Below are positions 1 through 58,515 of a stretch of 58,515 nucleotides of DNA, one piece after another (the stretch's first letter is position 1; each line of letters begins with the position of its first letter). Made by a program: the position numbers and the translations under genes. Source of the stretch: a virus (taxonomy: Duplodnaviria > Caudoviricetes); IMG/VR virus record IMGVR_UViG_3300026105_000002, positions 1 to 58,515 of that record; one strand, written 5' to 3'. The notes beneath the pieces are model-generated. The model ran no database searches. It was not told where the DNA came from and was given only the letters and a program-made list of their open reading frames with translations.

Positions 1-2100
<2,100 letters not shown>

Positions 2101-2122
2101 TAAAGACTAGTTAGAGACAAAA

Positions 2123-3742
2123 ATGGCTTTTATATTTGATGATAATGGTAGATTTAGTAATAGAAATTGGTACTATATACAACTCATCGTAGAGGCTTAT
2201 TACGAACCTGGTGGCACTAGATATGTAATAAATAACGTAGCTTATAAAGACTCTCAACCAGAAAATGATAACCCATTTTCCGGTGGATCTCCAAGATCAT
2301 ATAGTATACCTAATGGTCGCGCTGGAGGCATGACGGGATCATTATCATTTCAAAGTGACAGTGATAGTGGGTGGGCTTTTCAGTTTGACGCTGGAGTAGT
2401 CCCGCAGACACAAGATATTTGGGGAGCTGGAAGTTTTACTAGATGGATTCAAGAATCTGACAACCCTTCAACTGTAACTATTTCTGCTAGCCAAGGTCTT
2501 ATGGGATCTGCTACCGCTAGCACTGGCATTAAGCATGTTTTTAGAACATCGTTTGACGGTAATGGAGGGACAGCAGGGGATTCTTTTGAAGACGCTATTG
2601 ACGGAAATTCCATAACCCTGCCAAATGCAACTAGGTCAGGATATGATTTTGACGGTTGGCTAAGAAACGGCGTAAATGTTGGTGGTGCTGGTAGTAGTTA
2701 CACAGTAACTTCTACAGAAACTCTTGTTGCTTCTTGGAGTAGTTCAATTCCAGATGTAAACATTACTAATGGTATATTTAATAGAACTGTAAGACGTGGA
2801 CAAAGCTCTACATATGCAGACCGAATAATTGCAACGGATAAGCGCAGTGACCACTCCAGTTCTGGTAGCGATTGGGCATTGACGGGAACATATGCAAACT
2901 ACTTTAGTATAAATTCTATAGGTTCTAATGATTACGTAGGTTACAATATACCATCAAATGCTCCTTTAGGTAGCTTTACTTTAACTTTAACTGCATATGG
3001 CCCAAGCAGCCAGGACACAGACACCGCAACAATAACAATAGAAGATTACCCAACTGCAACCATGGCAGATACGTCTTTAAATAATGGAAGAGTTGGCGTA
3101 AATTTTAATACTAATGGCGATAATCAAATTTCTGGTGACTCTAACACAGCTAGTATTACAGTCTCTGGTAGCATCCCAGGAGTTTCCGAAAGTATAAGCG
3201 GGGCTACAGCAACTTTTTCAGGTTTTCCTACAGATTATGGTTCATACACCTTAACTGCAACTCCTACTAATCAGAATAGTGACACAGGTACAGCTGCAAA
3301 TATCAGTGTAACTATACTTGACGGTGCACTTTCATGGGCAGATCAATCTCTTTCTACTACTTTGGTTACAGAAGGTGAATCTTATTCTGACCAAGTATCA
3401 GTAAACTCAGGGCCGATAGATGTAACCTATTCTGTTTCTCCAGGATCTAATTTGCCTGGCGGAATAAACATTAATTCTTCTACAGGTCAGTTGACCTCGA
3501 GCAACATTACGGCTGAGCCAGGAACATATACGTTTAGGCTTAGAGCAACTAACGGATCTAACGAGGCAATTGATACTCAAAACTTAACGCTTACAGTAGA
3601 AAAATCCGGCGGATTTATGAAAGTTTGGAACGGAGCCGCCTGGGTAGACGTACCCGCTAAAGTTTGGAACGGGGCCAGTTTTACAGAAGGAACCGTTAAA
3701 GTTTGGAACGGAGCCGCCTGGGTAGATAGCTTTTCTAGCTAA
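2123..3742 (+). CDS. Virion-associated protein with an InlB B-repeat-like domain and Ig-like (He_PIG-type) domains
   Basis: FDGNGG...TLPNATRSGYDFDGW (B-repeat-like); LPGGININSSTGQL...PGTYTFRLRATN (He_PIG-like); S/T/N/G-rich; C-terminal 3x KVWNG repeat. Confidence 0.7.
   Translation: MAFIFDDNGRFSNRNWYYIQLIVEAYYEPGGTRYVINNVAYKDSQPENDNPFSGGSPRSYSIPNGRAGGMTGSLSFQSDSDSGWAFQFDAGVVPQTQDIWGAGSFTRWIQESDNPSTVTISASQGLMGSATASTGIKHVFRTSFDGNGGTAGDSFEDAIDGNSITLPNATRSGYDFDGWLRNGVNVGGAGSSYTVTSTETLVASWSSSIPDVNITNGIFNRTVRRGQSSTYADRIIATDKRSDHSSSGSDWALTGTYANYFSINSIGSNDYVGYNIPSNAPLGSFTLTLTAYGPSSQDTDTATITIEDYPTATMADTSLNNGRVGVNFNTNGDNQISGDSNTASITVSGSIPGVSESISGATATFSGFPTDYGSYTLTATPTNQNSDTGTAANISVTILDGALSWADQSLSTTLVTEGESYSDQVSVNSGPIDVTYSVSPGSNLPGGININSSTGQLTSSNITAEPGTYTFRLRATNGSNEAIDTQNLTLTVEKSGGFMKVWNGAAWVDVPAKVWNGASFTEGTVKVWNGAAWVDSFSS
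3620..3726 (+). repeat. 39-nt period coding tandem repeat (3 x KVWNGA)
   Basis: aaagtttggaacggagccgcctgggtaga is identical at 3620 and 3698; partial copy at 3659. Confidence 0.9.
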
Positions 3743-3846
3743 GAGGCTTTTTCTAAACGATTATGCTTTTCTTCGCAATCGCGAGCTAGTGATGGTACTG
3801 GATATCTTTTTTCACATATGCTGCAAGTGTAATCGTTAATACTCAA
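3739..3846 (-). CDS. 35-aa putative zinc-finger mini-protein (not in the ORF track)
   Basis: TTG start with GAGG upstream; MSINDYTCSICEKRYPVPSLARDCEEKHNRLEKAS has a CxxC-x12-CxxxH pattern; TGT-CATAAT at 3884-3892 upstream. Confidence 0.6.
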   Translation of the reverse strand: MSINDYTCSICEKRYPVPSLARDCEEKHNRLEKAS

Positions 3847-3901
3847 TATTTAAATACCTCGATGCCATTGACTTCGTGTATCTATTATGACACTCTTAAA
3901 A

Positions 3902-4702
3902 TTACTCTTCTACTTCAGCTTCTTTTTCTTTAGATGCTTCTTCAGACTGCTTCAAAAGCTCGTCTCTAATTTGTGATAGTTCTATGGCATAAGTAATGTT
4001 TCCAGTGTAGGTGTGTTCACCTATATGCGTAATCCTAACCCACGGTGCTGCCCAAACATCGTTGCCTAGTTTTCTCCACATGTGGCAAAAGTTATAGTCC
4101 TCTGAAAGAAGTCTTCTACTTGAGGGATCTATAGTTGTTGTGAAGTATTCAGTGATTTCTTCGCCCTCGTTAGAGTTAACTGTGGAAATTGAATCACTTA
4201 TGTACTTTTCGCATAAAGGGGCAATTCTTTCAAACACAGAGCGTTTAATTGCCATCAAACCTGTACCAATTTCTGCAACTTTAATAGGGGAGTCCAGGTT
4301 AAAATCAGTCTCTGCTTCTAATAGATTTACCGCAAAGATACCAGCATAGTTGTATAGGTCTTTCTTACCTAACTGAGCCGCCATACCAACTGCATCCCAA
4401 TTTATGCCTTTCATGGGAGAAATAGCACCAATTAGCTCTCTATCAGACTCAACCATTTTCAAAACGTCGTCAGGATCAAAAGAGTGGTCGCTATCAATAA
4501 AAAGTAAAGTGTCTGCATCACTCTGCATAAATCTGTGAGCAAGATTGTTTCGAGCTCTAGTTATAAGGCTCTCGTTACCAACAACTGAAGTCTCTATTTG
4601 ATGTCCTGCTCCAGCCAATTTAATAATTAAATTCTGTAAGCTAATAACGTAACCGCTTTTAGCATTTCCACCATACATAGGCGTGGCTATAAATATCTTC
4701 AA
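3902..4702 (-). CDS. GT-A fold glycosyltransferase-like protein
   Basis: KIFIATPMYGG, ESLITRARN, DxD motif (FIDSD), GTGLMAI, LSEDYNFC, HIG; GGAG SD upstream. Confidence 0.75.
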   Translation of the reverse strand: MKIFIATPMYGGNAKSGYVISLQNLIIKLAGAGHQIETSVVGNESLITRARNNLAHRFMQSDADTLLFIDSDHSFDPDDVLKMVESDRELIGAISPMKGINWDAVGMAAQLGKKDLYNYAGIFAVNLLEAETDFNLDSPIKVAEIGTGLMAIKRSVFERIAPLCEKYISDSISTVNSNEGEEITEYFTTTIDPSSRRLLSEDYNFCHMWRKLGNDVWAAPWVRITHIGEHTYTGNITYAIELSQIRDELLKQSEEASKEKEAEVEE

Positions 4703-4720
4703 TGTTCTCCTTTTGTCATT

Positions 4721-7381
4721 TTAGAAATTAGAAAATCTACTCAGTTGGCTATAGTCTAACCCATCTCCTGCATTTCCCGTAGAATTCATTGCCAATCCAA
4801 TGCCTTCCATTTGAGCACGAGCACCGTGACCATTAATTTTTGTACCTCTGTCACTAAGCTTCTTGTGGAATGCAATTTGAGAGAGGCCACGCTCTCCTCT
4901 GTTTTCACTCCACCTTCTGTAGATTGTGTAGAGGTCTTGGACTTTAATGCTGGAGTTTTCATCGTTGACAGTTTCTTCGCTAAGGAAGATACCAATCCTG
5001 TCTTCACTCTTTTGGTAGATGTCTGCAGCTTCTTTAACCGCAGTGCACCAGCCAAGGGCATCATTAGAAGTTTTAGACATACTCAAGTATTTAACAGCGC
5101 CTTCTACACACCAAGACAAAACAGCAGGCAATCCGCCGTCCGGGTCTGCCAGATATGACTTTAGGTCTGGGTCAGACTTTTCTGGCACGTGAACAAAAGG
5201 CGCTGGACGCAACCTACGCCACATAGCATCGTCAGTAATCATTGGGCGGTGGTTAGTGGTGATCCAAACCTTACCTTGAGCGTGAAAAGTAAACGGCTTT
5301 TCTCCAGGAGAACGAGCAGAAATTTGGCTTGAACCAGTCAGCTTCTTAACTTGGTTTTCCTTAATTCGCTCTGTTTCTGGCAGCTCATCTACCCAAACCA
5401 TTCGTCTACCTCTGAGCTCGGCCATATGGTATTCGTCAGAACGGTTTTGTCCACCGTCGGCTGCAAGTACTGGTGAGTCAAGCATCCATGCATATCCGCC
5501 AGGGCCCAAGGCCTCAAACACAGTCTCAACAAAAGTATTTTTACCAGAGCCAGGAGGACCATAAACCATAAACAAAACGTCTTGATTGCTCAAACCTGTA
5601 AGCGTATATCCGACTGCGCGCTGTAACCAGTCTTGGTATTCTTTATCGCCACCAGTAGCAAAGTCTAGGAATTGAGTCCACCTGATGTTCGTCATACCAG
5701 GTTGGTAAGATATCGGGCTTCTACGCGTGATGTTTAGGTCTGGCCTTCCTCTGAGAAGCTCGCCAGTTCTCAGATCAACCACACCGTTAGAAACACCCAT
5801 CAAATGCGGGTCAGCGTCCCATGACTCAACGTCAACACGAATCTTTCTGTCAGATGTAGCCATGCGAACCATGTTGTTTACACGAGCAATTGATTTAGCT
5901 TGTTTGGCCCAGGCCACTAATTCATTTACTTTAGGGTCATCCAAGTTGTAATTCTTAACTTCACCAGCTACAACGGCAGAGACGCGCTTAGCAAGTTCCT
6001 TGAGCTCTAGCTCTTCTTGATCTTGTTTCCAGTAATTACCGTCCCAGTAGTACCACCCAAGTCCAGGTGTGTATCTAATAACGGATTTATAAGTGTCTAC
6101 AAGTCTTGCACCATTGCCTATATCAGTTAGTGACCTGAACCCTGGCTTACCACCGTCTAGTTCATCCGGTGCATCCGGGTCGCTAGGAAGATTTAAGTTG
6201 CCTTTAGAGGAAGCATCCGAAATGGACATTCCAGATTCAGCTAGGGCAGTTACTTGATCACCAATTGCATTAGCAGTTGAACGATTTTCAGGGATGTCTA
6301 CATTTTCTAAAACTTCTGGCTCTAGTATTTCTCCACCCTCTAGAGCTTTTGGCTGCTGCTGGTTCATTTTAGTGGCCCAGTCAGTGCCTTGGGTTCTGAC
6401 CCAATCGCTAATGCCTTCCCACTTTAGGTCAACTTTAGGGTTGTCAGCAACAAAGTCAATTGCTCTGTGGACGTGCATCAGCAGAGAGTTAGAACCTTCT
6501 AATTCCATAGGTGGTCGAACCATCTCGGCGTTGAAACGGATCATTAAAGTTTCTATGTATGTGCGGTTTGCGTCGTCTGTCCCATACTTGTTTGCTAATG
6601 CACAAGTTAGCTTGTAGATATCAACGGCTCTAGCGCCTTCGTCGATGCCTTCTTCCATGATTTTTTGAATATCGACTTTTTCGCCACCAAGCTCAAGGTC
6701 TCCCATCCAATCCCAAGTGGCAGAACCGTAAACGCCCACACCTCTAGGTTTTTTCTTTGGGCGGAGAGCTTGCAAAAGTGCTTCAGGAGCTTCAGCAATT
6801 TCTCGCTCCCACGGTGCATGCCCAGGCTTCCACTCATAGGTTAGCCCCGAAAAGTGACGAGAAGGCGTAAGAAGAATATATCCGTTGTGTTTTACATCAA
6901 TTCCTGGCAAACCTTCACTATTGAAGTTACCAATAAACTTCTCATTAGGCGAGCACTTATAGATAAGGTGCCTACCGCGGACGCTGTTTCCGTTATCAGA
7001 ATGAAGACCGGTAGCCGCCTCTACTGTCGGGGGCAGAGCACCTTCTGTACGTTCTTCTAGCTTTATGTATGACTCATCGCCTTTGTGGCGAGGGTCAATG
7101 TCAATTACTAAAAATCCAGAGCCTTTGGCAAATACACCAACATTGTAGTCAGGGTTTTCTCCCCACCAAGTGGCTATCTGCTCTGTGTCGTCTGTTGCAC
7201 TGGTCTGCCAACTGTTAATTGCAGGGTGCTTGCCAATTTCTTTTGCTTCAAAATGTGTCTTACCGCAGGTGCACTTGCCGTCTTTACCTATACCGTGTAC
7301 TGGCAGTATCTTCCAGTTATGCTTCTCTGCATAATACTGAGCAGCCTTTGAAAGCCGACCACTGGCTTTTTCCCACGACAA
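4721..7381 (-). CDS. Bifunctional primase-polymerase fused to a P4/D5-type SF3 helicase
   Basis: N-terminal Prim-Pol motifs (ILPVHG, GKHP, NVGV, VIDID, GRHL, GIDVK); D5_N-like TDIGNGARL; Walker A GPPGSGKNT; WVDE; TNHRP; DDAMWRRL. Confidence 0.92.
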   Translation of the reverse strand: MSWEKASGRLSKAAQYYAEKHNWKILPVHGIGKDGKCTCGKTHFEAKEIGKHPAINSWQTSATDDTEQIATWWGENPDYNVGVFAKGSGFLVIDIDPRHKGDESYIKLEERTEGALPPTVEAATGLHSDNGNSVRGRHLIYKCSPNEKFIGNFNSEGLPGIDVKHNGYILLTPSRHFSGLTYEWKPGHAPWEREIAEAPEALLQALRPKKKPRGVGVYGSATWDWMGDLELGGEKVDIQKIMEEGIDEGARAVDIYKLTCALANKYGTDDANRTYIETLMIRFNAEMVRPPMELEGSNSLLMHVHRAIDFVADNPKVDLKWEGISDWVRTQGTDWATKMNQQQPKALEGGEILEPEVLENVDIPENRSTANAIGDQVTALAESGMSISDASSKGNLNLPSDPDAPDELDGGKPGFRSLTDIGNGARLVDTYKSVIRYTPGLGWYYWDGNYWKQDQEELELKELAKRVSAVVAGEVKNYNLDDPKVNELVAWAKQAKSIARVNNMVRMATSDRKIRVDVESWDADPHLMGVSNGVVDLRTGELLRGRPDLNITRRSPISYQPGMTNIRWTQFLDFATGGDKEYQDWLQRAVGYTLTGLSNQDVLFMVYGPPGSGKNTFVETVFEALGPGGYAWMLDSPVLAADGGQNRSDEYHMAELRGRRMVWVDELPETERIKENQVKKLTGSSQISARSPGEKPFTFHAQGKVWITTNHRPMITDDAMWRRLRPAPFVHVPEKSDPDLKSYLADPDGGLPAVLSWCVEGAVKYLSMSKTSNDALGWCTAVKEAADIYQKSEDRIGIFLSEETVNDENSSIKVQDLYTIYRRWSENRGERGLSQIAFHKKLSDRGTKINGHGARAQMEGIGLAMNSTGNAGDGLDYSQLSRFSNF

Positions 7382-7562
7382 CTCAGAGTCCTGCTTTCAC
7401 TACGTCATTTGTAATATTCATTTGCTCTCCGGGTATGAAAACTTAGTTACATAATACACCTTCTGCTTTCCGATGCAACTCAGATACAGGAAATGTTTTT
7501 AAATTTAGAAAAGTTGAACCGCTGAACTAACAGCCAGCCCTTAAATCAGGGTAATTTTACTA

Positions 7563-7571
7563 CGGTAAAAT
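7563..7571 (+). promoter_or_regulatory. Putative -10 element for the rightward 7622 genes
   Basis: CGG-TAAAAT in the divergent intergenic region; same pattern as other intergenic sites. Confidence 0.4.
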
Positions 7572-7621
7572 TGATTAGGGAGAGGACTTAACCACTAACC
7601 TAGTAGAAACCATTATAGGAC

Positions 7622-7969
7622 ATGTCACAGGATCTTATTCTTTATAGCTCTGCCTTAATTGGCGCTCTCAGTGTTATTATTGGCGCTATTTACTCTATCT
7701 ACAGAATAGCCAAAAGAATCGGGGATGCTTTGGGAGTAGACGAAAAAGGTAGAACAATTTCTGACCGCCTCGATCGCGTAGAGCACCAACTTTGGGAAAA
7801 TGGTGGTAGTTCACTTGCAGACAGAGTCAACAATATTGAAATGCATGTTGTAAAAGTTTCAACTGAAATAGAAATTATTAAAGACATTACAATTTCTATG
7901 CAAGCTCAGGCGCCAAAGCCTCGTCAAAAGAAGTCCACAGACTCCTCTAAAAAGTCTTTAGATAACTGA
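7622..7969 (+). CDS. Single-TM membrane protein with coiled coil (holin-like or lysis-associated?)
   Basis: N-terminal hydrophobic helix (ALIGALSVIIGAIYSIY), ENGGSSLADRV motif, basic tail. Confidence 0.55.
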   Translation: MSQDLILYSSALIGALSVIIGAIYSIYRIAKRIGDALGVDEKGRTISDRLDRVEHQLWENGGSSLADRVNNIEMHVVKVSTEIEIIKDITISMQAQAPKPRQKKSTDSSKKSLDN

Positions 7970-8023
7970 AAAAGCACTTCATAGTGTGGTAGGCTTTCCT
8001 GCATAACCACATCAAGGAGTGTA

Positions 8024-8302
8024 ATGATGCCTCTTGCCGATAAGCTCGATAGCAGTTTAAAGCAATACAAAGCAAAACAACAATTCTGCGCAGCTATAAA
8101 AGTAGCTCTTACAGACTCGCTTTCCGAGAAAGATGTTGAAGCATATAAGACTGTATTAGAAAACACCAATACTTTAGATCCTGAATATCTTCCGTCTACT
8201 CGCCTTTCGATAATATTAAGACAAGAAGGTTTAAGAGTCAGCACCTCTAGCCTTGAACGTCACAGAAATAAAACTTGCACTTGTTATAAGGCAGGACTCT
8301 AG
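8024..8302 (+). CDS. Small hypothetical protein, possible HTH/metal-binding
   Basis: AAGGAG SD; ends RHRNKTCTC; stop overlaps the next start. Confidence 0.6.
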   Translation: MMPLADKLDSSLKQYKAKQQFCAAIKVALTDSLSEKDVEAYKTVLENTNTLDPEYLPSTRLSIILRQEGLRVSTSSLERHRNKTCTCYKAGL

Positions 8303-9504
8303 TGGGACTTTCAGACAAACTAAACGAATTAAAAGATCCGGGTCGTTCTGGTTCTGATATAAAACGACTAAATATCCCTGAAGACTGGCGTCCCAGAATG
8401 GACGTAGATAGTCAGAAAGGCGGATTCTTAGTCGGATCACCTAGACCCTCTGGTCAAGACTCAGACGCAACTGCAGTTTTAGAAGAGTTTGGGCTAGACC
8501 CCAACCAGTGGTCAGTTACTTCTCTTAGACACGGTAAGTGGCAGAGGTATGATGGCGAATATCTAGAATCAATTAGAGTAAACGTTGTTCCTTCTGCTTT
8601 AGCACTTTCAGACCAGGTAGATGCAGAACAGCTAATTAAAGATATTAAGAAATGGCGTCCCGCTAAAGGAACTAAGAAGTCCACCGGCGAGGGCGCTTTT
8701 TTAGTTGCGCCTAGTGACCAGCAGTTAGGTAAGAAGGCAAACAGCCAAGGAAGTGCTCAATCAGTAAATCGCATTTTGGGGCTTACTGAAGGGGCGGTGC
8801 AAAAGTACAACTCTCTTAAAAAGGCTGGTATAGCTCCCGGAACTATCGTTTTAGCTCTTCCAGGAGACCACGTTGAGGGTAACGTAAGCCAAAACGGAAG
8901 ACTTCAAGGGCAAGCTGCTTCTGATCTAGGTCTTACCGAGCAAGTGCGAGTTGCAAGAAGATTGCTAATGACTCAAATAAAAGCACTAGCCCCTCTAGCT
9001 GAAAAAATAGTTGTGCCAGTAATTAATGGAAACCACGACGAAGTAACTCGTCAAGTAGCTGCCGACCCAGCCGATGGGTGGAACACGGAGATAGCTGCAG
9101 CCGTACAAGACGCTTGTGCAGAAAATCCAGAGCTGTCTCACGTGGAGTTTAGGTTCCCATCTAGTGGACACCAAACTCTAACTATAGACATAGACGGTTG
9201 CATGCTTGGGCTATTCCATGGGCATCAAGCTTCTCAAAACAATGTTATGAAGTTTTTGTCTGGTCACGCAGCAGGGCAAACAGCACTAGGTAATGCCGAT
9301 GTTTGGGTTTCAGGTCACTACCACAACTTTAGGACAATGGATATTGGCACCAGGTTCTGGGTGCAAGCCCCAACAACAGACCCTGGAAGCGAATGGTTCC
9401 GTGACCGTAGCGGAATGGAGTCCAATCCAGGACTACTAACAATGGTTATTGGCGGAAGCTATGACCCAAGAGAAAATATAAGCGTACTCCCAGTAAAGGA
9501 TTAA
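8302..9504 (+). CDS. Calcineurin-like metallophosphoesterase (Mre11/SbcD-like)
   Basis: Motifs SDQQ, GDHVEG, GNHDE, FHGH, GHYH in the canonical order. Confidence 0.85.
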   Translation: MGLSDKLNELKDPGRSGSDIKRLNIPEDWRPRMDVDSQKGGFLVGSPRPSGQDSDATAVLEEFGLDPNQWSVTSLRHGKWQRYDGEYLESIRVNVVPSALALSDQVDAEQLIKDIKKWRPAKGTKKSTGEGAFLVAPSDQQLGKKANSQGSAQSVNRILGLTEGAVQKYNSLKKAGIAPGTIVLALPGDHVEGNVSQNGRLQGQAASDLGLTEQVRVARRLLMTQIKALAPLAEKIVVPVINGNHDEVTRQVAADPADGWNTEIAAAVQDACAENPELSHVEFRFPSSGHQTLTIDIDGCMLGLFHGHQASQNNVMKFLSGHAAGQTALGNADVWVSGHYHNFRTMDIGTRFWVQAPTTDPGSEWFRDRSGMESNPGLLTMVIGGSYDPRENISVLPVKD

Positions 9505-9505
9505 A

Positions 9506-10579
9506 TTGAAGGTAGCAGTTTATACAATCGCACTAAATGAAGAGCAATTTGTTAAGCCTTGGTTTGAAAGCGCAAAAGAAGCAGACTACTTACTAATTGC
9601 GGACACAGGTTCCACAGATAAGACGGTTAAAAAAGCAAAAGCGCTAGGCATTAATGTAATTCCCGTAAATGTTAAACCATGGAGGTTTGACACTGCTAGG
9701 AATGCGTCGCTTGCTGCTATTCCTGCAGACATAGACTACTGTATTGCTTTGGATATGGACGAGGTTCTTTTGCCAGGGTGGAGAGAGGAACTCGAAAAAG
9801 CTTTTAAAGAAGGCTCAACTAGGCCTAGGTACCAGTACACATGGAACTGGAAAGACGAAGCAGAAACCGTTCCTAGTCTTCAGTATGGTGGAGACAAGAT
9901 ACACAGCCGTTTCGGCTACAGGTGGAAACATCCAGTTCACGAAGTAATTGTGAGCTATGGCGGGCACAAGGAAACTCAGACCTGGGTAGGCCTTGAGATA
10001 CACCACCACGCTGACACATCTAAGCCTAGATCTCAATACTTGCCACTACTAAAGCAGGCAGTAGATGAGGACCCGTATGATGACAGAAACGCTTTTTACT
10101 ACGCTAGAGAGCTCTTCTTTCACGGTAAGCGCGACGATGCCATTGCAGAATTTAAGCGGCACTTAGCTTTGCCAAGAGCAAAGTGGCCACCAGAGCGAGC
10201 TGCCTCTATGCGTTATTTAGCAAAACTAGATACAGTAAACACGGAAGACTGGTTGATCAAGGCAATTAATCAATCTCCTGGACGCCGTGAATCTATGACA
10301 GAGCTTGCAATGCTTTACTATGGACGCGGCGATTGGGAAAACTGTTATAAGTGGGCTACAGACATAGTAAAAATTGAAACCAAACCTTTAGATTATTTGT
10401 GTGAAGACTTTGCTTGGGGTGCTATGCCTCATGACTTGGCTGCCATATCTGCATTTAACTTAGGAAAGTTTGATGAGGCACTAAGTTACGGTGAGACGGC
10501 TTTTAAGTTAGATCCTGAGAACGACAGATTAAAGAGTAATCTTACTTTTTATCGTTCCGCTGCTTCTTCTCCTGAATAG
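9506..10579 (+). CDS. Family 2 glycosyltransferase with TPR repeats
   Basis: VAVYTIALNEE, DTGSTDKT, FDTARN, LDMDE, HPVHE; C-terminal TPR-like helices. Confidence 0.88.
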   Translation: MKVAVYTIALNEEQFVKPWFESAKEADYLLIADTGSTDKTVKKAKALGINVIPVNVKPWRFDTARNASLAAIPADIDYCIALDMDEVLLPGWREELEKAFKEGSTRPRYQYTWNWKDEAETVPSLQYGGDKIHSRFGYRWKHPVHEVIVSYGGHKETQTWVGLEIHHHADTSKPRSQYLPLLKQAVDEDPYDDRNAFYYARELFFHGKRDDAIAEFKRHLALPRAKWPPERAASMRYLAKLDTVNTEDWLIKAINQSPGRRESMTELAMLYYGRGDWENCYKWATDIVKIETKPLDYLCEDFAWGAMPHDLAAISAFNLGKFDEALSYGETAFKLDPENDRLKSNLTFYRSAASSPE

Positions 10580-11009
10580 CTTTAAACGCTTCTACTGCGT
10601 TTGCGCTTGTTCGACTTTGCCAGATAAATCTGCATTCGTTGCAATAAACAACTTTCATGGTGGACCAGCGGCCGCCCTCTGGCCTATCTACAGTTTTAGT
10701 ATCAAGAGAATCGGTTTTTGCTTTACAGTAAGGGCATAAAGGAAATCTTTTGTGACGCATTTCTTGGCCTTGCCAATTTACCGAAAGAGTTCTGCGCAGT
10801 TCTTTGTAGTCTAGGCCGCCCCAAACGCCCCAAATTTGTTTATTGTTTAAGGCCCATTGAGCGCAGTCTTTTCGTACAGGGCACATATCGCAAAGTTTTT
10901 TAGCAGAGTTCTGCTGCGAAGGTTTGTTAGCAAAAAAGTTATTTGCATATTCTGCATTTTCTGGCTTGGCGCATTCAGCGTCTTCGTGCCAATCCGGGCT
11001 ATCTATCAA
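10542..11009 (-). CDS. whiB: WhiB-family transcription factor with a C-terminal zinc ribbon
   Basis: W...AEC...FF...AKKLCDMCPVRKDC...GVWGG; extra CPYC...CNEC. Confidence 0.9.
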   Translation of the reverse strand: MIDSPDWHEDAECAKPENAEYANNFFANKPSQQNSAKKLCDMCPVRKDCAQWALNNKQIWGVWGGLDYKELRRTLSVNWQGQEMRHKRFPLCPYCKAKTDSLDTKTVDRPEGGRWSTMKVVYCNECRFIWQSRTSANAVEAFKAIQEKKQRNDKK

Positions 11010-11352
11010 GCTCAGAAACCTCCACTATTGTTGCTTGAACAATTTCTTCGAGCTCTACTTCTGTTGATACTGATAGACCCTCTCCGGTACACACAGTAGG
11101 TTGGTAGTCACCATCAATATATCCGACGTAAACTTGAATAGACGAAGAAGCATCCAGCATTTTAAAGCTCTCACCTAATGAGTAAGAAATTCCGTCTCTT
11201 TGGATAGCAGAGGCCAAAGAGGTCTTTACAACCTCTTCTTCTAAATTTACGTGACCTTCTGTGTAATATATGTAGCTGTTAGTTGAGTGAGGCTCGTATT
11301 CGTCGCCATCCCAGGTCATCCATAAGGATTCGCCAACTCGAAGATCTTTCAC
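10999..11352 (-). CDS. Hypothetical acidic protein
   Basis: ORF in an operon; TATAAT 7 nt upstream of the GTG (leaderless arrangement). Confidence 0.65.
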   Translation of the reverse strand: MKDLRVGESLWMTWDGDEYEPHSTNSYIYYTEGHVNLEEEVVKTSLASAIQRDGISYSLGESFKMLDASSSIQVYVGYIDGDYQPTVCTGEGLSVSTEVELEEIVQATIVEVSELDR

Positions 11353-11411
11353 ATAATAAATTATAGATTAAAACAAAAAATAACCTGATATATTTACCGT
11401 AAACTACAAAA

Positions 11412-11624
11412 TTAGCTGCCGTTAGTGTAAATAGTTGCTTTATAGACGTTATCTGTGCTTTCAGGAGCATTTTCAACTTCTATTTCCAAATTATAAGATA
11501 AAATAATATCTTCTACAGCCATTTCATCAAGCTCATAAAAGTCAGAGATAGCTTTTGCTGAATTTTTTAGTATCTCACTGCGACTATTTCCGTATACAGT
11601 AAGTTTTGCAGACATTCTTAGCAT
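11412..11624 (-). CDS. Hypothetical protein
   Basis: Start overlaps the upstream stop (TAATG). Confidence 0.6.
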   Translation of the reverse strand: MLRMSAKLTVYGNSRSEILKNSAKAISDFYELDEMAVEDIILSYNLEIEVENAPESTDNVYKATIYTNGS

Positions 11625-12046
11625 TATTGGACTCTTTTTTCTAGCTTGTAAGGAGAGTAGTGAGCTCCATCCAGTGAAGGAGTGATTCCATCCGTTGATT
11701 TAATAATTACGTCTCCATAGCGCACAGCTACAACGCGGCCTCTACGCCCATTGTGGAGAGGGCCCATTTTGCCTTCAAAAGCATCAGCAAGGACTCTTAC
11801 TTCGTCGCCAACAGTGATTTGTCCTGGCTGTAGTGGCACCCAAACCTCGTCTGGTGTTTCTTGCATGTGTGTAGGTATGTTCAAAGCTAGCTTTGAGAAG
11901 ACCTCAACAGCTTCTTTGGACATATTTTCGCTTAACTTTAATGATTCCCAAGCCTCAAGTAGTTTAAGAACCGCTTTACCAGATCCAACTTTTACTTTAG
12001 ATGCTTCTAGTTGTTGTTTTACCCATTCATAGTTTACTTCAGGCAT
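11624..12046 (-). CDS. Hypothetical protein with a KOW/SH3-like C-terminal domain
   Basis: VGDEVRV...HNGRRGRVVAVRYGDVII; AGGAG SD. Confidence 0.65.
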   Translation of the reverse strand: MPEVNYEWVKQQLEASKVKVGSGKAVLKLLEAWESLKLSENMSKEAVEVFSKLALNIPTHMQETPDEVWVPLQPGQITVGDEVRVLADAFEGKMGPLHNGRRGRVVAVRYGDVIIKSTDGITPSLDGAHYSPYKLEKRVQ

Positions 12047-13052
12047 TTTTATTCTCTCCTTGAGTAGATGTTATTACTTTATCTTTAATTATTTCTAAAA
12101 CTGTCGCTCTGTTAGGTATTACAGACACATAATCAACGTATTGCCTATATGAAAGCGCGCCTCTTTCAGTGGGGGTCATATCTTCTATTTGGTATGGAAG
12201 AAAAGACCAGCTGCTGGAAAAATTAATGGTTTCTTTCCAATCAGTAGCAATAGGAGTTCTAGCATTCATCGCTTGAGCCAATCTATAGCTCCAAGAAACG
12301 CCACTTTTCCTATCTTGAGGAGCATGCATGTATCCGAGAGATGTTTCAATATCAGTCTTTGCTCGTTCATCGTTATATCCTCGGGCTGCTTTTACTTCTC
12401 TAGCAGAAAACTTAATTGTTTTTAGTACTATTTTTGACCATGAAAGCTTTTTATCGTTTATTGACCAGCGATTTTCTTTATAATCACTCTCTTTTTGGCC
12501 TGTAAGTAAGAAAGAGTCTAAATTAAGCCCCATTAAGTTATTTACATTTGGCATTTTTAGTCTCTCTTTAATGTCTTCTTCGGTTTGCCAAGGCAGCGAA
12601 GGGTATATGGTTGCTGGCCATTCTTTAGTTAGCAGACGCTTTGCAGCATTTTTCACTGACTTGCTGGTAACTGCAGAAGGGTACTCATATCTGCTTGAGT
12701 AAAATGCAGAAAATAAGCCACCCTCGGGGTCGTTAGCCGCTTTAGAGACGCTATTCTTGTACTGCCATAATTGAGGAAAGTCTAATACAAGCCGCACTTT
12801 AGGTGAGTCCCAAATCAGGTCTAGTAAATGAAGACCGCCGTAAACTTTATTTGCACTCAATGCAGTTGGCGGGGTTATGCCAACAAAAACTAAATCATAA
12901 TCTTTTAAATCTTTTTCAGTCCACTTAACACTTGGCGTGGACCACACCACTTCAGCTATTTCAGACATAGCAGTGGCAAGGGTGTTATAAAACCCTACAT
13001 TTTTTGAAGGCTTGCAGTGGGACGAAGCCATTCCAGTAAATAATACTTTCAT
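12039..13052 (-). CDS. Putative GT-B fold glycosyltransferase
   Basis: N-terminal MKVLFTG...DYDLVFVG Rossmann-like strands; C-terminal WSYRLAQAMNARTPIATD resembles the GT-B sugar-nucleotide binding helix; AAGGAG SD. Confidence 0.5.
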   Translation of the reverse strand: MKVLFTGMASSHCKPSKNVGFYNTLATAMSEIAEVVWSTPSVKWTEKDLKDYDLVFVGITPPTALSANKVYGGLHLLDLIWDSPKVRLVLDFPQLWQYKNSVSKAANDPEGGLFSAFYSSRYEYPSAVTSKSVKNAAKRLLTKEWPATIYPSLPWQTEEDIKERLKMPNVNNLMGLNLDSFLLTGQKESDYKENRWSINDKKLSWSKIVLKTIKFSAREVKAARGYNDERAKTDIETSLGYMHAPQDRKSGVSWSYRLAQAMNARTPIATDWKETINFSSSWSFLPYQIEDMTPTERGALSYRQYVDYVSVIPNRATVLEIIKDKVITSTQGENKNA

Positions 13053-13064
13053 TTCTCTCCTTAG

Positions 13065-13094
13065 AAAAAAGCGAGGTGCCTTGAGGCACCCCGC
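13065..13094 (-). terminator. Rho-independent terminator after the SSB-like gene
   Basis: Minus strand GCGGGGTGCC-TCAA-GGCACCTCGC-TTTTTT. Confidence 0.85.
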
Positions 13095-13104
13095 TCAAAT
13101 CTAT

Positions 13105-13638
13105 TTAAAATGGCTCCTCGCCTGCGGCTACAGGTGATGCCGGCGCAGGGGCTGGCGCTGGAGCTGGAGCTGGAGCAGGCGCTGAAGCAGCGGGAGCTGC
13201 ACTTTGTGCTGCAGCAGAAACTGGTGCCGCTTCTCCCTTGTGGTACTGAGTAATCTCGTTACTCTGGTTTCCGTTGTATGTACGGATTCCAACAGTTGCA
13301 CGGAATGATCGGTTCATAAGAGCCTGCTCAATCTGTGCGTCAGTTGGGTTGCTACCAAAGAAGTCCTTGTTTAGTCCAAGGATTCCGGCCTTCATGAAAA
13401 ACATGTTTAGTGCCTTTGGGTTCTCTGGTGAGATTACTAGGTTGTCCCAAACGCGCCTATTAGCGTGTGGTCCTCCTTGAACCTCTGTGGTCAACTTAAA
13501 CATGGTCTTACCAGTCTGAGTTGTTGTTGCTTTAGCTTCAATAACCTTTAGCTCGTAGTCACCCTTTGGTAGTGGCTCATACGAGTTGTTAGTCTCTCCT
13601 GCTTCTTTGATTAGGTCATTCCAATTTACAGATGCCAT
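13105..13638 (-). CDS. Single-stranded DNA-binding-like protein (DUF669-type OB fold)
   Basis: YEPLPKGDYELKV, TGKTMFKL, RRVWDNL, AP-rich linker, acidic EEPF C-terminus. Confidence 0.75.
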   Translation of the reverse strand: MASVNWNDLIKEAGETNNSYEPLPKGDYELKVIEAKATTTQTGKTMFKLTTEVQGGPHANRRVWDNLVISPENPKALNMFFMKAGILGLNKDFFGSNPTDAQIEQALMNRSFRATVGIRTYNGNQSNEITQYHKGEAAPVSAAAQSAAPAASAPAPAPAPAPAPAPASPVAAGEEPF

Positions 13639-13647
13639 TTTTATCTC

Positions 13648-14421
13648 CTAGCTTGCTTTCTTATTATTGGTTTCGGTTTTTGGCTCACCAAAGATCATGT
13701 CTAACATTCGCTCAACGCTAAGGTCTTGCTGTTCGACAATCGCTCCAAGACGACCCTGAACGCGCTCTCCAGCTTCATACTGACCAGTTCGCTCAACGTA
13801 CATTCTTCGCGCTTTGTGAGGGGATTGTAGAGGATCCTCGTTAGGGAACTCCTCAATAGTGATAGCACCTAGAACATCATAAAAATATGGTGCCTGGGTT
13901 GCTAGCTGGCCCTGCAGGTAAGGACGATACACGCCATCCTGACCCTTACGTGCCATTGCGGTCAACACCACGGCCTCTAGAGCCTGTGTTGGGTGCATTG
14001 TAAGGTCACGAAGGTCACGAAGAAGTGCACCCATGTGGCGAAGTAGTTCGCCCCACTGTTGCATCTTCATTTGTTCGGTACCTGCAATGTTGTCCATGCA
14101 CTTGACCTGGAGCTCTGAGATAGAGTCAATAATCAAGGACTTGAACTGGTGCTTACCTGACTGAAGCCACTGAAATGCCTTCAATACTGTGTCGTAGTCG
14201 CGTACTTGAACCACCACTGTGTCCCAAGTTCCGTCGGCTGCGGGCGGCTCCTCATTCATCGGATCCCAATATTTAGGAACGATTGGGAGGAACCGGTGTC
14301 CGCCCTCAACGTCCAGCATGAGCCGAGGATAAGGAGCAGTGACTGCAAAAGTTGACTTACCAACTTTTGACTCTCCATATACCATCAAGGTAAGGGAGCG
14401 TTGCACGTTTGTAGTCATCAC
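13648..14421 (-). CDS. AAA_24/Sak4-like ATPase (single-strand annealing protein)
   Basis: YGESKVGKSTFA Walker A, LDVEGG, IIDSISELQ; lies between the nuclease and SSB genes. Confidence 0.8.
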   Translation of the reverse strand: MMTTNVQRSLTLMVYGESKVGKSTFAVTAPYPRLMLDVEGGHRFLPIVPKYWDPMNEEPPAADGTWDTVVVQVRDYDTVLKAFQWLQSGKHQFKSLIIDSISELQVKCMDNIAGTEQMKMQQWGELLRHMGALLRDLRDLTMHPTQALEAVVLTAMARKGQDGVYRPYLQGQLATQAPYFYDVLGAITIEEFPNEDPLQSPHKARRMYVERTGQYEAGERVQGRLGAIVEQQDLSVERMLDMIFGEPKTETNNKKAS

Positions 14422-15347
14422 TCATTTCCTTTTGTCTCGTTGTAATAACCGTACGGGTCGGCGACCTCGAACGCATCACTAATTGCGGCCTCTGCAGCAG
14501 ACCCATCGTCTACTAAAGGACAAATAGTGAAGAATTGGCACTTCCACTTACAATCACGGCTTGGCCTTGGGTATGCGTGCTTGTAGTGGCTCTCTCCGGC
14601 ATCTAAAGCGTCACGGACGCGTAGCATGTCTTCAAGGGTTCCTTCTAGCCTTTGCCAGAAAGAACGTAGTGCAAACTGATTGTGTCGAACCTCTATTTGC
14701 TCGTAAAAAGGAGGCTTAGCGTAAGCTCCACGCTTTACCTTACGTAGCATGGTAAAGATTCCACCCTCTGAACGCTCACCATCTTGGTTCTGAGCCTCTT
14801 CGAGCGTCATGTAGGTAAGAATCTGCTCATTCATCTGAGCCGTAGCTCCAAAGTCAGCAAAAGAGCCACCTACAGTCTTAAAGTCACGGAACATACGAAC
14901 GCCATCCAACTTGCGACGAACACGCATGTCAATCTTTCCCTGAAGCTCTACTCGGCCTTCCATCATTGGGCGGCTAATAACTTCTTCTGTGGAAATCATT
15001 TCAATTTCTTGGTCAATGCCTTCTATTTCTACCCATTCGAGGTAGCCCTCGAGCATTACACGGCCCAAGTCAGCTTCTGTTTCTAGTTTTGAAGTGTCGC
15101 GGTAATCTTTAGTTAGCTTGTCCATATCCTCTTTTACAAGGTCGGAGTGTGCTTCTAGAAGTGGCTGACCAGTGCTGTAGTATCGGTCAAGAGCTTCGTG
15201 AATCCTAGACCCAAGAGCTAATGCTCCTGTGTAGTCTTTTAATTTTGGTTGAAGCCTACGGTAGTAGGTAAACCACCAACGCCTTCGGCAATCCTTGAAG
15301 GTTTGGACTTCAGAGTTGGAAATTTTAACGGGCTTTACATCTGTCAT
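14418..15347 (-). CDS. PD-(D/E)XK exonuclease (RecB/Cas4-like)
   Basis: SNSEVQTFKDC, GSRIHEAL, GKID...DFKT, Q...Y, C-terminal CKWKC...C. Confidence 0.85.
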   Translation of the reverse strand: MTDVKPVKISNSEVQTFKDCRRRWWFTYYRRLQPKLKDYTGALALGSRIHEALDRYYSTGQPLLEAHSDLVKEDMDKLTKDYRDTSKLETEADLGRVMLEGYLEWVEIEGIDQEIEMISTEEVISRPMMEGRVELQGKIDMRVRRKLDGVRMFRDFKTVGGSFADFGATAQMNEQILTYMTLEEAQNQDGERSEGGIFTMLRKVKRGAYAKPPFYEQIEVRHNQFALRSFWQRLEGTLEDMLRVRDALDAGESHYKHAYPRPSRDCKWKCQFFTICPLVDDGSAAEAAISDAFEVADPYGYYNETKGNE

Positions 15348-17170
15348 TTTGTATTCTCAATTCCAGTTTGAATTATTTGCTTCAGTTGTTCTTTATCACG
15401 AACGATTTGTTCGAAGTTATCGGCTTTAGTGTCAAGAGCACCTATCACCCTTTCTTCTATGGAACCTTCTGTTACATAGTCTGTAATCAACACAGAGTCG
15501 TGAATTTCAGAACCGATTCTGTGAACCCTGTCTAAAGCCTGTTTGTAGTTGACTAGAGACCAAGGTCTTTGAAGCATAACAAGCCGGCGTGCTGCTGTCA
15601 AGGTAATACCGACACCTCCTGCGGCGTCTGTAAATAGAATCCACTTGATTCTTCCGTTTTGGAAGTCGTCTACTGCTTTTTGGCGGTCAGCTTCATCAAC
15701 AGCCCCTGTAATCATCCCGTGAGCAATGCCTTCTTTTTCTAGCCTTGCACTCAGAATTTCTAGCAACTGCCTAGAAACTGCACAGACTGCTACAGAATCC
15801 TCTCCAAAGTCTCCACTCTTGATGTCGTCTATCAAGGCATCAACTTTGCAAGAAGGCTCGGATAGCAATACTTTTTCGTCGCCAGTCGCTTCGTCTACAG
15901 TTACAGTTGCATAAGCACTCGCAAACTGAAGCAACCTAAGCGTCTGCACCAGTGGGTCAGGAGCCACAACAACCTCGCCGTCAGATCCGATAGAGCCCTC
16001 GTTATCTAGTAAGGTAATCATATTTTCTGACATCTGCTTATAAGCCTTGAGCTGCTTAGCGCCCATCTCCAGGTCCCTGCGGTCACTTAGAACCTCTGGC
16101 AACCAAGGAAGCACCTTAGCTTTCAGCATCCTACGCATACGCGGGTTAATGCCGTCATAAAACTCTTTTTCCATTTCTGGTTTCAGGCCTAAAACCATCA
16201 TTCCACCAAAGGCATTGAGCATTGTGTTTACAAAACGGTCGATCCATTTGGTCTTACTGGGCCACTCGGTAGGTTTTAGCCAGTGCAATATAGGCCAAAG
16301 ATCAACTACGTCGTTTGCAATTGGGGTACCAGTAAGGGCATACCTAATGTCTGCACCCTTAGATGCAGCCCATAGGGCCCTTGTTTGCTTGGACTTAGGA
16401 TCTTTTGAACGGTGAATCTCGTCAGCTACTACAGCTTTAAAATCAATACCGTTCAGCTCCCTCAGGTGCGTCTCACAGCGTCCTTCAGTAACCTTCGAGT
16501 CATGGCCCCCGCAAGCTACGCAACGCGCCAGAGCGATTGACCCATAGCCTTCTAGACGCGAATGCGAACGGAGAGACTCCCAATTGATAATAAATACTTG
16601 GCTTTCTTCTTCAAACAGAGCACGCCTCTTTGTGGCAGACCCTTTAATAATGGTGGTGTCTAGATCAGGCCACCACTTTTCAAACTCTCTAGCCCAGTTG
16701 CTTTTAAGTGTGTTTGGGCAGACAATAAGTATAGGGAAAACATCTTCGCCTTTATCATGAAGCTTTTTTAAGGCTCTGATAGCCTGGGCAGTTTTTCCTA
16801 ACCCTGGTTCATCCGCAAGCAGTGCTTGTCTAGACGTTGCTAAAAAGCTAACTCCGGCTTTCTGGTGGGGAAATAGGTCCTGGTTGTCGGTATCTTCTAA
16901 TTCTTCAACTTCTCTTAGTTGTAAAGAAGGAGCTATTCTGTTATTTTTCTCATTTACAGCCCACTCTTTAAGCTGTTCGCCTAGTTCTAGTTGGTCACCG
17001 AACTGAGACCTAAGAGATAGAGCGCCTGCCCAAGAAAGCGGGATTCGCCAAATTTTTTCTTTAGAGTCCCAAGCTGCACCTGGAAGTGCTCTACAAACCT
17101 CTTTGTAGCGGTACTCAGCATAAATGTTTATGTGAGTTTGCTCTTGATTGAGCTCTACACGTATCGTCAT
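15344..17170 (-). CDS. SNF2-family helicase/translocase
   Basis: LFPHQ, ADEPGLGKT, VCP, DEIH, LTGTPIAN, GGVGITLT, QALDRVHRIG. Confidence 0.92.
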   Translation of the reverse strand: MTIRVELNQEQTHINIYAEYRYKEVCRALPGAAWDSKEKIWRIPLSWAGALSLRSQFGDQLELGEQLKEWAVNEKNNRIAPSLQLREVEELEDTDNQDLFPHQKAGVSFLATSRQALLADEPGLGKTAQAIRALKKLHDKGEDVFPILIVCPNTLKSNWAREFEKWWPDLDTTIIKGSATKRRALFEEESQVFIINWESLRSHSRLEGYGSIALARCVACGGHDSKVTEGRCETHLRELNGIDFKAVVADEIHRSKDPKSKQTRALWAASKGADIRYALTGTPIANDVVDLWPILHWLKPTEWPSKTKWIDRFVNTMLNAFGGMMVLGLKPEMEKEFYDGINPRMRRMLKAKVLPWLPEVLSDRRDLEMGAKQLKAYKQMSENMITLLDNEGSIGSDGEVVVAPDPLVQTLRLLQFASAYATVTVDEATGDEKVLLSEPSCKVDALIDDIKSGDFGEDSVAVCAVSRQLLEILSARLEKEGIAHGMITGAVDEADRQKAVDDFQNGRIKWILFTDAAGGVGITLTAARRLVMLQRPWSLVNYKQALDRVHRIGSEIHDSVLITDYVTEGSIEERVIGALDTKADNFEQIVRDKEQLKQIIQTGIENTK

Positions 17171-17240
17171 TTTCCGTCCATTCGTTTGCTACTTAATCAT
17201 ATTATCATAAAAAAATGTCTTTTACAATTATTTTTGATAA

Positions 17241-17705
17241 TTAACTATCTTCTAGCAATGATACAGGCTTCCAGCCAGTTTTTACGAATCTAAGTAGGGC
17301 GTGTCGCACAGCATCTAAAGCGTGACCTTCACCGCCTTTGTGCCAATAACCTAGTTTTTTAAGCGCTGGGTTAGGAAAAATAGCTTTTGCATCAGCAGGT
17401 GACTGCAAAATTATTTCGTCAGTGCTTCTGCCAACATCTATTAGGCACTGTTTAAGGATCCCGATTTGCTCTAAAGAGAAAGGAGCTTGGCTATTTCTAA
17501 CAGTCTGAGCGTTAATTGTAAAGCGCTCGCAGACTACTTCAACAGAGTCTTTGTATAGGCTTAAAACCTCTCTTACAGGCTCTGCAAACTCTTCTTGTTG
17601 TAACTCTTTAGACCACTCTAAAATTGGCTCAGAATCGCTCTCAAGGCTGAATAAAGCCACACCAGTGGCCTTACCTGGATCAACTGCAAGCACGTATCTA
17701 GTCAT
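17241..17705 (-). CDS. RuvC-like Holliday junction resolvase
   Basis: VLAVDPGKATGVA, VVCERF, HALDAVRH. Confidence 0.75.
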   Translation of the reverse strand: MTRYVLAVDPGKATGVALFSLESDSEPILEWSKELQQEEFAEPVREVLSLYKDSVEVVCERFTINAQTVRNSQAPFSLEQIGILKQCLIDVGRSTDEIILQSPADAKAIFPNPALKKLGYWHKGGEGHALDAVRHALLRFVKTGWKPVSLLEDS

Positions 17706-19522
17706 TAGTACTTAGACCCCCAGTTTTCTAAAGGACCGTCAGCATCCGCTGTGAGTGGCACTTGCCATCCGTCTGTAGTTGTCATAGCTCTTTTCACAAT
17801 CTGTTTTATTTCTTCTGCATCTTCTTTTGGTGCATTAAGCACAATCTCATCATGAACTGGCACAATTAGCAACTCTGTTAAATCTTCTTGATCCAACTTA
17901 ACAAGGTTGGATTTAAATACTTCTGCTGCTCCACCTTGAATCATGTAGTTGACAAGTGTGTATACGCGGTCAGTGTCACAAGGAATACGTCTTCCAGTCC
18001 AAGTGTGTACGTATCCTTGGCCTTCGGCTATCTCTCTACGCTTACCAACATCTTCAACTTGCTTTTGAAACAGCTGCATACCAGGAAACCTTTTATCAAA
18101 CTCACCTGAAACTGCTCGCATTTGTTCTTCTGGTACACCTGCGGTTAGAGCCTGTTTAGCAACACCGGCACCATATAGACGCCCGTACACAACGCCCTTA
18201 ATCAAAGCACGGCGTTTATCGGATTTTTGCATAGAAGGGTCTTGATATATCTCACGGCCAATTTCGGTAAATGGGTCAGAACCAGTCTGATCGGCAAGAT
18301 TGAACATTTGGATTAGATTGGCATCTTTTGACAAGGATGCAAACATACGAAATTCGACCTGGTCAAGGTCAGAGGTAATAATTACGTGGTCGTCGTCTTT
18401 AGGCAAAAATGCTCGTCTGACAGTATCATCGCCTTTTGGCAGAGTTTGCAAGGCAGGGTTTTGAATAGACATACGGCCAGTTCTAGCCCCCATGGTCTTA
18501 ACCGAAGGATGTACAAAACCGTCCGTATTGTCATTTATAAAGTTTAAGAAGTAAGTATTTGCCAACTTATCTGCTTTACGCTGTTTCAGCATTACCTCGG
18601 CTAATTGCTTAATTGGCTCTGTGCCGTTAATAGTGAAGTATTTAAGCTGGTCTTTAGAAAGAGATGCCTGACCGCTCGGGGTTCTTTCCTCGATATGTCC
18701 ACCAAGTACGTCTTGGAACACTCTAATCATTTGAGCGTTACTGGTGACAGATGAGTCGTAGTTTTCTTTTACCCACTTTTTTACTTCAGAAGTGTAGTCA
18801 ATTAGTTCGTTGTATTTCTTTTGAGAATAGTCAAGATCTAGTCGAGCGCCGTTTATTTCCATACGAGTCACAACGCGTCGCGTGTTCATTTCTAGCTCGT
18901 ATGCGTAGTGGTAGGGCGTTCCTGGAGCGACTTGAGGATAAAACTTATTCCAGAGACGCATCGTAAGTACAGGGTCTAAAGCACCATAAGCCCAATAAGG
19001 CTCGTACTCTATGGGAACAGTTCCCCAGCTCCAGCCGTTTTTAGCAAGTCCAGCACCAAGCTCCTCTTGCAGCATGGCGGCATAAGGGTCAATGTGTTGA
19101 GCAGTTAAAGTCTTTAGTGCACCAGAACCTAGCGGATCTAACAGTTGAGCCATAATCATGGTGTCGTGGACTCTGTGCCAAGGTATTGACCACTTTGATT
19201 GTTGCTCAAACCACTTAGCCTCAAAGGCAACATTGTGACAAACAACAGGCCCGTCAAATTTTTTCATGCCCTCGTAGAAAATTCCAGCCCAATCGTCCCA
19301 GGGGATGGACCAGCCCGTCATACTGTCGCCAACCTGCACAAGGCGCAATCGACCATGCCAAGGAGATAAAGCGTCATTGCGTGGGCGACCAGGCAATTCA
19401 CCAGTTTCGGTGTCAATTGCCAGCGCATTGTAGGGACGTCTTTCGCCTAGCCAGTTTAAAAACTCTAAAGCTTTATCTAAACTGTCAACTAGCTCAAAAC
19501 GGACCCCTTCGAGTCCTGTCAT
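17705..19522 (-). CDS. polA: Family A DNA polymerase with 3'-5' exonuclease
   Basis: Exo DTET, HNVAFE, YGALD; TGRMS..NPALQ; motif A DLDQVEFR; motif B KGVVYGRLYG; motif C VHDEIV. Confidence 0.95.
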   Translation of the reverse strand: MTGLEGVRFELVDSLDKALEFLNWLGERRPYNALAIDTETGELPGRPRNDALSPWHGRLRLVQVGDSMTGWSIPWDDWAGIFYEGMKKFDGPVVCHNVAFEAKWFEQQSKWSIPWHRVHDTMIMAQLLDPLGSGALKTLTAQHIDPYAAMLQEELGAGLAKNGWSWGTVPIEYEPYWAYGALDPVLTMRLWNKFYPQVAPGTPYHYAYELEMNTRRVVTRMEINGARLDLDYSQKKYNELIDYTSEVKKWVKENYDSSVTSNAQMIRVFQDVLGGHIEERTPSGQASLSKDQLKYFTINGTEPIKQLAEVMLKQRKADKLANTYFLNFINDNTDGFVHPSVKTMGARTGRMSIQNPALQTLPKGDDTVRRAFLPKDDDHVIITSDLDQVEFRMFASLSKDANLIQMFNLADQTGSDPFTEIGREIYQDPSMQKSDKRRALIKGVVYGRLYGAGVAKQALTAGVPEEQMRAVSGEFDKRFPGMQLFQKQVEDVGKRREIAEGQGYVHTWTGRRIPCDTDRVYTLVNYMIQGGAAEVFKSNLVKLDQEDLTELLIVPVHDEIVLNAPKEDAEEIKQIVKRAMTTTDGWQVPLTADADGPLENWGSKY

Positions 19523-19546
19523 ATCGTCTTTTCGTAAAGTTAGTTG

Positions 19547-20017
19547 TTATGGAATTATTTCGTAATTATATACTTCTGCAATTTCCATGTCAACTTTAGC
19601 AGCATCTTGTAGCAGACGCTGCGCGACACTCGTAAGATATCTAGCACCATTGTCGTCATACTTGTATAGTGCCTCAACTACAGCTTCAGGTGTGTCGCTA
19701 ACCTGAGCCCAGTGGCGGTATTTTTCAGGGAATACCAAGTCGAGGCTTGTTTCTGGGTTACATTGCTCGCATGGTACGGCATTGTCTAGCAAGTTGTAGT
19801 TGGCAGACTCGGTCAGCTTGTACTTAGACACAAGATAGCAAGCAGCTCCGTGAAAGATTAAAGAGACGCCGATACGCGAAAGAATTAGAGAACCGCTTTC
19901 GGTTCTATATAGCTCAAACTCTATCCAACGGTAAGCGCCCCTACGCTCAGAGGTAGACTTAGCTAGTAGGGTACCGTTGAATTGAAGTTCTCTGTCTCCG
20001 TCTTTTACTGAATACAT
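19547..20017 (-). CDS. Hypothetical protein (CxxC)
   Basis: Translationally coupled to the tail-tip gene (TAATG); RWIEFELYRT and PCEQC motifs. Confidence 0.65.
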   Translation of the reverse strand: MYSVKDGDRELQFNGTLLAKSTSERRGAYRWIEFELYRTESGSLILSRIGVSLIFHGAACYLVSKYKLTESANYNLLDNAVPCEQCNPETSLDLVFPEKYRHWAQVSDTPEAVVEALYKYDDNGARYLTSVAQRLLQDAAKVDMEIAEVYNYEIIP

Positions 20018-23000
20018 TAGTTGTTGCCTTCTAGTGCTTCTAGTCTAGCCTCTAATTCATCGTTCTTAGCAGACAGTTCTTTTACCGACTTTATTAAAGC
20101 TGGGATTAATTCCTTTATTTCAAACCCTAAAATAGGGTCTCCACCTTCTTCTATATACTCATCAAAAATCTTTGAAGGTCCTTGTTCATATACAATACTT
20201 GAAGATTCTTCTGCACCGTGCTTTACTAAAGACTCCCTAACTTCTTGAGCAATTAGACCATAGTTAGTCAGGCCACCCATTTCTTCAATTTTCCAATTAA
20301 ACTTAACCGGCTTTAAATCATTTATAAAATTCAGACCTAAACTTGTCTCTTCTATATTTTCTTTCAATCTTATATCTGACGTAGACCTATATAAAGTTCC
20401 ACTTGAAAATGCCCGAACATCAGCGGTACTGTTACCCGATAAATCTTCAATTCTAAATGATTTTGTTGATCCTCTAAAAATATATTCAGGCCCAGAGACA
20501 CTGCCGGCGCTAAATGTCATCCCTTCATTTAACGTTATAAAAGAAGAATTAGTGCTGCTAATAAAACTACCGTTAGTCCCTCTTACAAGTGTCTGGTTGT
20601 TATCGCAAACTACGCTGCTTACGGTGCTGCCTGACCTAAGTGTAGCTACACTAGAAGAAGTAGTAACAGATGCAGGAGAGCTACCAGATCCCTTTAACCT
20701 AGCGCCAAGGCCATATCCTTCTAAAATTCCTTCTAGGTTTCCGCTATCATAAAACTCTAATTGATTATTCGAGCCATTCATTTGAACTCTGTTGCCGCCG
20801 CCCGAAGTTCTGATTGTGCCACCTGAAATAATTCCGCTTACACTCATCGTGCCAGTCACTTCGACATTGTCTAGATATGAGCGTCCATCTGTGTAGAATC
20901 TAAATGCAGAGTTGGCAATACCTCCACCTGAATTTGTAAACGCTACAATTCCTCTAGGACCAAGATTGTCATTACCTCTGAGCTCTATTCGACCTAAGTT
21001 AGGGTTGGGGTCTTGAATAATCATGTTGCTGGCTAAAGCTAGAGTTGCTGAAAATTTATCTGCTGTAATTGTTTGTGCGCTAATCTCATTTGCAGTAATA
21101 GCATTAGCTACTATTCGATCAGCACTAATACTTCTTGCCTCGATTTTTTCTGCAGTAATAGAACCAGCAAAGATTTTGCTTGCAGTGACAGCATTGGCGT
21201 CAATGTTTCCAGCCTTTATTTCGCCAGCTTGAATATTGTTTGAAGTAATCGCATCAGCACCGATTTTTCCGGCAATAATAGCTCCAGCTGCAATTTCATT
21301 AGCACCAATAGCCTCGGCAGATATCGCATCCTGAGTAATCACATCAGGTCCCAGTAGGGAGGCCGCGTTAATAGATCCGTCCGCAAGAGACCCTGCAGGA
21401 ACAACCTGACCATTAAAAGGCCATGTATTTAAAGTGTCCTCAATTAAATCTGTATCTACCAAAGCTTTTGGCACAACCGACACTACCCCAGAAAAGGGAC
21501 CTTCCGCACCAGCAGTGTCTATAGCAGTTATTTTAATAAAATATGTGTTGCTGTACTCGAGATCTGTTAGAACAGCAAATGTGTTTTGACTTGAGAAATA
21601 TGTAGCATCTGCAACAGCATTAAAGTCAATGTTGTTTAAAGAAAGATATACTCTCATTTTTGCTGTGTCGGCAGGTGCAGGAGCAAAAGTGTTAGATCCT
21701 GTTGAAAGTAAATTATCCCATGTAACCGTTACGGTTCCCAGTCTTGTAGTGACATCAGGGTCAGTTGGCGGATATATGCCAATATCACCACCAGTACTCA
21801 CATCAGTTGTGTGAGTAGCCTCTACTGGTTCAGAAAATAAGTTGCCACTGTCGTAAGCTTCTACCTTAAAGTAATATGTCTCTCCCTGCTGTAGTGCCGC
21901 TTGAGGACCAAGTGTGTAACTAGAAATAGTGGGCTCGTCAAGTTTTTCATACGCCCAGTCGTCACTAGGGCTTAGCCTCCACCCAATTCTGTATCCAAGC
22001 AAATCCGTCAAAGGTTCGCCCGACTCGCTGTCAATAGGAGGATCCCAAGATAAAGTTACTGCTGAATAAGTTCTAAATCCTGTTGTTTCATTTCCTGATT
22101 TAGGTTCATCAGTGATTTCAAGTTCAGTTGGCGGTGAAGGAGGATCACCGTCATCAATTTCAAAATCGGTAGCAGAATAATCTACCCAACGGACGCCGTC
22201 CCAAACATAAATTGTGTTTGTTGAACTGTCAGACCAAGTAGAGCCCACAGGCAAGTGGTTTCTTGCTACAGGATATACGTAAAAATCATTAGATGGAGTT
22301 ACCTCTCCAGTTGGAGTGTCTACACCAGCAAATAGTTCGTACTCAATTGTATTATCTGTTACAGCAGTAATCTTGAAAAGGCCGTCTGGGTCATATGCAA
22401 TAGAGTTTTCTGCAAATATGTCAACAAAAATAACATCGTCGACTTTGAACTTGTGATTAGCATTCATAGTTAACGTAACTGTAGAACCAGTAATTGAAAA
22501 TGAGTCTACAAGTCTTTTCGTTTGCAGCCTATACCTTGTTGTCCAACTAGCAGGTGCAGCGGTATCAGGACGTACAGAATATTCGTTAGTGATTACAACA
22601 CCTGCAAGTTGATCATTTTCTGGGTCGTGCTTCCAAGAAGCCCTGTCGTCCCAGGGTGGCGTATCTGTGTTTTTAACCTCAAAAACTCCAGAAACATCAA
22701 TATCTACAGTAGAAGTACCGTGAATACCGCTTATCTCTAAGTTTCCACCTTCAAATAAAGACAAATCAGCTTCTAAATAAATAGAAACTCTGTCTTCTGA
22801 TCCACCTGTAACTTTTCTAGGATAGTAATAAGCGTCTTGAATTATTCTAAATTGATTAGGAGCAGAGTCGCTAACTACGTTCGTCGGTGAAAGTAGGTCT
22901 TCTCCACTGACCACCGCGGCCTCTACCTGCCCAGACGTTAAAAGATTTATAGGCCTAAGCTCGACCGAGCGTATTCTTTCATCTAACCTACTTACTAGAC

Positions 23001-23034
23001 TAGTTAATTTTTTTCTACGTCTTCTAATCGACAT
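20017..23034 (-). CDS. Tail tip/fibre protein with FN3 domains and a C-terminal S74 intramolecular chaperone
   Basis: FN3-like PPSPPT...VTLSWDPP...GYRI...YYFKVEAYD; pentapeptide I-x-A-x-x repeats; SDIRLKENI...YGLIAQEV...ELIPALIKSVKEL. Confidence 0.85.
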   Translation of the reverse strand: MSIRRRRKKLTSLVSRLDERIRSVELRPINLLTSGQVEAAVVSGEDLLSPTNVVSDSAPNQFRIIQDAYYYPRKVTGGSEDRVSIYLEADLSLFEGGNLEISGIHGTSTVDIDVSGVFEVKNTDTPPWDDRASWKHDPENDQLAGVVITNEYSVRPDTAAPASWTTRYRLQTKRLVDSFSITGSTVTLTMNANHKFKVDDVIFVDIFAENSIAYDPDGLFKITAVTDNTIEYELFAGVDTPTGEVTPSNDFYVYPVARNHLPVGSTWSDSSTNTIYVWDGVRWVDYSATDFEIDDGDPPSPPTELEITDEPKSGNETTGFRTYSAVTLSWDPPIDSESGEPLTDLLGYRIGWRLSPSDDWAYEKLDEPTISSYTLGPQAALQQGETYYFKVEAYDSGNLFSEPVEATHTTDVSTGGDIGIYPPTDPDVTTRLGTVTVTWDNLLSTGSNTFAPAPADTAKMRVYLSLNNIDFNAVADATYFSSQNTFAVLTDLEYSNTYFIKITAIDTAGAEGPFSGVVSVVPKALVDTDLIEDTLNTWPFNGQVVPAGSLADGSINAASLLGPDVITQDAISAEAIGANEIAAGAIIAGKIGADAITSNNIQAGEIKAGNIDANAVTASKIFAGSITAEKIEARSISADRIVANAITANEISAQTITADKFSATLALASNMIIQDPNPNLGRIELRGNDNLGPRGIVAFTNSGGGIANSAFRFYTDGRSYLDNVEVTGTMSVSGIISGGTIRTSGGGNRVQMNGSNNQLEFYDSGNLEGILEGYGLGARLKGSGSSPASVTTSSSVATLRSGSTVSSVVCDNNQTLVRGTNGSFISSTNSSFITLNEGMTFSAGSVSGPEYIFRGSTKSFRIEDLSGNSTADVRAFSSGTLYRSTSDIRLKENIEETSLGLNFINDLKPVKFNWKIEEMGGLTNYGLIAQEVRESLVKHGAEESSSIVYEQGPSKIFDEYIEEGGDPILGFEIKELIPALIKSVKELSAKNDELEARLEALEGNN

Positions 23035-25129
23035 TGAATGGTTTCCCGTCTACTATTTGAACACCGCTAATCGGTATAGAAGGCTCTGTAACAAGCTCAA
23101 GTTGAACACTTTCCGGGTAGCTAGGAGTGTTTGGAACCCGTACATCAAAAGAAATAATTTTCCTAACTAAAGCCCCGTTGTCAGTTCCGTAGTCTTGTTC
23201 TAAGTAACTACTTGCTCTTAAATTAACAAAATCATCATTCAAAATTACAGAACACCAATCTCCTGGATTGTAGCTCCCTACTTCTGGATTTGCTGAACCG
23301 TTTACAGTAATACTGAACGTGCTAATTGGCGGCACTGATTCTTCCAGCAATCTAGAGGCTTGACTAAACAAAGTTGTCTCTGAAGGACTGTCTAAATCTT
23401 CTACTAAATCAAGTATTGGCCAGTTTTGTCTAAGTAAATTGTGATTTGAAGCGGCAGAGTATGGTTGACTGGCGTCCGAGCTTAAGTTTTCGTCTCTTCC
23501 TTGAACAAAAAACCTAGTAGCTGAATCTTCAGCGTTTTCCTCAAATTGAGCTTGCAATACGTTACCAGGGAACTCGAATATTGTTTGATCAGCTCCATAT
23601 GCACTGGCAGGTATTGCACCAGTAAAGCCGCTGCCCTGTTGCTCTAAATAATTAGTCAAGGATGCAGGGATGAGTGGTAAAAACTTCAAATAATTTTTAA
23701 AGGAATCTGAAGCTTCGTCGTACTCACAATCTACTCTATACTCAAAGCCGTTTGGCTTTGTAGTGTACTCCTCTAGCACCTCTGCAACAGTTTTCAGTTG
23801 AAAACCTCTAATTACCGGGTTTGCTTGCAAATTACCTGCAAAATCAGCAATCTGAGACAGGTCTATGCCAATATCACCTAAAGTTGTGTGCTCCCCAAAA
23901 GTCCCATAAGTTATTGCACCTCTACGTTTCACAGTAGGGGGGTAGGTAGTAGACGCAGTGTCAGTAGAGCTTTGAGCAATATTAGGACCCAAAATTACTG
24001 CTTTAAATTGAGTTGCAGACTCGGGTTCGCCAAATACAGTGTGGTAACCGTCAAAGGTTTCACTAACGTTCTCAATGTAAACAATGTCGCCTTCGTTAAG
24101 ACTATGAGCGCTTGTCGTATTGAAAGTTGCGATGTTGCCGGCCCTAAAAAAGCTTGCAACTGTAGAAGTAAAATCCGACAAGGAAGTACTAGATACGTTG
24201 GAGCCTTCGTTTGCATAAGTAAAGGTGTAGTCATCTATAATGTCTTGCACTATTGCTTCCGGGTCGTCAAAGTCACTGTCTACTTCAATGTTTGAAATTT
24301 TAACTTTTTGACCAGAGACCAGCTCTTGCTTTTTTAAACTAACTACTCTTGCCACATTAGAGGATCTACTTATAGAGTCGATTTCATTAAATAAATCTAT
24401 GCCTGGTTTAATAGCATCATTAGCAAAGTCAAAATCGAATAGGTCCGTTTCTAGCTCTCTCAGAAGGTCTTTAGCAAAATTGTATGTATCTTGCCTAGTT
24501 TCTACAGTCAGCAGTCCTTCTATAAGCTGGTCAGGTATTGTCACTTCATTGCCACTGGCATTCACATACGTGGCCGCAACTGTAATCTCAGACCTGTCGT
24601 CTTCTGTCAACCCAACTGTGTCGACCGTAAAGTATCCGTTATAGATAGAAAGATCTTGACCCCAGTAAATAAAAATAGATTCTCCGACACTAAAGTCGTA
24701 TTGGCCAAAATCTAAACTAACAGTAGCCACTCCTGACTCGACAGAAACGGAAGCCTGGTACGAGCTATTCCAAGTCTTCCAAATTACTCGATGGGAAAAA
24801 TAGCTAGTAAACTCTGAGCCTGATATAGTTACGACTCTATCTATTAAATCGTATGTCCTGGACCATATAATTCCACCCCAAACGCAAACACCATTACGAA
24901 CAACATATAGAGACGTCTTACCTGGAAGAGTGTTTTCGTAAACGCTAAGATTAAACGTGTCAGCAGTTACAGGAATTTGTCCGCTAAAAGTCCCTGCTTC
25001 ATTAAGAGAACGAGAATATGAAACTTCTTTAAAGGGGACTTCTACTAAAAGTTCGCCAGTCATAATATCGCAAAGGAAGTAGCGATACTCAATCGCTTCC
25101 GCCTCTTGTGAAACTAAACTATCTGCCAT
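23024..25129 (-). CDS. Minor tail (hub/Tal-like) protein
   Basis: YRYFLCDIMTGELL, VRNGVCVWGGIIW, YNPGDW; position after Dit. Confidence 0.75.
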   Translation of the reverse strand: MADSLVSQEAEAIEYRYFLCDIMTGELLVEVPFKEVSYSRSLNEAGTFSGQIPVTADTFNLSVYENTLPGKTSLYVVRNGVCVWGGIIWSRTYDLIDRVVTISGSEFTSYFSHRVIWKTWNSSYQASVSVESGVATVSLDFGQYDFSVGESIFIYWGQDLSIYNGYFTVDTVGLTEDDRSEITVAATYVNASGNEVTIPDQLIEGLLTVETRQDTYNFAKDLLRELETDLFDFDFANDAIKPGIDLFNEIDSISRSSNVARVVSLKKQELVSGQKVKISNIEVDSDFDDPEAIVQDIIDDYTFTYANEGSNVSSTSLSDFTSTVASFFRAGNIATFNTTSAHSLNEGDIVYIENVSETFDGYHTVFGEPESATQFKAVILGPNIAQSSTDTASTTYPPTVKRRGAITYGTFGEHTTLGDIGIDLSQIADFAGNLQANPVIRGFQLKTVAEVLEEYTTKPNGFEYRVDCEYDEASDSFKNYLKFLPLIPASLTNYLEQQGSGFTGAIPASAYGADQTIFEFPGNVLQAQFEENAEDSATRFFVQGRDENLSSDASQPYSAASNHNLLRQNWPILDLVEDLDSPSETTLFSQASRLLEESVPPISTFSITVNGSANPEVGSYNPGDWCSVILNDDFVNLRASSYLEQDYGTDNGALVRKIISFDVRVPNTPSYPESVQLELVTEPSIPISGVQIVDGKPFNVD

Positions 25130-25155
25130 TACGTCATTACTTTCGTCTTTTTATT

Positions 25156-25164
25156 ATTTTAGCA
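25156..25164 (-). promoter_or_regulatory. Putative extended -10 promoter
   Basis: TGC-TAAAAT upstream of 25129. Confidence 0.45.
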
Positions 25165-25165
25165 C

Positions 25166-26125
25166 TTAGCCAATCCAGCCAGATCGATACAGGACCCTAC
25201 AAGTGTAAGAACCTCCTGTATCACCTGAAACTGAAAACTCTATAGTGTTATCGCCTGGATCTAGATAAATCCAAGAAACCAATGTAGCTAACCTAGCCCT
25301 ACCGTTCAATACTGAACTAGATGTTACCGAAAGTGCTTCTCTGTTATACGTATCTATTTCCAATGTTTCGCCAGAAGGAATAGTGTCAATAACATTGAGA
25401 ACCTCCGAACGCGTTGTATTTGTAATAATTATTGGACTTCCGGTAGTGCCAGTCATTGTTCCCTGTAGTTGGATAACAACGGGTACTTTTATGTTTCCAT
25501 TATTTGTAATGGTGGCGGTGCCGCCATTGTTTATATCTACGTTGTTGTATGCATTAGTGGTGTTGTTTGTAGGGTCAGAGTCATCGTCAATCCACTCGTA
25601 CTTAATTGGATTTGCGGCTTTTAGACCAATTGAGAAATTCAATCTTCCTCTAGCGGAAACAGAGACAATTTCTGGTCTTCCACTCAAACGAACAAAAGCT
25701 GCTTTAGCAGGTGTCTCTTTGACCACTAACCAAGCGCCTTCGTATATAAGATTTATAGCATTAATTAATTTTTGTCGAGCAGCCTCTGAGTTGCTAGGGT
25801 CCTGAACAAGCACAGATCCGCTCAGTGTCATAATCCTAGCTGCATATCTACCAACTGCGTCATATGAACCATCACCCCAACCGCGAGGTAAGTTTGGTAG
25901 TTCCGGGTCAGGCAAATTCCACCAGCCATCAATGTCGGTTACTACCCAAACATTATCGTTTTCGTCAATAGTGTTTAACTGTAGACTGCCCAGACTTACA
26001 TCTGCATTTAATTTAAGGCCAGAAATGTACGGCTCTGGAAGGCTAGTTAAAGCCCTATTAACAATCCTATTTTCTTCAGACTGTTCAGGAGCGCTAATAT
26101 TCTCTACGTCTTCGTAGTAAACCAT
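25166..26125 (-). CDS. Distal tail protein (Dit)
   Basis: Immediately after the tape measure; DIDGWW, RIMTLSG, NNGN..VP, W..LDPGDNTI, YRSGW. Confidence 0.8.
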   Translation of the reverse strand: MVYYEDVENISAPEQSEENRIVNRALTSLPEPYISGLKLNADVSLGSLQLNTIDENDNVWVVTDIDGWWNLPDPELPNLPRGWGDGSYDAVGRYAARIMTLSGSVLVQDPSNSEAARQKLINAINLIYEGAWLVVKETPAKAAFVRLSGRPEIVSVSARGRLNFSIGLKAANPIKYEWIDDDSDPTNNTTNAYNNVDINNGGTATITNNGNIKVPVVIQLQGTMTGTTGSPIIITNTTRSEVLNVIDTIPSGETLEIDTYNREALSVTSSSVLNGRARLATLVSWIYLDPGDNTIEFSVSGDTGGSYTCRVLYRSGWIG

Positions 26126-29100
26126 TAAATTGACCCTCTTCTAATATCAAAAGCAATTTTTCTAGAGACTAGTTCTGCTAGCTCTCTTTCATCCATACCT
26201 CGAGAAGCGTTAACGGTCACAGAAACATTTGGCTTCATGGAAACGTTCCTATTGTCATTAATCATCTCAAGTAGTTGCCTGTTTTCGCGAGTAGCCCTTG
26301 AATTAACTACAAACTCTCCGTTAGACAGCAGTGCAGGTATTGAGTCTGACCTACCTGTGCCTGGACCTGAGATAAATCCACCATCCTTATTGGCTATCGG
26401 ATTTTCTGATGCTGGCCCATATCTCCTATTTGCAACTTCCGGGTCGGTAAATCTAGAATAAGGTAAAACTTCTATGTACATCGCTCTTGAGCGTTTAAGT
26501 GCTTCTTCTACTGATAAAAATGCTTGCTCTACCTCTTCGTCTGTTATTTTTTTAATAGTTGTTTCAACTTCATAGTCATTGCCGAGGAGTGCGTCTGCCA
26601 AGTTATCAGCAGCTTCTTCTGTGAGCCCTAACTCTTCTGCTTGTCTTTCCAGTTCTTCTCTTGCTGCTTTAAAATCTTCCCTAAGCTGGTCTTCGCTTCC
26701 GCTAAGTTCGTAGTTTGACTCTGCCTTATCGACAAGAGTTTGGACTAGATTATCAAATTCCTTTTCTAAATTACGTCCACTATCAGTTGTTCTATCAAAA
26801 CCTGTTCTTGTATCATTTAAAGCACCGTCTAAGCTTCCCTCTTCTTCAACTAACTCGGTAACTGCATCTTTTAATCTATCCTTTTGAGCCTCTAACTGCC
26901 TTGCAGCTGCTCTAGCGTCTAAAGTTTCGCTTCCGAAATTAAATAGTGCATCCTCTAAATCTCTTACTCTTTCTTCTGACTCTCTTGCTGCTTCCTTAAC
27001 ACCTTCAAGAGCTTCTATATACGGGTTAGCGGCGTCTCCTGCAGTTACAAAGTAGTCACCACCATCTTGAAGTGCAATGTTGAGAAGTTCTTGATCAGTA
27101 CCTGCTAGTCCCGCAGCATTTGCTTGCCTTTCCAGCTCATCCCTGAAGTCTGGCATGGTGTCTAGTAAAGCTAGTGCCTCTTTGTCCGAAAGATTGAGTT
27201 CGTTGGCCATACTCTTAAAGGCCTCGGTAGCAGCGGGAAGATCCCTTTCAGCTTGCCCGGCTAAAGCTACCCCAACCTCTTCTAGTTGATTTTCAAACTC
27301 TCTCATGTCTCTTGCAACAGGGTTCCAAGGTAGAGAAGATATGATAGGAGCTAAGTCCTCGAATGTACGAACATCTTCAAATCTATCGCTAACAGCTTGC
27401 AGAGCCTCTTTAAATGTGCCAGCAGATAGGGCAGCTCCGTCAAATGCAATTCCTAGAGGCCTAACAAAAAGCCCACTTTGATCAGCAATTGCAAGCTCTC
27501 CAGATATGCCCGATAGTGCCGTTTTTAATACTTCAGCACCGGTTTTGCCAGCGTTAAACATACCTGTTAATTCGTCACTAGCAACAGGAGCCTTACTAAT
27601 CACATCATTGTTTATTTTATCCATCAAGATAGTTATACCAGTAACTGCAGCTGCAGCAAGACCTACAAAAGGTATAGAACGTATAGCGACAGAAGCAACT
27701 CTAGCCGCTACCGTTGTCGAAGCAAGGCCTGCTTGTATACCAGCTAAACCTGCAGTAATAGACTGCCCAAAACCTACTAAAGCTAGAGTAAAAAAGTTTA
27801 TAGTTTTAAATACAGTACCGGCAGCAAGACCTATAGCAAACAAAACACCAGCAAAGTTTACAAAGTCAGCAATAAGCTCATTTTCTAACAAATCAGCTAC
27901 TGCTCGCGTACCTGTCTCAAGGATTTCAAAGAACATAACAGCAGCAGAGCTGTCAGCAAACACTGCAATGATTTCTAACAGATTAGAAACAAGGTCTGCA
28001 AAAATTGGAGAAACTTTAATTGCTTCTTCAACTATTGTCCCAAATGAGTCTGCGGCCCCCATAAAGTTACGAGCAGCTTCTCTAATTTCTGGCATATCAG
28101 AAAGTTTTCCAAACTCAGAAATGAATGCGCCAATAGATTGTAGTACCGCAACCGAGTTCAAGGCGGTCTCTGCCATATACTCTCTAAAGCCGGATTCTCC
28201 AACGGTTTCTCTAAGGTCTTGCCAACCTTGAGTGGCATCTTTTAGCCAGTCAAGAAGAATCTGACCGCCACTTTCTTCAGAAAAACTGTCTCTAATTAAG
28301 TCATTAAAGAATCCACCAATGTTCCCTAGTATTTCACCGAAGTCGGCTGCAAGATCTCCGGCTCTTTTGAAAAAACTTTCTAGGTCGCCAGATGCCTGAC
28401 GCGTATCTAAAAACTCAGCGAAAGTACCAGTTTTTGATTCAAGAAAATTCAAAAATCTTCTAGTAGTAGAATCAGATGCCTCAGTGATGCTTAAGAAAGA
28501 GTCAAAAACGTTACCTACAATTGTTCCAAAGCTTGCAAGAGTGTCTTTAATGTTTACAAAAATAGTGTCTAACTCTTGTAAGTTCTCACGTTCTACTAAG
28601 AAATCAGTAAAATTAGTTACTAATAACCCAAGGCCAATTGCAGATTGCTGGATGCCTTCTCGCAAAACTCCAAAGAACGAGCCAACATCCGGCTCAACCG
28701 CAATTAACCTTTCAATTTGAGTCTGCAGAATTGGCAAAAAGCTATTAGCCGAGGCTGCTTTTAAATCATCTAAGACTGGTTGTAAAGTTCTTAAAAAGTC
28801 GACAAATCTCTGCTGAGAAGGCAGCAGGTCATCGTATGCAGATTGAGCAGCAGCACCACCACCGCCGCCGCCACTAAAGTCTGGATTAGCAAGCTCGTCT
28901 TGTAGGTCGCCTGCTCTATCTTTGGCTCTTCTAAAAGCTAAATCGGCTTCCCTTAGGTCAAGCTCTGCTTGCCTGCGAATCATAGAGTTAGGGGCTAAGT
29001 CTTGAACTCTTAAAAGATTGTTTCTAGCGTTTTCTAAATTAAGCGCGGCTTGATCTTCAGAAAGTGAAGCTTGCTCTGCTTCAAATCTAAGCTGTTGTAG

Positions 29101-29547
29101 CTCTTCTCGAACATCTACTAGGGTTCCGCCAAAGGAGGACCCTCCTTGCTCGGCTTCTTGGAGGGCTGCACCAATACCGCCTAAACCAAGTCGAGCTGCG
29201 GCTAGTCCGGCAGGAAAAGCAGCCACCACACCGCTTAGGGCTCCTAGTGATGCAGCCGCACCTCCAGCCGCACCAACTAAGGAACCCAAACTGACTACAA
29301 CTGAGCTAATAGCTCCGCCCAAAGAACCAATTACGCCCTGAAAAACAAACCCAGCGCGGGAAAGGGCTTGTAGCTTTAATCTAGCAGCTGCTGCTTCTTG
29401 ACTAAAACCTTTATCAAGGCTTCGGCCCATATCTTTTCCGGCTTTTTCGACCGAACCGCTAAGTCCTCTTAGGCCTCGCTCGATATCAGGCTTAACCTGA
29501 GTAGTGATGGCGCGTACGACAATTTTGGCTTCGCCGACTACTGCCAT
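26125..29547 (-). CDS. Tape measure protein
   Basis: MAVVGEAKIVVRA start; Ala/Gly/Leu-rich helical; hydrophobic segments; GGFISGPGTGRSDSIPALLSNGEFVVN C-terminal motif. Confidence 0.92.
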   Translation of the reverse strand: MAVVGEAKIVVRAITTQVKPDIERGLRGLSGSVEKAGKDMGRSLDKGFSQEAAAARLKLQALSRAGFVFQGVIGSLGGAISSVVVSLGSLVGAAGGAAASLGALSGVVAAFPAGLAAARLGLGGIGAALQEAEQGGSSFGGTLVDVREELQQLRFEAEQASLSEDQAALNLENARNNLLRVQDLAPNSMIRRQAELDLREADLAFRRAKDRAGDLQDELANPDFSGGGGGGAAAQSAYDDLLPSQQRFVDFLRTLQPVLDDLKAASANSFLPILQTQIERLIAVEPDVGSFFGVLREGIQQSAIGLGLLVTNFTDFLVERENLQELDTIFVNIKDTLASFGTIVGNVFDSFLSITEASDSTTRRFLNFLESKTGTFAEFLDTRQASGDLESFFKRAGDLAADFGEILGNIGGFFNDLIRDSFSEESGGQILLDWLKDATQGWQDLRETVGESGFREYMAETALNSVAVLQSIGAFISEFGKLSDMPEIREAARNFMGAADSFGTIVEEAIKVSPIFADLVSNLLEIIAVFADSSAAVMFFEILETGTRAVADLLENELIADFVNFAGVLFAIGLAAGTVFKTINFFTLALVGFGQSITAGLAGIQAGLASTTVAARVASVAIRSIPFVGLAAAAVTGITILMDKINNDVISKAPVASDELTGMFNAGKTGAEVLKTALSGISGELAIADQSGLFVRPLGIAFDGAALSAGTFKEALQAVSDRFEDVRTFEDLAPIISSLPWNPVARDMREFENQLEEVGVALAGQAERDLPAATEAFKSMANELNLSDKEALALLDTMPDFRDELERQANAAGLAGTDQELLNIALQDGGDYFVTAGDAANPYIEALEGVKEAARESEERVRDLEDALFNFGSETLDARAAARQLEAQKDRLKDAVTELVEEEGSLDGALNDTRTGFDRTTDSGRNLEKEFDNLVQTLVDKAESNYELSGSEDQLREDFKAAREELERQAEELGLTEEAADNLADALLGNDYEVETTIKKITDEEVEQAFLSVEEALKRSRAMYIEVLPYSRFTDPEVANRRYGPASENPIANKDGGFISGPGTGRSDSIPALLSNGEFVVNSRATRENRQLLEMINDNRNVSMKPNVSVTVNASRGMDERELAELVSRKIAFDIRRGSI

Positions 29548-29563
29548 TTATCGCGCCTTTCTC

Positions 29564-29923
29564 TTACAGAGGTTCGTCTAAAACTGAACCAAACGGGTTC
29601 ATAGCTTCTGGATCAAAATCCGTTGGTGGTACATAAGGTTTTGTACCGTCCGGCGAATTTTGCTCCGCTTCATCTTCTTTAATAGAGTATTTATATTCAC
29701 TGTCATAAAAAACTCTATAAATTTTTGACCTTGATCGACTAACAATCAAAGCATGATCCTGGGAGACAAATCGGTTATCCTCTTCGAAAAAGTAATGAAG
29801 AACATCTAAAGTATGCTCCGCATCCATTTCTCTTAAATTTACACCGAGTGTTATTGCCTTTCCGTTTACATAGGGCCAGAGGTCAATCGCCCAGGTTAAG
29901 AGTCCTCTGGCTGCTGATTTGGG
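29564..29923 (-). CDS. Tail assembly chaperone, -1 frameshift extension (gpGT-like)
   Basis: Open -1 frame overlapping the end of the 29896-30240 ORF, entered via slippery CCCAAAT; directly upstream of the tape measure. Confidence 0.75.
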   Translation of the reverse strand, partial: PKSAARGLLTWAIDLWPYVNGKAITLGVNLREMDAEHTLDVLHYFFEEDNRFVSQDHALIVSRSRSKIYRVFYDSEYKYSIKEDEAEQNSPDGTKPYVPPTDFDPEAMNPFGSVLDEPL

Positions 29924-30240
29924 CGGCCAGTGTACTCCGACATTAGCCATGCAACAATTTCACTCAAAGTTTCAACTGTTACGATCTTTTTCTTATCTTT
30001 AAGCAAAGCCTGGAATCTTTCGTTTGATTCCTCTTCCAATACATTTTCAAAAAACTCGGTAATAATTTCTAAGTTTCTACTTGTGCTTGTTTCATCTCCA
30101 GCTCCAGAAATAAGGTCAATTAAAAACTTACCTTGGACTGCAGGTGTACACAGAAACTCTTCATCATAAAGTTTAAATGAGAGCTCTTGTGCTTCTTCGG
30201 GCTTATAACTACCAGATCCGAAATCTTTAAAACGTGTCAT
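29896..30240 (-). CDS. Tail assembly chaperone (gpG-like)
   Basis: Position before the tape measure; ends EYTGRPNQQPEDS. Confidence 0.8.
   Translation of the reverse strand: MTRFKDFGSGSYKPEEAQELSFKLYDEEFLCTPAVQGKFLIDLISGAGDETSTSRNLEIITEFFENVLEEESNERFQALLKDKKKIVTVETLSEIVAWLMSEYTGRPNQQPEDS
29917..29923 (-). promoter_or_regulatory. Programmed -1 ribosomal frameshift site
   Basis: X XXY YYZ heptamer C CCA AAT in the reading frame of the chaperone. Confidence 0.8.
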
Positions 30241-30323
30241 TTCTCGTTCTTTCTATTTGTCTTTAGAGGCAATTTGCCTAATTAAATTATACACTCTATG
30301 AAAAACCCTTAAAGCTACTTGAG

Positions 30324-30854
30324 CTAAAACTTAAAGTGGTATAGCTGCGAACTAAGGAATCTGTTGGGTCTAGTACCTGGATGATTAACTTCAGGCGTTC
30401 TAATAACTCTTGAACCTTTTGAAAAAACTAAAACTCCATCATTTTTTGCTTTAATAGTGTGCGGCCTTGTTCCCTCATGGTGCGCCAAAGCGTAACTTAC
30501 CTTAGATCCAATAGTTATATACTGACCAGTGACATTACCTAAATGACGTTTGTATATAGAAGCCTTAAGCTTTCCTGTTTTAAAACCGACCCTATTTTGA
30601 GCACCTCTTTTAGCCCGTTCAGCTCTCCTATCAAGCTCTCTCCAGAGAGGACCAGCCTGGGTGTTTAAGTACGGCAGCAATACGCTATCGTATATGTTTA
30701 CGCTGGTTAAAGTGTAATTTAAAGTTTGACCAATTAAAGAGCCGCCATAATTTACCCTACTAGAGCCAGACCTACCAATTTTTCTAAAAGCCCTACTAGC
30801 TCGACGGCCATAATAGATTATCGGGCTGTCTTTAATTAATCCATATGCTGGCAT
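30324..30854 (-). CDS. HK97 gp10-like neck/tail-completion protein
   Basis: KTGKLKASI, YALAHHEGTRPHTI, VNHPGTRPNRFL. Confidence 0.7.
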   Translation of the reverse strand: MPAYGLIKDSPIIYYGRRASRAFRKIGRSGSSRVNYGGSLIGQTLNYTLTSVNIYDSVLLPYLNTQAGPLWRELDRRAERAKRGAQNRVGFKTGKLKASIYKRHLGNVTGQYITIGSKVSYALAHHEGTRPHTIKAKNDGVLVFSKGSRVIRTPEVNHPGTRPNRFLSSQLYHFKF

Positions 30855-31360
30855 TATGGAACTGCCATCGTTATTGTCAGATTTGTGGTCTGAAAACCGC
30901 CTTCAGGAGAAGCAGACTCTAAAGTAGCAATTACTCCCACTCCATAACCAGTTTCGTCCCACTGGTCTAGTTGATTTATAGACTCCATTAATACCCATGA
31001 GTCAATTGCCATCATTTCTGATGCTGATTGAATTTTCTCAGGTGTGGGTGGACGACCATTTTGACCTACAATTGGAGTTTCTCTACTAATTTGAACAGTG
31101 ACAGTTGCACTCCTAGGTACATTACACCTCTGAGGCTCACCAATTTGAGAACCTGGGGCTCCTAAATACATTTGCTCGAAATACACTACTAATTGTTCGC
31201 AATCAATAGCGGGCTGTCCCATCGCCCAATATTTGCGAGCGGGAAGCTCCACGTTGTATGATTGAAATACAGAGCTAACTCGCTCTAGTATGCCTTCCAT
31301 CATATCTCTGAGATTGGTTGCATCCTCAGAGACTCCAGATAAATCAATTTGAGTCGTCAT
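30854..31360 (-). CDS. Putative tail terminator/neck protein
   Basis: Synteny in the head-tail joining block; PAIDCEQL, PEGG motifs. Confidence 0.55.
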   Translation of the reverse strand: MTTQIDLSGVSEDATNLRDMMEGILERVSSVFQSYNVELPARKYWAMGQPAIDCEQLVVYFEQMYLGAPGSQIGEPQRCNVPRSATVTVQISRETPIVGQNGRPPTPEKIQSASEMMAIDSWVLMESINQLDQWDETGYGVGVIATLESASPEGGFQTTNLTITMAVP

Positions 31361-31382
31361 TTAATATCCTTTATTAGAGTTA

Positions 31383-31574
31383 TTACTCGGCTGAAGTGTT
31401 TCCCTCTACAGCTTCTTCTTCAACATTAGGCTCAGGTGTTGGCTCTGGCTCTACGGGTGTAGTCACTACAGGCTCTGGCTTTGGCTGGGGCTTTTTAGGA
31501 GCAGCTGCTTTCTTTACTGGCTTTTTTGCGCCAGGCATGTCACCAGAAGTGAAGTTTGTCATAATTTCTGCCAT
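31383..31574 (-). CDS. Small K/P/E-rich low-complexity protein
   Basis: 63-aa ORF in the operon, NFTSGDMPG then PEP repeats. Confidence 0.55.
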   Translation of the reverse strand: MAEIMTNFTSGDMPGAKKPVKKAAAPKKPQPKPEPVVTTPVEPEPTPEPNVEEEAVEGNTSAE

Positions 31575-31589
31575 TGTGGTTTCTTTCTA

Positions 31590-32702
31590 CTAGTTGTACA
31601 TTTTGACCTGGAGGTTTCCAGATGCAATTTCCGCGATGCTCTCTATGCCGTTTTCATCTTTTGTTGCATAAAGAGTCCACGTTCCTGGATCAACCATGCC
31701 TAAAGCAGTGTTGACTTTATCGTAAGGTGCTTCAAAGCTAACTGTCTGTGCTCCCTGATCAACTGTTATGTCCGATTGAGACAAATCGATTGGCTTAGAG
31801 CCACCGTAATTTCTTAAAGTTACTTTTGGAGTCCAACCCGTGTCTGGAAAAAAATTGCTTAGGTCTAAACTTGTAATTCCAGAAGAACTCCAAGTAGCGG
31901 CCCCTCCAAGCGTAGAGACTATGTCAAAATCTGCATTAGTGGTAAGTTCTGGTGATTTTGGAGAGTATCTGCGGGCACGCGGTCTGTCGACTGAAAATAC
32001 TTTTGATCTGCGACGTGAATTGTCTGGGTTAACAACTTTTAAGAAAAGGTCAATTTCGTAAAGTCCAGTGCGAAGCTCGTCAATAAATTCTTGATTGTCA
32101 AGGATTGTGTAAGAAACGCCCTGACGCGAGACAGAAGTTACACGCTGCGGAAGCTCGCACTCTTCATCTCCGGCCCAAAGTCTTGCAAACTCGATTGCAA
32201 GTTTACGAGCGGCCATTTTCCCTGCGGCGGGGACAGGCAGTCCATAAGAGTAAGTTACTTCAGTGTTACACGGAGTCCATGGAGTTCCAGCTCTAACGTG
32301 TAGCGTCGATTTTTCAACAAGGTAGTAATTGCTAGGATCAATGACTTCACCTAAACGATTACGAACTGCATGGACTTTAGTTACTGGTCGTCCACGGAGT
32401 TTAATTCTTGAGTCCGGCGAGAGACCGTCTGAAGTAAGCTCTGAATATTCGTCGTAGTCAGAAGCCGGAATGTTGTAGACGTCTCCACCAAAAAGAACAG
32501 GGCTATTGGTTTTTTCAGAGGGCCCCATGCGGTTATTTCTTAAAGTACATGTGTAACGCTCGGTTACAGTTGTAACCCCCGTGTACTTGCGACCAGACAT
32601 TGCCCAGAGTAGGTTTGACGCAACCTGAGCCGCTTCTTCAGTGTACTCGGTGTAGGCATAATCTCCCATTTCTTCAGGGAGAATCCAAAGGTTGCTAGTC
32701 AT
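31590..32702 (-). CDS. Head-to-tail adaptor/connector protein
   Basis: ASNLLWAMSGRKY, C.LPQRVTSVSRQGVS, TGLYEIDLFL..VNP; GAGG SD. Confidence 0.7.
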   Translation of the reverse strand: MTSNLWILPEEMGDYAYTEYTEEAAQVASNLLWAMSGRKYTGVTTVTERYTCTLRNNRMGPSEKTNSPVLFGGDVYNIPASDYDEYSELTSDGLSPDSRIKLRGRPVTKVHAVRNRLGEVIDPSNYYLVEKSTLHVRAGTPWTPCNTEVTYSYGLPVPAAGKMAARKLAIEFARLWAGDEECELPQRVTSVSRQGVSYTILDNQEFIDELRTGLYEIDLFLKVVNPDNSRRRSKVFSVDRPRARRYSPKSPELTTNADFDIVSTLGGAATWSSSGITSLDLSNFFPDTGWTPKVTLRNYGGSKPIDLSQSDITVDQGAQTVSFEAPYDKVNTALGMVDPGTWTLYATKDENGIESIAEIASGNLQVKMYN

Positions 32703-32724
32703 TTTTACCTCTTAAATAATTCTA

Positions 32725-32765
32725 ACGGGTGACGACCCATGCTATTTGCACAGATCGCCACCCGT
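32725..32765 (-). terminator. Long hairpin after the major tail gene
   Basis: ACGGGTGGCGATCTGTGC-AAATA-GCATGGGTCGTCACCCGT; the G-U pairs work only on the minus strand; no U tract. Confidence 0.65.
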
Positions 32766-32776
32766 CGAATCAGCTG

Positions 32777-33889
32777 TTAGCTAGGGTTTTCGTTTGAACC
32801 AATGATGTAGTCAATGGCCTGATCTTCTCTGTAGTCAACGCTTCCAGGTACGTTGTATGTGCTGCCACCAACATCAAGCGATGTGGTTGCAACTGGAGCT
32901 GGGTGACTTTCAGTAACACTGTTGGTAGCAATTACTTGAGCACCTTTAGATACACTGAAACTGGAAATGTCAGCTGTGATAGAAGTGTTCAAGTAGCTTA
33001 CAGTGTTTCCAGAAATTGCACTCACTGTCTTATCTCCGTTGAATAGGTTTCCAACGTTTTTCACCGTAATTACATCGCCAACCTCAATTGCAGGGGGTGC
33101 GCTAAAGGTTAGAGTTGCAGTAGTGTCAGTTACTGTTGCAGCTGCGCTGTTAACCGTGATGGTTGACGGCTCTAGTGAAGTAGCTGAGGTAAAGATAACC
33201 TGGTCGGTTGCATTGTCGGTCCAGGTGTAGAATCCGTTTAGACCAGTTGGTGCATAGTCTGTACGTGCGTAAGCGTATGGACGCTCTGCAGCAATTGGGA
33301 ATTCCCAACGTCCGTCTAGACCTGACTTAAAGTTAGCATTTCCTAGGCCGTAACCCTCAAAGGTGTTGGCTAGTAGGCCGTTCTCAATTACACGGTCACC
33401 ACTCTGACGCATCTTCACAAATGGGAATACCCAGTGGAAGTATGGAAGAACTCCAGCCTTCTTACCGTCCTTGATAGCGTGTGACCATGCCTCAACTGCA
33501 ACACCGTTACCGGCTGGATCATCACCAACACCAGGAGCAGCCCAACCAACAGATTTGTTGTTTGGGTCATTTTCGGTTCCCAGGTTCTTGCGAAGAAGCA
33601 GTCCACCTGACAGCAAAGCTGAAATTTCTGGATCTGGCTCGCAAATAGCAAGCTCCATTGTGATTCTCTTTAGAGTGTCGGGAGCCTTGTATGTAACACA
33701 TACAATACCGTTAGCGCCCTTTTCTGTAATTTCGTCACCCTCTTCATACTCTGGGGTGAAGGAAATCCTCATAAAGGCAGATGTTGTGTAACTATCATCT
33801 GGGCCCGTCATAAGGTTTCCAGCAGCATCTAGGCGGGTGACACGGATTGACACACCCTGAATGCTGGCTGCATATTCTTGAGTAGCCAT
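32777..33889 (-). CDS. Major tail protein with C-terminal decoration domain
   Basis: IRVTRLDAAG, PEYEEGDEITEKGANG..C, YFHWVFP, IENGLLANTFEG; AGGAG SD. Confidence 0.8.
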   Translation of the reverse strand: MATQEYAASIQGVSIRVTRLDAAGNLMTGPDDSYTTSAFMRISFTPEYEEGDEITEKGANGIVCVTYKAPDTLKRITMELAICEPDPEISALLSGGLLLRKNLGTENDPNNKSVGWAAPGVGDDPAGNGVAVEAWSHAIKDGKKAGVLPYFHWVFPFVKMRQSGDRVIENGLLANTFEGYGLGNANFKSGLDGRWEFPIAAERPYAYARTDYAPTGLNGFYTWTDNATDQVIFTSATSLEPSTITVNSAAATVTDTTATLTFSAPPAIEVGDVITVKNVGNLFNGDKTVSAISGNTVSYLNTSITADISSFSVSKGAQVIATNSVTESHPAPVATTSLDVGGSTYNVPGSVDYREDQAIDYIIGSNENPS

Positions 33890-33914
33890 TTAGCTATTCT
33901 CCTTTGGTTTCTCG

Positions 33915-34793
33915 TTATGCCGACAGATCGACTCTGGCGGCTAGGTGGATGGATGTGTCAAAGTGAACCGAAGCAGTTCGGAACGCTTTGATACGCATGT
34001 CATTTGCATTTCCCGACACATCGTAGCCCTGGGCTAGACTGTCGTTTACAACCTCTGAAGCACCCAGGTGTACTGATACTGTTCCAGTGGCGTAAATCCA
34101 TTTATTGATGTCGCTGGCGCTTGTGCCGTCGTCACCTACGGGTCCGTCTCCGGTGAATCCGGAACCAATGACAACTTTTGAACCAAGAATGGTTATAAAT
34201 GATTCTTTCTCTTTGCTGTACTTAATTTTTGTATCTAATAAAGAAGCGACATCAGCAGTCATGTGAATAATTGGTTGCTCGCCAAGAGGGGAGCGCCTAC
34301 GAGCGTCGTGCTCAACCAAAGCAAGAGCTCTGTCCACTGACAAAGCGTTGCCTGAGTTCAAAGCAGTTACAGTAGAAGCGTCTCTCAGGTACGGGTTGCC
34401 AAGGCTCTCCGACTGAGTAACTGATCCAGTCCAAAGTTCGTTTTCAACAGCTTTTTGTGTAACAGCATCAAGCTGCTTAAGAACTCTGTCAAAACGATCT
34501 TGACCAATAATTCCAAAAGTAGAGTCTGTGTCTTCTACCTCAATAAAGAAAGGCTTTACTTCAATAAATCTTGCAGGCTTACCACTAGCAGAATAAATAC
34601 TTTCCGAGCTGTTGTCGGTGTCGTCTAGGTTTTTTACAGCTGTTGGCTCAGCGTTAAATTCTTGTGAGTATCCTCGGACCCAGCGCTCTTGAGCAGGCGT
34701 TGCGTCGTAAGTTTCGGGCTTAATTGTGCTGAATAGGCCAGCTTTACTGGGGTTCAGTTCTGGTGCGGTAAAAACACCGTTTTCAAAAGCCAT
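33915..34793 (-). CDS. Second capsid protein (putative pentamer-forming/minor capsid protein)
   Basis: Directly after the capsid gene; KPFFIE, QKAVENELWTG, IIHM, VVIGSGF, WIYATG, recalling cluster-B-type actinophage capsid pairs. Confidence 0.55.
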   Translation of the reverse strand: MAFENGVFTAPELNPSKAGLFSTIKPETYDATPAQERWVRGYSQEFNAEPTAVKNLDDTDNSSESIYSASGKPARFIEVKPFFIEVEDTDSTFGIIGQDRFDRVLKQLDAVTQKAVENELWTGSVTQSESLGNPYLRDASTVTALNSGNALSVDRALALVEHDARRRSPLGEQPIIHMTADVASLLDTKIKYSKEKESFITILGSKVVIGSGFTGDGPVGDDGTSASDINKWIYATGTVSVHLGASEVVNDSLAQGYDVSGNANDMRIKAFRTASVHFDTSIHLAARVDLSA

Positions 34794-34827
34794 TTACAGG
34801 TCCTGTCCTAAATCTAAGTTTTTGGGT

Positions 34828-34863
34828 AGGGAGTGCCCGGGACCTAAGTCCCGAACACCCCCT
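34828..34863 (-). terminator. GC-rich hairpin after the major capsid gene
   Basis: AGGGGGTGTTCGGGAC-TTAG-GTCCCGGGCACTCCCT; no U tract. Confidence 0.7.
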
Positions 34864-34879
34864 CGAGCACTATTTTATT

Positions 34880-37126
34880 TTAGAGCTCAATTTCGGCAGC
34901 TGTTGCACCACCGGTTGTGTCGCGGAGAGCTGCTGCTACACCGTTGACACTAATGGTTGATGTCACCTTCAGTGACTCGACTCCAACGAACGCTACGTTC
35001 TCGAAGGTCTCAACGAACATCTTGTAATCGTTGGTTCCAACAAGTGAGCTGTCGCGGATGATACCTAGGTCTAGAGTTCCGCCATCCAAGAATAGGAAGC
35101 TTCCCTCTGCGAACAGATACCAGTCGAAGCTGTCTGCGAACTCGTTTAGAGCTCCAGAAGCCTGTGCACCGAATGGGTTTCCGTCCAAGGTTGGTACTAG
35201 GTCTACGTTAACGTTTGCTAGGTAACCGTTGATCTCTGACTGTGATACAGCCAAAGTTCCATCGCCTGGCATTGCCAAGGTCAAGTCCGCTGCCATCGCG
35301 TCGTATACCCATGATGGGATAACTGCCTTCAAGCGGGTGCTTGGGTCTAGGCGGTGACGTGAACGGTAACCGGTTGCTGCACGACGTAGCTGTACCAAAA
35401 AGTCACGACCAAAGCCGATCAGGCTTGAGGTGGTAACTGCGGTTGAAGCTGCACCAATCTTGTTTAGCAAGTTAGCCTCTGCCTCACGTGCGTGCTGTAC
35501 CAGACCTAGCTCGTTGTGACGAGCAATCAACTCTGGGTATGCACGGGTCATGAGGTTACCGAACTGCATCTGCAGGGTAATAGCGTCTGTCTGGACGGTG
35601 TTCTCTGCAGCGGCTTCTACGGTGTAACTTGTCTTAGCAGATGGATTTGGAGTATCAGCTGCATCATTTGCAGCAGTCCAAATACCAACAGCATCAGCAT
35701 AGGTACCGTCAGCGAACTGAGGTGGGGTAACGAATCGGATACCACCACGGTCTGCCTGGAAACGTGGCAACATGTCACGAACTGGGCGAACGGTGGTTGA
35801 ACCAACGTTGTAGATATCGTACTGAACCTCGACAGGTGCGGCGTGTCCACCGGATGCAACAAGTGCGTCCTGTCCGACAACGGCCTCAATCTTAGCCTGG
35901 TTCTCTAGTGGGTCAGTACCGAGAAAACGATCCTCTGGGTACTGGGTGGCGAAAGATGCAACAATGTGCTGCTCTCCATCTCCTCCGTTAACACGACGTA
36001 GGCTGTGCAAGCGCTTCTCCATAGCGGTTGCTACCTCGTTCATGCCTTTCATTTCTGTGCCGGCAGTGTATCCAGGAATGTCAGCACCAGCAGTGATTGC
36101 CACTGGAGCCTCGGTTACCTGAACAACTGGGCGACGGTCAGCGGGAGCTTCAAAGCTCTCGTCAGCAGCTGCAGTCACTGTAGCCTGCCCTTCCTCTACC
36201 TCTTCGGTAGAATTTGATAGTTCGGTGTTTTCTTCGGTCGAAGCCTCAGAACCTTCTGTTACCTCTGATACTGCTTCTGCAGCCTCTTCGGTTGCGAGCT
36301 CGGTTGCGGTTTCAACAGGTGCTTCAGCAACTGTCTCTTCCTCATTTGATAGCTCAGTAGCGGAATCAGTTGCTTCAGCAACCTCTTCTTCCGCCGATGC
36401 CTCAGTAGCAACCTCGGTTACAGTTTCTGCGGTTTCCTCCTCAGAAGAAGCTTCAGCCTCTACTTCGGTGTCAACGGCAGCTTCTGCTACCTCTTCGGTT
36501 GCTGCCTCAGCGGCAGTTGATTCTTTAACTTCTTCCGACTCGGTTGATAGTTCAGAACCGTCTTCCTGATCGGTTGATGCTTCAGCGGCGCCTTTGGTCG
36601 AAGCAGCGGACATTTCGTCCTCGTCCTCGTCCTCGTCATCGCCTGACTTGTTGTAGCCCATTTCGTCTTTGGACTCTTCCTCGGTCTCCTTATCAGAATC
36701 CATTCCGGCCTCATCGGCGTCGGTCTCTTTGACCTTTGCCTCATCCATCATTTCCTCTTCCTTAGAAGCCTCGGTTTCAGGGGCGTCCTCCATGGCTGCC
36801 TCCTCCTTCTCCTCGGTCATAGGCTCATCTTCGGTATTGTCAGCCATTTCCTCTTCGGCTGCGTCGTCACCCTCGCCCTTGACACGTGAGGCGGCTTCAG
36901 CAGCTTTCGCTGCCAATTCAGCAGCCTGTGTTTCGCGACGAGAAAGCTCGTCACGTACAATGTCAAGAGAGTCGGCAAGCGACGTCATAGCATCAACTGT
37001 CTCAGGAGTAGGATCTTCACCCTCAACCATTTCAAACTGGCTGACAATATCTGCTTGTAGCTCTGCGACTTGCTCGTCGCTTAGCTCAGCAATAGTGTCC
37101 AGCTGAGTTTTGATTTGGTCGTACAC
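34880..37126 (-). CDS. Major capsid protein with a fused acidic scaffold region
   Basis: GTG at 37126 follows an AGGAGG SD (preferred over 37204); coiled coil, then a long Glu/Ala-rich segment, then the capsid domain ALVASGGHAAP...RGGIRF...LDLGIIRDS..TNDY..F.E. Confidence 0.85.
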   Translation of the reverse strand: MYDQIKTQLDTIAELSDEQVAELQADIVSQFEMVEGEDPTPETVDAMTSLADSLDIVRDELSRRETQAAELAAKAAEAASRVKGEGDDAAEEEMADNTEDEPMTEEKEEAAMEDAPETEASKEEEMMDEAKVKETDADEAGMDSDKETEEESKDEMGYNKSGDDEDEDEDEMSAASTKGAAEASTDQEDGSELSTESEEVKESTAAEAATEEVAEAAVDTEVEAEASSEEETAETVTEVATEASAEEEVAEATDSATELSNEEETVAEAPVETATELATEEAAEAVSEVTEGSEASTEENTELSNSTEEVEEGQATVTAAADESFEAPADRRPVVQVTEAPVAITAGADIPGYTAGTEMKGMNEVATAMEKRLHSLRRVNGGDGEQHIVASFATQYPEDRFLGTDPLENQAKIEAVVGQDALVASGGHAAPVEVQYDIYNVGSTTVRPVRDMLPRFQADRGGIRFVTPPQFADGTYADAVGIWTAANDAADTPNPSAKTSYTVEAAAENTVQTDAITLQMQFGNLMTRAYPELIARHNELGLVQHAREAEANLLNKIGAASTAVTTSSLIGFGRDFLVQLRRAATGYRSRHRLDPSTRLKAVIPSWVYDAMAADLTLAMPGDGTLAVSQSEINGYLANVNVDLVPTLDGNPFGAQASGALNEFADSFDWYLFAEGSFLFLDGGTLDLGIIRDSSLVGTNDYKMFVETFENVAFVGVESLKVTSTISVNGVAAALRDTTGGATAAEIEL

Positions 37127-37144
37127 TGTACCTCCTAGGCCAGT

Positions 37145-37245
37145 TTCGGTTAATGGACGTCTAAACGCCCGTTGATTAACAGTCAAGGCAAGGGACTTGG
37201 TCATAACAAAGACGCCAAGGCACTACACCTACGATAATTTTACCC
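37145..37245 (-). promoter_or_regulatory. Capsid gene promoter and structured 5' leader
   Basis: GGG-TAAAAT at 37237-37245; hairpins CTTGG...CCAAG and GTTAAT..GGGCGT-TTAG-ACGTCC-ATTAAC. Confidence 0.55.
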
Positions 37246-37251
37246 TATTTT

Positions 37252-40200
37252 TTATGTGAGTAGTCGAAGCAGCTTGCTCATCTCAGATTGAACCTCTGAC
37301 TGAGAATACACATCTGCTCCAGACATGTATGATTTAAGGCTCTGAGTTGCAACATCAGCGTCTTCTTTACCAATTTTTGACTCTACTCGAGTAATCATTC
37401 CTTCAATTAAATCTTTCAATCCTGTAGGGAGATCACTGTATTTAAGCTTTTCTGCGTCTTTACCGAAGGGAAGTGGTAAGTTGGCAATAGTTGTCCCAAG
37501 CTCTCTAGCTGTAAGACGAACATTTTCTAGTGCTTCTGGATTTAGTGCTTTTGCATCCAGTCGGTCAATCATGCTTAATAGGTCAGAACTGGCTTGAGCC
37601 GATTTAGTGTAGTCACCTACGAACTCTAGATTTTCGGCTTCTTGGACTTTTTGCAAGGCCCTCTGCAAACCTGCATCTCCAAGGTCTTGCTTTAGTCTAG
37701 CCAAAACCTTACGGTACTTGCCTTTAGCATCGCGAGGCTGATCTACTCCGGAAATATACTTTCTACGACCTTCTTCAGGATCAAAATCTCCACCTCTATC
37801 GGCTTCTTTTTTAACCTCTTCAGCGGCTTTAATCTCTTCTTCAGTTTGCTTATCAGCATCCTCTTTGGCTTCTCTAAGCTCTTCAATCTCTTCTTCTGTT
37901 GGCTCGTCGCCTTCTGCAAACTGAGAAGCAGAAGCTGCAATGGTCTGACGCATTTCTTCTACTTTAGAAGCCAACTCATTGGTGGCAGCAAAGGTCCACT
38001 TTTCAGGGACAAGGTCCAATTGTTTTAGAGCACGTGCACGCTTGCGAATGTGGCGGCGCACTTTTGCTCTATCTTCTGGGTTTGAACGACCATATGCTTG
38101 AATAGCATTTTTTAGGTCTTCAACATTCCTAATCGGGTAGGAGCCATCAGGCAGGGCCTTACCTTCTTTAGCTAGCTCTTCACGTTCTTCTCTTGTGAAC
38201 TTAGCTAGCTCTGCAACAGCTGCAGCAGTAAGAGCACGCTCACGCATGTTGTCTACGTTAGACGCTGCAACTTTTGCATTTTCAGCGGCTAACGCACGCT
38301 TTGCTTCCTTGACACGGACCTTTAAATCTGGTGCGCTGATTGCAAGCTCTGCTAGTTGACTTGACTTTTCTACAAAGTAACCAACAGTGGGGTGCTTCAT
38401 GTATGCGAAGAAGCTGGCACCAGCAGCAACTAGAGACATAACCTTGCCAGATGCAACCATCGCACGGGCAATAGGGAATCCTGGAACGTTTACTTGGCAT
38501 ACAGCGACAAGCTCAAGAGCACCTTCAATTGGCCTCCAGTCACCGGAAGGTGCAGAAGCGCGCAAAGCACGAACCTGAGGCTCGGTTACCTCTGGGCGAA
38601 GTGATCCTGCTACCCAAATGCCGAACTCGTCTTCTCCTGCGTGAACATCTGCAATTGCGGATGCAGTGTCGTCGTAGTGCTTAGCGGCTGATTTAGCATC
38701 TGCCTGAAGTGGAGCGTGACCACCAGCAAGAGTTAGCTGCCCAACTGGAACATCTTTGCCTGCATCGGTGTGAACAAGCCCGGTGTGAAAATATGAATAC
38801 TTACTGCGAGAACGTGGCGGCTTTGTTGATCGAGGTAGACCAATGTGACTGACGTGCCAAGCAGCGATGTGGCCATAAATTCGACCATCTTTACCGACAG
38901 TTAGAGGGGTTGGTTTGGTTAGTTTTGGCGACTCAAACCACTCCTGAGGAGGGACAGCTGGAATATCTGTTTCAATATATCCTGATGCCATAATAGGCTC
39001 AACTGGGCCCATGTCTTCTAAAGACTCTTCGTACAGCCCGTCTGAGGGGGTCACATCGTCCTCCTGGTCCCCGGTTTCTTGGATTGAAATAGTGCATTCT
39101 TGGAATGCAGGCTTAGCTACAATTGTAGCAGCCATGACTCTTGCTTTATTTATAATCAGCTTGTCTTTGCCCATGTCTTCGTCATCGGCGTTTTCAGATT
39201 TCTCTTCTTGTGCCTCAAATTGGTCTAGGTCAGCAGACACGCCTCGCAAGAAACCATTCTTAACCATTCGCTCTGCTTCACGGCCGTAGGGGCCAGTGTC
39301 AAATACACCGTATGCATTTCCAATGCCTTTGTCTGTTTTCTCCATGTAGTCAATTCGACCTACAACCACAGACCCACTGTGACCGTCTCCAGTCTTAATC
39401 TGCCAAAGTAGGGGAACAGGCAGTTCACGAACTCCGATAGCATCTTTTTTAAACTTTCTACCGTCGCCGGACTCTGTGCCCTCAGGGATAACTAGAGGTA
39501 TGTAAAACTTTGCTCCTTGAACAACAGTTTTCGCTGAAGCTAAAAGAGATACCTTTTCGCGAGCATCTTGTGCGCGAGCTGATAGTCCAGTTTTGTGTAT
39601 TAGTTTTTCATCAAATTCTGATTCTGAAGCAAATAAGGTTCCGCTAGAAAGAATTCCTTTACGACCTTTTCCTACGTTGTATTTGCTTCCGGTATATACG
39701 CCAGTCATTTCCTTGTGACGAAGCTGACAGTATCCTTTTGCACGTGGTCCCATGTATTTGGAAAGCAAGCGGACACATCGGGTCCAATCTCCAGGAGTGC
39801 CCCACATAATTTTTGCACCACCGACCCCACGAGTCCAGTAACGGCGAAGATTTTCGGCGTTGCCTCTGTTTCTGTCTAATCCTCCTGCTGCCAGAAGCGG
39901 GTCAACTACTTTATCCCAAAAAGCTAATAAAGATGCGGAGGCGGAAACTGGAACTTGATCCACTTGCTCTAGTACATCGTTAAGGACTTTTTCATCGTCT
40001 AGCTCAACGACAGGCGGTGGAGTAGAAGATTTCAAATCCAACAATATCTGATTATTCTGTACCCATTTGCCTTCTACCCTCTCATACAAAAGCGGTTCAG
40101 TTGTTTCTGCGGTGCTAGGTACAATGGCAACTAAATCCATAACAGCAGACAAGTCATCAGGGGACACTAACGCCAGATATTTAGCTGGGATGTCTGAGTT

Positions 40201-41778
40201 TTCTGGGTCTTGAGTTTTAGCGGCTGCAGTTACAGCAAAATCCTTGCCGTAGCGATCTTTCATGTACTTTTTATCGTAGTCACGCAGACCTGGAACCGTA
40301 TCATCGTAGTATTTATATTCACCACGTTGGCTATCCACCCATGAGTCCCAGTTGTTGAGAAGATCACCAATGTCTTTTTGCGTTAGCGCTGGTAGTGTGC
40401 CTGGTAGTTGAGCTTTAGGGGACCCCTTAGGGGTTCTGGGCTCTCCTAGTATCCCTTTTACATTTAAAGGAGCTGATGGCTTAGGAACTGCCATCGGTGC
40501 GTCAACATCTTCTTCCGCTTGGGTGTATTTAGAGTCAACTTCTACAGTTTTTCCACTGTCTAAACGAACTTTTACTTTACCTGTTTTGCTATTGACTTCA
40601 GTTATAGTGCCTGATCCTCTTTCAGGATCGTTTGCAATAACTGTTCTTGCTCCCGCTGAAACAAACTTGCCACCTGCATCGCGAGGTTGATTTTCGGCTT
40701 TAGCTGAACGCTCTTCTTCGGTGTAATCGCCATCTTGATCAGTTACCGATTCGCCGGCTGCAACCATAACTCGGTCTATAATCTCGAAGTCTTCCTCTAC
40801 AAGACCATCAGACATTAATTTGGTTTCTTCAGGGTCAATTTCTTCTAAAAGAACTGGCTGGAAAGGACGCTCCTGCATAAATGCAGAAATAATTACAGCT
40901 GAGGAAGGGTCAACCATAACGTGAGTTTTTTCTACAGTGTCATATGGCTCATCCAATGAGCGGTCGTAAAAGTAGACATCCCCGTCAACGTGGCCTAGAT
41001 CGTCCCAAACACAGTCGTCCCAAATATACACACGGCCATCGATATCAATTTTATATAGACGGTCGATACCAGAGCCATCCATACGAACACGGACCATAAA
41101 TTCTGGACCTGCATTCATGTCTAGCTCATGTGCAATTTTAAATGCGTCTAGGTCAGCACTGTAGTCGTCGTCGTGAGAATAAGTGTCAAACTCTTCTTCA
41201 ATTCTTTCTAAGTTATATGCACTGGCAGTCTTAGCTTTTTTGTCTTCACGCTCTACAATGGTCGAGGCCCAACGCTGTCCAGCGTCTCCACCCCAAAGTG
41301 CCCAGGCGATTCTGCCTGCAGAAGGAAAACCATCGTCTCCGTACTCGTAGCCTTTGGCTTTTTTGTCCACCTCATGGCGAGGAAAGTACTTTGCAATGTG
41401 GCGAACTTTTTCAATGCCAATCTGCCCGCCCTTGGCCAGACGGCGAGCTGTGTTGTATCCGACTCTGGTCCCACCGCGGTCGTGCTCTTTTCTCCACTTA
41501 AGTCCTTTTTTGGCTTCCTTTTGGACGCCACCAGGAATTGTGTACATGCGCCTACCGTCAGAAACTAGTGGCTGATCTAAAGTTGTCAGAGCCGCGTCAG
41601 CCAACTCTTGAGTCGATGCGTCAACAGAGATGTCTTCTGTGTCCCAGTCACGTGAAGCTGTAAGCGCACCAAAAGTGCTGTCTTCTACAACAATATTTAA
41701 AGTAGTGTCAACAACTATAGCTTTGTCTTTTTTTGAAAAGAGAGCTAAGTTATCTGACTTACCAATTAGTTTTGCCAT
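37252..41778 (-). CDS. Multidomain capsid maturation protease polyprotein
   Basis: Central HK97-type protease-like domain (PEGTESGDGR, PLLWQ..H..SVVVGRI, LRGVSADLD); additional modules RIAWALWGG, QPRD+SH3-like, RNRGNAENLRRYW, ALPDGSYPIRN. Confidence 0.75.
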   Translation of the reverse strand: MAKLIGKSDNLALFSKKDKAIVVDTTLNIVVEDSTFGALTASRDWDTEDISVDASTQELADAALTTLDQPLVSDGRRMYTIPGGVQKEAKKGLKWRKEHDRGGTRVGYNTARRLAKGGQIGIEKVRHIAKYFPRHEVDKKAKGYEYGDDGFPSAGRIAWALWGGDAGQRWASTIVEREDKKAKTASAYNLERIEEEFDTYSHDDDYSADLDAFKIAHELDMNAGPEFMVRVRMDGSGIDRLYKIDIDGRVYIWDDCVWDDLGHVDGDVYFYDRSLDEPYDTVEKTHVMVDPSSAVIISAFMQERPFQPVLLEEIDPEETKLMSDGLVEEDFEIIDRVMVAAGESVTDQDGDYTEEERSAKAENQPRDAGGKFVSAGARTVIANDPERGSGTITEVNSKTGKVKVRLDSGKTVEVDSKYTQAEEDVDAPMAVPKPSAPLNVKGILGEPRTPKGSPKAQLPGTLPALTQKDIGDLLNNWDSWVDSQRGEYKYYDDTVPGLRDYDKKYMKDRYGKDFAVTAAAKTQDPENSDIPAKYLALVSPDDLSAVMDLVAIVPSTAETTEPLLYERVEGKWVQNNQILLDLKSSTPPPVVELDDEKVLNDVLEQVDQVPVSASASLLAFWDKVVDPLLAAGGLDRNRGNAENLRRYWTRGVGGAKIMWGTPGDWTRCVRLLSKYMGPRAKGYCQLRHKEMTGVYTGSKYNVGKGRKGILSSGTLFASESEFDEKLIHKTGLSARAQDAREKVSLLASAKTVVQGAKFYIPLVIPEGTESGDGRKFKKDAIGVRELPVPLLWQIKTGDGHSGSVVVGRIDYMEKTDKGIGNAYGVFDTGPYGREAERMVKNGFLRGVSADLDQFEAQEEKSENADDEDMGKDKLIINKARVMAATIVAKPAFQECTISIQETGDQEDDVTPSDGLYEESLEDMGPVEPIMASGYIETDIPAVPPQEWFESPKLTKPTPLTVGKDGRIYGHIAAWHVSHIGLPRSTKPPRSRSKYSYFHTGLVHTDAGKDVPVGQLTLAGGHAPLQADAKSAAKHYDDTASAIADVHAGEDEFGIWVAGSLRPEVTEPQVRALRASAPSGDWRPIEGALELVAVCQVNVPGFPIARAMVASGKVMSLVAAGASFFAYMKHPTVGYFVEKSSQLAELAISAPDLKVRVKEAKRALAAENAKVAASNVDNMRERALTAAAVAELAKFTREEREELAKEGKALPDGSYPIRNVEDLKNAIQAYGRSNPEDRAKVRRHIRKRARALKQLDLVPEKWTFAATNELASKVEEMRQTIAASASQFAEGDEPTEEEIEELREAKEDADKQTEEEIKAAEEVKKEADRGGDFDPEEGRRKYISGVDQPRDAKGKYRKVLARLKQDLGDAGLQRALQKVQEAENLEFVGDYTKSAQASSDLLSMIDRLDAKALNPEALENVRLTARELGTTIANLPLPFGKDAEKLKYSDLPTGLKDLIEGMITRVESKIGKEDADVATQSLKSYMSGADVYSQSEVQSEMSKLLRLLT

Positions 41779-42171
41779 TTAATTCTTTCGATGTACTTTC
41801 TGATTGGCTTTAATAGCCTTGTCCATTTCTTTTTCAGAAACAGGGTCAATTGACAAATCTGCATATTTTCTTAGGTTGTCTAAAGTAAGTTCGCCTTTGT
41901 CATAAAGTTTTAAGGCCTCATGGGTCATCACTTCGTAGTCGTAGAAATCAGAGCCTTCAGGAGCTACGGACGTGTCTGTATCCCAGTCTAGGCTGTAACC
42001 TTTGTGGTTAGCCAGCTCATCGTAAAGTCCGCTGTCTTCTGGCGTAACGAACTCCCAGTCGTTTTCAAAACGGTAAAACATCCCAAATGGAGTAAACGAG
42101 AACGCGTCATCTACCTCGTTAGTCTGAGGGTTGACGTAAAAAACAATATCTACGAGATCTTCTTTTGCCAT
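41779..42171 (-). CDS. Acidic hypothetical protein
   Basis: Abuts the protease gene; TGA-TAAAAT extended -10 at 42209-42217 upstream. Confidence 0.65.
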   Translation of the reverse strand: MAKEDLVDIVFYVNPQTNEVDDAFSFTPFGMFYRFENDWEFVTPEDSGLYDELANHKGYSLDWDTDTSVAPEGSDFYDYEVMTHEALKLYDKGELTLDNLRKYADLSIDPVSEKEMDKAIKANQKVHRKN

Positions 42172-42236
42172 TTAAATATCTTTCTGCGCAGGATAAAACA
42201 GCACTATTATTTTATCACATTGGATTTTTGGTAGTT

Positions 42237-42614
42237 TTAATTTATAATTCGACGGCCGTATTCGTCAAATTCATTATTAACGAGCCCCATTTCTTCAAGA
42301 GTAGGTGCTTCCCCGTCTACAACAATCCTATCAGACGAAAAAGTGTTAAATACGAAAAAAACCGCGGCGTTTATGTTCTCCAGATTGGGGTTAGTGGGGA
42401 TAGAAGGCCCTTCAGGAGTGATGCTGTACTCTTCTCCAAACTCGATTTCGCGAGAAATAGCGTTTTGTTGGACACTAAACAACGCCAACTCAGAAGAAAA
42501 AGAGTTTTCTTTTGCCTTTAATCCTTCTTTTGGGTCCCAAATGAGCTCTGATTGAACATCGACATCGGGGTTTTCTGGACTAATTATGAATGTTACTGGC
42601 TTTGTATATTCCAT
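42237..42614 (-). CDS. Acidic hypothetical protein, candidate immunity partner
   Basis: Start overlaps the stop of the HExxH protein (TAATG at 42614). Confidence 0.6.
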   Translation of the reverse strand: MEYTKPVTFIISPENPDVDVQSELIWDPKEGLKAKENSFSSELALFSVQQNAISREIEFGEEYSITPEGPSIPTNPNLENINAAVFFVFNTFSSDRIVVDGEAPTLEEMGLVNNEFDEYGRRIIN

Positions 42615-45600
42615 TATCTACCGCTTCCTAACATTAATCCTAGCGCAAAACCCACAACGTCTTCATCGTATTTGCCTGTTTCATAGTCTAAACCTATATA
42701 TTTAGGATTACTAAAGACTCCTTGCATCAATGTAGTTGACACTTCTGAATTTATGTCAGAAAACAACACAAAATCTGAATATGTTTTTTGTGTATAGCTT
42801 TCTGGTGTTTCATTCTTAAAGTTTATAAATCTCTCATTTGAACCGTATAAGCTTGTGCTTGATGCGCGAGGAAATTCGGTGTCATCACCAATTGCTCGAT
42901 CAAACGCCCAGGCATGCTCAAGGGCAGAAATGTCGGCATTATTAGTTTGAGCAGCATGCCATAGCTCGTGTATGCCCACATCAAAAATAGACGGCGACTC
43001 ACCGTTCAAAGATTTAGTGTTTAATACGGTGTAGTGACCTCCTGGGCTGTAGTGGCCTCTTGTATTGCCTACGCCAACTCTTAAAGGGATGTCTCTAGAA
43101 AAGACGGACTCAATTACATTTTTTGGAATGAAAGACAAAATTTCGTTAAATTGCTCTTCATATTTTCTTTGCACGGCACGCTCATTTGCAGCATCTCTAT
43201 TTTTAGCTTTTCTCGGCCCCGTAAATACTAACTTTCCATCGTCAACTAGTTGCTTTGCTGTAAAACCACCAAACTCAACTCCGCTGTTTTGTAGCTCTTC
43301 TTTGATTAAATTTTTTCTCAGAGTTTGTAGTTCTCGAAGAGAAGCATTTTTTTCTTCTCTAAGCTCCCTCAAGGTTTCTCTCTCCGCATTTACAGTGTCG
43401 GCATATTTTTTAGTTGCTTCTTTAAAATTAGCGTACACCTCCCCTAATTCCGAATAACCTTCAAAATTTCCAGATTCGAATTCTCTATTTAACTTCCTTG
43501 CTTCTGCAACATCTTCAATTGAGTTTAAAACTTCCGCTTTTTTATCGCTATAGGCATCAAGAGCCACGCCTCGATCTTTTATTGCTTCAAACTGAAGTTC
43601 ATCAAATTCTTTTTTTGCTTCTACTTCTCTACCTGCAATGTTGTTGTGCTGAGAAATTTTTTGAACGTATTCCTCGTTAGAAAAAACTCTTTGAGCGACT
43701 TGCGAACCTTCTTCAGTAAGTTCGTTTTTTAAGTCTCTAGCTTGAGGAGTTGGCTTCAAGGCAGCTTTTTCAGAACGAGAACCTGACTCTGTTTTAATAA
43801 AGTTTTCAGTCTCTGTCACACCAGAAGAAACTATGCTTATATATTCTTCTGACTGTCCTGGCGATTTTCCTACAAATTTGTTAGCTAAAGAACTATTACT
43901 GACGCTTACGGCTCCTGACTGTACTCCCGATCGAGTAGTAGTCTCGGGAGAAGTTTCGCTTCCGCCGCGTCCGCCTAGTGGAGGTAGGTCATCTGGCTCA
44001 GAGCCGTCTGGTCCTGGATTTTCGCTCGGCCCGTCTTCACCTTCGTCAGGGTCAAAAATATCTTTGTAAACCGCGAGGTCAATGTTGTATCGCTCGGCCC
44101 TGCGTTCTACTAGATCTTCACCCTCTACCCTGCCCGTATAGTTGGTTAGAGGAGTATCGTCATCAGTTGGCTCCATGTATTTAGTAGCAAGAATATTTAC
44201 TTCGGTTCCATCTTCAAAACGAACTCGAACGGTGTCGTGATAGTCATTAGGCCCTGAGTTAGGGTTCAGTGCGCTAACAATACCAACAGACTCATCGCCT
44301 TCGTTGTTTGTGTAACGAACACGCATTCCCGGAGTAATACGGGTGTTCCCGTCTTTAGCGGAGTATGGGATTCTGCCTAAGTTGTTTATATCAAAACGAC
44401 CGTTTTTAATTGCTCTTTCAAGATTATTAGCAAGCGTAGCTCGTCTTTGACCTTCCCCTGTACCATTATACCTGTCTGAAGTCTGACTTCTAAGGATTTT
44501 AATCATTTCGGCGCGCGCTGCTTGGTTGTCCGGAAGCCTTCCTAAAACAGAAATTAGCCTCTGAGTAAAAGCATCACTATCATCCGCATTTACCGCATCC
44601 CAAAAAGAAGGAATTTCATCTTGCAACTGCGTGAGTAGCGGGAGGCCGGTCTCAGGATTAGTAGAGATGTTTAGCTTTTGAGCCCTTCCCTCTAGATACT
44701 TAGTAATTAATTCTTCCTGAGTGAGAAGCTTCATGTTTGGGTTGTTTAAGTCAGCGTTGTTGGCTCTTCCGCGAAAAAACTTAATTCTATCTTGAAGAGT
44801 CTTATCATCTCCAAAATACCGAGCTGTTTGAGTAGTCATTGAGCCTGGTATGGCACGACCTAAGAGTTGATCACGGAAAACTACTATACCGTTAGTCTTA
44901 CCGTGGAGCGATGCATAAGAATCTTTGTAATCGTAGTGGTAGAATTCTTGCTTTTCACCCGTTTCAGAATTCGTAAACGTGTACCGCTCCAAGAACCCGT
45001 TACCGTATGTCTTGGCAACAGCAATTTCATAATCATACTCTGTGCCATCATTGTCCGTAAATTTTTTACGCTCAACGATAATCTCGCCGCGGTCGTTGAT
45101 TTTTGCTTCGGGGTAGTCTTCAAGAAGTTGTTGAATTATCGCGTCAGGGTTCGTAATTGTTTTATATTTAGGTCTGCCCTTTTTATCTTCGCCTACCTGA
45201 ATCCTAAGGGCTTTCCCGGTTTCTGGGTCAATTAAAGGTTTTACTTTAGTTTTATTTAACTCTTCACGAGTTTTAGTGGAGGGGTTGATCTCTCCGCCAT
45301 CATCTTCTCTACCTTCTTCTCGAGCTCTAGCAAGAAAAGTTTCTTGTGTAGCACGCTCTGGGTAGGGCTCTCTAGTGCGTCGACTTTTTCGACGAGGTGG
45401 CTTAGGCGTGGGGGTAGGTTCTGGATCGGGAGTAGGCTCTGGAGTAGGCTCTGGCGTTGGCGGCTCGGGCTCACCCTTCCTTCCCTGAATAACATCCATT
45501 TCCTGAGATTGACGAACATTAAAACGTCTTTCTTGCCCATTACTGTCTGTAATGTCAACGTCAAAAGTTTTTAATCCATCTTTGTCAGGACCAGGTGTGA

Positions 45601-46726
45601 CAGACTTAACGACTGCCTCTTCCCCGGAAGGGAGTTTAAGAATATCATTTTCTTCTAGTTCAGGCGGAAATTTAATGGCGGTGGTTTCTTCAGGCTCTTG
45701 CAGGAAGTCATCAACATCTTTAGTTGGACCACCATAAAGTATTGCTTCTTCTACATAAGCATCAACAGGGTCTTTGTCTAGATTAATTTCGCCAGACTCT
45801 TCTACTGACTTCTCATTTAATTCTTCTTTAATGCTTGCTTTTGCTGCCTCTATGCGATCGGCCTCTGCTTGATCAAACATCAAACTAGAAATTTCTTTTT
45901 TTGTGAATCCTAGATCTTCAGCTTCTTGAGAAGTAAGTTTTCTGCCAAGAGCTGCCTCTACTTTTCTTCTATTTCTGTCGCGTTGATTCTCCATTGCTTG
46001 CTCTGTTGGAGAAGGCCCGCCATCTATAAGCTGCCTGGTATTTTGAGCATCAAATAAGGCTTTACTACCTGCCTCATCAAGTTTGTTTGGGTCATCAATT
46101 AAATCAGTTACATCTGTTTTTTCGGGGTCAAACTCGTCTGGGTCAATTCCAGACTCACGAAGCATTTCACGAGCTTCGTCTTGGTTAAGCGACTCGAAGC
46201 CGCCAGGAAGTTCTGCAAGTGGTGACTCTTCTCTACCTGCCTGCTCTGCTTCTTGCTCTTCTTCGGTCAACTCACCGCGAGCAAGACGCTCGTCGTTTTC
46301 AGTGATGTCTTGACGAGTAGCTTTAAATTCTTCTAGTGAAGGAAGGTCTGCATCAGATATTGAGCGCTGATTACCAAAGTCGTCCTCATATTCAAGGTCA
46401 AGACCACGTTCTTCAAGAAATTCCTCTGGTAGTTTTGCTTTAAAAGTGTCTAAGTTGTGCGACTGAACAGTGTATACACCATCTTCTACACCAGATTCGT
46501 CTCTAACCAAGACTCGTGCCTCGCCTGGTCGTCCTGTAGGACCAACATAACGTCCAGCAATAGATTTGAGGTCGCCTTTTAGGTTTCGAAACATTGACTT
46601 AACAGCGGCCCCCATGATAATCCAACGACCCCTTCTGTCACGAGGCTGGATTCTCCAAAAGCCCTTGTTGGCTCCGTCGTTTACTCCAATAAATGCAACA
46701 AGAGCTTTCAAGTCGTCAGAGTTCAT
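42614..46726 (-). CDS. Large head-region protein: shared N-terminal domain, SH3-like modules and a C-terminal HExxH metallopeptidase-like domain
   Basis: GANKGFWRIQPRDRRGRW; PEPTP linker; RGHY...IHELWH...EH...YTQKTY...SEVST. Confidence 0.7.
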   Translation of the reverse strand: MNSDDLKALVAFIGVNDGANKGFWRIQPRDRRGRWIIMGAAVKSMFRNLKGDLKSIAGRYVGPTGRPGEARVLVRDESGVEDGVYTVQSHNLDTFKAKLPEEFLEERGLDLEYEDDFGNQRSISDADLPSLEEFKATRQDITENDERLARGELTEEEQEAEQAGREESPLAELPGGFESLNQDEAREMLRESGIDPDEFDPEKTDVTDLIDDPNKLDEAGSKALFDAQNTRQLIDGGPSPTEQAMENQRDRNRRKVEAALGRKLTSQEAEDLGFTKKEISSLMFDQAEADRIEAAKASIKEELNEKSVEESGEINLDKDPVDAYVEEAILYGGPTKDVDDFLQEPEETTAIKFPPELEENDILKLPSGEEAVVKSVTPGPDKDGLKTFDVDITDSNGQERRFNVRQSQEMDVIQGRKGEPEPPTPEPTPEPTPDPEPTPTPKPPRRKSRRTREPYPERATQETFLARAREEGREDDGGEINPSTKTREELNKTKVKPLIDPETGKALRIQVGEDKKGRPKYKTITNPDAIIQQLLEDYPEAKINDRGEIIVERKKFTDNDGTEYDYEIAVAKTYGNGFLERYTFTNSETGEKQEFYHYDYKDSYASLHGKTNGIVVFRDQLLGRAIPGSMTTQTARYFGDDKTLQDRIKFFRGRANNADLNNPNMKLLTQEELITKYLEGRAQKLNISTNPETGLPLLTQLQDEIPSFWDAVNADDSDAFTQRLISVLGRLPDNQAARAEMIKILRSQTSDRYNGTGEGQRRATLANNLERAIKNGRFDINNLGRIPYSAKDGNTRITPGMRVRYTNNEGDESVGIVSALNPNSGPNDYHDTVRVRFEDGTEVNILATKYMEPTDDDTPLTNYTGRVEGEDLVERRAERYNIDLAVYKDIFDPDEGEDGPSENPGPDGSEPDDLPPLGGRGGSETSPETTTRSGVQSGAVSVSNSSLANKFVGKSPGQSEEYISIVSSGVTETENFIKTESGSRSEKAALKPTPQARDLKNELTEEGSQVAQRVFSNEEYVQKISQHNNIAGREVEAKKEFDELQFEAIKDRGVALDAYSDKKAEVLNSIEDVAEARKLNREFESGNFEGYSELGEVYANFKEATKKYADTVNAERETLRELREEKNASLRELQTLRKNLIKEELQNSGVEFGGFTAKQLVDDGKLVFTGPRKAKNRDAANERAVQRKYEEQFNEILSFIPKNVIESVFSRDIPLRVGVGNTRGHYSPGGHYTVLNTKSLNGESPSIFDVGIHELWHAAQTNNADISALEHAWAFDRAIGDDTEFPRASSTSLYGSNERFINFKNETPESYTQKTYSDFVLFSDINSEVSTTLMQGVFSNPKYIGLDYETGKYDEDVVGFALGLMLGSGR

Positions 46727-46731
46727 TAGTA

Positions 46732-46740
46732 ATTATATCC
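46732..46740 (-). promoter_or_regulatory. Putative -10 element giving a leaderless mRNA
   Basis: GGA-TATAAT 5 nt upstream of ATG 46726; a second GGG-TAAAAT at 46765-46773. Confidence 0.5.
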
Positions 46741-46782
46741 TTACGCGTAAATAGGACTACCTAAATTTTACCCTAAGGCTAT

Positions 46783-47283
46783 TTAGTCGAGTTTGGAAAG
46801 TATTTCTGTGGCAAAAGACGCAACGAAAGGTTTTAGATTTCCATTAGCTAAAACTGTTTGCAATCTAACTGTTGCATGTAGTTTTTGGTATTGATCTCCA
46901 CCGGGAGTTAAGGCAGCTGTTATAACTTCCTTAGCGGAGTCTTCGATTGATGAATCTCCTAGCAACCAATCTACAGACTCTTCCGTGTCAAAACCACTAA
47001 AGTGAGGATGACCAGCAGGTAGTAGCTGACTATATCTTGGGTAAAACTCAGCAGACGCATTTACTCCTTGAGTCGAGTACTCTAAAAAGCCGTGGAGATC
47101 CCACTCCAAAGCATTAGCAACGTCTTCTTCATGCTCAAGATAGGAGTATGTATCAACTGCAGATGCTAAAACGGCTTTTAAAGTTTCTAGGTTAACTTTT
47201 CTAGATTCCGCAACTTTAGAATTAAATTTGTCTGCAACTTCTTCGACATGCTCTATGGCAAGGTAGTCTTCCCAGTTACTCAT
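46783..47283 (-). CDS. Hypothetical protein
   Basis: Likely start MSNWEDYL at 47283, overlapping the upstream stop; QLLPAGHP echoes DLLPSAH in the upstream protein. Confidence 0.65.
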   Translation of the reverse strand: MSNWEDYLAIEHVEEVADKFNSKVAESRKVNLETLKAVLASAVDTYSYLEHEEDVANALEWDLHGFLEYSTQGVNASAEFYPRYSQLLPAGHPHFSGFDTEESVDWLLGDSSIEDSAKEVITAALTPGGDQYQKLHATVRLQTVLANGNLKPFVASFATEILSKLD

Positions 47284-49198
47284 CTTCTCTCTCTTTCGGA
47301 AGTAGGTCAGCATCAGGACTTTCATACAAAGCGGCAGCTAGAAGTGCAGCCCTGTTGAACGGGTCCTCATTATTGGCCAGTCCTCGTAGCCAAGCTGCCC
47401 TAAAGCTAGGAAGGGCTTCGTAGCCTAAGCCAGCAAACTCAGTTATTGAAAAAATAGCATGCTCGTCAGAAGCATATTCTTTTCTCGAAAGCAGTCTTAC
47501 CTCTAGTTGGTCCTCTAGATACGCACTAGCGGCAATAGAATTGCTCTTCTTTGTAGAACGCTTATGGGCCGAAGGAAGCAGGTCGTTATCTTGAACATAC
47601 TTCTTGTTCTTCGGGTTTCCGTTTCGCAGTAAATATAGGAAAGCGTTTACTCTAGCCATTGACCACGAGTTTCTGTTTTGGTCTGGACGATGTGAAGTTG
47701 AGAAAGCGCCAGCACCACGACGGTAAACAGCTTTTAGAGTGCGAAGATTTGTTTTCTTGCTCTTTGCATCTCCGTGCTTTTCGTTGTGCTCTTCTACCTT
47801 ATTCTCTAAAGCCTTAGTTACTCTTTTAGAAAAGTTAATCTTTTTACCGCCCGAAGCAGAACCTTTTTTATTCTTCTTAGAGCCCTTACGGCGCTCGCTA
47901 GGTTCAGCTGGCTTGGAGCCTGCTGTTGCAGTTACGGTTTCGTCAGTTACGGGTCCGCCAGCTGCCCATGCGTTACAAGTTCTTTCAGACGCGCACTTGA
48001 AATCAAGAGCGTTGCAGTATCCAACTTCTCCAGCCGCGATTGAACCTTCTGCACCTTCACCGTCTGTTCCAATGCCTTCTTCAATACAATTTAGCATTTC
48101 GGTAGTGCGAACAAAGAATATGCAATTTCCGCAGACAGCAGTTTTTGCTTCTTCTGGTTCAATGTCCCATCGGTCAGCTTTGTCTTCCCAGAACTCCTCG
48201 TTTGGTTCGGCTGGGTTTAGCGGTCCGTACCCCACGTTGTCAATCGCGTTTTGACGGTTTTTTAGGTTTAATTCAACATCTTGAGTTGCGGGTGGACAGT
48301 TTTCTGCAGCGGCTGCAGTAATAACTGGGCCTCGGTAAACTCTTGCCTCTATGCCCTCCATGCCGTCCATAAGACGAACCGCACAACGGTGATGACCGTC
48401 AACAAGCTTTTTGCCTTCTGAATCAATATAGACAATTACTGGCTTGTTGTACTTTTTTGTGTCTTTAAAGTTTTCTGTCTTAACAACTTCTTGAGTCGGA
48501 ATAAGGTCTTTTATTTCAAGATAGGTTTCTTGATACTCGCCCTTCATTTCCTTAATTTTCTCTTTTAGCTCATATTGCTCAAGTTTAGGAGATTTCTCAA
48601 AAAGCTCTTTTACGGGTTTTTCGCCTTTATCTTGTTCTACTACTCCATCTGGGATAACAGCCAATCTGCAAAGTCCGCCTTCTTCGGTAGTTGCCTCTAC
48701 AATCTTGCAACCGTTAGGAGCGTCCCAAAAAATGCAACTTCCGCACTTAACGCCAAAATCTTTGTTATCGTTTTCTGCAGCAGGAGTGTAGCCAGCCCAA
48801 ACGCCCGTGTCATCAGCATTGAACTTGCCATGCTTTTTAGTTATTTTAAGTAGAGCTTTAGCAAACTCTTGCTCTTCAGGAATTAGATATCCTGCAGCTA
48901 CCAAAGCTTCTTTTGATTCTTGTTGATTCTTTTCTGTAATATGTGAAGATGCTTCGTTGGCTGGTACGCAGTTGGGGACCTCTTTGCCGTCTTTCATCTT
49001 CATACCAATTTGAACATATCCGTCCCAACAGGGGTTATCTGATGCAGCTTCGTTGTCGTGAGCGTCGTCACGCATAAGAGTTCCGTCAGGCATATAGTGG
49101 TAGCCTTCAGGAGCTTCTTTTTCGCCTGCTTTTAGATTCTCAGCAGGGGCAGCATGGCCACCAGAAGCTTTAATAATTTTTTCTACGTAGTCAGACAT
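47276..49198 (-). CDS. Multimodule head-region protein (CWxGY motif, HiPIP-like Cys cluster, ParB/Srx-like domain, Cys-rich domain, basic C-terminal domain)
   Basis: PCWDGYVQIG..VPNCVP; KCGSCIFW..GCKIV..GLCR; LIPTQ...VDGHHR; CPPATQD...CGNC...FKCASERTCNAW; KAVYRRGAGAFSTSHRP. Confidence 0.65.
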   Translation of the reverse strand: MSDYVEKIIKASGGHAAPAENLKAGEKEAPEGYHYMPDGTLMRDDAHDNEAASDNPCWDGYVQIGMKMKDGKEVPNCVPANEASSHITEKNQQESKEALVAAGYLIPEEQEFAKALLKITKKHGKFNADDTGVWAGYTPAAENDNKDFGVKCGSCIFWDAPNGCKIVEATTEEGGLCRLAVIPDGVVEQDKGEKPVKELFEKSPKLEQYELKEKIKEMKGEYQETYLEIKDLIPTQEVVKTENFKDTKKYNKPVIVYIDSEGKKLVDGHHRCAVRLMDGMEGIEARVYRGPVITAAAAENCPPATQDVELNLKNRQNAIDNVGYGPLNPAEPNEEFWEDKADRWDIEPEEAKTAVCGNCIFFVRTTEMLNCIEEGIGTDGEGAEGSIAAGEVGYCNALDFKCASERTCNAWAAGGPVTDETVTATAGSKPAEPSERRKGSKKNKKGSASGGKKINFSKRVTKALENKVEEHNEKHGDAKSKKTNLRTLKAVYRRGAGAFSTSHRPDQNRNSWSMARVNAFLYLLRNGNPKNKKYVQDNDLLPSAHKRSTKKSNSIAASAYLEDQLEVRLLSRKEYASDEHAIFSITEFAGLGYEALPSFRAAWLRGLANNEDPFNRAALLAAALYESPDADLLPKEREDE

Positions 49199-49656
49199 TA
49201 CCTAATCCCCATTGACGCTTTTAGTTGCCAGTTCCATTTGTTGTGCATATCTATTCTACCGCCTACAAAATCAACCAATCCTTGCTCGTTGCATTGATCA
49301 GCTTTTTTAATTAAGGTGTAGTAGCAATCAATGGTTTTTTGGTTAGCTCTTTGTAAAGACTCGATCATAGCCGCAACGCCATTAGAGCCAGTGAGCCTAG
49401 GCTCGTCGATACATGTTAGGTCTGTAAAATCTCCCAGCAGGTAAGGGGAGTCATAGCCTAATTTAAGAATGCTCTCTGCAAGAGGGTCTACAGAAGCATC
49501 AAGGTCTTCATAGATTTCTTCGAAGAAGTCATGGTATTGAGAGAACTCTATTCCCATAACATTCCAGTGATACCCGTGAGCAAGTGATCGTAGTACTACT
49601 ACGTCACCTAATTGATGTGCGGTTTGTTCAGCTAGTTCTTTTGTGTTATCGTGCAT
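49198..49656 (-). CDS. dps: Dps/ferritin-like protein
   Basis: HGYHWNVMG..F..YHDFFEEIYE..DPLAE ferroxidase signature; ends KWNWQL. Confidence 0.88.
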   Translation of the reverse strand: MHDNTKELAEQTAHQLGDVVVLRSLAHGYHWNVMGIEFSQYHDFFEEIYEDLDASVDPLAESILKLGYDSPYLLGDFTDLTCIDEPRLTGSNGVAAMIESLQRANQKTIDCYYTLIKKADQCNEQGLVDFVGGRIDMHNKWNWQLKASMGIR

Positions 49657-51410
49657 TATTCCTCAGGTTCGGCTAGTCCGGGTGGTGCTTGCTGCGGCTC
49701 GGTGGGGGTTGCCTCTCCTCCGCCTCCGGAAGCCTGGTTTAGAAGATCATCAATTTCATCTGGAATTGGAGCGCCTGTAGCTTCTTGAGCTTGCTCTCTG
49801 GCTTGGCCCATAATATTAGGTGCTACAACAGACAGCAATGCCTCTGTCTGTTCAGGTGTTAGCGAGCCCTTTTGAATTAGCAAACGTAAGCTTAGCTCTG
49901 TTGGGTCTGGAGCATCTTGATCCGAGAAGCCGTGAGCGCGACGCCAAGTGTTGTAGCTAACAGCCATCTTTTCGAATCCTGAATCAGCGTCAGTTGCTCG
50001 GTCGTTACGAGTTGCAACCTGGCTTGGGTCATACCAAACGCAAAGTCTTTCAACTTCTTGCTCCGAGTAACCGTTGGCAATTAGGTATGGACGCAGATAC
50101 ATAACTGTAAGCGCATCAACAATCAAAAGCATCAGTGGCTCAATGTGTGCCTTATAAAGGCTCTCGTCGATTTGTAGGGCATTTGAGTACTTAACGTTGG
50201 CAAGACCTGAAACAACGTCTTTAGGGACATCTAGGCCCTGCATAATGCGTTCTAGGACTCTTTCTGAACGCTCAGCTAGCGCAGGGTCAAATGAGCGCTC
50301 AAACTTAAATTGTTTGATTTTGTCACCAAGCTCTCCTGGACCACGAATGATAAGTGGAACAACGGCGCTCGCAGAGTCCTCATCCTTAATCGGAGTGGTC
50401 ATAGCGTCGATTAACTGATCTTCAAAGTCGTCTGCAGCCTCTTCTGGGCTGTACTGCTCGTTGAACTCTCCATCTTCGTCATATGGGTAGTCTGGGTCAG
50501 GCCCTGCTGCAACGGACAGGCCGTCTGGCAAGTAAAGAGCACCAGCGTTCAAACGTGAACGAGCGGTGGCACGGAAGGTGCGGTTCAAAAGCAGTAGCTC
50601 TGCGCAAAGGTCTAGCAAACCACGTAGCGAGGAGTCTGACTCCTGAGTGTAGCGTGGGTGTGCTCGCCAAATACGACCAACAAATGCATCTTTAGGGAGC
50701 CGGATGTTGTCGCTACTACCAACTGACATCTGTGAGGCTCCGCCTGTGCCACCAAAGTCACGGCGAGGAATAATTACGTAATTTCCACGCTGGTCAACTT
50801 GTAATTCGTCAACTGAACGAATATCCCAGCTTTCTGGCAGCCCAGAACCGATACGCTCTGGCACTTGCGCTAGATAGCACTCACCGGTAACCTGCAAGTT
50901 CAAAGCTGCGTCTTTTAGTAGGCCTGGCTGTCCACCATAAGCAGAGCTCAGGCGGTCAAGTGCACGCTCTGCCGCAGCTGCCAATCGAGGGTCAATTGCC
51001 TCAGAATTACGAACAGGGTTAGGCGCTTCAGCTGGGTTATCAACAACTGCAGCGTAAAGACGGATGCGGGACACAACGGATGCAACTAAGTTGAATGCGT
51101 ATTTGATTTCACCAATTGCGTCGTAATATTCCCATGCTTCTGTTTGCCATGCAGTCGACGCTGACTGCCGGCGAGCCTTAAAGTACTCTGCTTCAGTCTT
51201 ATCGTCTAGTTTTACCTGTGCAGCAGCCGCAGTTAGCGGACGCGCTTGATTAAAAGCTGCCGGCTCTGCATAAACAATGCCAAAAGAGTCTATAGACACT
51301 CCAGGAGCGATGCTAGTAGCGTTTTTAGGGGCAGATGCGCGTGGTCCGACCTGCCTACGTTGCTGCTGAGACTCGTTTACTGTCTTCGAATCTTTTTTAA
51401 AAATACCCAA
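49656..51410 (-). CDS. Portal protein
   Basis: WQTEAWEYYDAIGEI, VTGECY, RIWRAHPR, RSRLNAGAL, SAVVPLII, GLDVP; downstream of the terminase. Confidence 0.85.
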   Translation of the reverse strand: MGIFKKDSKTVNESQQQRRQVGPRASAPKNATSIAPGVSIDSFGIVYAEPAAFNQARPLTAAAAQVKLDDKTEAEYFKARRQSASTAWQTEAWEYYDAIGEIKYAFNLVASVVSRIRLYAAVVDNPAEAPNPVRNSEAIDPRLAAAAERALDRLSSAYGGQPGLLKDAALNLQVTGECYLAQVPERIGSGLPESWDIRSVDELQVDQRGNYVIIPRRDFGGTGGASQMSVGSSDNIRLPKDAFVGRIWRAHPRYTQESDSSLRGLLDLCAELLLLNRTFRATARSRLNAGALYLPDGLSVAAGPDPDYPYDEDGEFNEQYSPEEAADDFEDQLIDAMTTPIKDEDSASAVVPLIIRGPGELGDKIKQFKFERSFDPALAERSERVLERIMQGLDVPKDVVSGLANVKYSNALQIDESLYKAHIEPLMLLIVDALTVMYLRPYLIANGYSEQEVERLCVWYDPSQVATRNDRATDADSGFEKMAVSYNTWRRAHGFSDQDAPDPTELSLRLLIQKGSLTPEQTEALLSVVAPNIMGQAREQAQEATGAPIPDEIDDLLNQASGGGGEATPTEPQQAPPGLAEPEE

Positions 51411-51425
51411 GGGGGCTCCCTGTCT

Positions 51426-51716
51426 CTACCGACTGGTTTGGTCGGAAATTAGTCCAATTACTGCAGATATAGACAAAAACAATGATACCATAACAAGCCA
51501 ATCTGGCACTAGGAACCAAAAAACGCTAAAAACAAGCGCAACCCAAAAACCAGAGCACCAGTTACAAGTGAATAAATACCCGAAATAGGTGTCTGGAGGC
51601 CATTTTGCCCAAATTTTGTCTCTTAGCGGCTGAGTGACCACATCAGTCGTAACAAGCAAAGTCACTCTATAGGCCGCTAAGGCCAAAAGTATTAAAGTTA
51701 GGGCATCTGGGGTCAT
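51426..51716 (-). CDS. DUF1360-like membrane protein
   Basis: LAAYRVTLLVTTD...PLR...LFTCNWCSGFWVA, hydrophobic. Confidence 0.75.
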   Translation of the reverse strand: MTPDALTLILLALAAYRVTLLVTTDVVTQPLRDKIWAKWPPDTYFGYLFTCNWCSGFWVALVFSVFWFLVPDWLVMVSLFLSISAVIGLISDQTSR

Positions 51717-51717
51717 T

Positions 51718-52080
51718 TTAGTCCTTCATTGACATAATTGTCTTATATGGGTTCCAACCGCGAAGACGCGATCCGCAGCCGCAACCCGTGTCTTTCTTAA
51801 ATGCTAACATTTTTCCGGATGCAGTCAAAATTCTACTATCTTCGGTCGATTTCTCAGATATGTAGCTTTCGTCGTATTTTTCTTGAAAAACGATTTTTGG
51901 GCCATCAGAGGCATCTTTTGCCACAATTACATGAGTTTCGGTCAAAATTACCCTAGTTATCTCTAAATAGCTTGCTTCCGGGTTCGGCTCGTAACTACGC
52001 AATATTTCAATATCTTCAAAAGTATCGGGCCCGACGGCCGCTAAATGACACGGGAAGCGATCTAGCACTATTTTTGTCAT
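51718..52080 (-). CDS. Hypothetical protein (GCGCGS motif)
   Basis: Coupled to the terminase stop. Confidence 0.65.
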   Translation of the reverse strand: MTKIVLDRFPCHLAAVGPDTFEDIEILRSYEPNPEASYLEITRVILTETHVIVAKDASDGPKIVFQEKYDESYISEKSTEDSRILTASGKMLAFKKDTGCGCGSRLRGWNPYKTIMSMKD

Positions 52081-53498
52081 TATCTGACCCTAAACACCTT
52101 TCCACCACCTCCAGAGGTAATTCCGGGTATTTTTCGATTACCCATGCTTTTTGCACGTAGTTTTCCGCCAGAAAAGCCCGCTGGAGGTTTTATCAGCAAT
52201 GCGGTCATTGCGTGAACCATTGCGTCGATGCGGTCGGGAGATTTTCCTTCTCCAGGAACCCAGGAATACATCTGAGACTCTAAATCTTGTAAATAACCAA
52301 CGTGATGGACCCTGTGTTGCTCGTATGCAAGCACGACTGGCTCTGCTCTTAGTTGTTTTCCTTGTTTCGAGTGAACTTCAAGAACCTTAATTGACGGATC
52401 GATGGAGTTGATCGCACTTCGAACAAGAGCACCGCCCTGATTAACCTCAGCCACAACAGGGCAGCCCCAACGGCGGGCCATTTCGACCACTTTATTCGCC
52501 CATACGTCTGGTGACCCGTGAATTGAAGCATCTTCAAGAACCCACGCATGGCGCTTATAGAGGTCACTCTCGGAAGAAGACGCGCATACCACAATGCCGC
52601 ATTCGTCGCGGGGATTCTCAGCAACCGATGGGTCCACGCCAATGACACGGAGCGGAGTGTGAGCTGGATAGCGAGCCTCTCGACTGGCTTCAACCATTTC
52701 TTCATTCCAGAGCGCTCCTTCCATGTCTTCTAGCATCTCTCCATAAAGTTCCTGGCGAGCTAGAGAGGTGCCTTCATATACTCCAGTAATAGTGTCTAGA
52801 TATGCGCCGGACAAGTTTCCGGCATTGTCCATGGTGGAACCTTTTGTGATAACTACCTTTGAACCACCTTCTTTTTCCAGCTTAGATTCTTCAATAAGCT
52901 TATAAAGGAGAGGCACTCGCTTAGGTGTTGTGGTTACAACCATCTGTGGATTCTTGCCAAGACGGGTTCCAACTCGCAAGTTATCAAACGCGGTCATACC
53001 TGCAGCATCTGGGGTCTGACGCCAAGCTGCGATCTCGTCGCCCCATGCGTGTGTGAATTGTGGACCACGCAAACCGTCAGGTTCGTCAGCGGTAAAAAGA
53101 GAAGCCGTGTTTCCATTAGGCCAAGTGAGACGTCGCTTGGACGGCTCGTAGTGGGGCTTCTCGCTCGGGGGCGAAATGTTAATAATTCCAGACTCGCCTT
53201 CAACAATAACGTCACGAACGTCAGCTGCGGTACGAGCAACGAGTGCGAATCGACGCTGACCAGTGTTTGTGTATTTGGCTTGCTCACGGACCCACTCAGC
53301 GGCGAGGCGAGTCTTGCCGAAACCACGACCTGCCATTACAAGCCAGATGTTCCAATCGACTCCCGCAGGGGCAATTTGCTCTGGACGCCCCCAGATGGAC
53401 CAGTCCCAAAGGAGTTGCTCCTCATCGAGACCTTCTAATGCTTCTGCGCGCTCTTCCTCGGGGAGAAGAGCAAGCTGCTCCATAATACTTTTTCCCAT
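52080..53498 (-). CDS. terL: Terminase large subunit
   Basis: AGRGFGKT Walker A, LRGPQF..AWGDE, TTTP, RQELYGE, VIGVDP, AEVNQGG, SPDRIDA. Confidence 0.95.
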   Translation of the reverse strand: MGKSIMEQLALLPEEERAEALEGLDEEQLLWDWSIWGRPEQIAPAGVDWNIWLVMAGRGFGKTRLAAEWVREQAKYTNTGQRRFALVARTAADVRDVIVEGESGIINISPPSEKPHYEPSKRRLTWPNGNTASLFTADEPDGLRGPQFTHAWGDEIAAWRQTPDAAGMTAFDNLRVGTRLGKNPQMVVTTTPKRVPLLYKLIEESKLEKEGGSKVVITKGSTMDNAGNLSGAYLDTITGVYEGTSLARQELYGEMLEDMEGALWNEEMVEASREARYPAHTPLRVIGVDPSVAENPRDECGIVVCASSSESDLYKRHAWVLEDASIHGSPDVWANKVVEMARRWGCPVVAEVNQGGALVRSAINSIDPSIKVLEVHSKQGKQLRAEPVVLAYEQHRVHHVGYLQDLESQMYSWVPGEGKSPDRIDAMVHAMTALLIKPPAGFSGGKLRAKSMGNRKIPGITSGGGGKVFRVR

Positions 53499-53502
53499 AT
53501 AG

Positions 53503-53592
53503 CTAGGATATCTTCTTATCTGGCTCTGGTTTATCTTCGGACGGTTCTACTTTTTCAAAAGCATCATCTGTAAATCTATCTGCGCTACTCAT
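53503..53592 (-). CDS. 29-aa acidic peptide coupled to the ART gene (not in the ORF track)
   Basis: ATG overlaps the last ART codons (gATGAGTAG); MSSADRFTDDAFEKVEPSEDKPEPDKKIS fills the gap to terL. Confidence 0.5.
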   Translation of the reverse strand: MSSADRFTDDAFEKVEPSEDKPEPDKKIS

Positions 53593-56500
53593 CTTGTCCT
53601 ATCAGTGTTATTTCTACTTTAACGTTTACCATTCTTTCCGAGGGGTCCACAGACTCTACGCTGTCTATCCTAAACCTAGAGTTAGGCGGAAGCAATACTT
53701 CACCTTCTACGCTCCTAGGGACGGCTCCTCCCTTAGAGCCTTTGGGAATATTTATTTCAATCATATATTGCATCCCCGAAAAAGCTGTAACCACCGGGTC
53801 TCCGCTGTTTCTAGTGAATGTAGAAGTTGATAAAAATCCTTTAGATATCCACTCATCACCCGCTTCTCCGAGTGCAGCTTTTTGATATCGAACAACTTTA
53901 ATATCTTCTGGTATTTCAGTTGAATTTACTAACTCTTTTAAATCCTCTACTGCTTTAACGACTTCTTCTTTTTCGAAGTTATTATTTGATAACTCTCCGT
54001 TTCGAAGCCACTTATTTATTGTCGAGTACGGCACACCATAAGAGCCTTGCGTATACCCAAGTAATGCCAGACGTTGGTCCATATTTTGATATTCAAATTC
54101 GGGAACATCGTCTAGGTCCACTTCCCTGTATTCCGTGACTTCAGACACTTCTGGTTTGGATTCTGAAGAAATAGGCTCATCAATGTCAGAGGGGTCAAAG
54201 GTAGAGACGTGCCTAATTTTTACTCTAGTGGGTACGCTAGGATTATCACTCTTAGTTACGGACACTATTTCGTATCTACCTGATGTAACAAACTCTCCAT
54301 AGATAGCTTGCATGTCAAAGGGCATCATTGGTATTGCTTTAGCTCCTGGTTCAAGCTCATACTCGACCGGAAGGCCCCCGCCCTCTACGTCATTTCGTTG
54401 ACCCTGCCAGTATTGCTTAATTTCGTTTTGGTACATCGAAAAAGCAGAAAAAGGTAAGTCTACAGTTGCACCTTCTACGTATTTGTCTACTGTTTCTTTG
54501 TTTGTTCTGATCCCTCTAAAAACCGGAACTTCTGTTTTTGGTGAAGCTTCTACTAGTTCAAGGCCCGCAATTATTTCTTTGTCGGTAATCTTGGAAGGGT
54601 TTATTTTTGCATCCCCGTCTAAAAACTCTTTAAATCTCTCGTTTATGGCTGTAACATATTCAAAGCTGGAGGGCCAGCCTCTTACAAATTCTTCTGCATA
54701 CGAATCTATGTATCCTAATTCTTTTGCTCTTTCATCTTGCTCGTCGTTTACTATTTCTTCTGATTCTTCATCTATTTCATATACAGGTTCCCAGCCGTTT
54801 TCTTTTCCAGACTGAAGAGCACCCTCCAATATTTCCTGTAAAGCAGGAGAACCTTTAGGCTCGTCTACAGAAGTCACTTTTCTAGCATATTTAGATACAG
54901 CAGGTACTTCGTTTAGATCTGTCTCTACTGTCTCTTGTTCAACATCATTTGGGCTTCTAGGGTCCCAACCCAACTCATTTATAGAGTCTCCATCGGTCCA
55001 GAGTTCTTTGGCGGGGACCTGCATCTCGATAACTCTACCTTTGCCAAGCAGATTGCTTTGTAGGTGCTGCTGAGCGTATTTTTGCGATAGCGACACCCAA
55101 TCGCCCTCATTTATTGTGTCTACACCTTCAGGGACCGCTCTATATACCGTAACTGGAGCACCTGGCAATGCTCTTGCTAAAAGTAATGCAGTTGCACTTT
55201 CTTCGTCGGCGGCTTTCATCCCTGTTCCGTAGTTTTTTAGAACTTCTGAAAGCGTGTTCCCAAAGTTAGGCATGTTCTGCTCAATATTTTCTATTTGAAC
55301 GCTGACATCACTAAAAGGACCAGGTGCTTCGTGCGTTCCTGCGTAATCGGAACGTTCAAACGATTTTCCTGCTTTTTGTTGTACTCTTGCTTGGAAAAAA
55401 TAGTTAAAGTTTCCGTTTTCCTCACCAGTTTCTGGGTCAGTCTGCGGAACTTTTTTAATTTCGGTTATTTCTAGCTCTGAATTGCGGGGTAAAAGGACCT
55501 CGCTTTCGGCATCTCCTTGATATCCAGTGCCCTCAGGCATACCCATTGCGGTTGAGCCCTCTGGAACATCAATAGTCCAGAAAAAAGCGGAACTAGTGTG
55601 CTCGTTCATAGCATTATTTGTTGTTTCAGACCCCATTCCAGGTCCAAATTCATTAAAAGCTATAGACGCATCGTTAGAAGTAGATAAAAACTCAGGGAAA
55701 GAGACAACAGCACCTTCCTCTAGGTTTTCTAAAAACTCCATATAAGGAGACCCGGACAGTGGCATGTCCCCACGGAAAACGGTAGAGTCTTCAAAAACTT
55801 CACCATTTTCTTCAATGGCTTCGTCAATAAGGAAAATATAGTCTTTGTTTTCATCAGACGTATCCTCGTTACCGCGCAAGTGCTTGTTTATAAATCTATG
55901 ACCTTGCTGTGCATACCACTTAAGTGCTTGCAGCTGGTCGTCCTCAAAAACTTCCGCATCGTTTGGGTAAATCCTGTTTGGATTACGTCTGCGAAGTAGA
56001 CTAGTGTCGAAGTAGTCACCATCAATAATGTCTTCGTTGTATAGCTCTTCTTTTTGGTCAGAGAGTAGCGTAGCTTGCCTCTCGGACTTTTTCTCATCTA
56101 CATATGTATCATAACTTCTTGTTTTGTGGGTCATAAAGTAATCGCCACTTAGTTCTTGAATCGTAGAAAGCATTTTTAGAGTGTTGTCGAATCTATCGTT
56201 TTTGTACTCGCTGTTTTGTTTTACTCCTTGAAGAGGAGTCAAACTTGGAACATCAAGCCCGTATTTTCCGTCTGGGAGTTCAATAAATAAATTCTTTATG
56301 TTTGCAAAATTTAAAGTATTGCCTGACTCCCTGTACTCGTCATAAGAACCTTCGCCGTGAAGTCTTTCAAACATATCTTTTACGTCAGAAGACTGTAAGT
56401 CGTGCTTTTCTAGAAAGTCGTTTAGGCTATCCCCTAGATAATCGACTTTGTGAAAATCAAATTCGCCAGCCATATCAAAAAATCTGTAAGGTGTTCCACC

Positions 56501-57520
56501 AGCGTTTCTGTTAAACGATTCCCTGCCCCAATCCTTCAGCCAAGAAGCATCAAGATCTAAAATCTCTACATCACCAACTCGTTTTACTCGTCCTTTTTGG
56601 GAAGTAACGCCAGTGCCAACTGTTAGGGCATACTCGTCTTCAATCTTGCTGTAGCCAAGCATTCCGAAAAGTTCTTCAGGTTTTGCTTTAATTTCGTAGC
56701 GGCCGTTGGCTCCTTCATTGCCTCTGGTCGAAGCATAGTCAAAAGCAAAGTTTTTATCCAAGGAAACATATCCAGCCGCGGCATCTTCCTGTGAGCTTTT
56801 ATTATTTACGGAGTTTCTGTAAACCGTTATAAGTCCGTCTGGAGACATATTCAAAATATGCTCGGCGTATGCCCTATTGAGCACCCTCATCTTTTCTGGG
56901 ATTTCATCTAAGTTATTTGGAGACTGTGTAGTTGAGTCAGTTGATTGAGACACAACGTAGTCCCACATGTTTTCGAAGCTGTCAAAGTTTTCCTGAACTT
57001 CTGGAGAAGCATCGTAAACTTTTTTGTAGTCTATTCGAGCACCCTTAGCCATGTCGGTGTCTTCCCCGATTTCTTGGTTAAGACCTATTCTCGGTATAGG
57101 AAATCTTCCTTCTTCCCTAAGAGCACTTGCTACGGACCTAAGTCTGGTTTTTAGTACTTGAGAACCAGAAACGCTTTGTAAAAGAGGTTTATCTTCATTT
57201 AGCGCTTCAGAAGTTTTTTCTTCCATATAACCCTGGGGAATGATGGCCTCTACAGATTCCATTTCTGCTTCTGCAGCATCAACAGAATAAATTCCTTTAG
57301 GGAGAGCTTGATCGGATGTCTCAACTTCAATTTCGGCAAGCCCTAGATTAGTGCTACCAAGATATCTTCCAACAGCTCTACTTGGCATATCAACACCAGG
57401 AAGCTGGTATTTAAATGAAACTAAGTTGCCTTCTTGCACCCAACGGCCGTAGCGGTCACGAATCTGCTTGCGCCAATAACCTTTATTAGCACCAGAATCG
57501 CCTGGAGTGATGTCAACCAT
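53585..57520 (-). CDS. Large protein with a shared N-terminal domain and five tandem ADP-ribosyltransferase-like domains
   Basis: R-S-E triads: VYR/VSL/EDE; VFRG/FLSTS/ESE; VYRA/WVSLS/INE; VFRG/FSAFS/YGE; VVRY/FLSTS/EGE. Confidence 0.8.
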   Translation of the reverse strand: MVDITPGDSGANKGYWRKQIRDRYGRWVQEGNLVSFKYQLPGVDMPSRAVGRYLGSTNLGLAEIEVETSDQALPKGIYSVDAAEAEMESVEAIIPQGYMEEKTSEALNEDKPLLQSVSGSQVLKTRLRSVASALREEGRFPIPRIGLNQEIGEDTDMAKGARIDYKKVYDASPEVQENFDSFENMWDYVVSQSTDSTTQSPNNLDEIPEKMRVLNRAYAEHILNMSPDGLITVYRNSVNNKSSQEDAAAGYVSLDKNFAFDYASTRGNEGANGRYEIKAKPEELFGMLGYSKIEDEYALTVGTGVTSQKGRVKRVGDVEILDLDASWLKDWGRESFNRNAGGTPYRFFDMAGEFDFHKVDYLGDSLNDFLEKHDLQSSDVKDMFERLHGEGSYDEYRESGNTLNFANIKNLFIELPDGKYGLDVPSLTPLQGVKQNSEYKNDRFDNTLKMLSTIQELSGDYFMTHKTRSYDTYVDEKKSERQATLLSDQKEELYNEDIIDGDYFDTSLLRRRNPNRIYPNDAEVFEDDQLQALKWYAQQGHRFINKHLRGNEDTSDENKDYIFLIDEAIEENGEVFEDSTVFRGDMPLSGSPYMEFLENLEEGAVVSFPEFLSTSNDASIAFNEFGPGMGSETTNNAMNEHTSSAFFWTIDVPEGSTAMGMPEGTGYQGDAESEVLLPRNSELEITEIKKVPQTDPETGEENGNFNYFFQARVQQKAGKSFERSDYAGTHEAPGPFSDVSVQIENIEQNMPNFGNTLSEVLKNYGTGMKAADEESATALLLARALPGAPVTVYRAVPEGVDTINEGDWVSLSQKYAQQHLQSNLLGKGRVIEMQVPAKELWTDGDSINELGWDPRSPNDVEQETVETDLNEVPAVSKYARKVTSVDEPKGSPALQEILEGALQSGKENGWEPVYEIDEESEEIVNDEQDERAKELGYIDSYAEEFVRGWPSSFEYVTAINERFKEFLDGDAKINPSKITDKEIIAGLELVEASPKTEVPVFRGIRTNKETVDKYVEGATVDLPFSAFSMYQNEIKQYWQGQRNDVEGGGLPVEYELEPGAKAIPMMPFDMQAIYGEFVTSGRYEIVSVTKSDNPSVPTRVKIRHVSTFDPSDIDEPISSESKPEVSEVTEYREVDLDDVPEFEYQNMDQRLALLGYTQGSYGVPYSTINKWLRNGELSNNNFEKEEVVKAVEDLKELVNSTEIPEDIKVVRYQKAALGEAGDEWISKGFLSTSTFTRNSGDPVVTAFSGMQYMIEINIPKGSKGGAVPRSVEGEVLLPPNSRFRIDSVESVDPSERMVNVKVEITLIGQDE

Positions 57521-57526
57521 GTTTTG

Positions 57527-57534
57527 ATTCTACC
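57527..57534 (-). promoter_or_regulatory. Putative -10 element giving a leaderless ART mRNA
   Basis: GG-TAGAAT 6 nt upstream of ATG 57520; no SD. Confidence 0.55.
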
Positions 57535-57567
57535 TGCTTACGGTTTGAAAAGCTGCTGTTAAACCCT

Positions 57568-57759
57568 TTATGCTTCTGGCTCTATTACGGCTTCGCCTTC
57601 AACGCGTACCTCGAAAGCAGTTTCTCCAGTGTCTGTGATCTTAGACTGATCTTCAGTAGACGCTGTGCCCTCGGTTTGCCTTGCAAAAATTTCCCAGGCT
57701 TCAACAGAACTAGCTGCTTCAACGTCAAAAATAGTTCCAGAAATTATTTTATATCCCAT
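57568..57759 (-). CDS. Small hypothetical protein
   Basis: GG-TATAAT (57766-57773) 6 nt upstream of the ATG. Confidence 0.6.
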   Translation of the reverse strand: MGYKIISGTIFDVEAASSVEAWEIFARQTEGTASTEDQSKITDTGETAFEVRVEGEAVIEPEA

Positions 57760-57786
57760 GCTGAAATTATACCTGGTTATAAGCAG

Positions 57787-57815
57787 TGAGCAGTTTTAAC
57801 ACGTACTCAGGTGTT
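57787..57815 (-). ncRNA. Predicted small H-type pseudoknot RNA element
   Basis: AACAC-CUGAGUAC-GUGUU-AAAAC-UGCUCA: stem 1 AACAC/GUGUU; loop UGAGUA pairs with UGCUCA. Confidence 0.4.
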
Positions 57816-57866
57816 TTGAAGAGTTGCCAGCTGGCATCAGAGACGCTACCGGATCTGCCTTCAAAC

Positions 57867-58058
57867 TTAGTACTTACTTCTGTTTAGGTATATAGACCAT
57901 ATCCTGTAACCTACGTTAAGTTCAATGGTCCAAAAAGACGGATAGTGTCTGGAAGGTTTGTAGCGCTCAACTCGGATTCCATATCTGGTGGTCGGAACGT
58001 AGTGAGGCGCTAAAACCTTTTTTCTGTTTTCGTAAGTGTATCTTCTACTTATCGGCAA
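57867..58058 (-). CDS. Small basic hypothetical protein
   Basis: 63-aa ORF overlapping the end of the HTH gene; start uncertain. Confidence 0.4.
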   Translation of the reverse strand: MPISRRYTYENRKKVLAPHYVPTTRYGIRVERYKPSRHYPSFWTIELNVGYRIWSIYLNRSKY

Positions 58059-58512
58059 TTCGATTGTCCTGCTTGATTGGGGTGTAGACCTTACTCGTGG
58101 CAGAAACCGGCTGCTTATATCCGTAGCGAACTAGTCGGAAGCGTAGCGCACCATGAGTAACGCCAAGCCTCTTGGCTAGACGGTAGAGCGTGACGCCTTC
58201 AACAGTGTGAGCGTGGTTTAGTAAACGCGTATATTCTTCTGCCTCCTCGCGGTATTTGGCTCCGTTGGAACGGACCTGCTGTGCGTAGGGCTGAAGTTCT
58301 AGTAAACGCTTGAGGGTCTCGGGGCGCGGCTCGATGAACTCGCGCTTTGGCTTTTCAGGCTTAAGCGGAGGAGTGGGAATTTCAATTCCAATCTCTAGCG
58401 CATCGGTTTGCGGATTATTCTTTGCAATTTGACGAACGCGCTCACGAGTAAGGGTAGTAGCTGAAGCAACGGCTTCGTATGTCCACCCCTTCTCGCAGAG
58501 AGCTTTGATCAT
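58045..58512 (-). CDS. Twin helix-turn-helix DNA-binding protein (sigma70 region 4-like), possibly 5'-truncated
   Basis: GWTYEAVA..TTLTRERVRQI and GVTLYRLAKRLGVTHGALRFRL; the frame is open to the window edge. Confidence 0.75.
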   Translation of the reverse strand: MIKALCEKGWTYEAVASATTLTRERVRQIAKNNPQTDALEIGIEIPTPPLKPEKPKREFIEPRPETLKRLLELQPYAQQVRSNGAKYREEAEEYTRLLNHAHTVEGVTLYRLAKRLGVTHGALRFRLVRYGYKQPVSATSKVYTPIKQDNRIADK

Positions 58513-58515
58513 TGA

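Follow-up and report, generated by a model that had tools for sequence, protein, structure and literature searches.

Why should two giant proteins encoded in the head-gene block of one tailed phage start with the same domain and then lead into different enzymes? The question is raised by the window analysed here, the whole 58,515-nt stretch of IMG/VR record IMGVR_UViG_3300026105_000002, which covers roughly a third of the ~170-kb genome of a tailed phage infecting Actinomycetia. The two proteins, P0001 (1,370 aa) and P0002 (1,311 aa), had been delimited correctly in the initial annotation (Table 1), which proposed that their common N-terminus loads interchangeable enzymes into the head for injection. 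The closest named relatives by portal protein are a lake metagenome-assembled phage and Microbacterium phages with genomes of 186–195 kb. No paper on the Microbacterium relatives was found, nor did the literature yield a virion proteome of a phage with such proteins; the lake phage DSL-LC01 is a metagenome assembly.

Homology of the N-terminal domains

The alignable N-terminal domain and the divergence beyond it, both noted earlier by eye, were borne out by BLASTP. Residues 18–107 of P0001 aligned with residues 10–102 of P0002 (34/94 identities, E 2e-11). The next HSP had an E-value of only 0.09, and therefore the two proteins have in common only an N-terminal domain of ~95 aa (hereafter, N-domain). 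The core motifs at 46622–46675 and 57440–57493 indeed correspond to residues 18–35 of P0001 (GANKGFWRIQPRDRRGRW) and 10–27 of P0002. As a check by HMM, the domain was modelled on 43 P0001-type homologues; neither P0002 nor its relative P0048 contributed to the model. Against this model P0002 scored 53.2 bits (E 1.6e-18, single-sequence search), and the top score among 1,000 shuffled P0002 N-termini was 6.9 bits. A six-frame HMM scan of the window revealed full copies in two ORFs only, P0001 (i-E 3.5e-43) and P0002 (i-E 1.7e-28), the third-ranked ORF having a full E-value of 0.17. The homology is genuine, specific, and confined to the N-terminus. The domain includes an invariant segment of 18 residues, GANKGFWRxQxRDxxGRW. 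Sequence matches to the N-domain were absent from Pfam, including the LPD families of Iyer et al. 2017, as well as from PHROG and PDB.

Table 1. Features of the head-gene block and positions of the N-domain copies in the window
Feature	Coordinates	Strand	Description
Prohead protease-scaffold fusion (P3), 1,508 aa	37252..41778	-	PHROG and Pfam matches
Probable third copy (divergent) of motif plus barrel, within P3	40426..40725	-	residues ~352–451
g125, small acidic ORF (23 D+E, 8 K+R)	42237..42614	-	ATG overlaps P0001 stop (TAATG)
P0001, P0001-type carrier	42614..46726	-	N-domain; acidic linker ~115–300; core ~300–930; variable C-terminal module ~930–1370
P0001 N-domain, GANKGFWRIQPRDRRGRW segment and small beta-barrel	46397..46705	-	residues ~8–110; HMM i-E 3.5e-43
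g180, acidic protein upstream of P0001	46783..47325	-	elsewhere fused ahead of N-domain, or to g640
g640, head-module protein	47276..49198	-	DUF5824 and DGHHR ParB-like motif
Portal protein	49656..51410	-	phrog_776, E 1.3e-106
Terminase large subunit (TerL)	52080..53498	-	head-block gene
P0002, P0002-type carrier	53585..57520	-	N-domain; core ~110–470; ART 1 ~520–700; DdrB/ParB-C-like 721–856; further region; ART 2 ~1150–1311
P0002 N-domain	57200..57499	-	residues ~8–107; BLASTP and HMM of P0001-type sequences only
GGTAGAAT, -10-like hexamer	57526..57533	-	ends 6 nt before P0002 ATG; no Shine-Dalgarno

Genomic context and distribution of the N-domain

The position of both giants in the head block was confirmed, and proximity to head genes extends to their homologues: a head-gene homologue was present at 55 of the 57 IMG/VR loci with the N-domain. 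At P0001-type loci, the portal gene was located upstream in 37/37 cases and the protease gene downstream in 27/27. The same gene order was found in Microbacterium phages Zooman and Pumpernickel and in DSL-LC01. All carriers of the N-domain belong to one phage clade (portal proteins at least 58% identical among those checked), and therefore the conserved synteny may reflect common descent rather than function. No MuF motif had been recognized by eye in the window, and Pfam searches agreed: Phage_Mu_F was absent from 12 scanned head-module proteins of the window (P0001, P0002, and 10 neighbours) and from 86 carriers. A search of BFVD with the model of the P0001 core gave no significant match (the best, with E 3.6e-3, is a protein not named as MuF), and no solved MuF structure was among the matches.

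The N-domain was detected in 239 cluster representatives at E ≤ 1e-3, including 90 at E ≤ 1e-10. Among 138 new representatives, 32 had the P0001 core, 35 the P0002 core, and 71 neither. The domain started at residue 45 or earlier in 169 of 179 proteins and at residues 128–320 in the other 10, two of which (P0107 and P0148) contain a g180-like segment (residues 25–173) ahead of the N-domain (~180–290). At locus L060, the N-terminus of g640 is fused to a carrier. Pfam domains of the carriers comprised ADPrib_exo_Tox, UvrD helicase, GNAT, NUDIX, DUF3626, WYL, and the ART family PF01129, as well as PI3_PI4_kinase in 7 of 21 scanned carriers and ArdcN together with MPTase-PolyVal in P0042. The largest carrier reaches 5,432 aa, while the short proteins P0097, P0114, and P0116 consist of the N-domain and an ART and nothing more. 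The N-domain is a mobile module attached to many unrelated enzymes, not to one fixed C-terminus. Since no relatives were found in 185,579 cellular genomes (one per bacterial or archaeal species), it is a phage-only rather than a cellular module. Of 15 enzyme cassettes following a short carrier, 10 were encoded by separate ORFs lacking an N-domain of their own; thus, fusion to the domain is not obligatory for the role of these enzymes.

Architecture of P0001 and P0002

The acidic linker and the core of P0001 are both conserved among relatives, and the core contains a second Tudor/KOW-like barrel at ~786–858. The best-conserved part of P0001-type proteins is the N-terminal ~200 residues, with 47%–63% identity versus 24%–40% in the core; portal identity among the relatives is 69%–80%. 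Such conservation would be expected if this part contacts conserved structural proteins such as the portal. The layout suggested in the initial annotation, a conserved N-terminus followed by a variable toxin, stands for the variable tail but lacks the conserved family-specific region in between. Both P0001 and P0002 have a conserved core of their own behind the N-domain, and therefore the layout is domain, family core, and variable tail.

The variable C-terminal module of P0001 contains HELWH at residues 1253–1257, which had been taken as an HExxH peptidase. The HExxH residues (H1253–H1257) and a downstream EHAW.[FY]DR are kept in all 10 aligned homologous C-terminal modules, but the region had no Pfam match. 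The ESM Atlas yielded only one cluster with PF07737, present in 17% of its members, and a related ORF occupying this slot in L009 matched Peptidase_Mx1 (E 4.7e-6). The g125 family was found directly 3′ of carriers with the HExxH module (L027/L028, L041, L046, and L050) and also in L044. We propose from this co-occurrence that g125 is the cognate partner of the zincin-like HExxH module, with a putative immunity role.

A coupled small acidic ORF had been described after each giant, which holds for P0001, where g125 co-varies with the HExxH module, but not for P0002. The ORF located 3′ of P0002 encodes only 29 aa, there is no space for it in three of the four relatives with a P0002-type gene before TerL, and no conserved partner ORF for P0002 was found among the relatives. 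The near-leaderless -10 elements assigned to both giants likewise received support on one side only. A TA[CG]AAT-like equivalent of the P0002 element is kept in the four related P0002-type genes before TerL. The candidate before P0001 was dismissed, since this site falls within a Shine-Dalgarno region with conserved AAGGA in the relatives.

The presence of ART domains in P0002 was corroborated by matches of two stretches to PF03496 (E 1.1e-31) and by PHROG matches to phrog_802 ("Alt-like", E 2.7e-10) and phrog_3895 (E 3.7e-13). The combination R / S-T-S / E-x-E is the hallmark of the R-S-E class of ARTs (PF03496, C2/C3/VIP2-like). Both ART domains look intact in sequence, with R583, S613–S615, and E672/E674 in ART 1 and R1211, S1231–S1233, and E1272/E1274 in ART 2. 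The ParB-C-like domain corresponds to a match to phrog_2579.

Predicted fold and recurrence of the motif

The AlphaFold2 model of the P0001 N-domain (pLDDT 83–94 for residues 21–110) comprises a helix at residues 19–25 followed by five strands. In this model, the GANKGFWRxQxRDxxGRW segment is predicted to pack on an SH3/Tudor/KOW-like barrel. The closest folds were KOW domains of Spt5/NusG, Tudor domains, and PhnA-like barrels, all at noise level (Z 6–7.6). The top VIA match, 2akk, had Z 7.6 (rmsd 2.5, 69 aligned residues) and the DSIF KOW domain Z 7.3, both under the noise mark of 8 for this tool; the lowest E-value in a Foldseek search of PDB was 0.019. Since such barrels are very common and the matches lie below the noise mark, the structure gives nothing specific. 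The calculated pI of the domain varies from 4.6 to 10.4 across carriers, so a uniform nucleic-acid-binding character is absent.

The motif RDxxG[RKQ][FWY] was observed 4 times in the six-frame ORFs of the window versus 0.09 expected, and 73 times in the loci versus 1.6 expected. It is confined to N-domains, the protease-scaffold protein, and one locus with a foreign polyvalent protein, L061, in which it occurs seven times between domains. Two QPRDxxGK[FY] sites are conserved in the protease-scaffold protein (aa 364–372 and ~1347–1355), and a KOW-like stretch follows the first of them. In hhalign, the N-domain profile matched residues 350–450 of this protein over 45 columns (E 9.8e-6), the sole profile-profile hit and one of moderate probability (82.5%); the plain N-domain HMM gave an i-E of only 1.6. 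Judging by this similarity, the protease-scaffold protein likely carries a divergent copy of the N-domain.

The homology, modularity, N-terminal position, head-gene synteny, and phage restriction of the N-domain are established, and its SH3-like fold class is a prediction.

Relation to known systems

Polyvalent proteins of phages and conjugative elements (Iyer et al. 2017, PMC5512222) are very large and multidomain, and their genes adjoin those for the portal, the terminase, and virion proteins; because of this neighbourhood they are predicted to be packaged, and injection is predicted as well. The carriers resemble them in gene position and composition: they are encoded among late/virion genes of a portal-terminase phage, and P0002 combines two PF03496 ARTs, a ParB-C-like domain, and further regions in one polypeptide. 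The repertoire is common as well and includes ARTs, zincin MPTase-like HExxH domains, ArdC-N, DdrB-like ParB, helicases, GNAT, and NUDIX (PMC5512222). Unlike polyvalent proteins, the carriers have no MuF or portal fusion, and the N-domain defines two paralogous families within one clade. Head-encoded giants with interchangeable delivered enzymes have been covered by the "polyvalent protein" concept since 2017 (PMC5512222), and only the non-MuF N-terminal module is new.

MuF toxins (Jamet et al. 2017, PMC5576092) also have a head-associated N-terminus that is conserved, a toxin or enzyme that varies at the C-terminus, a gene following the portal gene and, sometimes, a small downstream partner. 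The carriers differ: Pfam searches detected no MuF domain in them, most of their tails are something other than classical toxins, and the HExxH module alone was accompanied by such a partner ORF. Their absence from the 185,579 cellular genomes indicates that carriers are not prophage-borne, unlike the MuF toxins of temperate phages.

N-terminal procapsid-targeting signals of large injected proteins are exemplified by the first 30 residues of DarB of phage P1 and by the capsid-targeting sequence (CTS) on Alt and the internal proteins of T4 (PMC9024508). These signals are peptides of 10–30 residues with no shared fold or consensus, whereas the N-domain, at ~95 aa, is predicted to fold, contains a segment of 18 invariant residues, and likely recurs in the protease-scaffold protein; its targeting function is putative. 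The virion RNA polymerase gp50 of phage N4 is another giant that is encapsidated and injected, and an HExxH-containing region is needed for its encapsidation (PMC5512222). This determinant is C-terminal in gp50, while the candidate in the carriers is N-terminal, and no homology of the carriers to gp50 was found.

Proposed role of the N-domain

P0001 and P0002 are probably polyvalent effectors delivered with the virion; we infer their packaging, binding partner, and ejection. P0001 would be the constant carrier of the clade, always with the portal gene on one side and the protease-scaffold gene on the other, and its C-terminal part an exchangeable enzyme cassette, here represented by the zincin-like HExxH module with g125. 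P0002 would be an accessory carrier combining the N-domain and its own core with two ARTs and the DdrB/ParB-like domain. The N-domain would most likely act as a docking module that takes carriers into the assembling procapsid by binding a conserved head-assembly protein, possibly the portal, the scaffold-protease, or the inner capsid surface. The docked enzymes would then travel inside the virion and enter the host together with the DNA. The protease-scaffold protein must itself be incorporated into procapsids and apparently carries a divergent N-domain copy, which would fit a docking site used by all these proteins or else a homotypic contact. As a whole, docking to the head and delivery in the virion is the best explanation at hand, and we give it an even chance of being right.

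Several other readings of the data were considered. P0001-type proteins could primarily be head-completion or pilot proteins analogous to SPP1 gp7 and Mu F, in which the N-domain binds the portal or the DNA end, the enzymes are add-ons, and P0002 has copied the anchor. Their genes occupy the usual MuF-type slot directly after the portal block at all 37 loci, Pfam found no separate MuF in the head module, and the P0001 core is conserved clade-wide while the tails vary. We nevertheless regard this as rather unlikely, since the Pfam searches (0/86 carriers) revealed no likeness to MuF and the best BFVD match of the core model is not a MuF-named protein. This reading overlaps with head docking and virion delivery and differs only in which role counts as primary. 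An unlikely alternative, by our estimate, is that the N-domain functions as part of the effectors once they are delivered, or in the cytoplasm, where it docks enzymes on a host machine (for example RNA polymerase, ribosome, or nucleic acid) and is unrelated to head assembly. It is suggested by the Spt5/NusG-like and Tudor-like folds and by ART, GNAT, and kinase effectors of other phages that target the host transcription apparatus (PMC7824862). However, these structural matches are at noise level, the pI range does not fit uniform nucleic-acid binding, the module is apparently also present in a non-effector, the protease-scaffold protein, and a single host docking site would hardly be needed by helicases, NUDIX hydrolases, kinases, and ARTs alike.

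It is very unlikely, in our view, that the carriers are not virion-borne and function as late cytoplasmic enzymes for host shut-off or phage exclusion, the N-domain being an oligomerisation or regulatory module. Cassettes encoded as separate ORFs without the N-domain, as well as the apparent promoter-like element of P0002-type genes, would fit such a function. On the contrary, portal and protease genes strictly flank the carrier genes on the same strand at every locus, and T4 packages Alt-like ARTs (PMC5512222). Carrier sizes and domain repertoire also match those of polyvalent proteins predicted to be packaged. Finally, QxRDxxGRW could be where the prohead protease recognizes or cleaves its substrates, with the N-terminus serving as a propeptide that, like the T4 CTS, is removed at maturation and the sites in the protease-scaffold protein being autoprocessed. 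The motif occurs at two conserved places in that protein and near the N-termini of both carriers, and its seven repeats between the domains of L061 resemble processing sites. This is also quite improbable, since in the AlphaFold2 model the motif is well ordered (pLDDT 83–93 for residues 21–40) and does not form an exposed linker, and we know of no prohead protease with a specificity like QxRDxxGRW. A cleavage site of this kind would be compatible with a targeting role rather than opposed to it.

Gene order and host

All head and tail genes of the window, a whole virus record of 58.5 kb with a completeness of ~34% (CheckV), are located on the minus strand, and their order was assigned by PHROG and Pfam. 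A ferritin/Dps-like gene, unusual for a head module, occupies the same place after the portal gene in most related loci.

Genes of the head region of the window, in gene order
Feature	Coordinates	Strand	Assignment and position
HTH protein	58045-58512	-	first in gene order
P0002	53585-57520	-	between HTH protein and terminase large subunit
Terminase large subunit	52080-53498	-	PHROG/Pfam
Two small ORFs (one DUF1360)		-	between terminase large subunit and portal
DUF1360 membrane protein	51426-51716	-	one of the two small ORFs above; four hydrophobic stretches; between terminase and portal clade-wide
Portal	49656-51410	-	PHROG/Pfam
Ferritin/Dps-like protein	49198-49656	-	PF00210, E 5e-15; directly after portal gene
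g640	47276-49198	-	DUF5824; DGHHR ParB-like motif; Cys-rich CWDGY...PNCVP N-terminus matching several unknown PHROGs
g180	46783-47325	-	between g640 and P0001
P0001	42614-46726	-	after g180, before g125
g125 and g130		-	between P0001 and P3
P3	37252-41778	-	1508-aa prohead protease-scaffold fusion
Major capsid protein	34880-37204	-	774 aa; followed by adaptor, tail tube, tape measure etc.

The portal protein shares 68.7% identity with its counterpart in 'Actinomycetia phage DSL-LC01', a phage assembled from a lake metagenome, 58-65% with those of 186-195-kb Microbacterium phages, ~46% with those of Arthrobacter phages and ~40% with those of Gordonia phages. Since these relatives are phages of actinobacteria, the host is most likely an actinobacterium. 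Megablast of positions 46000-58515 against the phage collection gave zero matches.

A common N-terminal domain in two giant proteins

The initial annotation proposed that the 1370-aa P0001 and the 1311-aa P0002 begin with an alignable domain and then diverge completely, and BLAST bore this out. Residues 18-107 of P0001 align with residues 10-102 of P0002 at 36% identity (E 2e-11), while the next HSP between the two has an E-value of 0.09. An HMM of 43 P0001-type homologues alone scored P0002 at 53.2 bits versus at most 6.9 bits for 1000 shuffles, and the coordinates proposed for the core motifs were exact. No third full copy of this ~95-aa module (N-domain) was found among the other ORFs in the six frames of the window.

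In an alignment of 44 copies (A6), R29 is invariant, and G18, A19, N20, G22, W24, Q27, G33, G39, G58, and G62 are conserved in at least 90%. Conservation is confined to the segment GANKGFWRxQxRDxxG(R/Q)W, and the remainder is variable. The idea that the N-domain generally binds DNA through its arginines was rejected, the pI of the 44 copies ranging from 4.6 to 10.4.

The AlphaFold2 model built from A6 (mean pLDDT 78.7; 83-94 for residues 21-110) predicts a short helix (19-25) and an RD..GRW turn that opens into a small barrel of five strands, with another short helix at the C-terminus. Its fold matches are generic SH3-like barrels only, each at or below the noise marks of the tools: the best Foldseek PDB match is the SGF29 Tudor (E 0.019), VIA gave PhnA-like 2akk (Z 7.6), the DSIF KOW (Z 7.3) and the PHF19 Tudor (Z 7.2), and the best in BFVD is an unnamed 1354-aa viral protein (E 1e-3). 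By sequence, the N-domain region matches no entry in Pfam, PHROG or PDB. Neither the N-domain profile nor P0001 retrieved any PDB sequence, and P0002 gave weak ART matches only (2gwm, E 5e-4). No paper mentioning the motif was found in the literature search.

Distribution and architecture of the carriers

A word-indexed search found 45 proteins of 880-1506 aa. HMMER, run with a profile of two sequences over all 1.84 billion cluster representatives, gave 239 matches at E<=1e-3, of which 90 reached E<=1e-10. The IMG/VR scan revealed 57 loci with the N-domain. In the phage GenBank collection, seven records, all of Microbacterium phages, were the only matches to the P0001 N-terminus; a query with the N-terminus of phage Zooman added DSL-LC01 and, as a weak match, Arthrobacter phage Atuin. 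A pattern-plus-tblastn scan of prokaryotic genomes, one each of 185,579 species, detected no N-domain.

Among the 179 full-match proteins, the N-domain starts no more than 45 residues from the N-terminus in 169 and at positions 128-320 in 10, two of which (P0107 and P0148) have a preceding g180-homologous segment. The carriers range in length from 94 aa (fragments) to 5432 aa, with 101 of the 179 at least 1000 aa and 38 at least 2000 aa long. The N-domain is better conserved than the rest of the protein (47-63% versus 24-40% identity).

Two carrier families were delimited by BLAST dissection. The P1 type, including P0001, starts with the N-domain, continues through an acidic linker (~115-300) and a core (~300-930), both conserved, and ends in a tail that varies from phage to phage; relatives of ~900 aa stop after the core. 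In the P2 type, including P0002, the N-domain is followed by a core particular to this type (~110-470) and then by ARTs and/or a ParB-C-like domain. Among 138 new cluster representatives, the P1 core is present in 32 and the P2 core in 35, the other 71 lacking both. The AlphaFold2 model of the P1 core (pLDDT 82.4) contains another Tudor/KOW-like barrel at model residues 327-389 (Z 8.5 to the PHF19 Tudor). Besides this barrel, only generic helical fold matches were obtained, model residues 1-130 being barely covered, and no named viral protein matched significantly; an ESM Atlas search with the core gave no usable match.

The Pfam domains of the carriers include ADPrib_exo_Tox, UvrD helicase, GNAT, NUDIX, DUF3626, WYL, ArdcN with MPTase-PolyVal, and the PF01129 ART, and PI3_PI4_kinase was present on 7 of the 21 scanned carriers. 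SprB, invasin, and Big_1 matches, a single member each, probably stem from P0122, P0157, and P0185, low-scoring multi-stretch proteins regarded as false positives of the two-sequence profile.

Enzymatic tails and split cassettes

The ART domains proposed for P0002 were verified: two copies of PF03496 (E 1.1e-31) are present with the catalytic R, STS, and ExE in place. The HExxH motif proposed for P0001 is located at residues 1253-1257 and is kept, together with a downstream EHAW.[FY]DR, in all 10 homologous modules, but the module has no Pfam match. The top scorers for this C-terminus in the ESM Atlas were unnamed clusters (0.93-0.94), and one ATLF-tinged cluster ranked 21st (0.92).

In phages with short P1-type carriers, separate ORFs overlap the carrier stop within the 2-6 kb before the protease gene. 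Ten of 15 such ORFs match (E<=1e-8) modules fused behind the N-domain in other phages; therefore, the enzyme cassettes alternate between fused and split forms. Two of the separate ORFs have RNase_T, one of them also an ART, and one is a Peptidase_Mx1/ATLF-like zincin.

Each giant gene was also suggested to be followed by a coupled small acidic ORF. This holds for P0001, where g125 is acidic and stop-start coupled, but not for P0002: the 29-aa ORF after P0002, for which three of four relatives have no room, is not considered real. With an HMM made from g125 plus four ORFs weakly similar to it, members of this family were found solely in the position immediately after a giant carrier (loci L027/L028, L041, L046, L050, and L044), all except L044 having the HExxH module by BLAST. 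A sixth locus with this module, L029, ends before the position of the small ORF. Thus, the small ORF varies together with the tail, as would be expected of a cognate inhibitor, immunity protein or chaperone.

The g640 and g180 genes are fused together in many relatives, and in L060, P0107, and P0148 g180 or the N-terminus of g640 is fused ahead of the carrier. Such fusions tie both genes functionally to the carriers.

Position of the carriers among head genes

The expected proximity of the carriers to the head block was confirmed, with a head-gene homologue in 55 of 57 loci, while the remaining two have short flanks only. The portal gene precedes the carrier in 37 of 37 P1-type loci, and the protease-scaffold gene follows it in 27 of 27. 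P2-type genes occur at two sites, immediately ahead of the terminase gene in the window and in L006, L048, L059, and L060, and immediately behind the ferritin gene in L041, L047, and L051. Only 2 of 25 loci spanning the HTH-terminase interval have a P2-type gene there, which is therefore accessory. Phages Zooman, Pumpernickel, and DSL-LC01 have the order portal, small genes, giant carrier, small gene, giant protease-scaffold; DSL-LC01 has two carriers. All carrier phages form one clade, so these loci are not independent. Orf10 of Gordonia phage GMA2, a 'putative structural protein' after the portal, was considered as proteomic support and rejected: it has neither the N-domain nor the motif.

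In L037/L038, L040, L052, and L049, the P3-homologous gene is broken into two or three consecutive ORFs, which may reflect genuine splitting, frameshifting or misassembly. The terminase ORFs L010:4382-6835 and L048:5020-7473 are 818 aa long, and only their last ~370 residues are homologous to TerL, which points to either an extended N-terminus or an insertion resembling an intein.

A short motif in the N-domain and in the protease-scaffold fusion

The six-frame ORFs of the window contain four RDxxG[RKQ][FWY] sites versus 0.09 expected from shuffles, one in each N-domain and two in P3. In the 57 loci, 73 were found versus 1.6 expected, and each of them belongs to an N-domain, to either of two conserved positions in P3 or to the atypical locus L061; Microbacterium phages have the motif in the same three settings. 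The first P3 site is followed by the KOW-like sequence G.RVVVGGD..RG.GTIT.VD.K.G.V.V.LD.GK. Profile-profile comparison of the N-domain with P3 residues 350-450 gave a probability of 82.5% (E 9.8e-6, 45 columns), and a plain HMM a non-significant i-E of 1.6; this region is a probable divergent third copy of the module.

The second P3 site, QPRDAKGKYRKVLARLKQDLG (residues ~1347-1364), lies in the helical C-terminal scaffold-like part and is nearly invariant clade-wide; Microbacterium phages have QPRDYNGQF(K/R)QVLARLKEDLG. In the major capsid protein, the phrog_777 match begins only at residue 204, and its N-terminus may be a scaffold-like (delta) extension and another candidate docking partner of the N-domain.

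The high GC contig L061 encodes, at 2-11104, a 3701-aa polyvalent ORF with tRNA nucleotidyltransferase-like and ParB-C-like domains by PHROG. Between its domains, it has seven copies of [aromatic]xxx(L/Q)HPR(D/N)xxG(R/K)(W/F), six of them HPRDR(R/K)GR(W/F), and downstream ORFs have three more. This is the short motif of the N-domain and P3 without the barrel. An IMG/VR pattern search for HPRDRRGRW with CGN arginine codons gave seven stretches, two of them from L061 itself. Among the remaining five, the motif falls within an ORF of at least 80 aa in just one, and the lead was dropped.

Possible role in packaging

P0001 and P0002 fit the polyvalent proteins, described by Iyer et al. (PMC5512222) as giant multi-enzyme proteins that adjoin virion genes, are predicted to be packaged and injected, and often have a zincin domain thought to process them. 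In architecture, the N-domain stands here where MuF or portal fusions are placed elsewhere. What is new is the common N-terminal module and the carrier families; the class, presumably virion-delivered effectors, is already known. An equivalent unnamed N-terminal region might already be listed among the domains tabulated by Iyer et al. 2017.

The near-constant N-terminal position, higher conservation, phage restriction, fusion to unrelated enzymes, and probable P3 copy of the N-domain argue for a role in head assembly. Most simply, it would be a docking element taking carriers into the procapsid, to which we give an even chance. N-terminal capsid-targeting signals have precedents in P1 DarB and T4 (PMC9024508). 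The proposed MuF-independent module loading interchangeable enzymes into the head for injection is retained as far as a modular N-domain on varied enzymes among head genes is concerned, but the carriers have their own conserved cores and the general concept was already known. The main weakness of packaging is the split cassettes lacking an N-domain: either cargo can travel with the carrier through non-covalent binding, or the system serves something other than packaging. If the N-domain is no packaging signal, the finding would be a new domain family in a known protein class. Complex prediction for the portal monomer (A8) and N-domain residues 1-115 (A6) scored 0.00 in both runs, performed without controls, and is no evidence either way. 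No virion proteome of a carrier phage was found in the literature searched.

Beyond docking of the carriers, a broader and rather doubtful reading is that the N-domain is a portable capsid-loading domain common to cargo and P3, with effectors mimicking the docking element of the scaffold. The carrier core would be an adaptor for cassettes either fused to it or encoded by separate genes downstream, and [QH]xRDxxG[RK][WF], which recurs in unrelated polyvalent proteins, the minimal docking or processing epitope of a wider and hitherto unrecognised cargo-loading code of actinobacterial phages.

Phage-delivered effectors decide the first minutes of infection, including host take-over and anti-defence, and the selection of large enzymes for packaging is understood in few model phages (short peptides in T4 and P1; MuF in SPP1/Mu-type phages). 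A loading domain that is folded and recognisable by sequence would offer a search handle for injected effectors in metagenomes (239 clusters, most tails lacking a known family), a testable model of one docking element for cargo and scaffold, and a possible tag to load foreign proteins into actinobacterial phage capsids.

Start signals of the carrier genes

Both giant genes had been assigned a near-leaderless -10 element. A sigma-70 scan of 41500-58515 gave 20 sites versus 20.7 expected and lists neither element, as it requires a -35. For P0001, the assignment was not upheld: the TATAAT sits in the spacer after a conserved Shine-Dalgarno sequence (AAGGA or GAGGA) of P1-type genes, and an SD-like word occurs within -16 to -7 in 35 of 38 distinct upstream regions, most of P1 type. 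The pre-terminase P2-type genes do have a TA[CG]AAT-like hexamer that ends 6-8 nt upstream of the ATG; it is present at P0002 and in four of four related loci. These genes have no SD close to the start, three having a distant SD-like word at -16, an arrangement consistent with a leaderless start. Leaderless starts are common in actinobacteria.

Follow-up and report, generated by a model that had tools for sequence, protein, structure and literature searches.

A predicted phage polyvalent protein combining three different R-S-E ADP-ribosyltransferase domains with a conserved N-terminal module next to the terminase gene

The question raised by this locus is how many ADP-ribosyltransferases (ARTs) are combined in one very large phage protein and what such an array could do in the infected cell. 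A classic tool with which phages reprogram the host in the first seconds of infection is an ART packaged in the head, for instance T4 Alt. The window analyzed here comprises the whole stretch of 58,515 nucleotides of the IMG/VR record IMGVR_UViG_3300026105_000002, a fragmentary, 34% complete and actinophage-like virus record. Five tandem ART domains of different subtypes (ART1 to ART5) had been proposed for one of its proteins. All motifs quoted in this original prediction were found where it had placed them inside one single ORF, which belongs to an identical protein cluster of four members on two contigs. From the N- to the C-terminus the order is N-terminal domain, N2, TVYR1 (ART1), Mid, ART2, TVYR3 (ART3), ART4 and ART5 (Table 1). 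A total of five ARTs finds no support, because ART1 and ART3 failed all family tests and the ART3 model had no significant match to a solved ART. Three of the domains, namely ART2, ART4 and ART5, held as ARTs, and the arrangement is not strictly tandem, since segments without ART lie between the domains (aa 339-473 and linkers at about 700-725 and 860-940). The notion of different ART subtypes in one protein was thereby confirmed for three R-S-E subtypes.

Table 1. Coordinates of the multi-ART ORF, its segments and a paralogous domain in the window.
Feature	Residues (aa)	Positions	Strand	Remarks
Whole ORF (P0001)		53585..57520 (stop codon included)	-	1311 aa, intact; polyvalent multi-ART protein
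N-terminal domain	4-112 (GANKGYW...)	57185..57511	-	HMM from 11 sequences; common to other giant head-module proteins
N2 segment	115-197	56930..57178	-	Part of the conserved N-module; no family match
TVYR1 (ART1)	198-336	56513..56929	-	Conserved Y234 R235 N236, G250 Y251, S253, G273 R274 Y275, D295 E296
Mid segment	339-473	56102..56506	-	End of the N-module (...FMTHKTR); no family match
ART2	526-695	55436..55945	-	PF03496; R583, S613-T-S, E672-x-E674
TVYR3 (ART3)	727-859	54944..55342	-	Conserved T791 Y793 R794 P797, G806 D807 W808 V809, Y815 A816, E849 G851
ART4	944-1119	54164..54691	-	R-S-E ART fold by model; R1002, F1027-S1028, single E1076
ART5	1146-1304	53609..54085	-	PF03496; R1211, S1231-T-S, E1272-x-E1274
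Paralogous N-terminal domain	start of 1370-aa ORF (42614-46726)	46406..46681	-	HMM E 1.1e-19

ART2 and ART5 had been regarded as secure, which was borne out by their matches to PF03496 (ADPrib_exo_Tox, gathering score 23.4 bits) and the presence of the catalytic residues. As separate segments they reached 57.5 bits (E 1.5e-15) and 64.7 bits (E 9.6e-18), respectively, and in a repeat scan 56.6 and 56 bits. ART2 displays the motifs FINKHLR, TVFRG (580-584), FLSTS (611-615) and ESEVLLPRNS (672-681), while INKWLR, VVRY (1209-1212), FLSTS (1229-1233) and EGEVLLPPNS (1272-1281) are present in ART5. In every one of the 25 PF03496-like copies from the protein and its relatives, STS keeps its first Ser and ExE its two Glu. 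The closest solved sequences are SpvB and VIP2 for ART2 and iota toxin Ia, VIP2 and C3 for ART5; furthermore, ART2 matches phrog_802, annotated as Alt-like RNA polymerase ADP-ribosyltransferase (E 1.1e-10). Judged from these sequences, ART2 is a predicted SpvB/VIP2-like and ART5 a predicted iota/VIP2/C3-like R-S-E ADP-ribosyltransferase, both with ExE and with intact catalytic residues.

ART4 had been ranked among the divergent calls. This ranking was too cautious, because the ART fold of the domain is now secure, although it was assigned through the predicted structure, ESM features and a single bridging sequence, since Pfam and profile searches miss it. It has no PF03496 match even at E<=10 and none with the PF03496-like profile made from the relatives, and hhalign against the latter gave a probability of only 13.5%. 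However, the AF2 model (pLDDT 89.4) found 99 PDB matches at E<=1e-3 with Foldseek, and all 33 of the rows listed are ART enzymes. Vis, C3bot, the ART toxin/immunity pair 6drh, VIP2, ExoS and Certhrax were matched with probability 1.00, E values from 1.1e-6 to 4e-5 and TM scores of 0.45-0.66; for Vis, C3 and VIP2 the TM scores were 0.55-0.66. Sequence identity in the structural alignments was low, at 12-18%. In the ESM Atlas, ART4 was linked to PF03496 clusters with a score of 0.95, and in L083 a single domain is matched by both the PF03496-like profile (4.4e-13) and the ART4 profile (1e-3). The domain has 32 representative homologues, and R, F and E within its motifs PVFRG (999-1003), FSAFS (1024-1028) and YGEFV (1074-1078) are invariant among the 15 sequences aligned (alignment A3). 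Among ten homologues scanned, three carry the ART4-like domain C-terminal to Phage_Mu_F (PF04233; two above the Pfam cut-off, one below). Compared to the PF03496 family of C3, VIP2, iota Ia, SpvB and Vis, ART2 and ART5 exceed the Pfam cut-off and have R, STS and ExE, while the ART4 model superposes on Vis, C3 and VIP2 but lacks ExE/QxE. The model argues for an ART fold of the R-S-E clade in a family absent from Pfam, which has a single Glu and lacks ExE.

In the ART4 family, the position two residues ahead of the catalytic Glu holds no conserved Glu or Gln, which also leads to another reading: at least one ART-fold domain, with ART4 as the foremost candidate, would be an NAD+ glycohydrolase instead of a transferase and would deplete or reshape the host NAD+ pool. 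ART-fold NADase effectors do exist (compare the Tne5 papers), and Tse6 occurs among the weak structural neighbours of the ART3 model. The enzymes that the ART4 model matches best (Vis, C3, VIP2, ExoS) are transferases and not NADases. The sequence itself holds nothing to separate the two activities. We regard an NADase role as rather improbable.

The situation is different for ART1 and ART3. Their motifs exist, i.e. ITVYR (aa 231-235), GYVSL (250-254) and EDE (294-296) in ART1 and VTVYRA (790-795), DWVSLS (807-812) and DGDSINELGW (843-852) in ART3, and since these residues show full or almost full conservation in the family alignments (the ART1 residues of Table 1 being invariant across 11-12 sequences), both were taken as real conserved domains of another kind, which we named TVYR. 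Their identification as ARTs did not hold up in the family searches. Both segments lack a PF03496 match even at E<=10, Pfam, NCBIfam and PDB sequence-profile searches gave no support for either of them, and Pfam ART families were absent even at E<=5 from the 47 members of the ART3 family (alignment A2) and the 12 members of the ART1 family. With hhalign, neither family reached a probability above 0.5% against the PF03496-like profile. The Foldseek comparison, which confirmed the ART fold of ART4, gave 0 PDB matches at E<=1e-3 for the ART3 model despite its pLDDT of 90.6 (best E 0.26, TM 0.24).

It may nevertheless be that the TVYR domains are strongly reduced ART relatives. In its strict form, this reading makes all five segments ARTs, with TVYR as a new, strongly reduced R-S-E-like clade using the triads R235/S253/E296 and R794/S810/E849. 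The Arg, Ser/Thr and Glu are conserved at ART-like spacing, with R-to-S and S-to-E distances of 18/43 residues in TVYR1 and 16/39 in TVYR3 compared to 20/43 in ART5. The ART3 model has an ART-like order of helices, R strand, S strand, helix, two strands and Glu just before a further strand, but the strands that come after the catalytic Glu in canonical ARTs are missing. Among the 46 PDB rows listed for this model, 12 are ART-fold entries from five distinct proteins (ART2.2, Tse6, Vis, ExoS, Plx2a), which is a hint only, as all rows are insignificant with probabilities <=0.13 and TM scores <=0.28. Alignment of the ART4 with the ART3 family by hhalign put the Arg strand in register (P 0.0067), and the only named ESM Atlas leads for ART1, both weak, are PARP (16% of one cluster, score 0.88) and Arr-ms (0.87). 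On the other hand, the first Glu of the ART1 motif EDE is not conserved, a second TVYR1 copy in L086 is devoid of this motif, and an R-S-E ART accompanies TVYR3 in only 4 of 75 TVYR3-bearing ORFs. Taken together, a complement of five ARTs appears doubtful to us.

Regardless of their fold, the TVYR domains are conserved and probably enzymatic modules. ART1 and ART3 families were related to each other by hhalign with a probability of 76% or 42%, depending on the alignment used. TVYR3 was found in 75 IMG/VR loci, often within giant polyvalent proteins, where it co-occurs with ART-PolyVal, GNAT, LPD23 and lysozyme. In TVYR3-bearing ORFs, the match to PF18760 (ART-PolyVal, the H-Y-D family with His, Tyr and Asp in strands 1, 2 and 5) is adjacent to TVYR3 and does not coincide with it, as in L012 with PF18760 at 105-336 and TVYR3 at 348-477; the 1311-aa protein itself has no PF18760 match, and among its relatives a single weak one below the cut-off was noticed (P0007). 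The 15 BFVD matches of the ART3 model include none that is functionally characterised. Small ORFs in about 160 mycobacteriophage records share 38-40% identity with ART3, which also matches the profile phrog_2579 (positions 337-464 of 472, E 1.9e-31), labelled "ParB C-terminal domain". This family includes the 129-aa Cjw1 gp129 of cluster-E-type mycobacteriophages, whose gene sits by itself among small genes and lacks a ParB neighbour, and the label is an annotation only, with no sign of a tested function. One by-product of the analysis is thus a widespread uncharacterised domain that carries a ParB name in databases.

The N-terminal part of the protein differs from the array behind it in its conservation. 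The N-terminal domain, N2, TVYR1 and Mid form a module of about 470 aa. It recurs in 14 IMG/VR loci and, among 11 non-identical relatives, in 10; proteins with a length of 478 aa contain nothing else. The number of PF03496-like copies ranges from none to four per protein among the ten relatives with the module, so that the cargo behind it varies between zero and four ART domains. Family searches with the module detected neither MuF nor portal nor any other known packaging domain, and neither the module nor the TVYR domain is among the Pfam families.

The genomic position is conserved as well. In the window, the multi-ART gene is situated directly upstream of TerL with the portal gene two genes beyond, and among the 14 loci with the N-module the gene is found directly upstream of TerL in six and directly downstream of portal-Dps in eight. 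Hence, the gene and its relatives always adjoin terminase or portal (window and 14/14 loci). An actinobacterial host is plausible, indirectly, because the best matches of the window portal are actinophages. A full-length relative with at least 80% protein coverage was found in none of the 50,697 records of an isolated-phage collection, and a gene of this kind is also missing upstream of the terminase in phage DSL-LC01, although its portal is the closest one.

We consider it fairly probable that the ORF encodes a virion-associated phage polyvalent effector, composed of the conserved 470-aa N-module and a variable C-terminal array of ART2, TVYR3, ART4 and ART5. The N-module, or its first domain, would bring the protein into the virion, and by analogy to T4 Alt it might enter the cell along with the DNA. 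There, the three ARTs would consume NAD+ in modifying different targets of the host, with arginine as the probable target of the two ExE domains ART2 and ART5 and another acceptor, or NAD+ itself, for ART4. The assumption of a multi-warhead phage enzyme is supported by three distinct R-S-E ARTs in one polypeptide and a gene in the packaging/head module. An anti-defence role, also considered in the original prediction, is putative.

Alternatively, the protein might not be injected at all, being made late and acting in the infected cell or serving as a polymorphic-toxin-like weapon against neighbouring bacteria after release by lysis. The layout with a conserved N-terminal module and swappable C-terminal toxin domains is reminiscent of polymorphic toxins, and ART4-like domains occur at the C-terminus of some MuF proteins; for the MuF toxins of temperate phages, such a use against neighbouring bacteria has been proposed (PMC5576092). 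However, neither a secretion signal nor a MuF domain (PF04233) was found in the 1311-aa protein, an immunity gene (Macro or ARH) was not found in the 34%-complete record, and the strict terminase-portal placement fits a virion component at least equally well. Action without injection seems unlikely to us.

The favoured reading as an injected polyvalent effector can be compared with known systems. According to Iyer, Burroughs, Anand, de Souza and Aravind 2017 (PMC5512222), the modifying enzymes of polyvalent proteins are most often ARTs, which can occur in multiple copies and reach up to 12 copies in one prophage polyvalent protein. The 1311-aa protein is similarly large, with several effector domains and ARTs as main modifying enzymes; three ART subtypes and two TVYR domains are united in one polypeptide of a virus record, and it is encoded among virion/packaging genes. 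The multi-copy ARTs described in that text belong to the H-Y-D clade (Tox-ART-HYD2, Pfam ART-PolyVal), in contrast to the three R-S-E subtypes here. Phage ARTs encoded near terminase/portal genes have been predicted to be head-packaged like T4 Alt (PMC9503650). T4 Alt and the MuF-fused Alt/VIP2 ARTs treated there resemble the present case, being R-S-E enzymes with ExE that are encoded among head/packaging genes and for which packaging and injection are predicted, but they contain one ART each instead of three plus two other domains. Moreover, the 1311-aa protein has a different N-terminal module and no MuF domain. Compared to secreted bacterial PF03496 toxins, it is encoded in a phage structural module and no binding or translocation components accompany it. 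Several ARTs per polyvalent protein, of the H-Y-D clade, were thus known before, whereas the present protein and its relatives combine different ARTs of the R-S-E type (Alt/VIP2/C3-like) in arrays behind a shared N-terminal module that had not been described, and their carriers are uncultivated large phages related to actinophages. A further by-product is a Pfam-invisible ART family with a single catalytic Glu, members of which are also found terminally in MuF proteins. These findings extend a known theme and do not overturn current ideas.

Finally, the first approximately 100 aa are also found on further giant proteins encoded in the same head module and may represent a packaging tag. The copy in the 1370-aa ORF is 35% identical over 96 aa (BLASTP, E 2e-13). 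Somewhat unlikely in our view is the wider proposal that this domain is a new virion-targeting tag loading different giant effectors into the heads of a group of large actinophages, and that TVYR is an unrecognised minimal ART clade or another new NAD+- or nucleotide-using enzyme. If true, the protein would be a five-enzyme injected effector, and the TVYR enzyme would have spread through phage polyvalent proteins and small mycobacteriophage proteins. The N-terminal domain alone was matched in 39 further IMG/VR loci, mostly in proteins of 900 to more than 2800 aa beside the portal, and in phage DSL-LC01 two ORFs located immediately downstream of the portal gene carry it.

The phage protein encoded next to the terminase gene (Table) contains three catalytically intact ADP-ribosyltransferase (ART) folds of the R-S-E type that belong to different subtypes. 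The original prediction had proposed five such domains, ART1 to ART5, and all motifs quoted for them are present in the respective ranges. Three of these domains stood, ART2 and ART5 by their similarity to the Pfam family PF03496 and ART4 by its structural model, while the assignment of ART1 and ART3 to the ARTs is unproven. ART2 (aa 526-695) and ART5 (aa 1146-1303) were rightly regarded as secure, both scoring well above the PF03496 cut-off and displaying the R, STS and ExE motifs. All 25 PF03496-like domain copies, taken from this and related proteins, keep the first Ser and both Glu residues. Among solved sequences, SpvB and VIP2 come closest to ART2, and ART5 is closest to iota Ia, VIP2 and C3. 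These two domains are weakly similar to each other (BLASTP E 6e-5 over 46 residues), and direct BLASTP comparisons among the segments revealed no other pairwise similarity.

ART4 (aa 944-1119) had been a more divergent call. It gave no match in Pfam (E<=10), PHROGs (E<=1) or NCBIfam (E<=1); a PF03496-like profile iterated over the relatives picked up neither ART4 nor ART1 or ART3, and the PDB sequence profile search with the ART4 alignment returned one unrelated match at E>0.2. An exhaustive HMMER search identified 32 representative homologues at E<=1e-3, of which 12 reached E<=1e-10; the majority lie within large multidomain proteins. Among ten homologues scanned against Pfam, no family covered the ART4-like part in any; it lies C-terminal to Phage_Mu_F in three (two passing the Pfam cut-off, one below), and a fourth also bears three PF03496 stretches. 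When 14 of the 32 homologues were aligned to the query sequence, R1002, F1027 and E1076 proved invariant; F1027 is mostly followed by Ser or Thr, and the position two residues before E1076 shows no conserved Glu or Gln. The AlphaFold2 model built from this 14-homologue alignment (pLDDT 89.4) was recognised by Foldseek as an ART fold: 99 PDB structures matched at E<=1e-3, and all 33 among the matches listed are ADP-ribosyltransferases, for example Vis, C3bot, an ART toxin/immunity pair, VIP2, ExoS, Certhrax, Plx2a, XopAI and CPILE-a (E 1e-6 to 4e-5, probability 1.00, TM 0.45-0.66). Moreover, the ESM Atlas feature search placed ART4 beside PF03496 clusters (0.95), hhalign against the PF03496-like profile brought R, S and E into register at a probability of only 13.5%, and a bridging domain in a related protein (L083, aa 1056-1175) was matched by both the PF03496-like profile (4.4e-13) and the ART4 profile (1e-3). 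Collectively, these structure matches, the feature search, the register and the bridging domain argue that ART4, as modelled, truly has the R-S-E ART fold, in a subtype that lies outside Pfam coverage and has a single catalytic Glu. An ExE motif in the R-S-E clade is an established indicator of arginine as acceptor. ART2 and ART5 probably act on arginine, and for ART4 the activity would be either transfer to a different acceptor or hydrolysis of NAD+.

The two remaining segments are named here TVYR1 (ART1) and TVYR3 (ART3). Both are real domains, for which a relationship to ARTs is possible but unproven. ART3 (aa 727-859) is widespread: it aligns with the C-terminal 130 positions of phrog_2579 (E 1.9e-31), the one useful outcome of searching it against Pfam (E<=10), PHROGs (E<=1) and NCBIfam (E<=1), and shares 38-40% identity with small ORFs in about 160 mycobacteriophage records. 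The label of phrog_2579, 'ParB C-terminal domain', is uninformative for ART3, because the product of one of these small mycobacteriophage ORFs, Cjw1 gp129, is a solitary protein without ParB nearby. A pattern scan of IMG/VR found 75 ART3-bearing loci, with ORFs of <=300 aa in 24 and of >=1000 aa in 32, many of the long ones being cut by locus ends; in species-representative bacterial and archaeal genomes, a smaller alignment and one narrow pattern yielded just 2 loci. In Pfam scans of ten of the 75 ORFs, the ART3 domain was covered in none, and its neighbours were ART-PolyVal, GNAT, LPD23, lysozyme or PF03496 domains. According to our own profiles, an R-S-E ART is also present in only 4 of the 75 ORFs. 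One viral ORF (L021:2395-5961) bears three TVYR3 copies, and eleven other ORFs show two matches. A comparison profile for ART-PolyVal seeded from locus L012 recruited no further sequences.

Nearly invariant residues in the 47-sequence alignment of ART3 are T791, Y793, R794, P797, G806-D-W-V809, Y815, A816, E849 and G851. The AF2 model (pLDDT 90.6) consists of three helices, a strand ending in R794 and a short strand with W-V-S, followed by a helix, two strands, E849 just before the last short strand, and a final helix. No PDB structure matched this model at E<=1e-3, the best being rat ART2.2 (E 0.26, TM 0.24). ART-fold proteins (ART2.2, Tse6, Vis, ExoS, Plx2a) make up 12 of the 46 weak matches listed, a share that might be taken as a hint, not as a result. 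The PDB sequence profile search with the ART3 alignment gave no match, Pfam scans of all 47 members at E<=5 yielded scattered chance matches and no ART family, and hhalign of ART1 or ART3 against the PF03496-like profile remained at a probability of <=0.5%. In BFVD, the model had 15 matches at E<=1e-3, each either an uncharacterised phage protein or a portion of a polyvalent protein. A weaker BFVD match at rank 17, a protein named 'MuF C-terminal domain-containing', raised the idea that the TVYR domains adopt the BECR/PBECR RNase fold. [quoted passage not shown]

ART1 (aa 198-336) gave no match in Pfam (E<=10) or NCBIfam (E<=1) and nothing useful in PHROGs (E<=1); the PDB sequence profile search with its alignment returned three unrelated matches, each with E>0.2, and at E<=5 Pfam scans of the 12 alignment members gave scattered chance matches only. 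Across the 12 diverse sequences Y234-R-N236, G250-Y, A259, G273-R-Y275, E283 and D295 are invariant and E296 nearly so, whereas S253 was invariant only in the first 11 sequences aligned. In the motif EDE quoted for this domain, the first Glu is not conserved. A link between ART1 and the ART3 family is suggestive only: hhalign gave a probability of 76% (P 2.3e-5, 58 columns) for the first alignment and of 42% for a broader one, and in each run PDG-x-TVYR, [YW]VS and the helix after them line up. The ART1 profile also had weak matches, each individually insignificant, in 27 viral ORFs, and in 26 of these they lie within ART3-like domains. In the ESM Atlas, ART1 was nearest to unnamed viral clusters (0.90), followed by PARP (0.88; 16% of one cluster) and Arr-ms (0.87). 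Judging by their small sets of invariant polar residues in the alignments, the TVYR domains look like enzymes.

Coordinates of the ART-array gene and other genes in the window
Feature	Position	Strand	Remarks
HTH gene	58045-58512		upstream; 525-base gap to ART gene
ART-array ORF	53585-57520	minus	1311 aa, uninterrupted
Large terminase (TerL)	52080-53498	minus	Terminase_6N/6C; downstream of ART gene
120-aa ORF (p120)		minus	between terminase and DUF1360 gene
DUF1360 protein	51426-51716	minus	between terminase and portal, after 120-aa ORF
Portal	49656-51410	minus	phrog_776, E 1.3e-106
Ferritin/Dps-like gene	49198-49656	minus	PF00210 E 5e-15; phrog_3636 'DNA binding protein'; directly after portal
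640-aa ORF (p640)		minus	after ferritin/Dps-like gene
1370-aa ORF	42614-46726	minus	after 640-aa ORF
1508-aa ORF	37252-41778	minus	very large ORF
1140-aa ORF	26125-29547	minus	very large ORF
1005-aa ORF	20017-23034	minus	very large ORF

ART1 is part of a conserved N-module (aa 1-470; N-terminal domain, N2, TVYR1 and Mid) that carries variable cargo. BLAST and alignment found it at 39-53% identity in 10 of 11 non-identical relatives, the eleventh (P0013) sharing the ART3 domain only, and it also occurs in 14 IMG/VR loci; searches of its segments in Pfam (E<=10), PHROGs (E<=1) and NCBIfam (E<=1) gave nothing useful. The 10 relatives contain from none (P0012) to four PF03496-like domains, and the IMG/VR proteins range from the N-module alone (478 aa) or with a TVYR3 fragment (about 590 aa) to 3185 aa, where three ARTs and another TVYR1 copy are present. 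ART2 is the counterpart of the second or third ART in several relatives; this varying position argues, at the sequence level, that domains have been inserted and shuffled among them. Two relatives, P0003 and P0004, have the precomputed Pfam family PF26816, which our local Pfam copy did not report. In the 3185-aa protein (L084:7736-17290, also L085 and L086), the second TVYR1-like copy spans aa 989-1080, the three ARTs are PF03496-like, and about 1500 aa have no assigned domain.

Published polyvalent proteins are likewise multi-domain and contain several ARTs, and a single protein can hold as many as 12 copies. Alt/VIP2 ARTs are known as single fusions to MuF (PMC9503650), whereas the present proteins hold arrays of different R-S-E ARTs. 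These arrays on a new N-terminal module extend a known theme. A word search of open-access main texts on tandem-ART phage proteins found no R-S-E arrays of this kind; such arrays might be contained in the architecture lists on the FTP site to which PMC5512222 refers, or in Supplementary S3 of PMC9503650. No full-length relative was found among the isolated phages in a collection of 50,697 records, from which close neighbours of the window may have been excluded.

The initial ~100 aa constitute a domain of their own, which also starts the 1370-aa ORF (HMM E 1.1e-19; BLASTP 35% identity, E 2e-13) and is found again in two ORFs of phage DSL-LC01 just downstream of its portal gene and in 39 further IMG/VR loci, where the proteins bearing it mostly measure 900 to over 2800 aa; its profile had no significant match in the 1508-aa ORF. 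The head-module order is TerL, p120, DUF1360, portal, Dps, usually a p640-like ORF, and a giant protein with this N-terminal domain. The ART protein occupies a fixed position at this packaging module, directly upstream of TerL in the window and 6 of the 14 loci and directly downstream of portal-Dps in the other 8. For polyvalent proteins and ARTs encoded near terminase or portal genes, virion delivery has been predicted (PMC5512222, PMC9503650). In line with these predictions and the T4 Alt model, the ART-array protein is probably built into the virion and enters the cell together with the DNA, where its three ARTs would modify different host targets. An actinobacterial host is plausible but indirect, because the best portal matches are those of actinophages, namely the Actinomycetia phage DSL-LC01 (68.7% identity) and phages of Microbacterium and Arthrobacter with genomes of 186-195 kb. 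A search of the window, a linear viral record (58,515 bases) estimated to be 34% complete, revealed no Macro or ARH antidote.

Some minor observations concern the neighbourhood. The gap between the HTH and ART genes holds a short ORF of 62 codons (57569-57757, minus strand) and no convincing minus-strand promoter or terminator pattern. Pfam and PHROG searches assigned no family to the 1370-aa ORF, the remainder of which has homologues in giant proteins after the portal gene in most related loci. The pair of p120 and DUF1360 is kept in nearly all related loci, and Dps directly follows the portal gene in most related IMG/VR loci where its position is visible, which is unusual company for head genes and yet conserved. 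Finally, the terminase ORF comprises about 818 aa in L077:5020-7473 and L113:2355-4808 compared to about 470 aa elsewhere, which may reflect an intein or another insertion.
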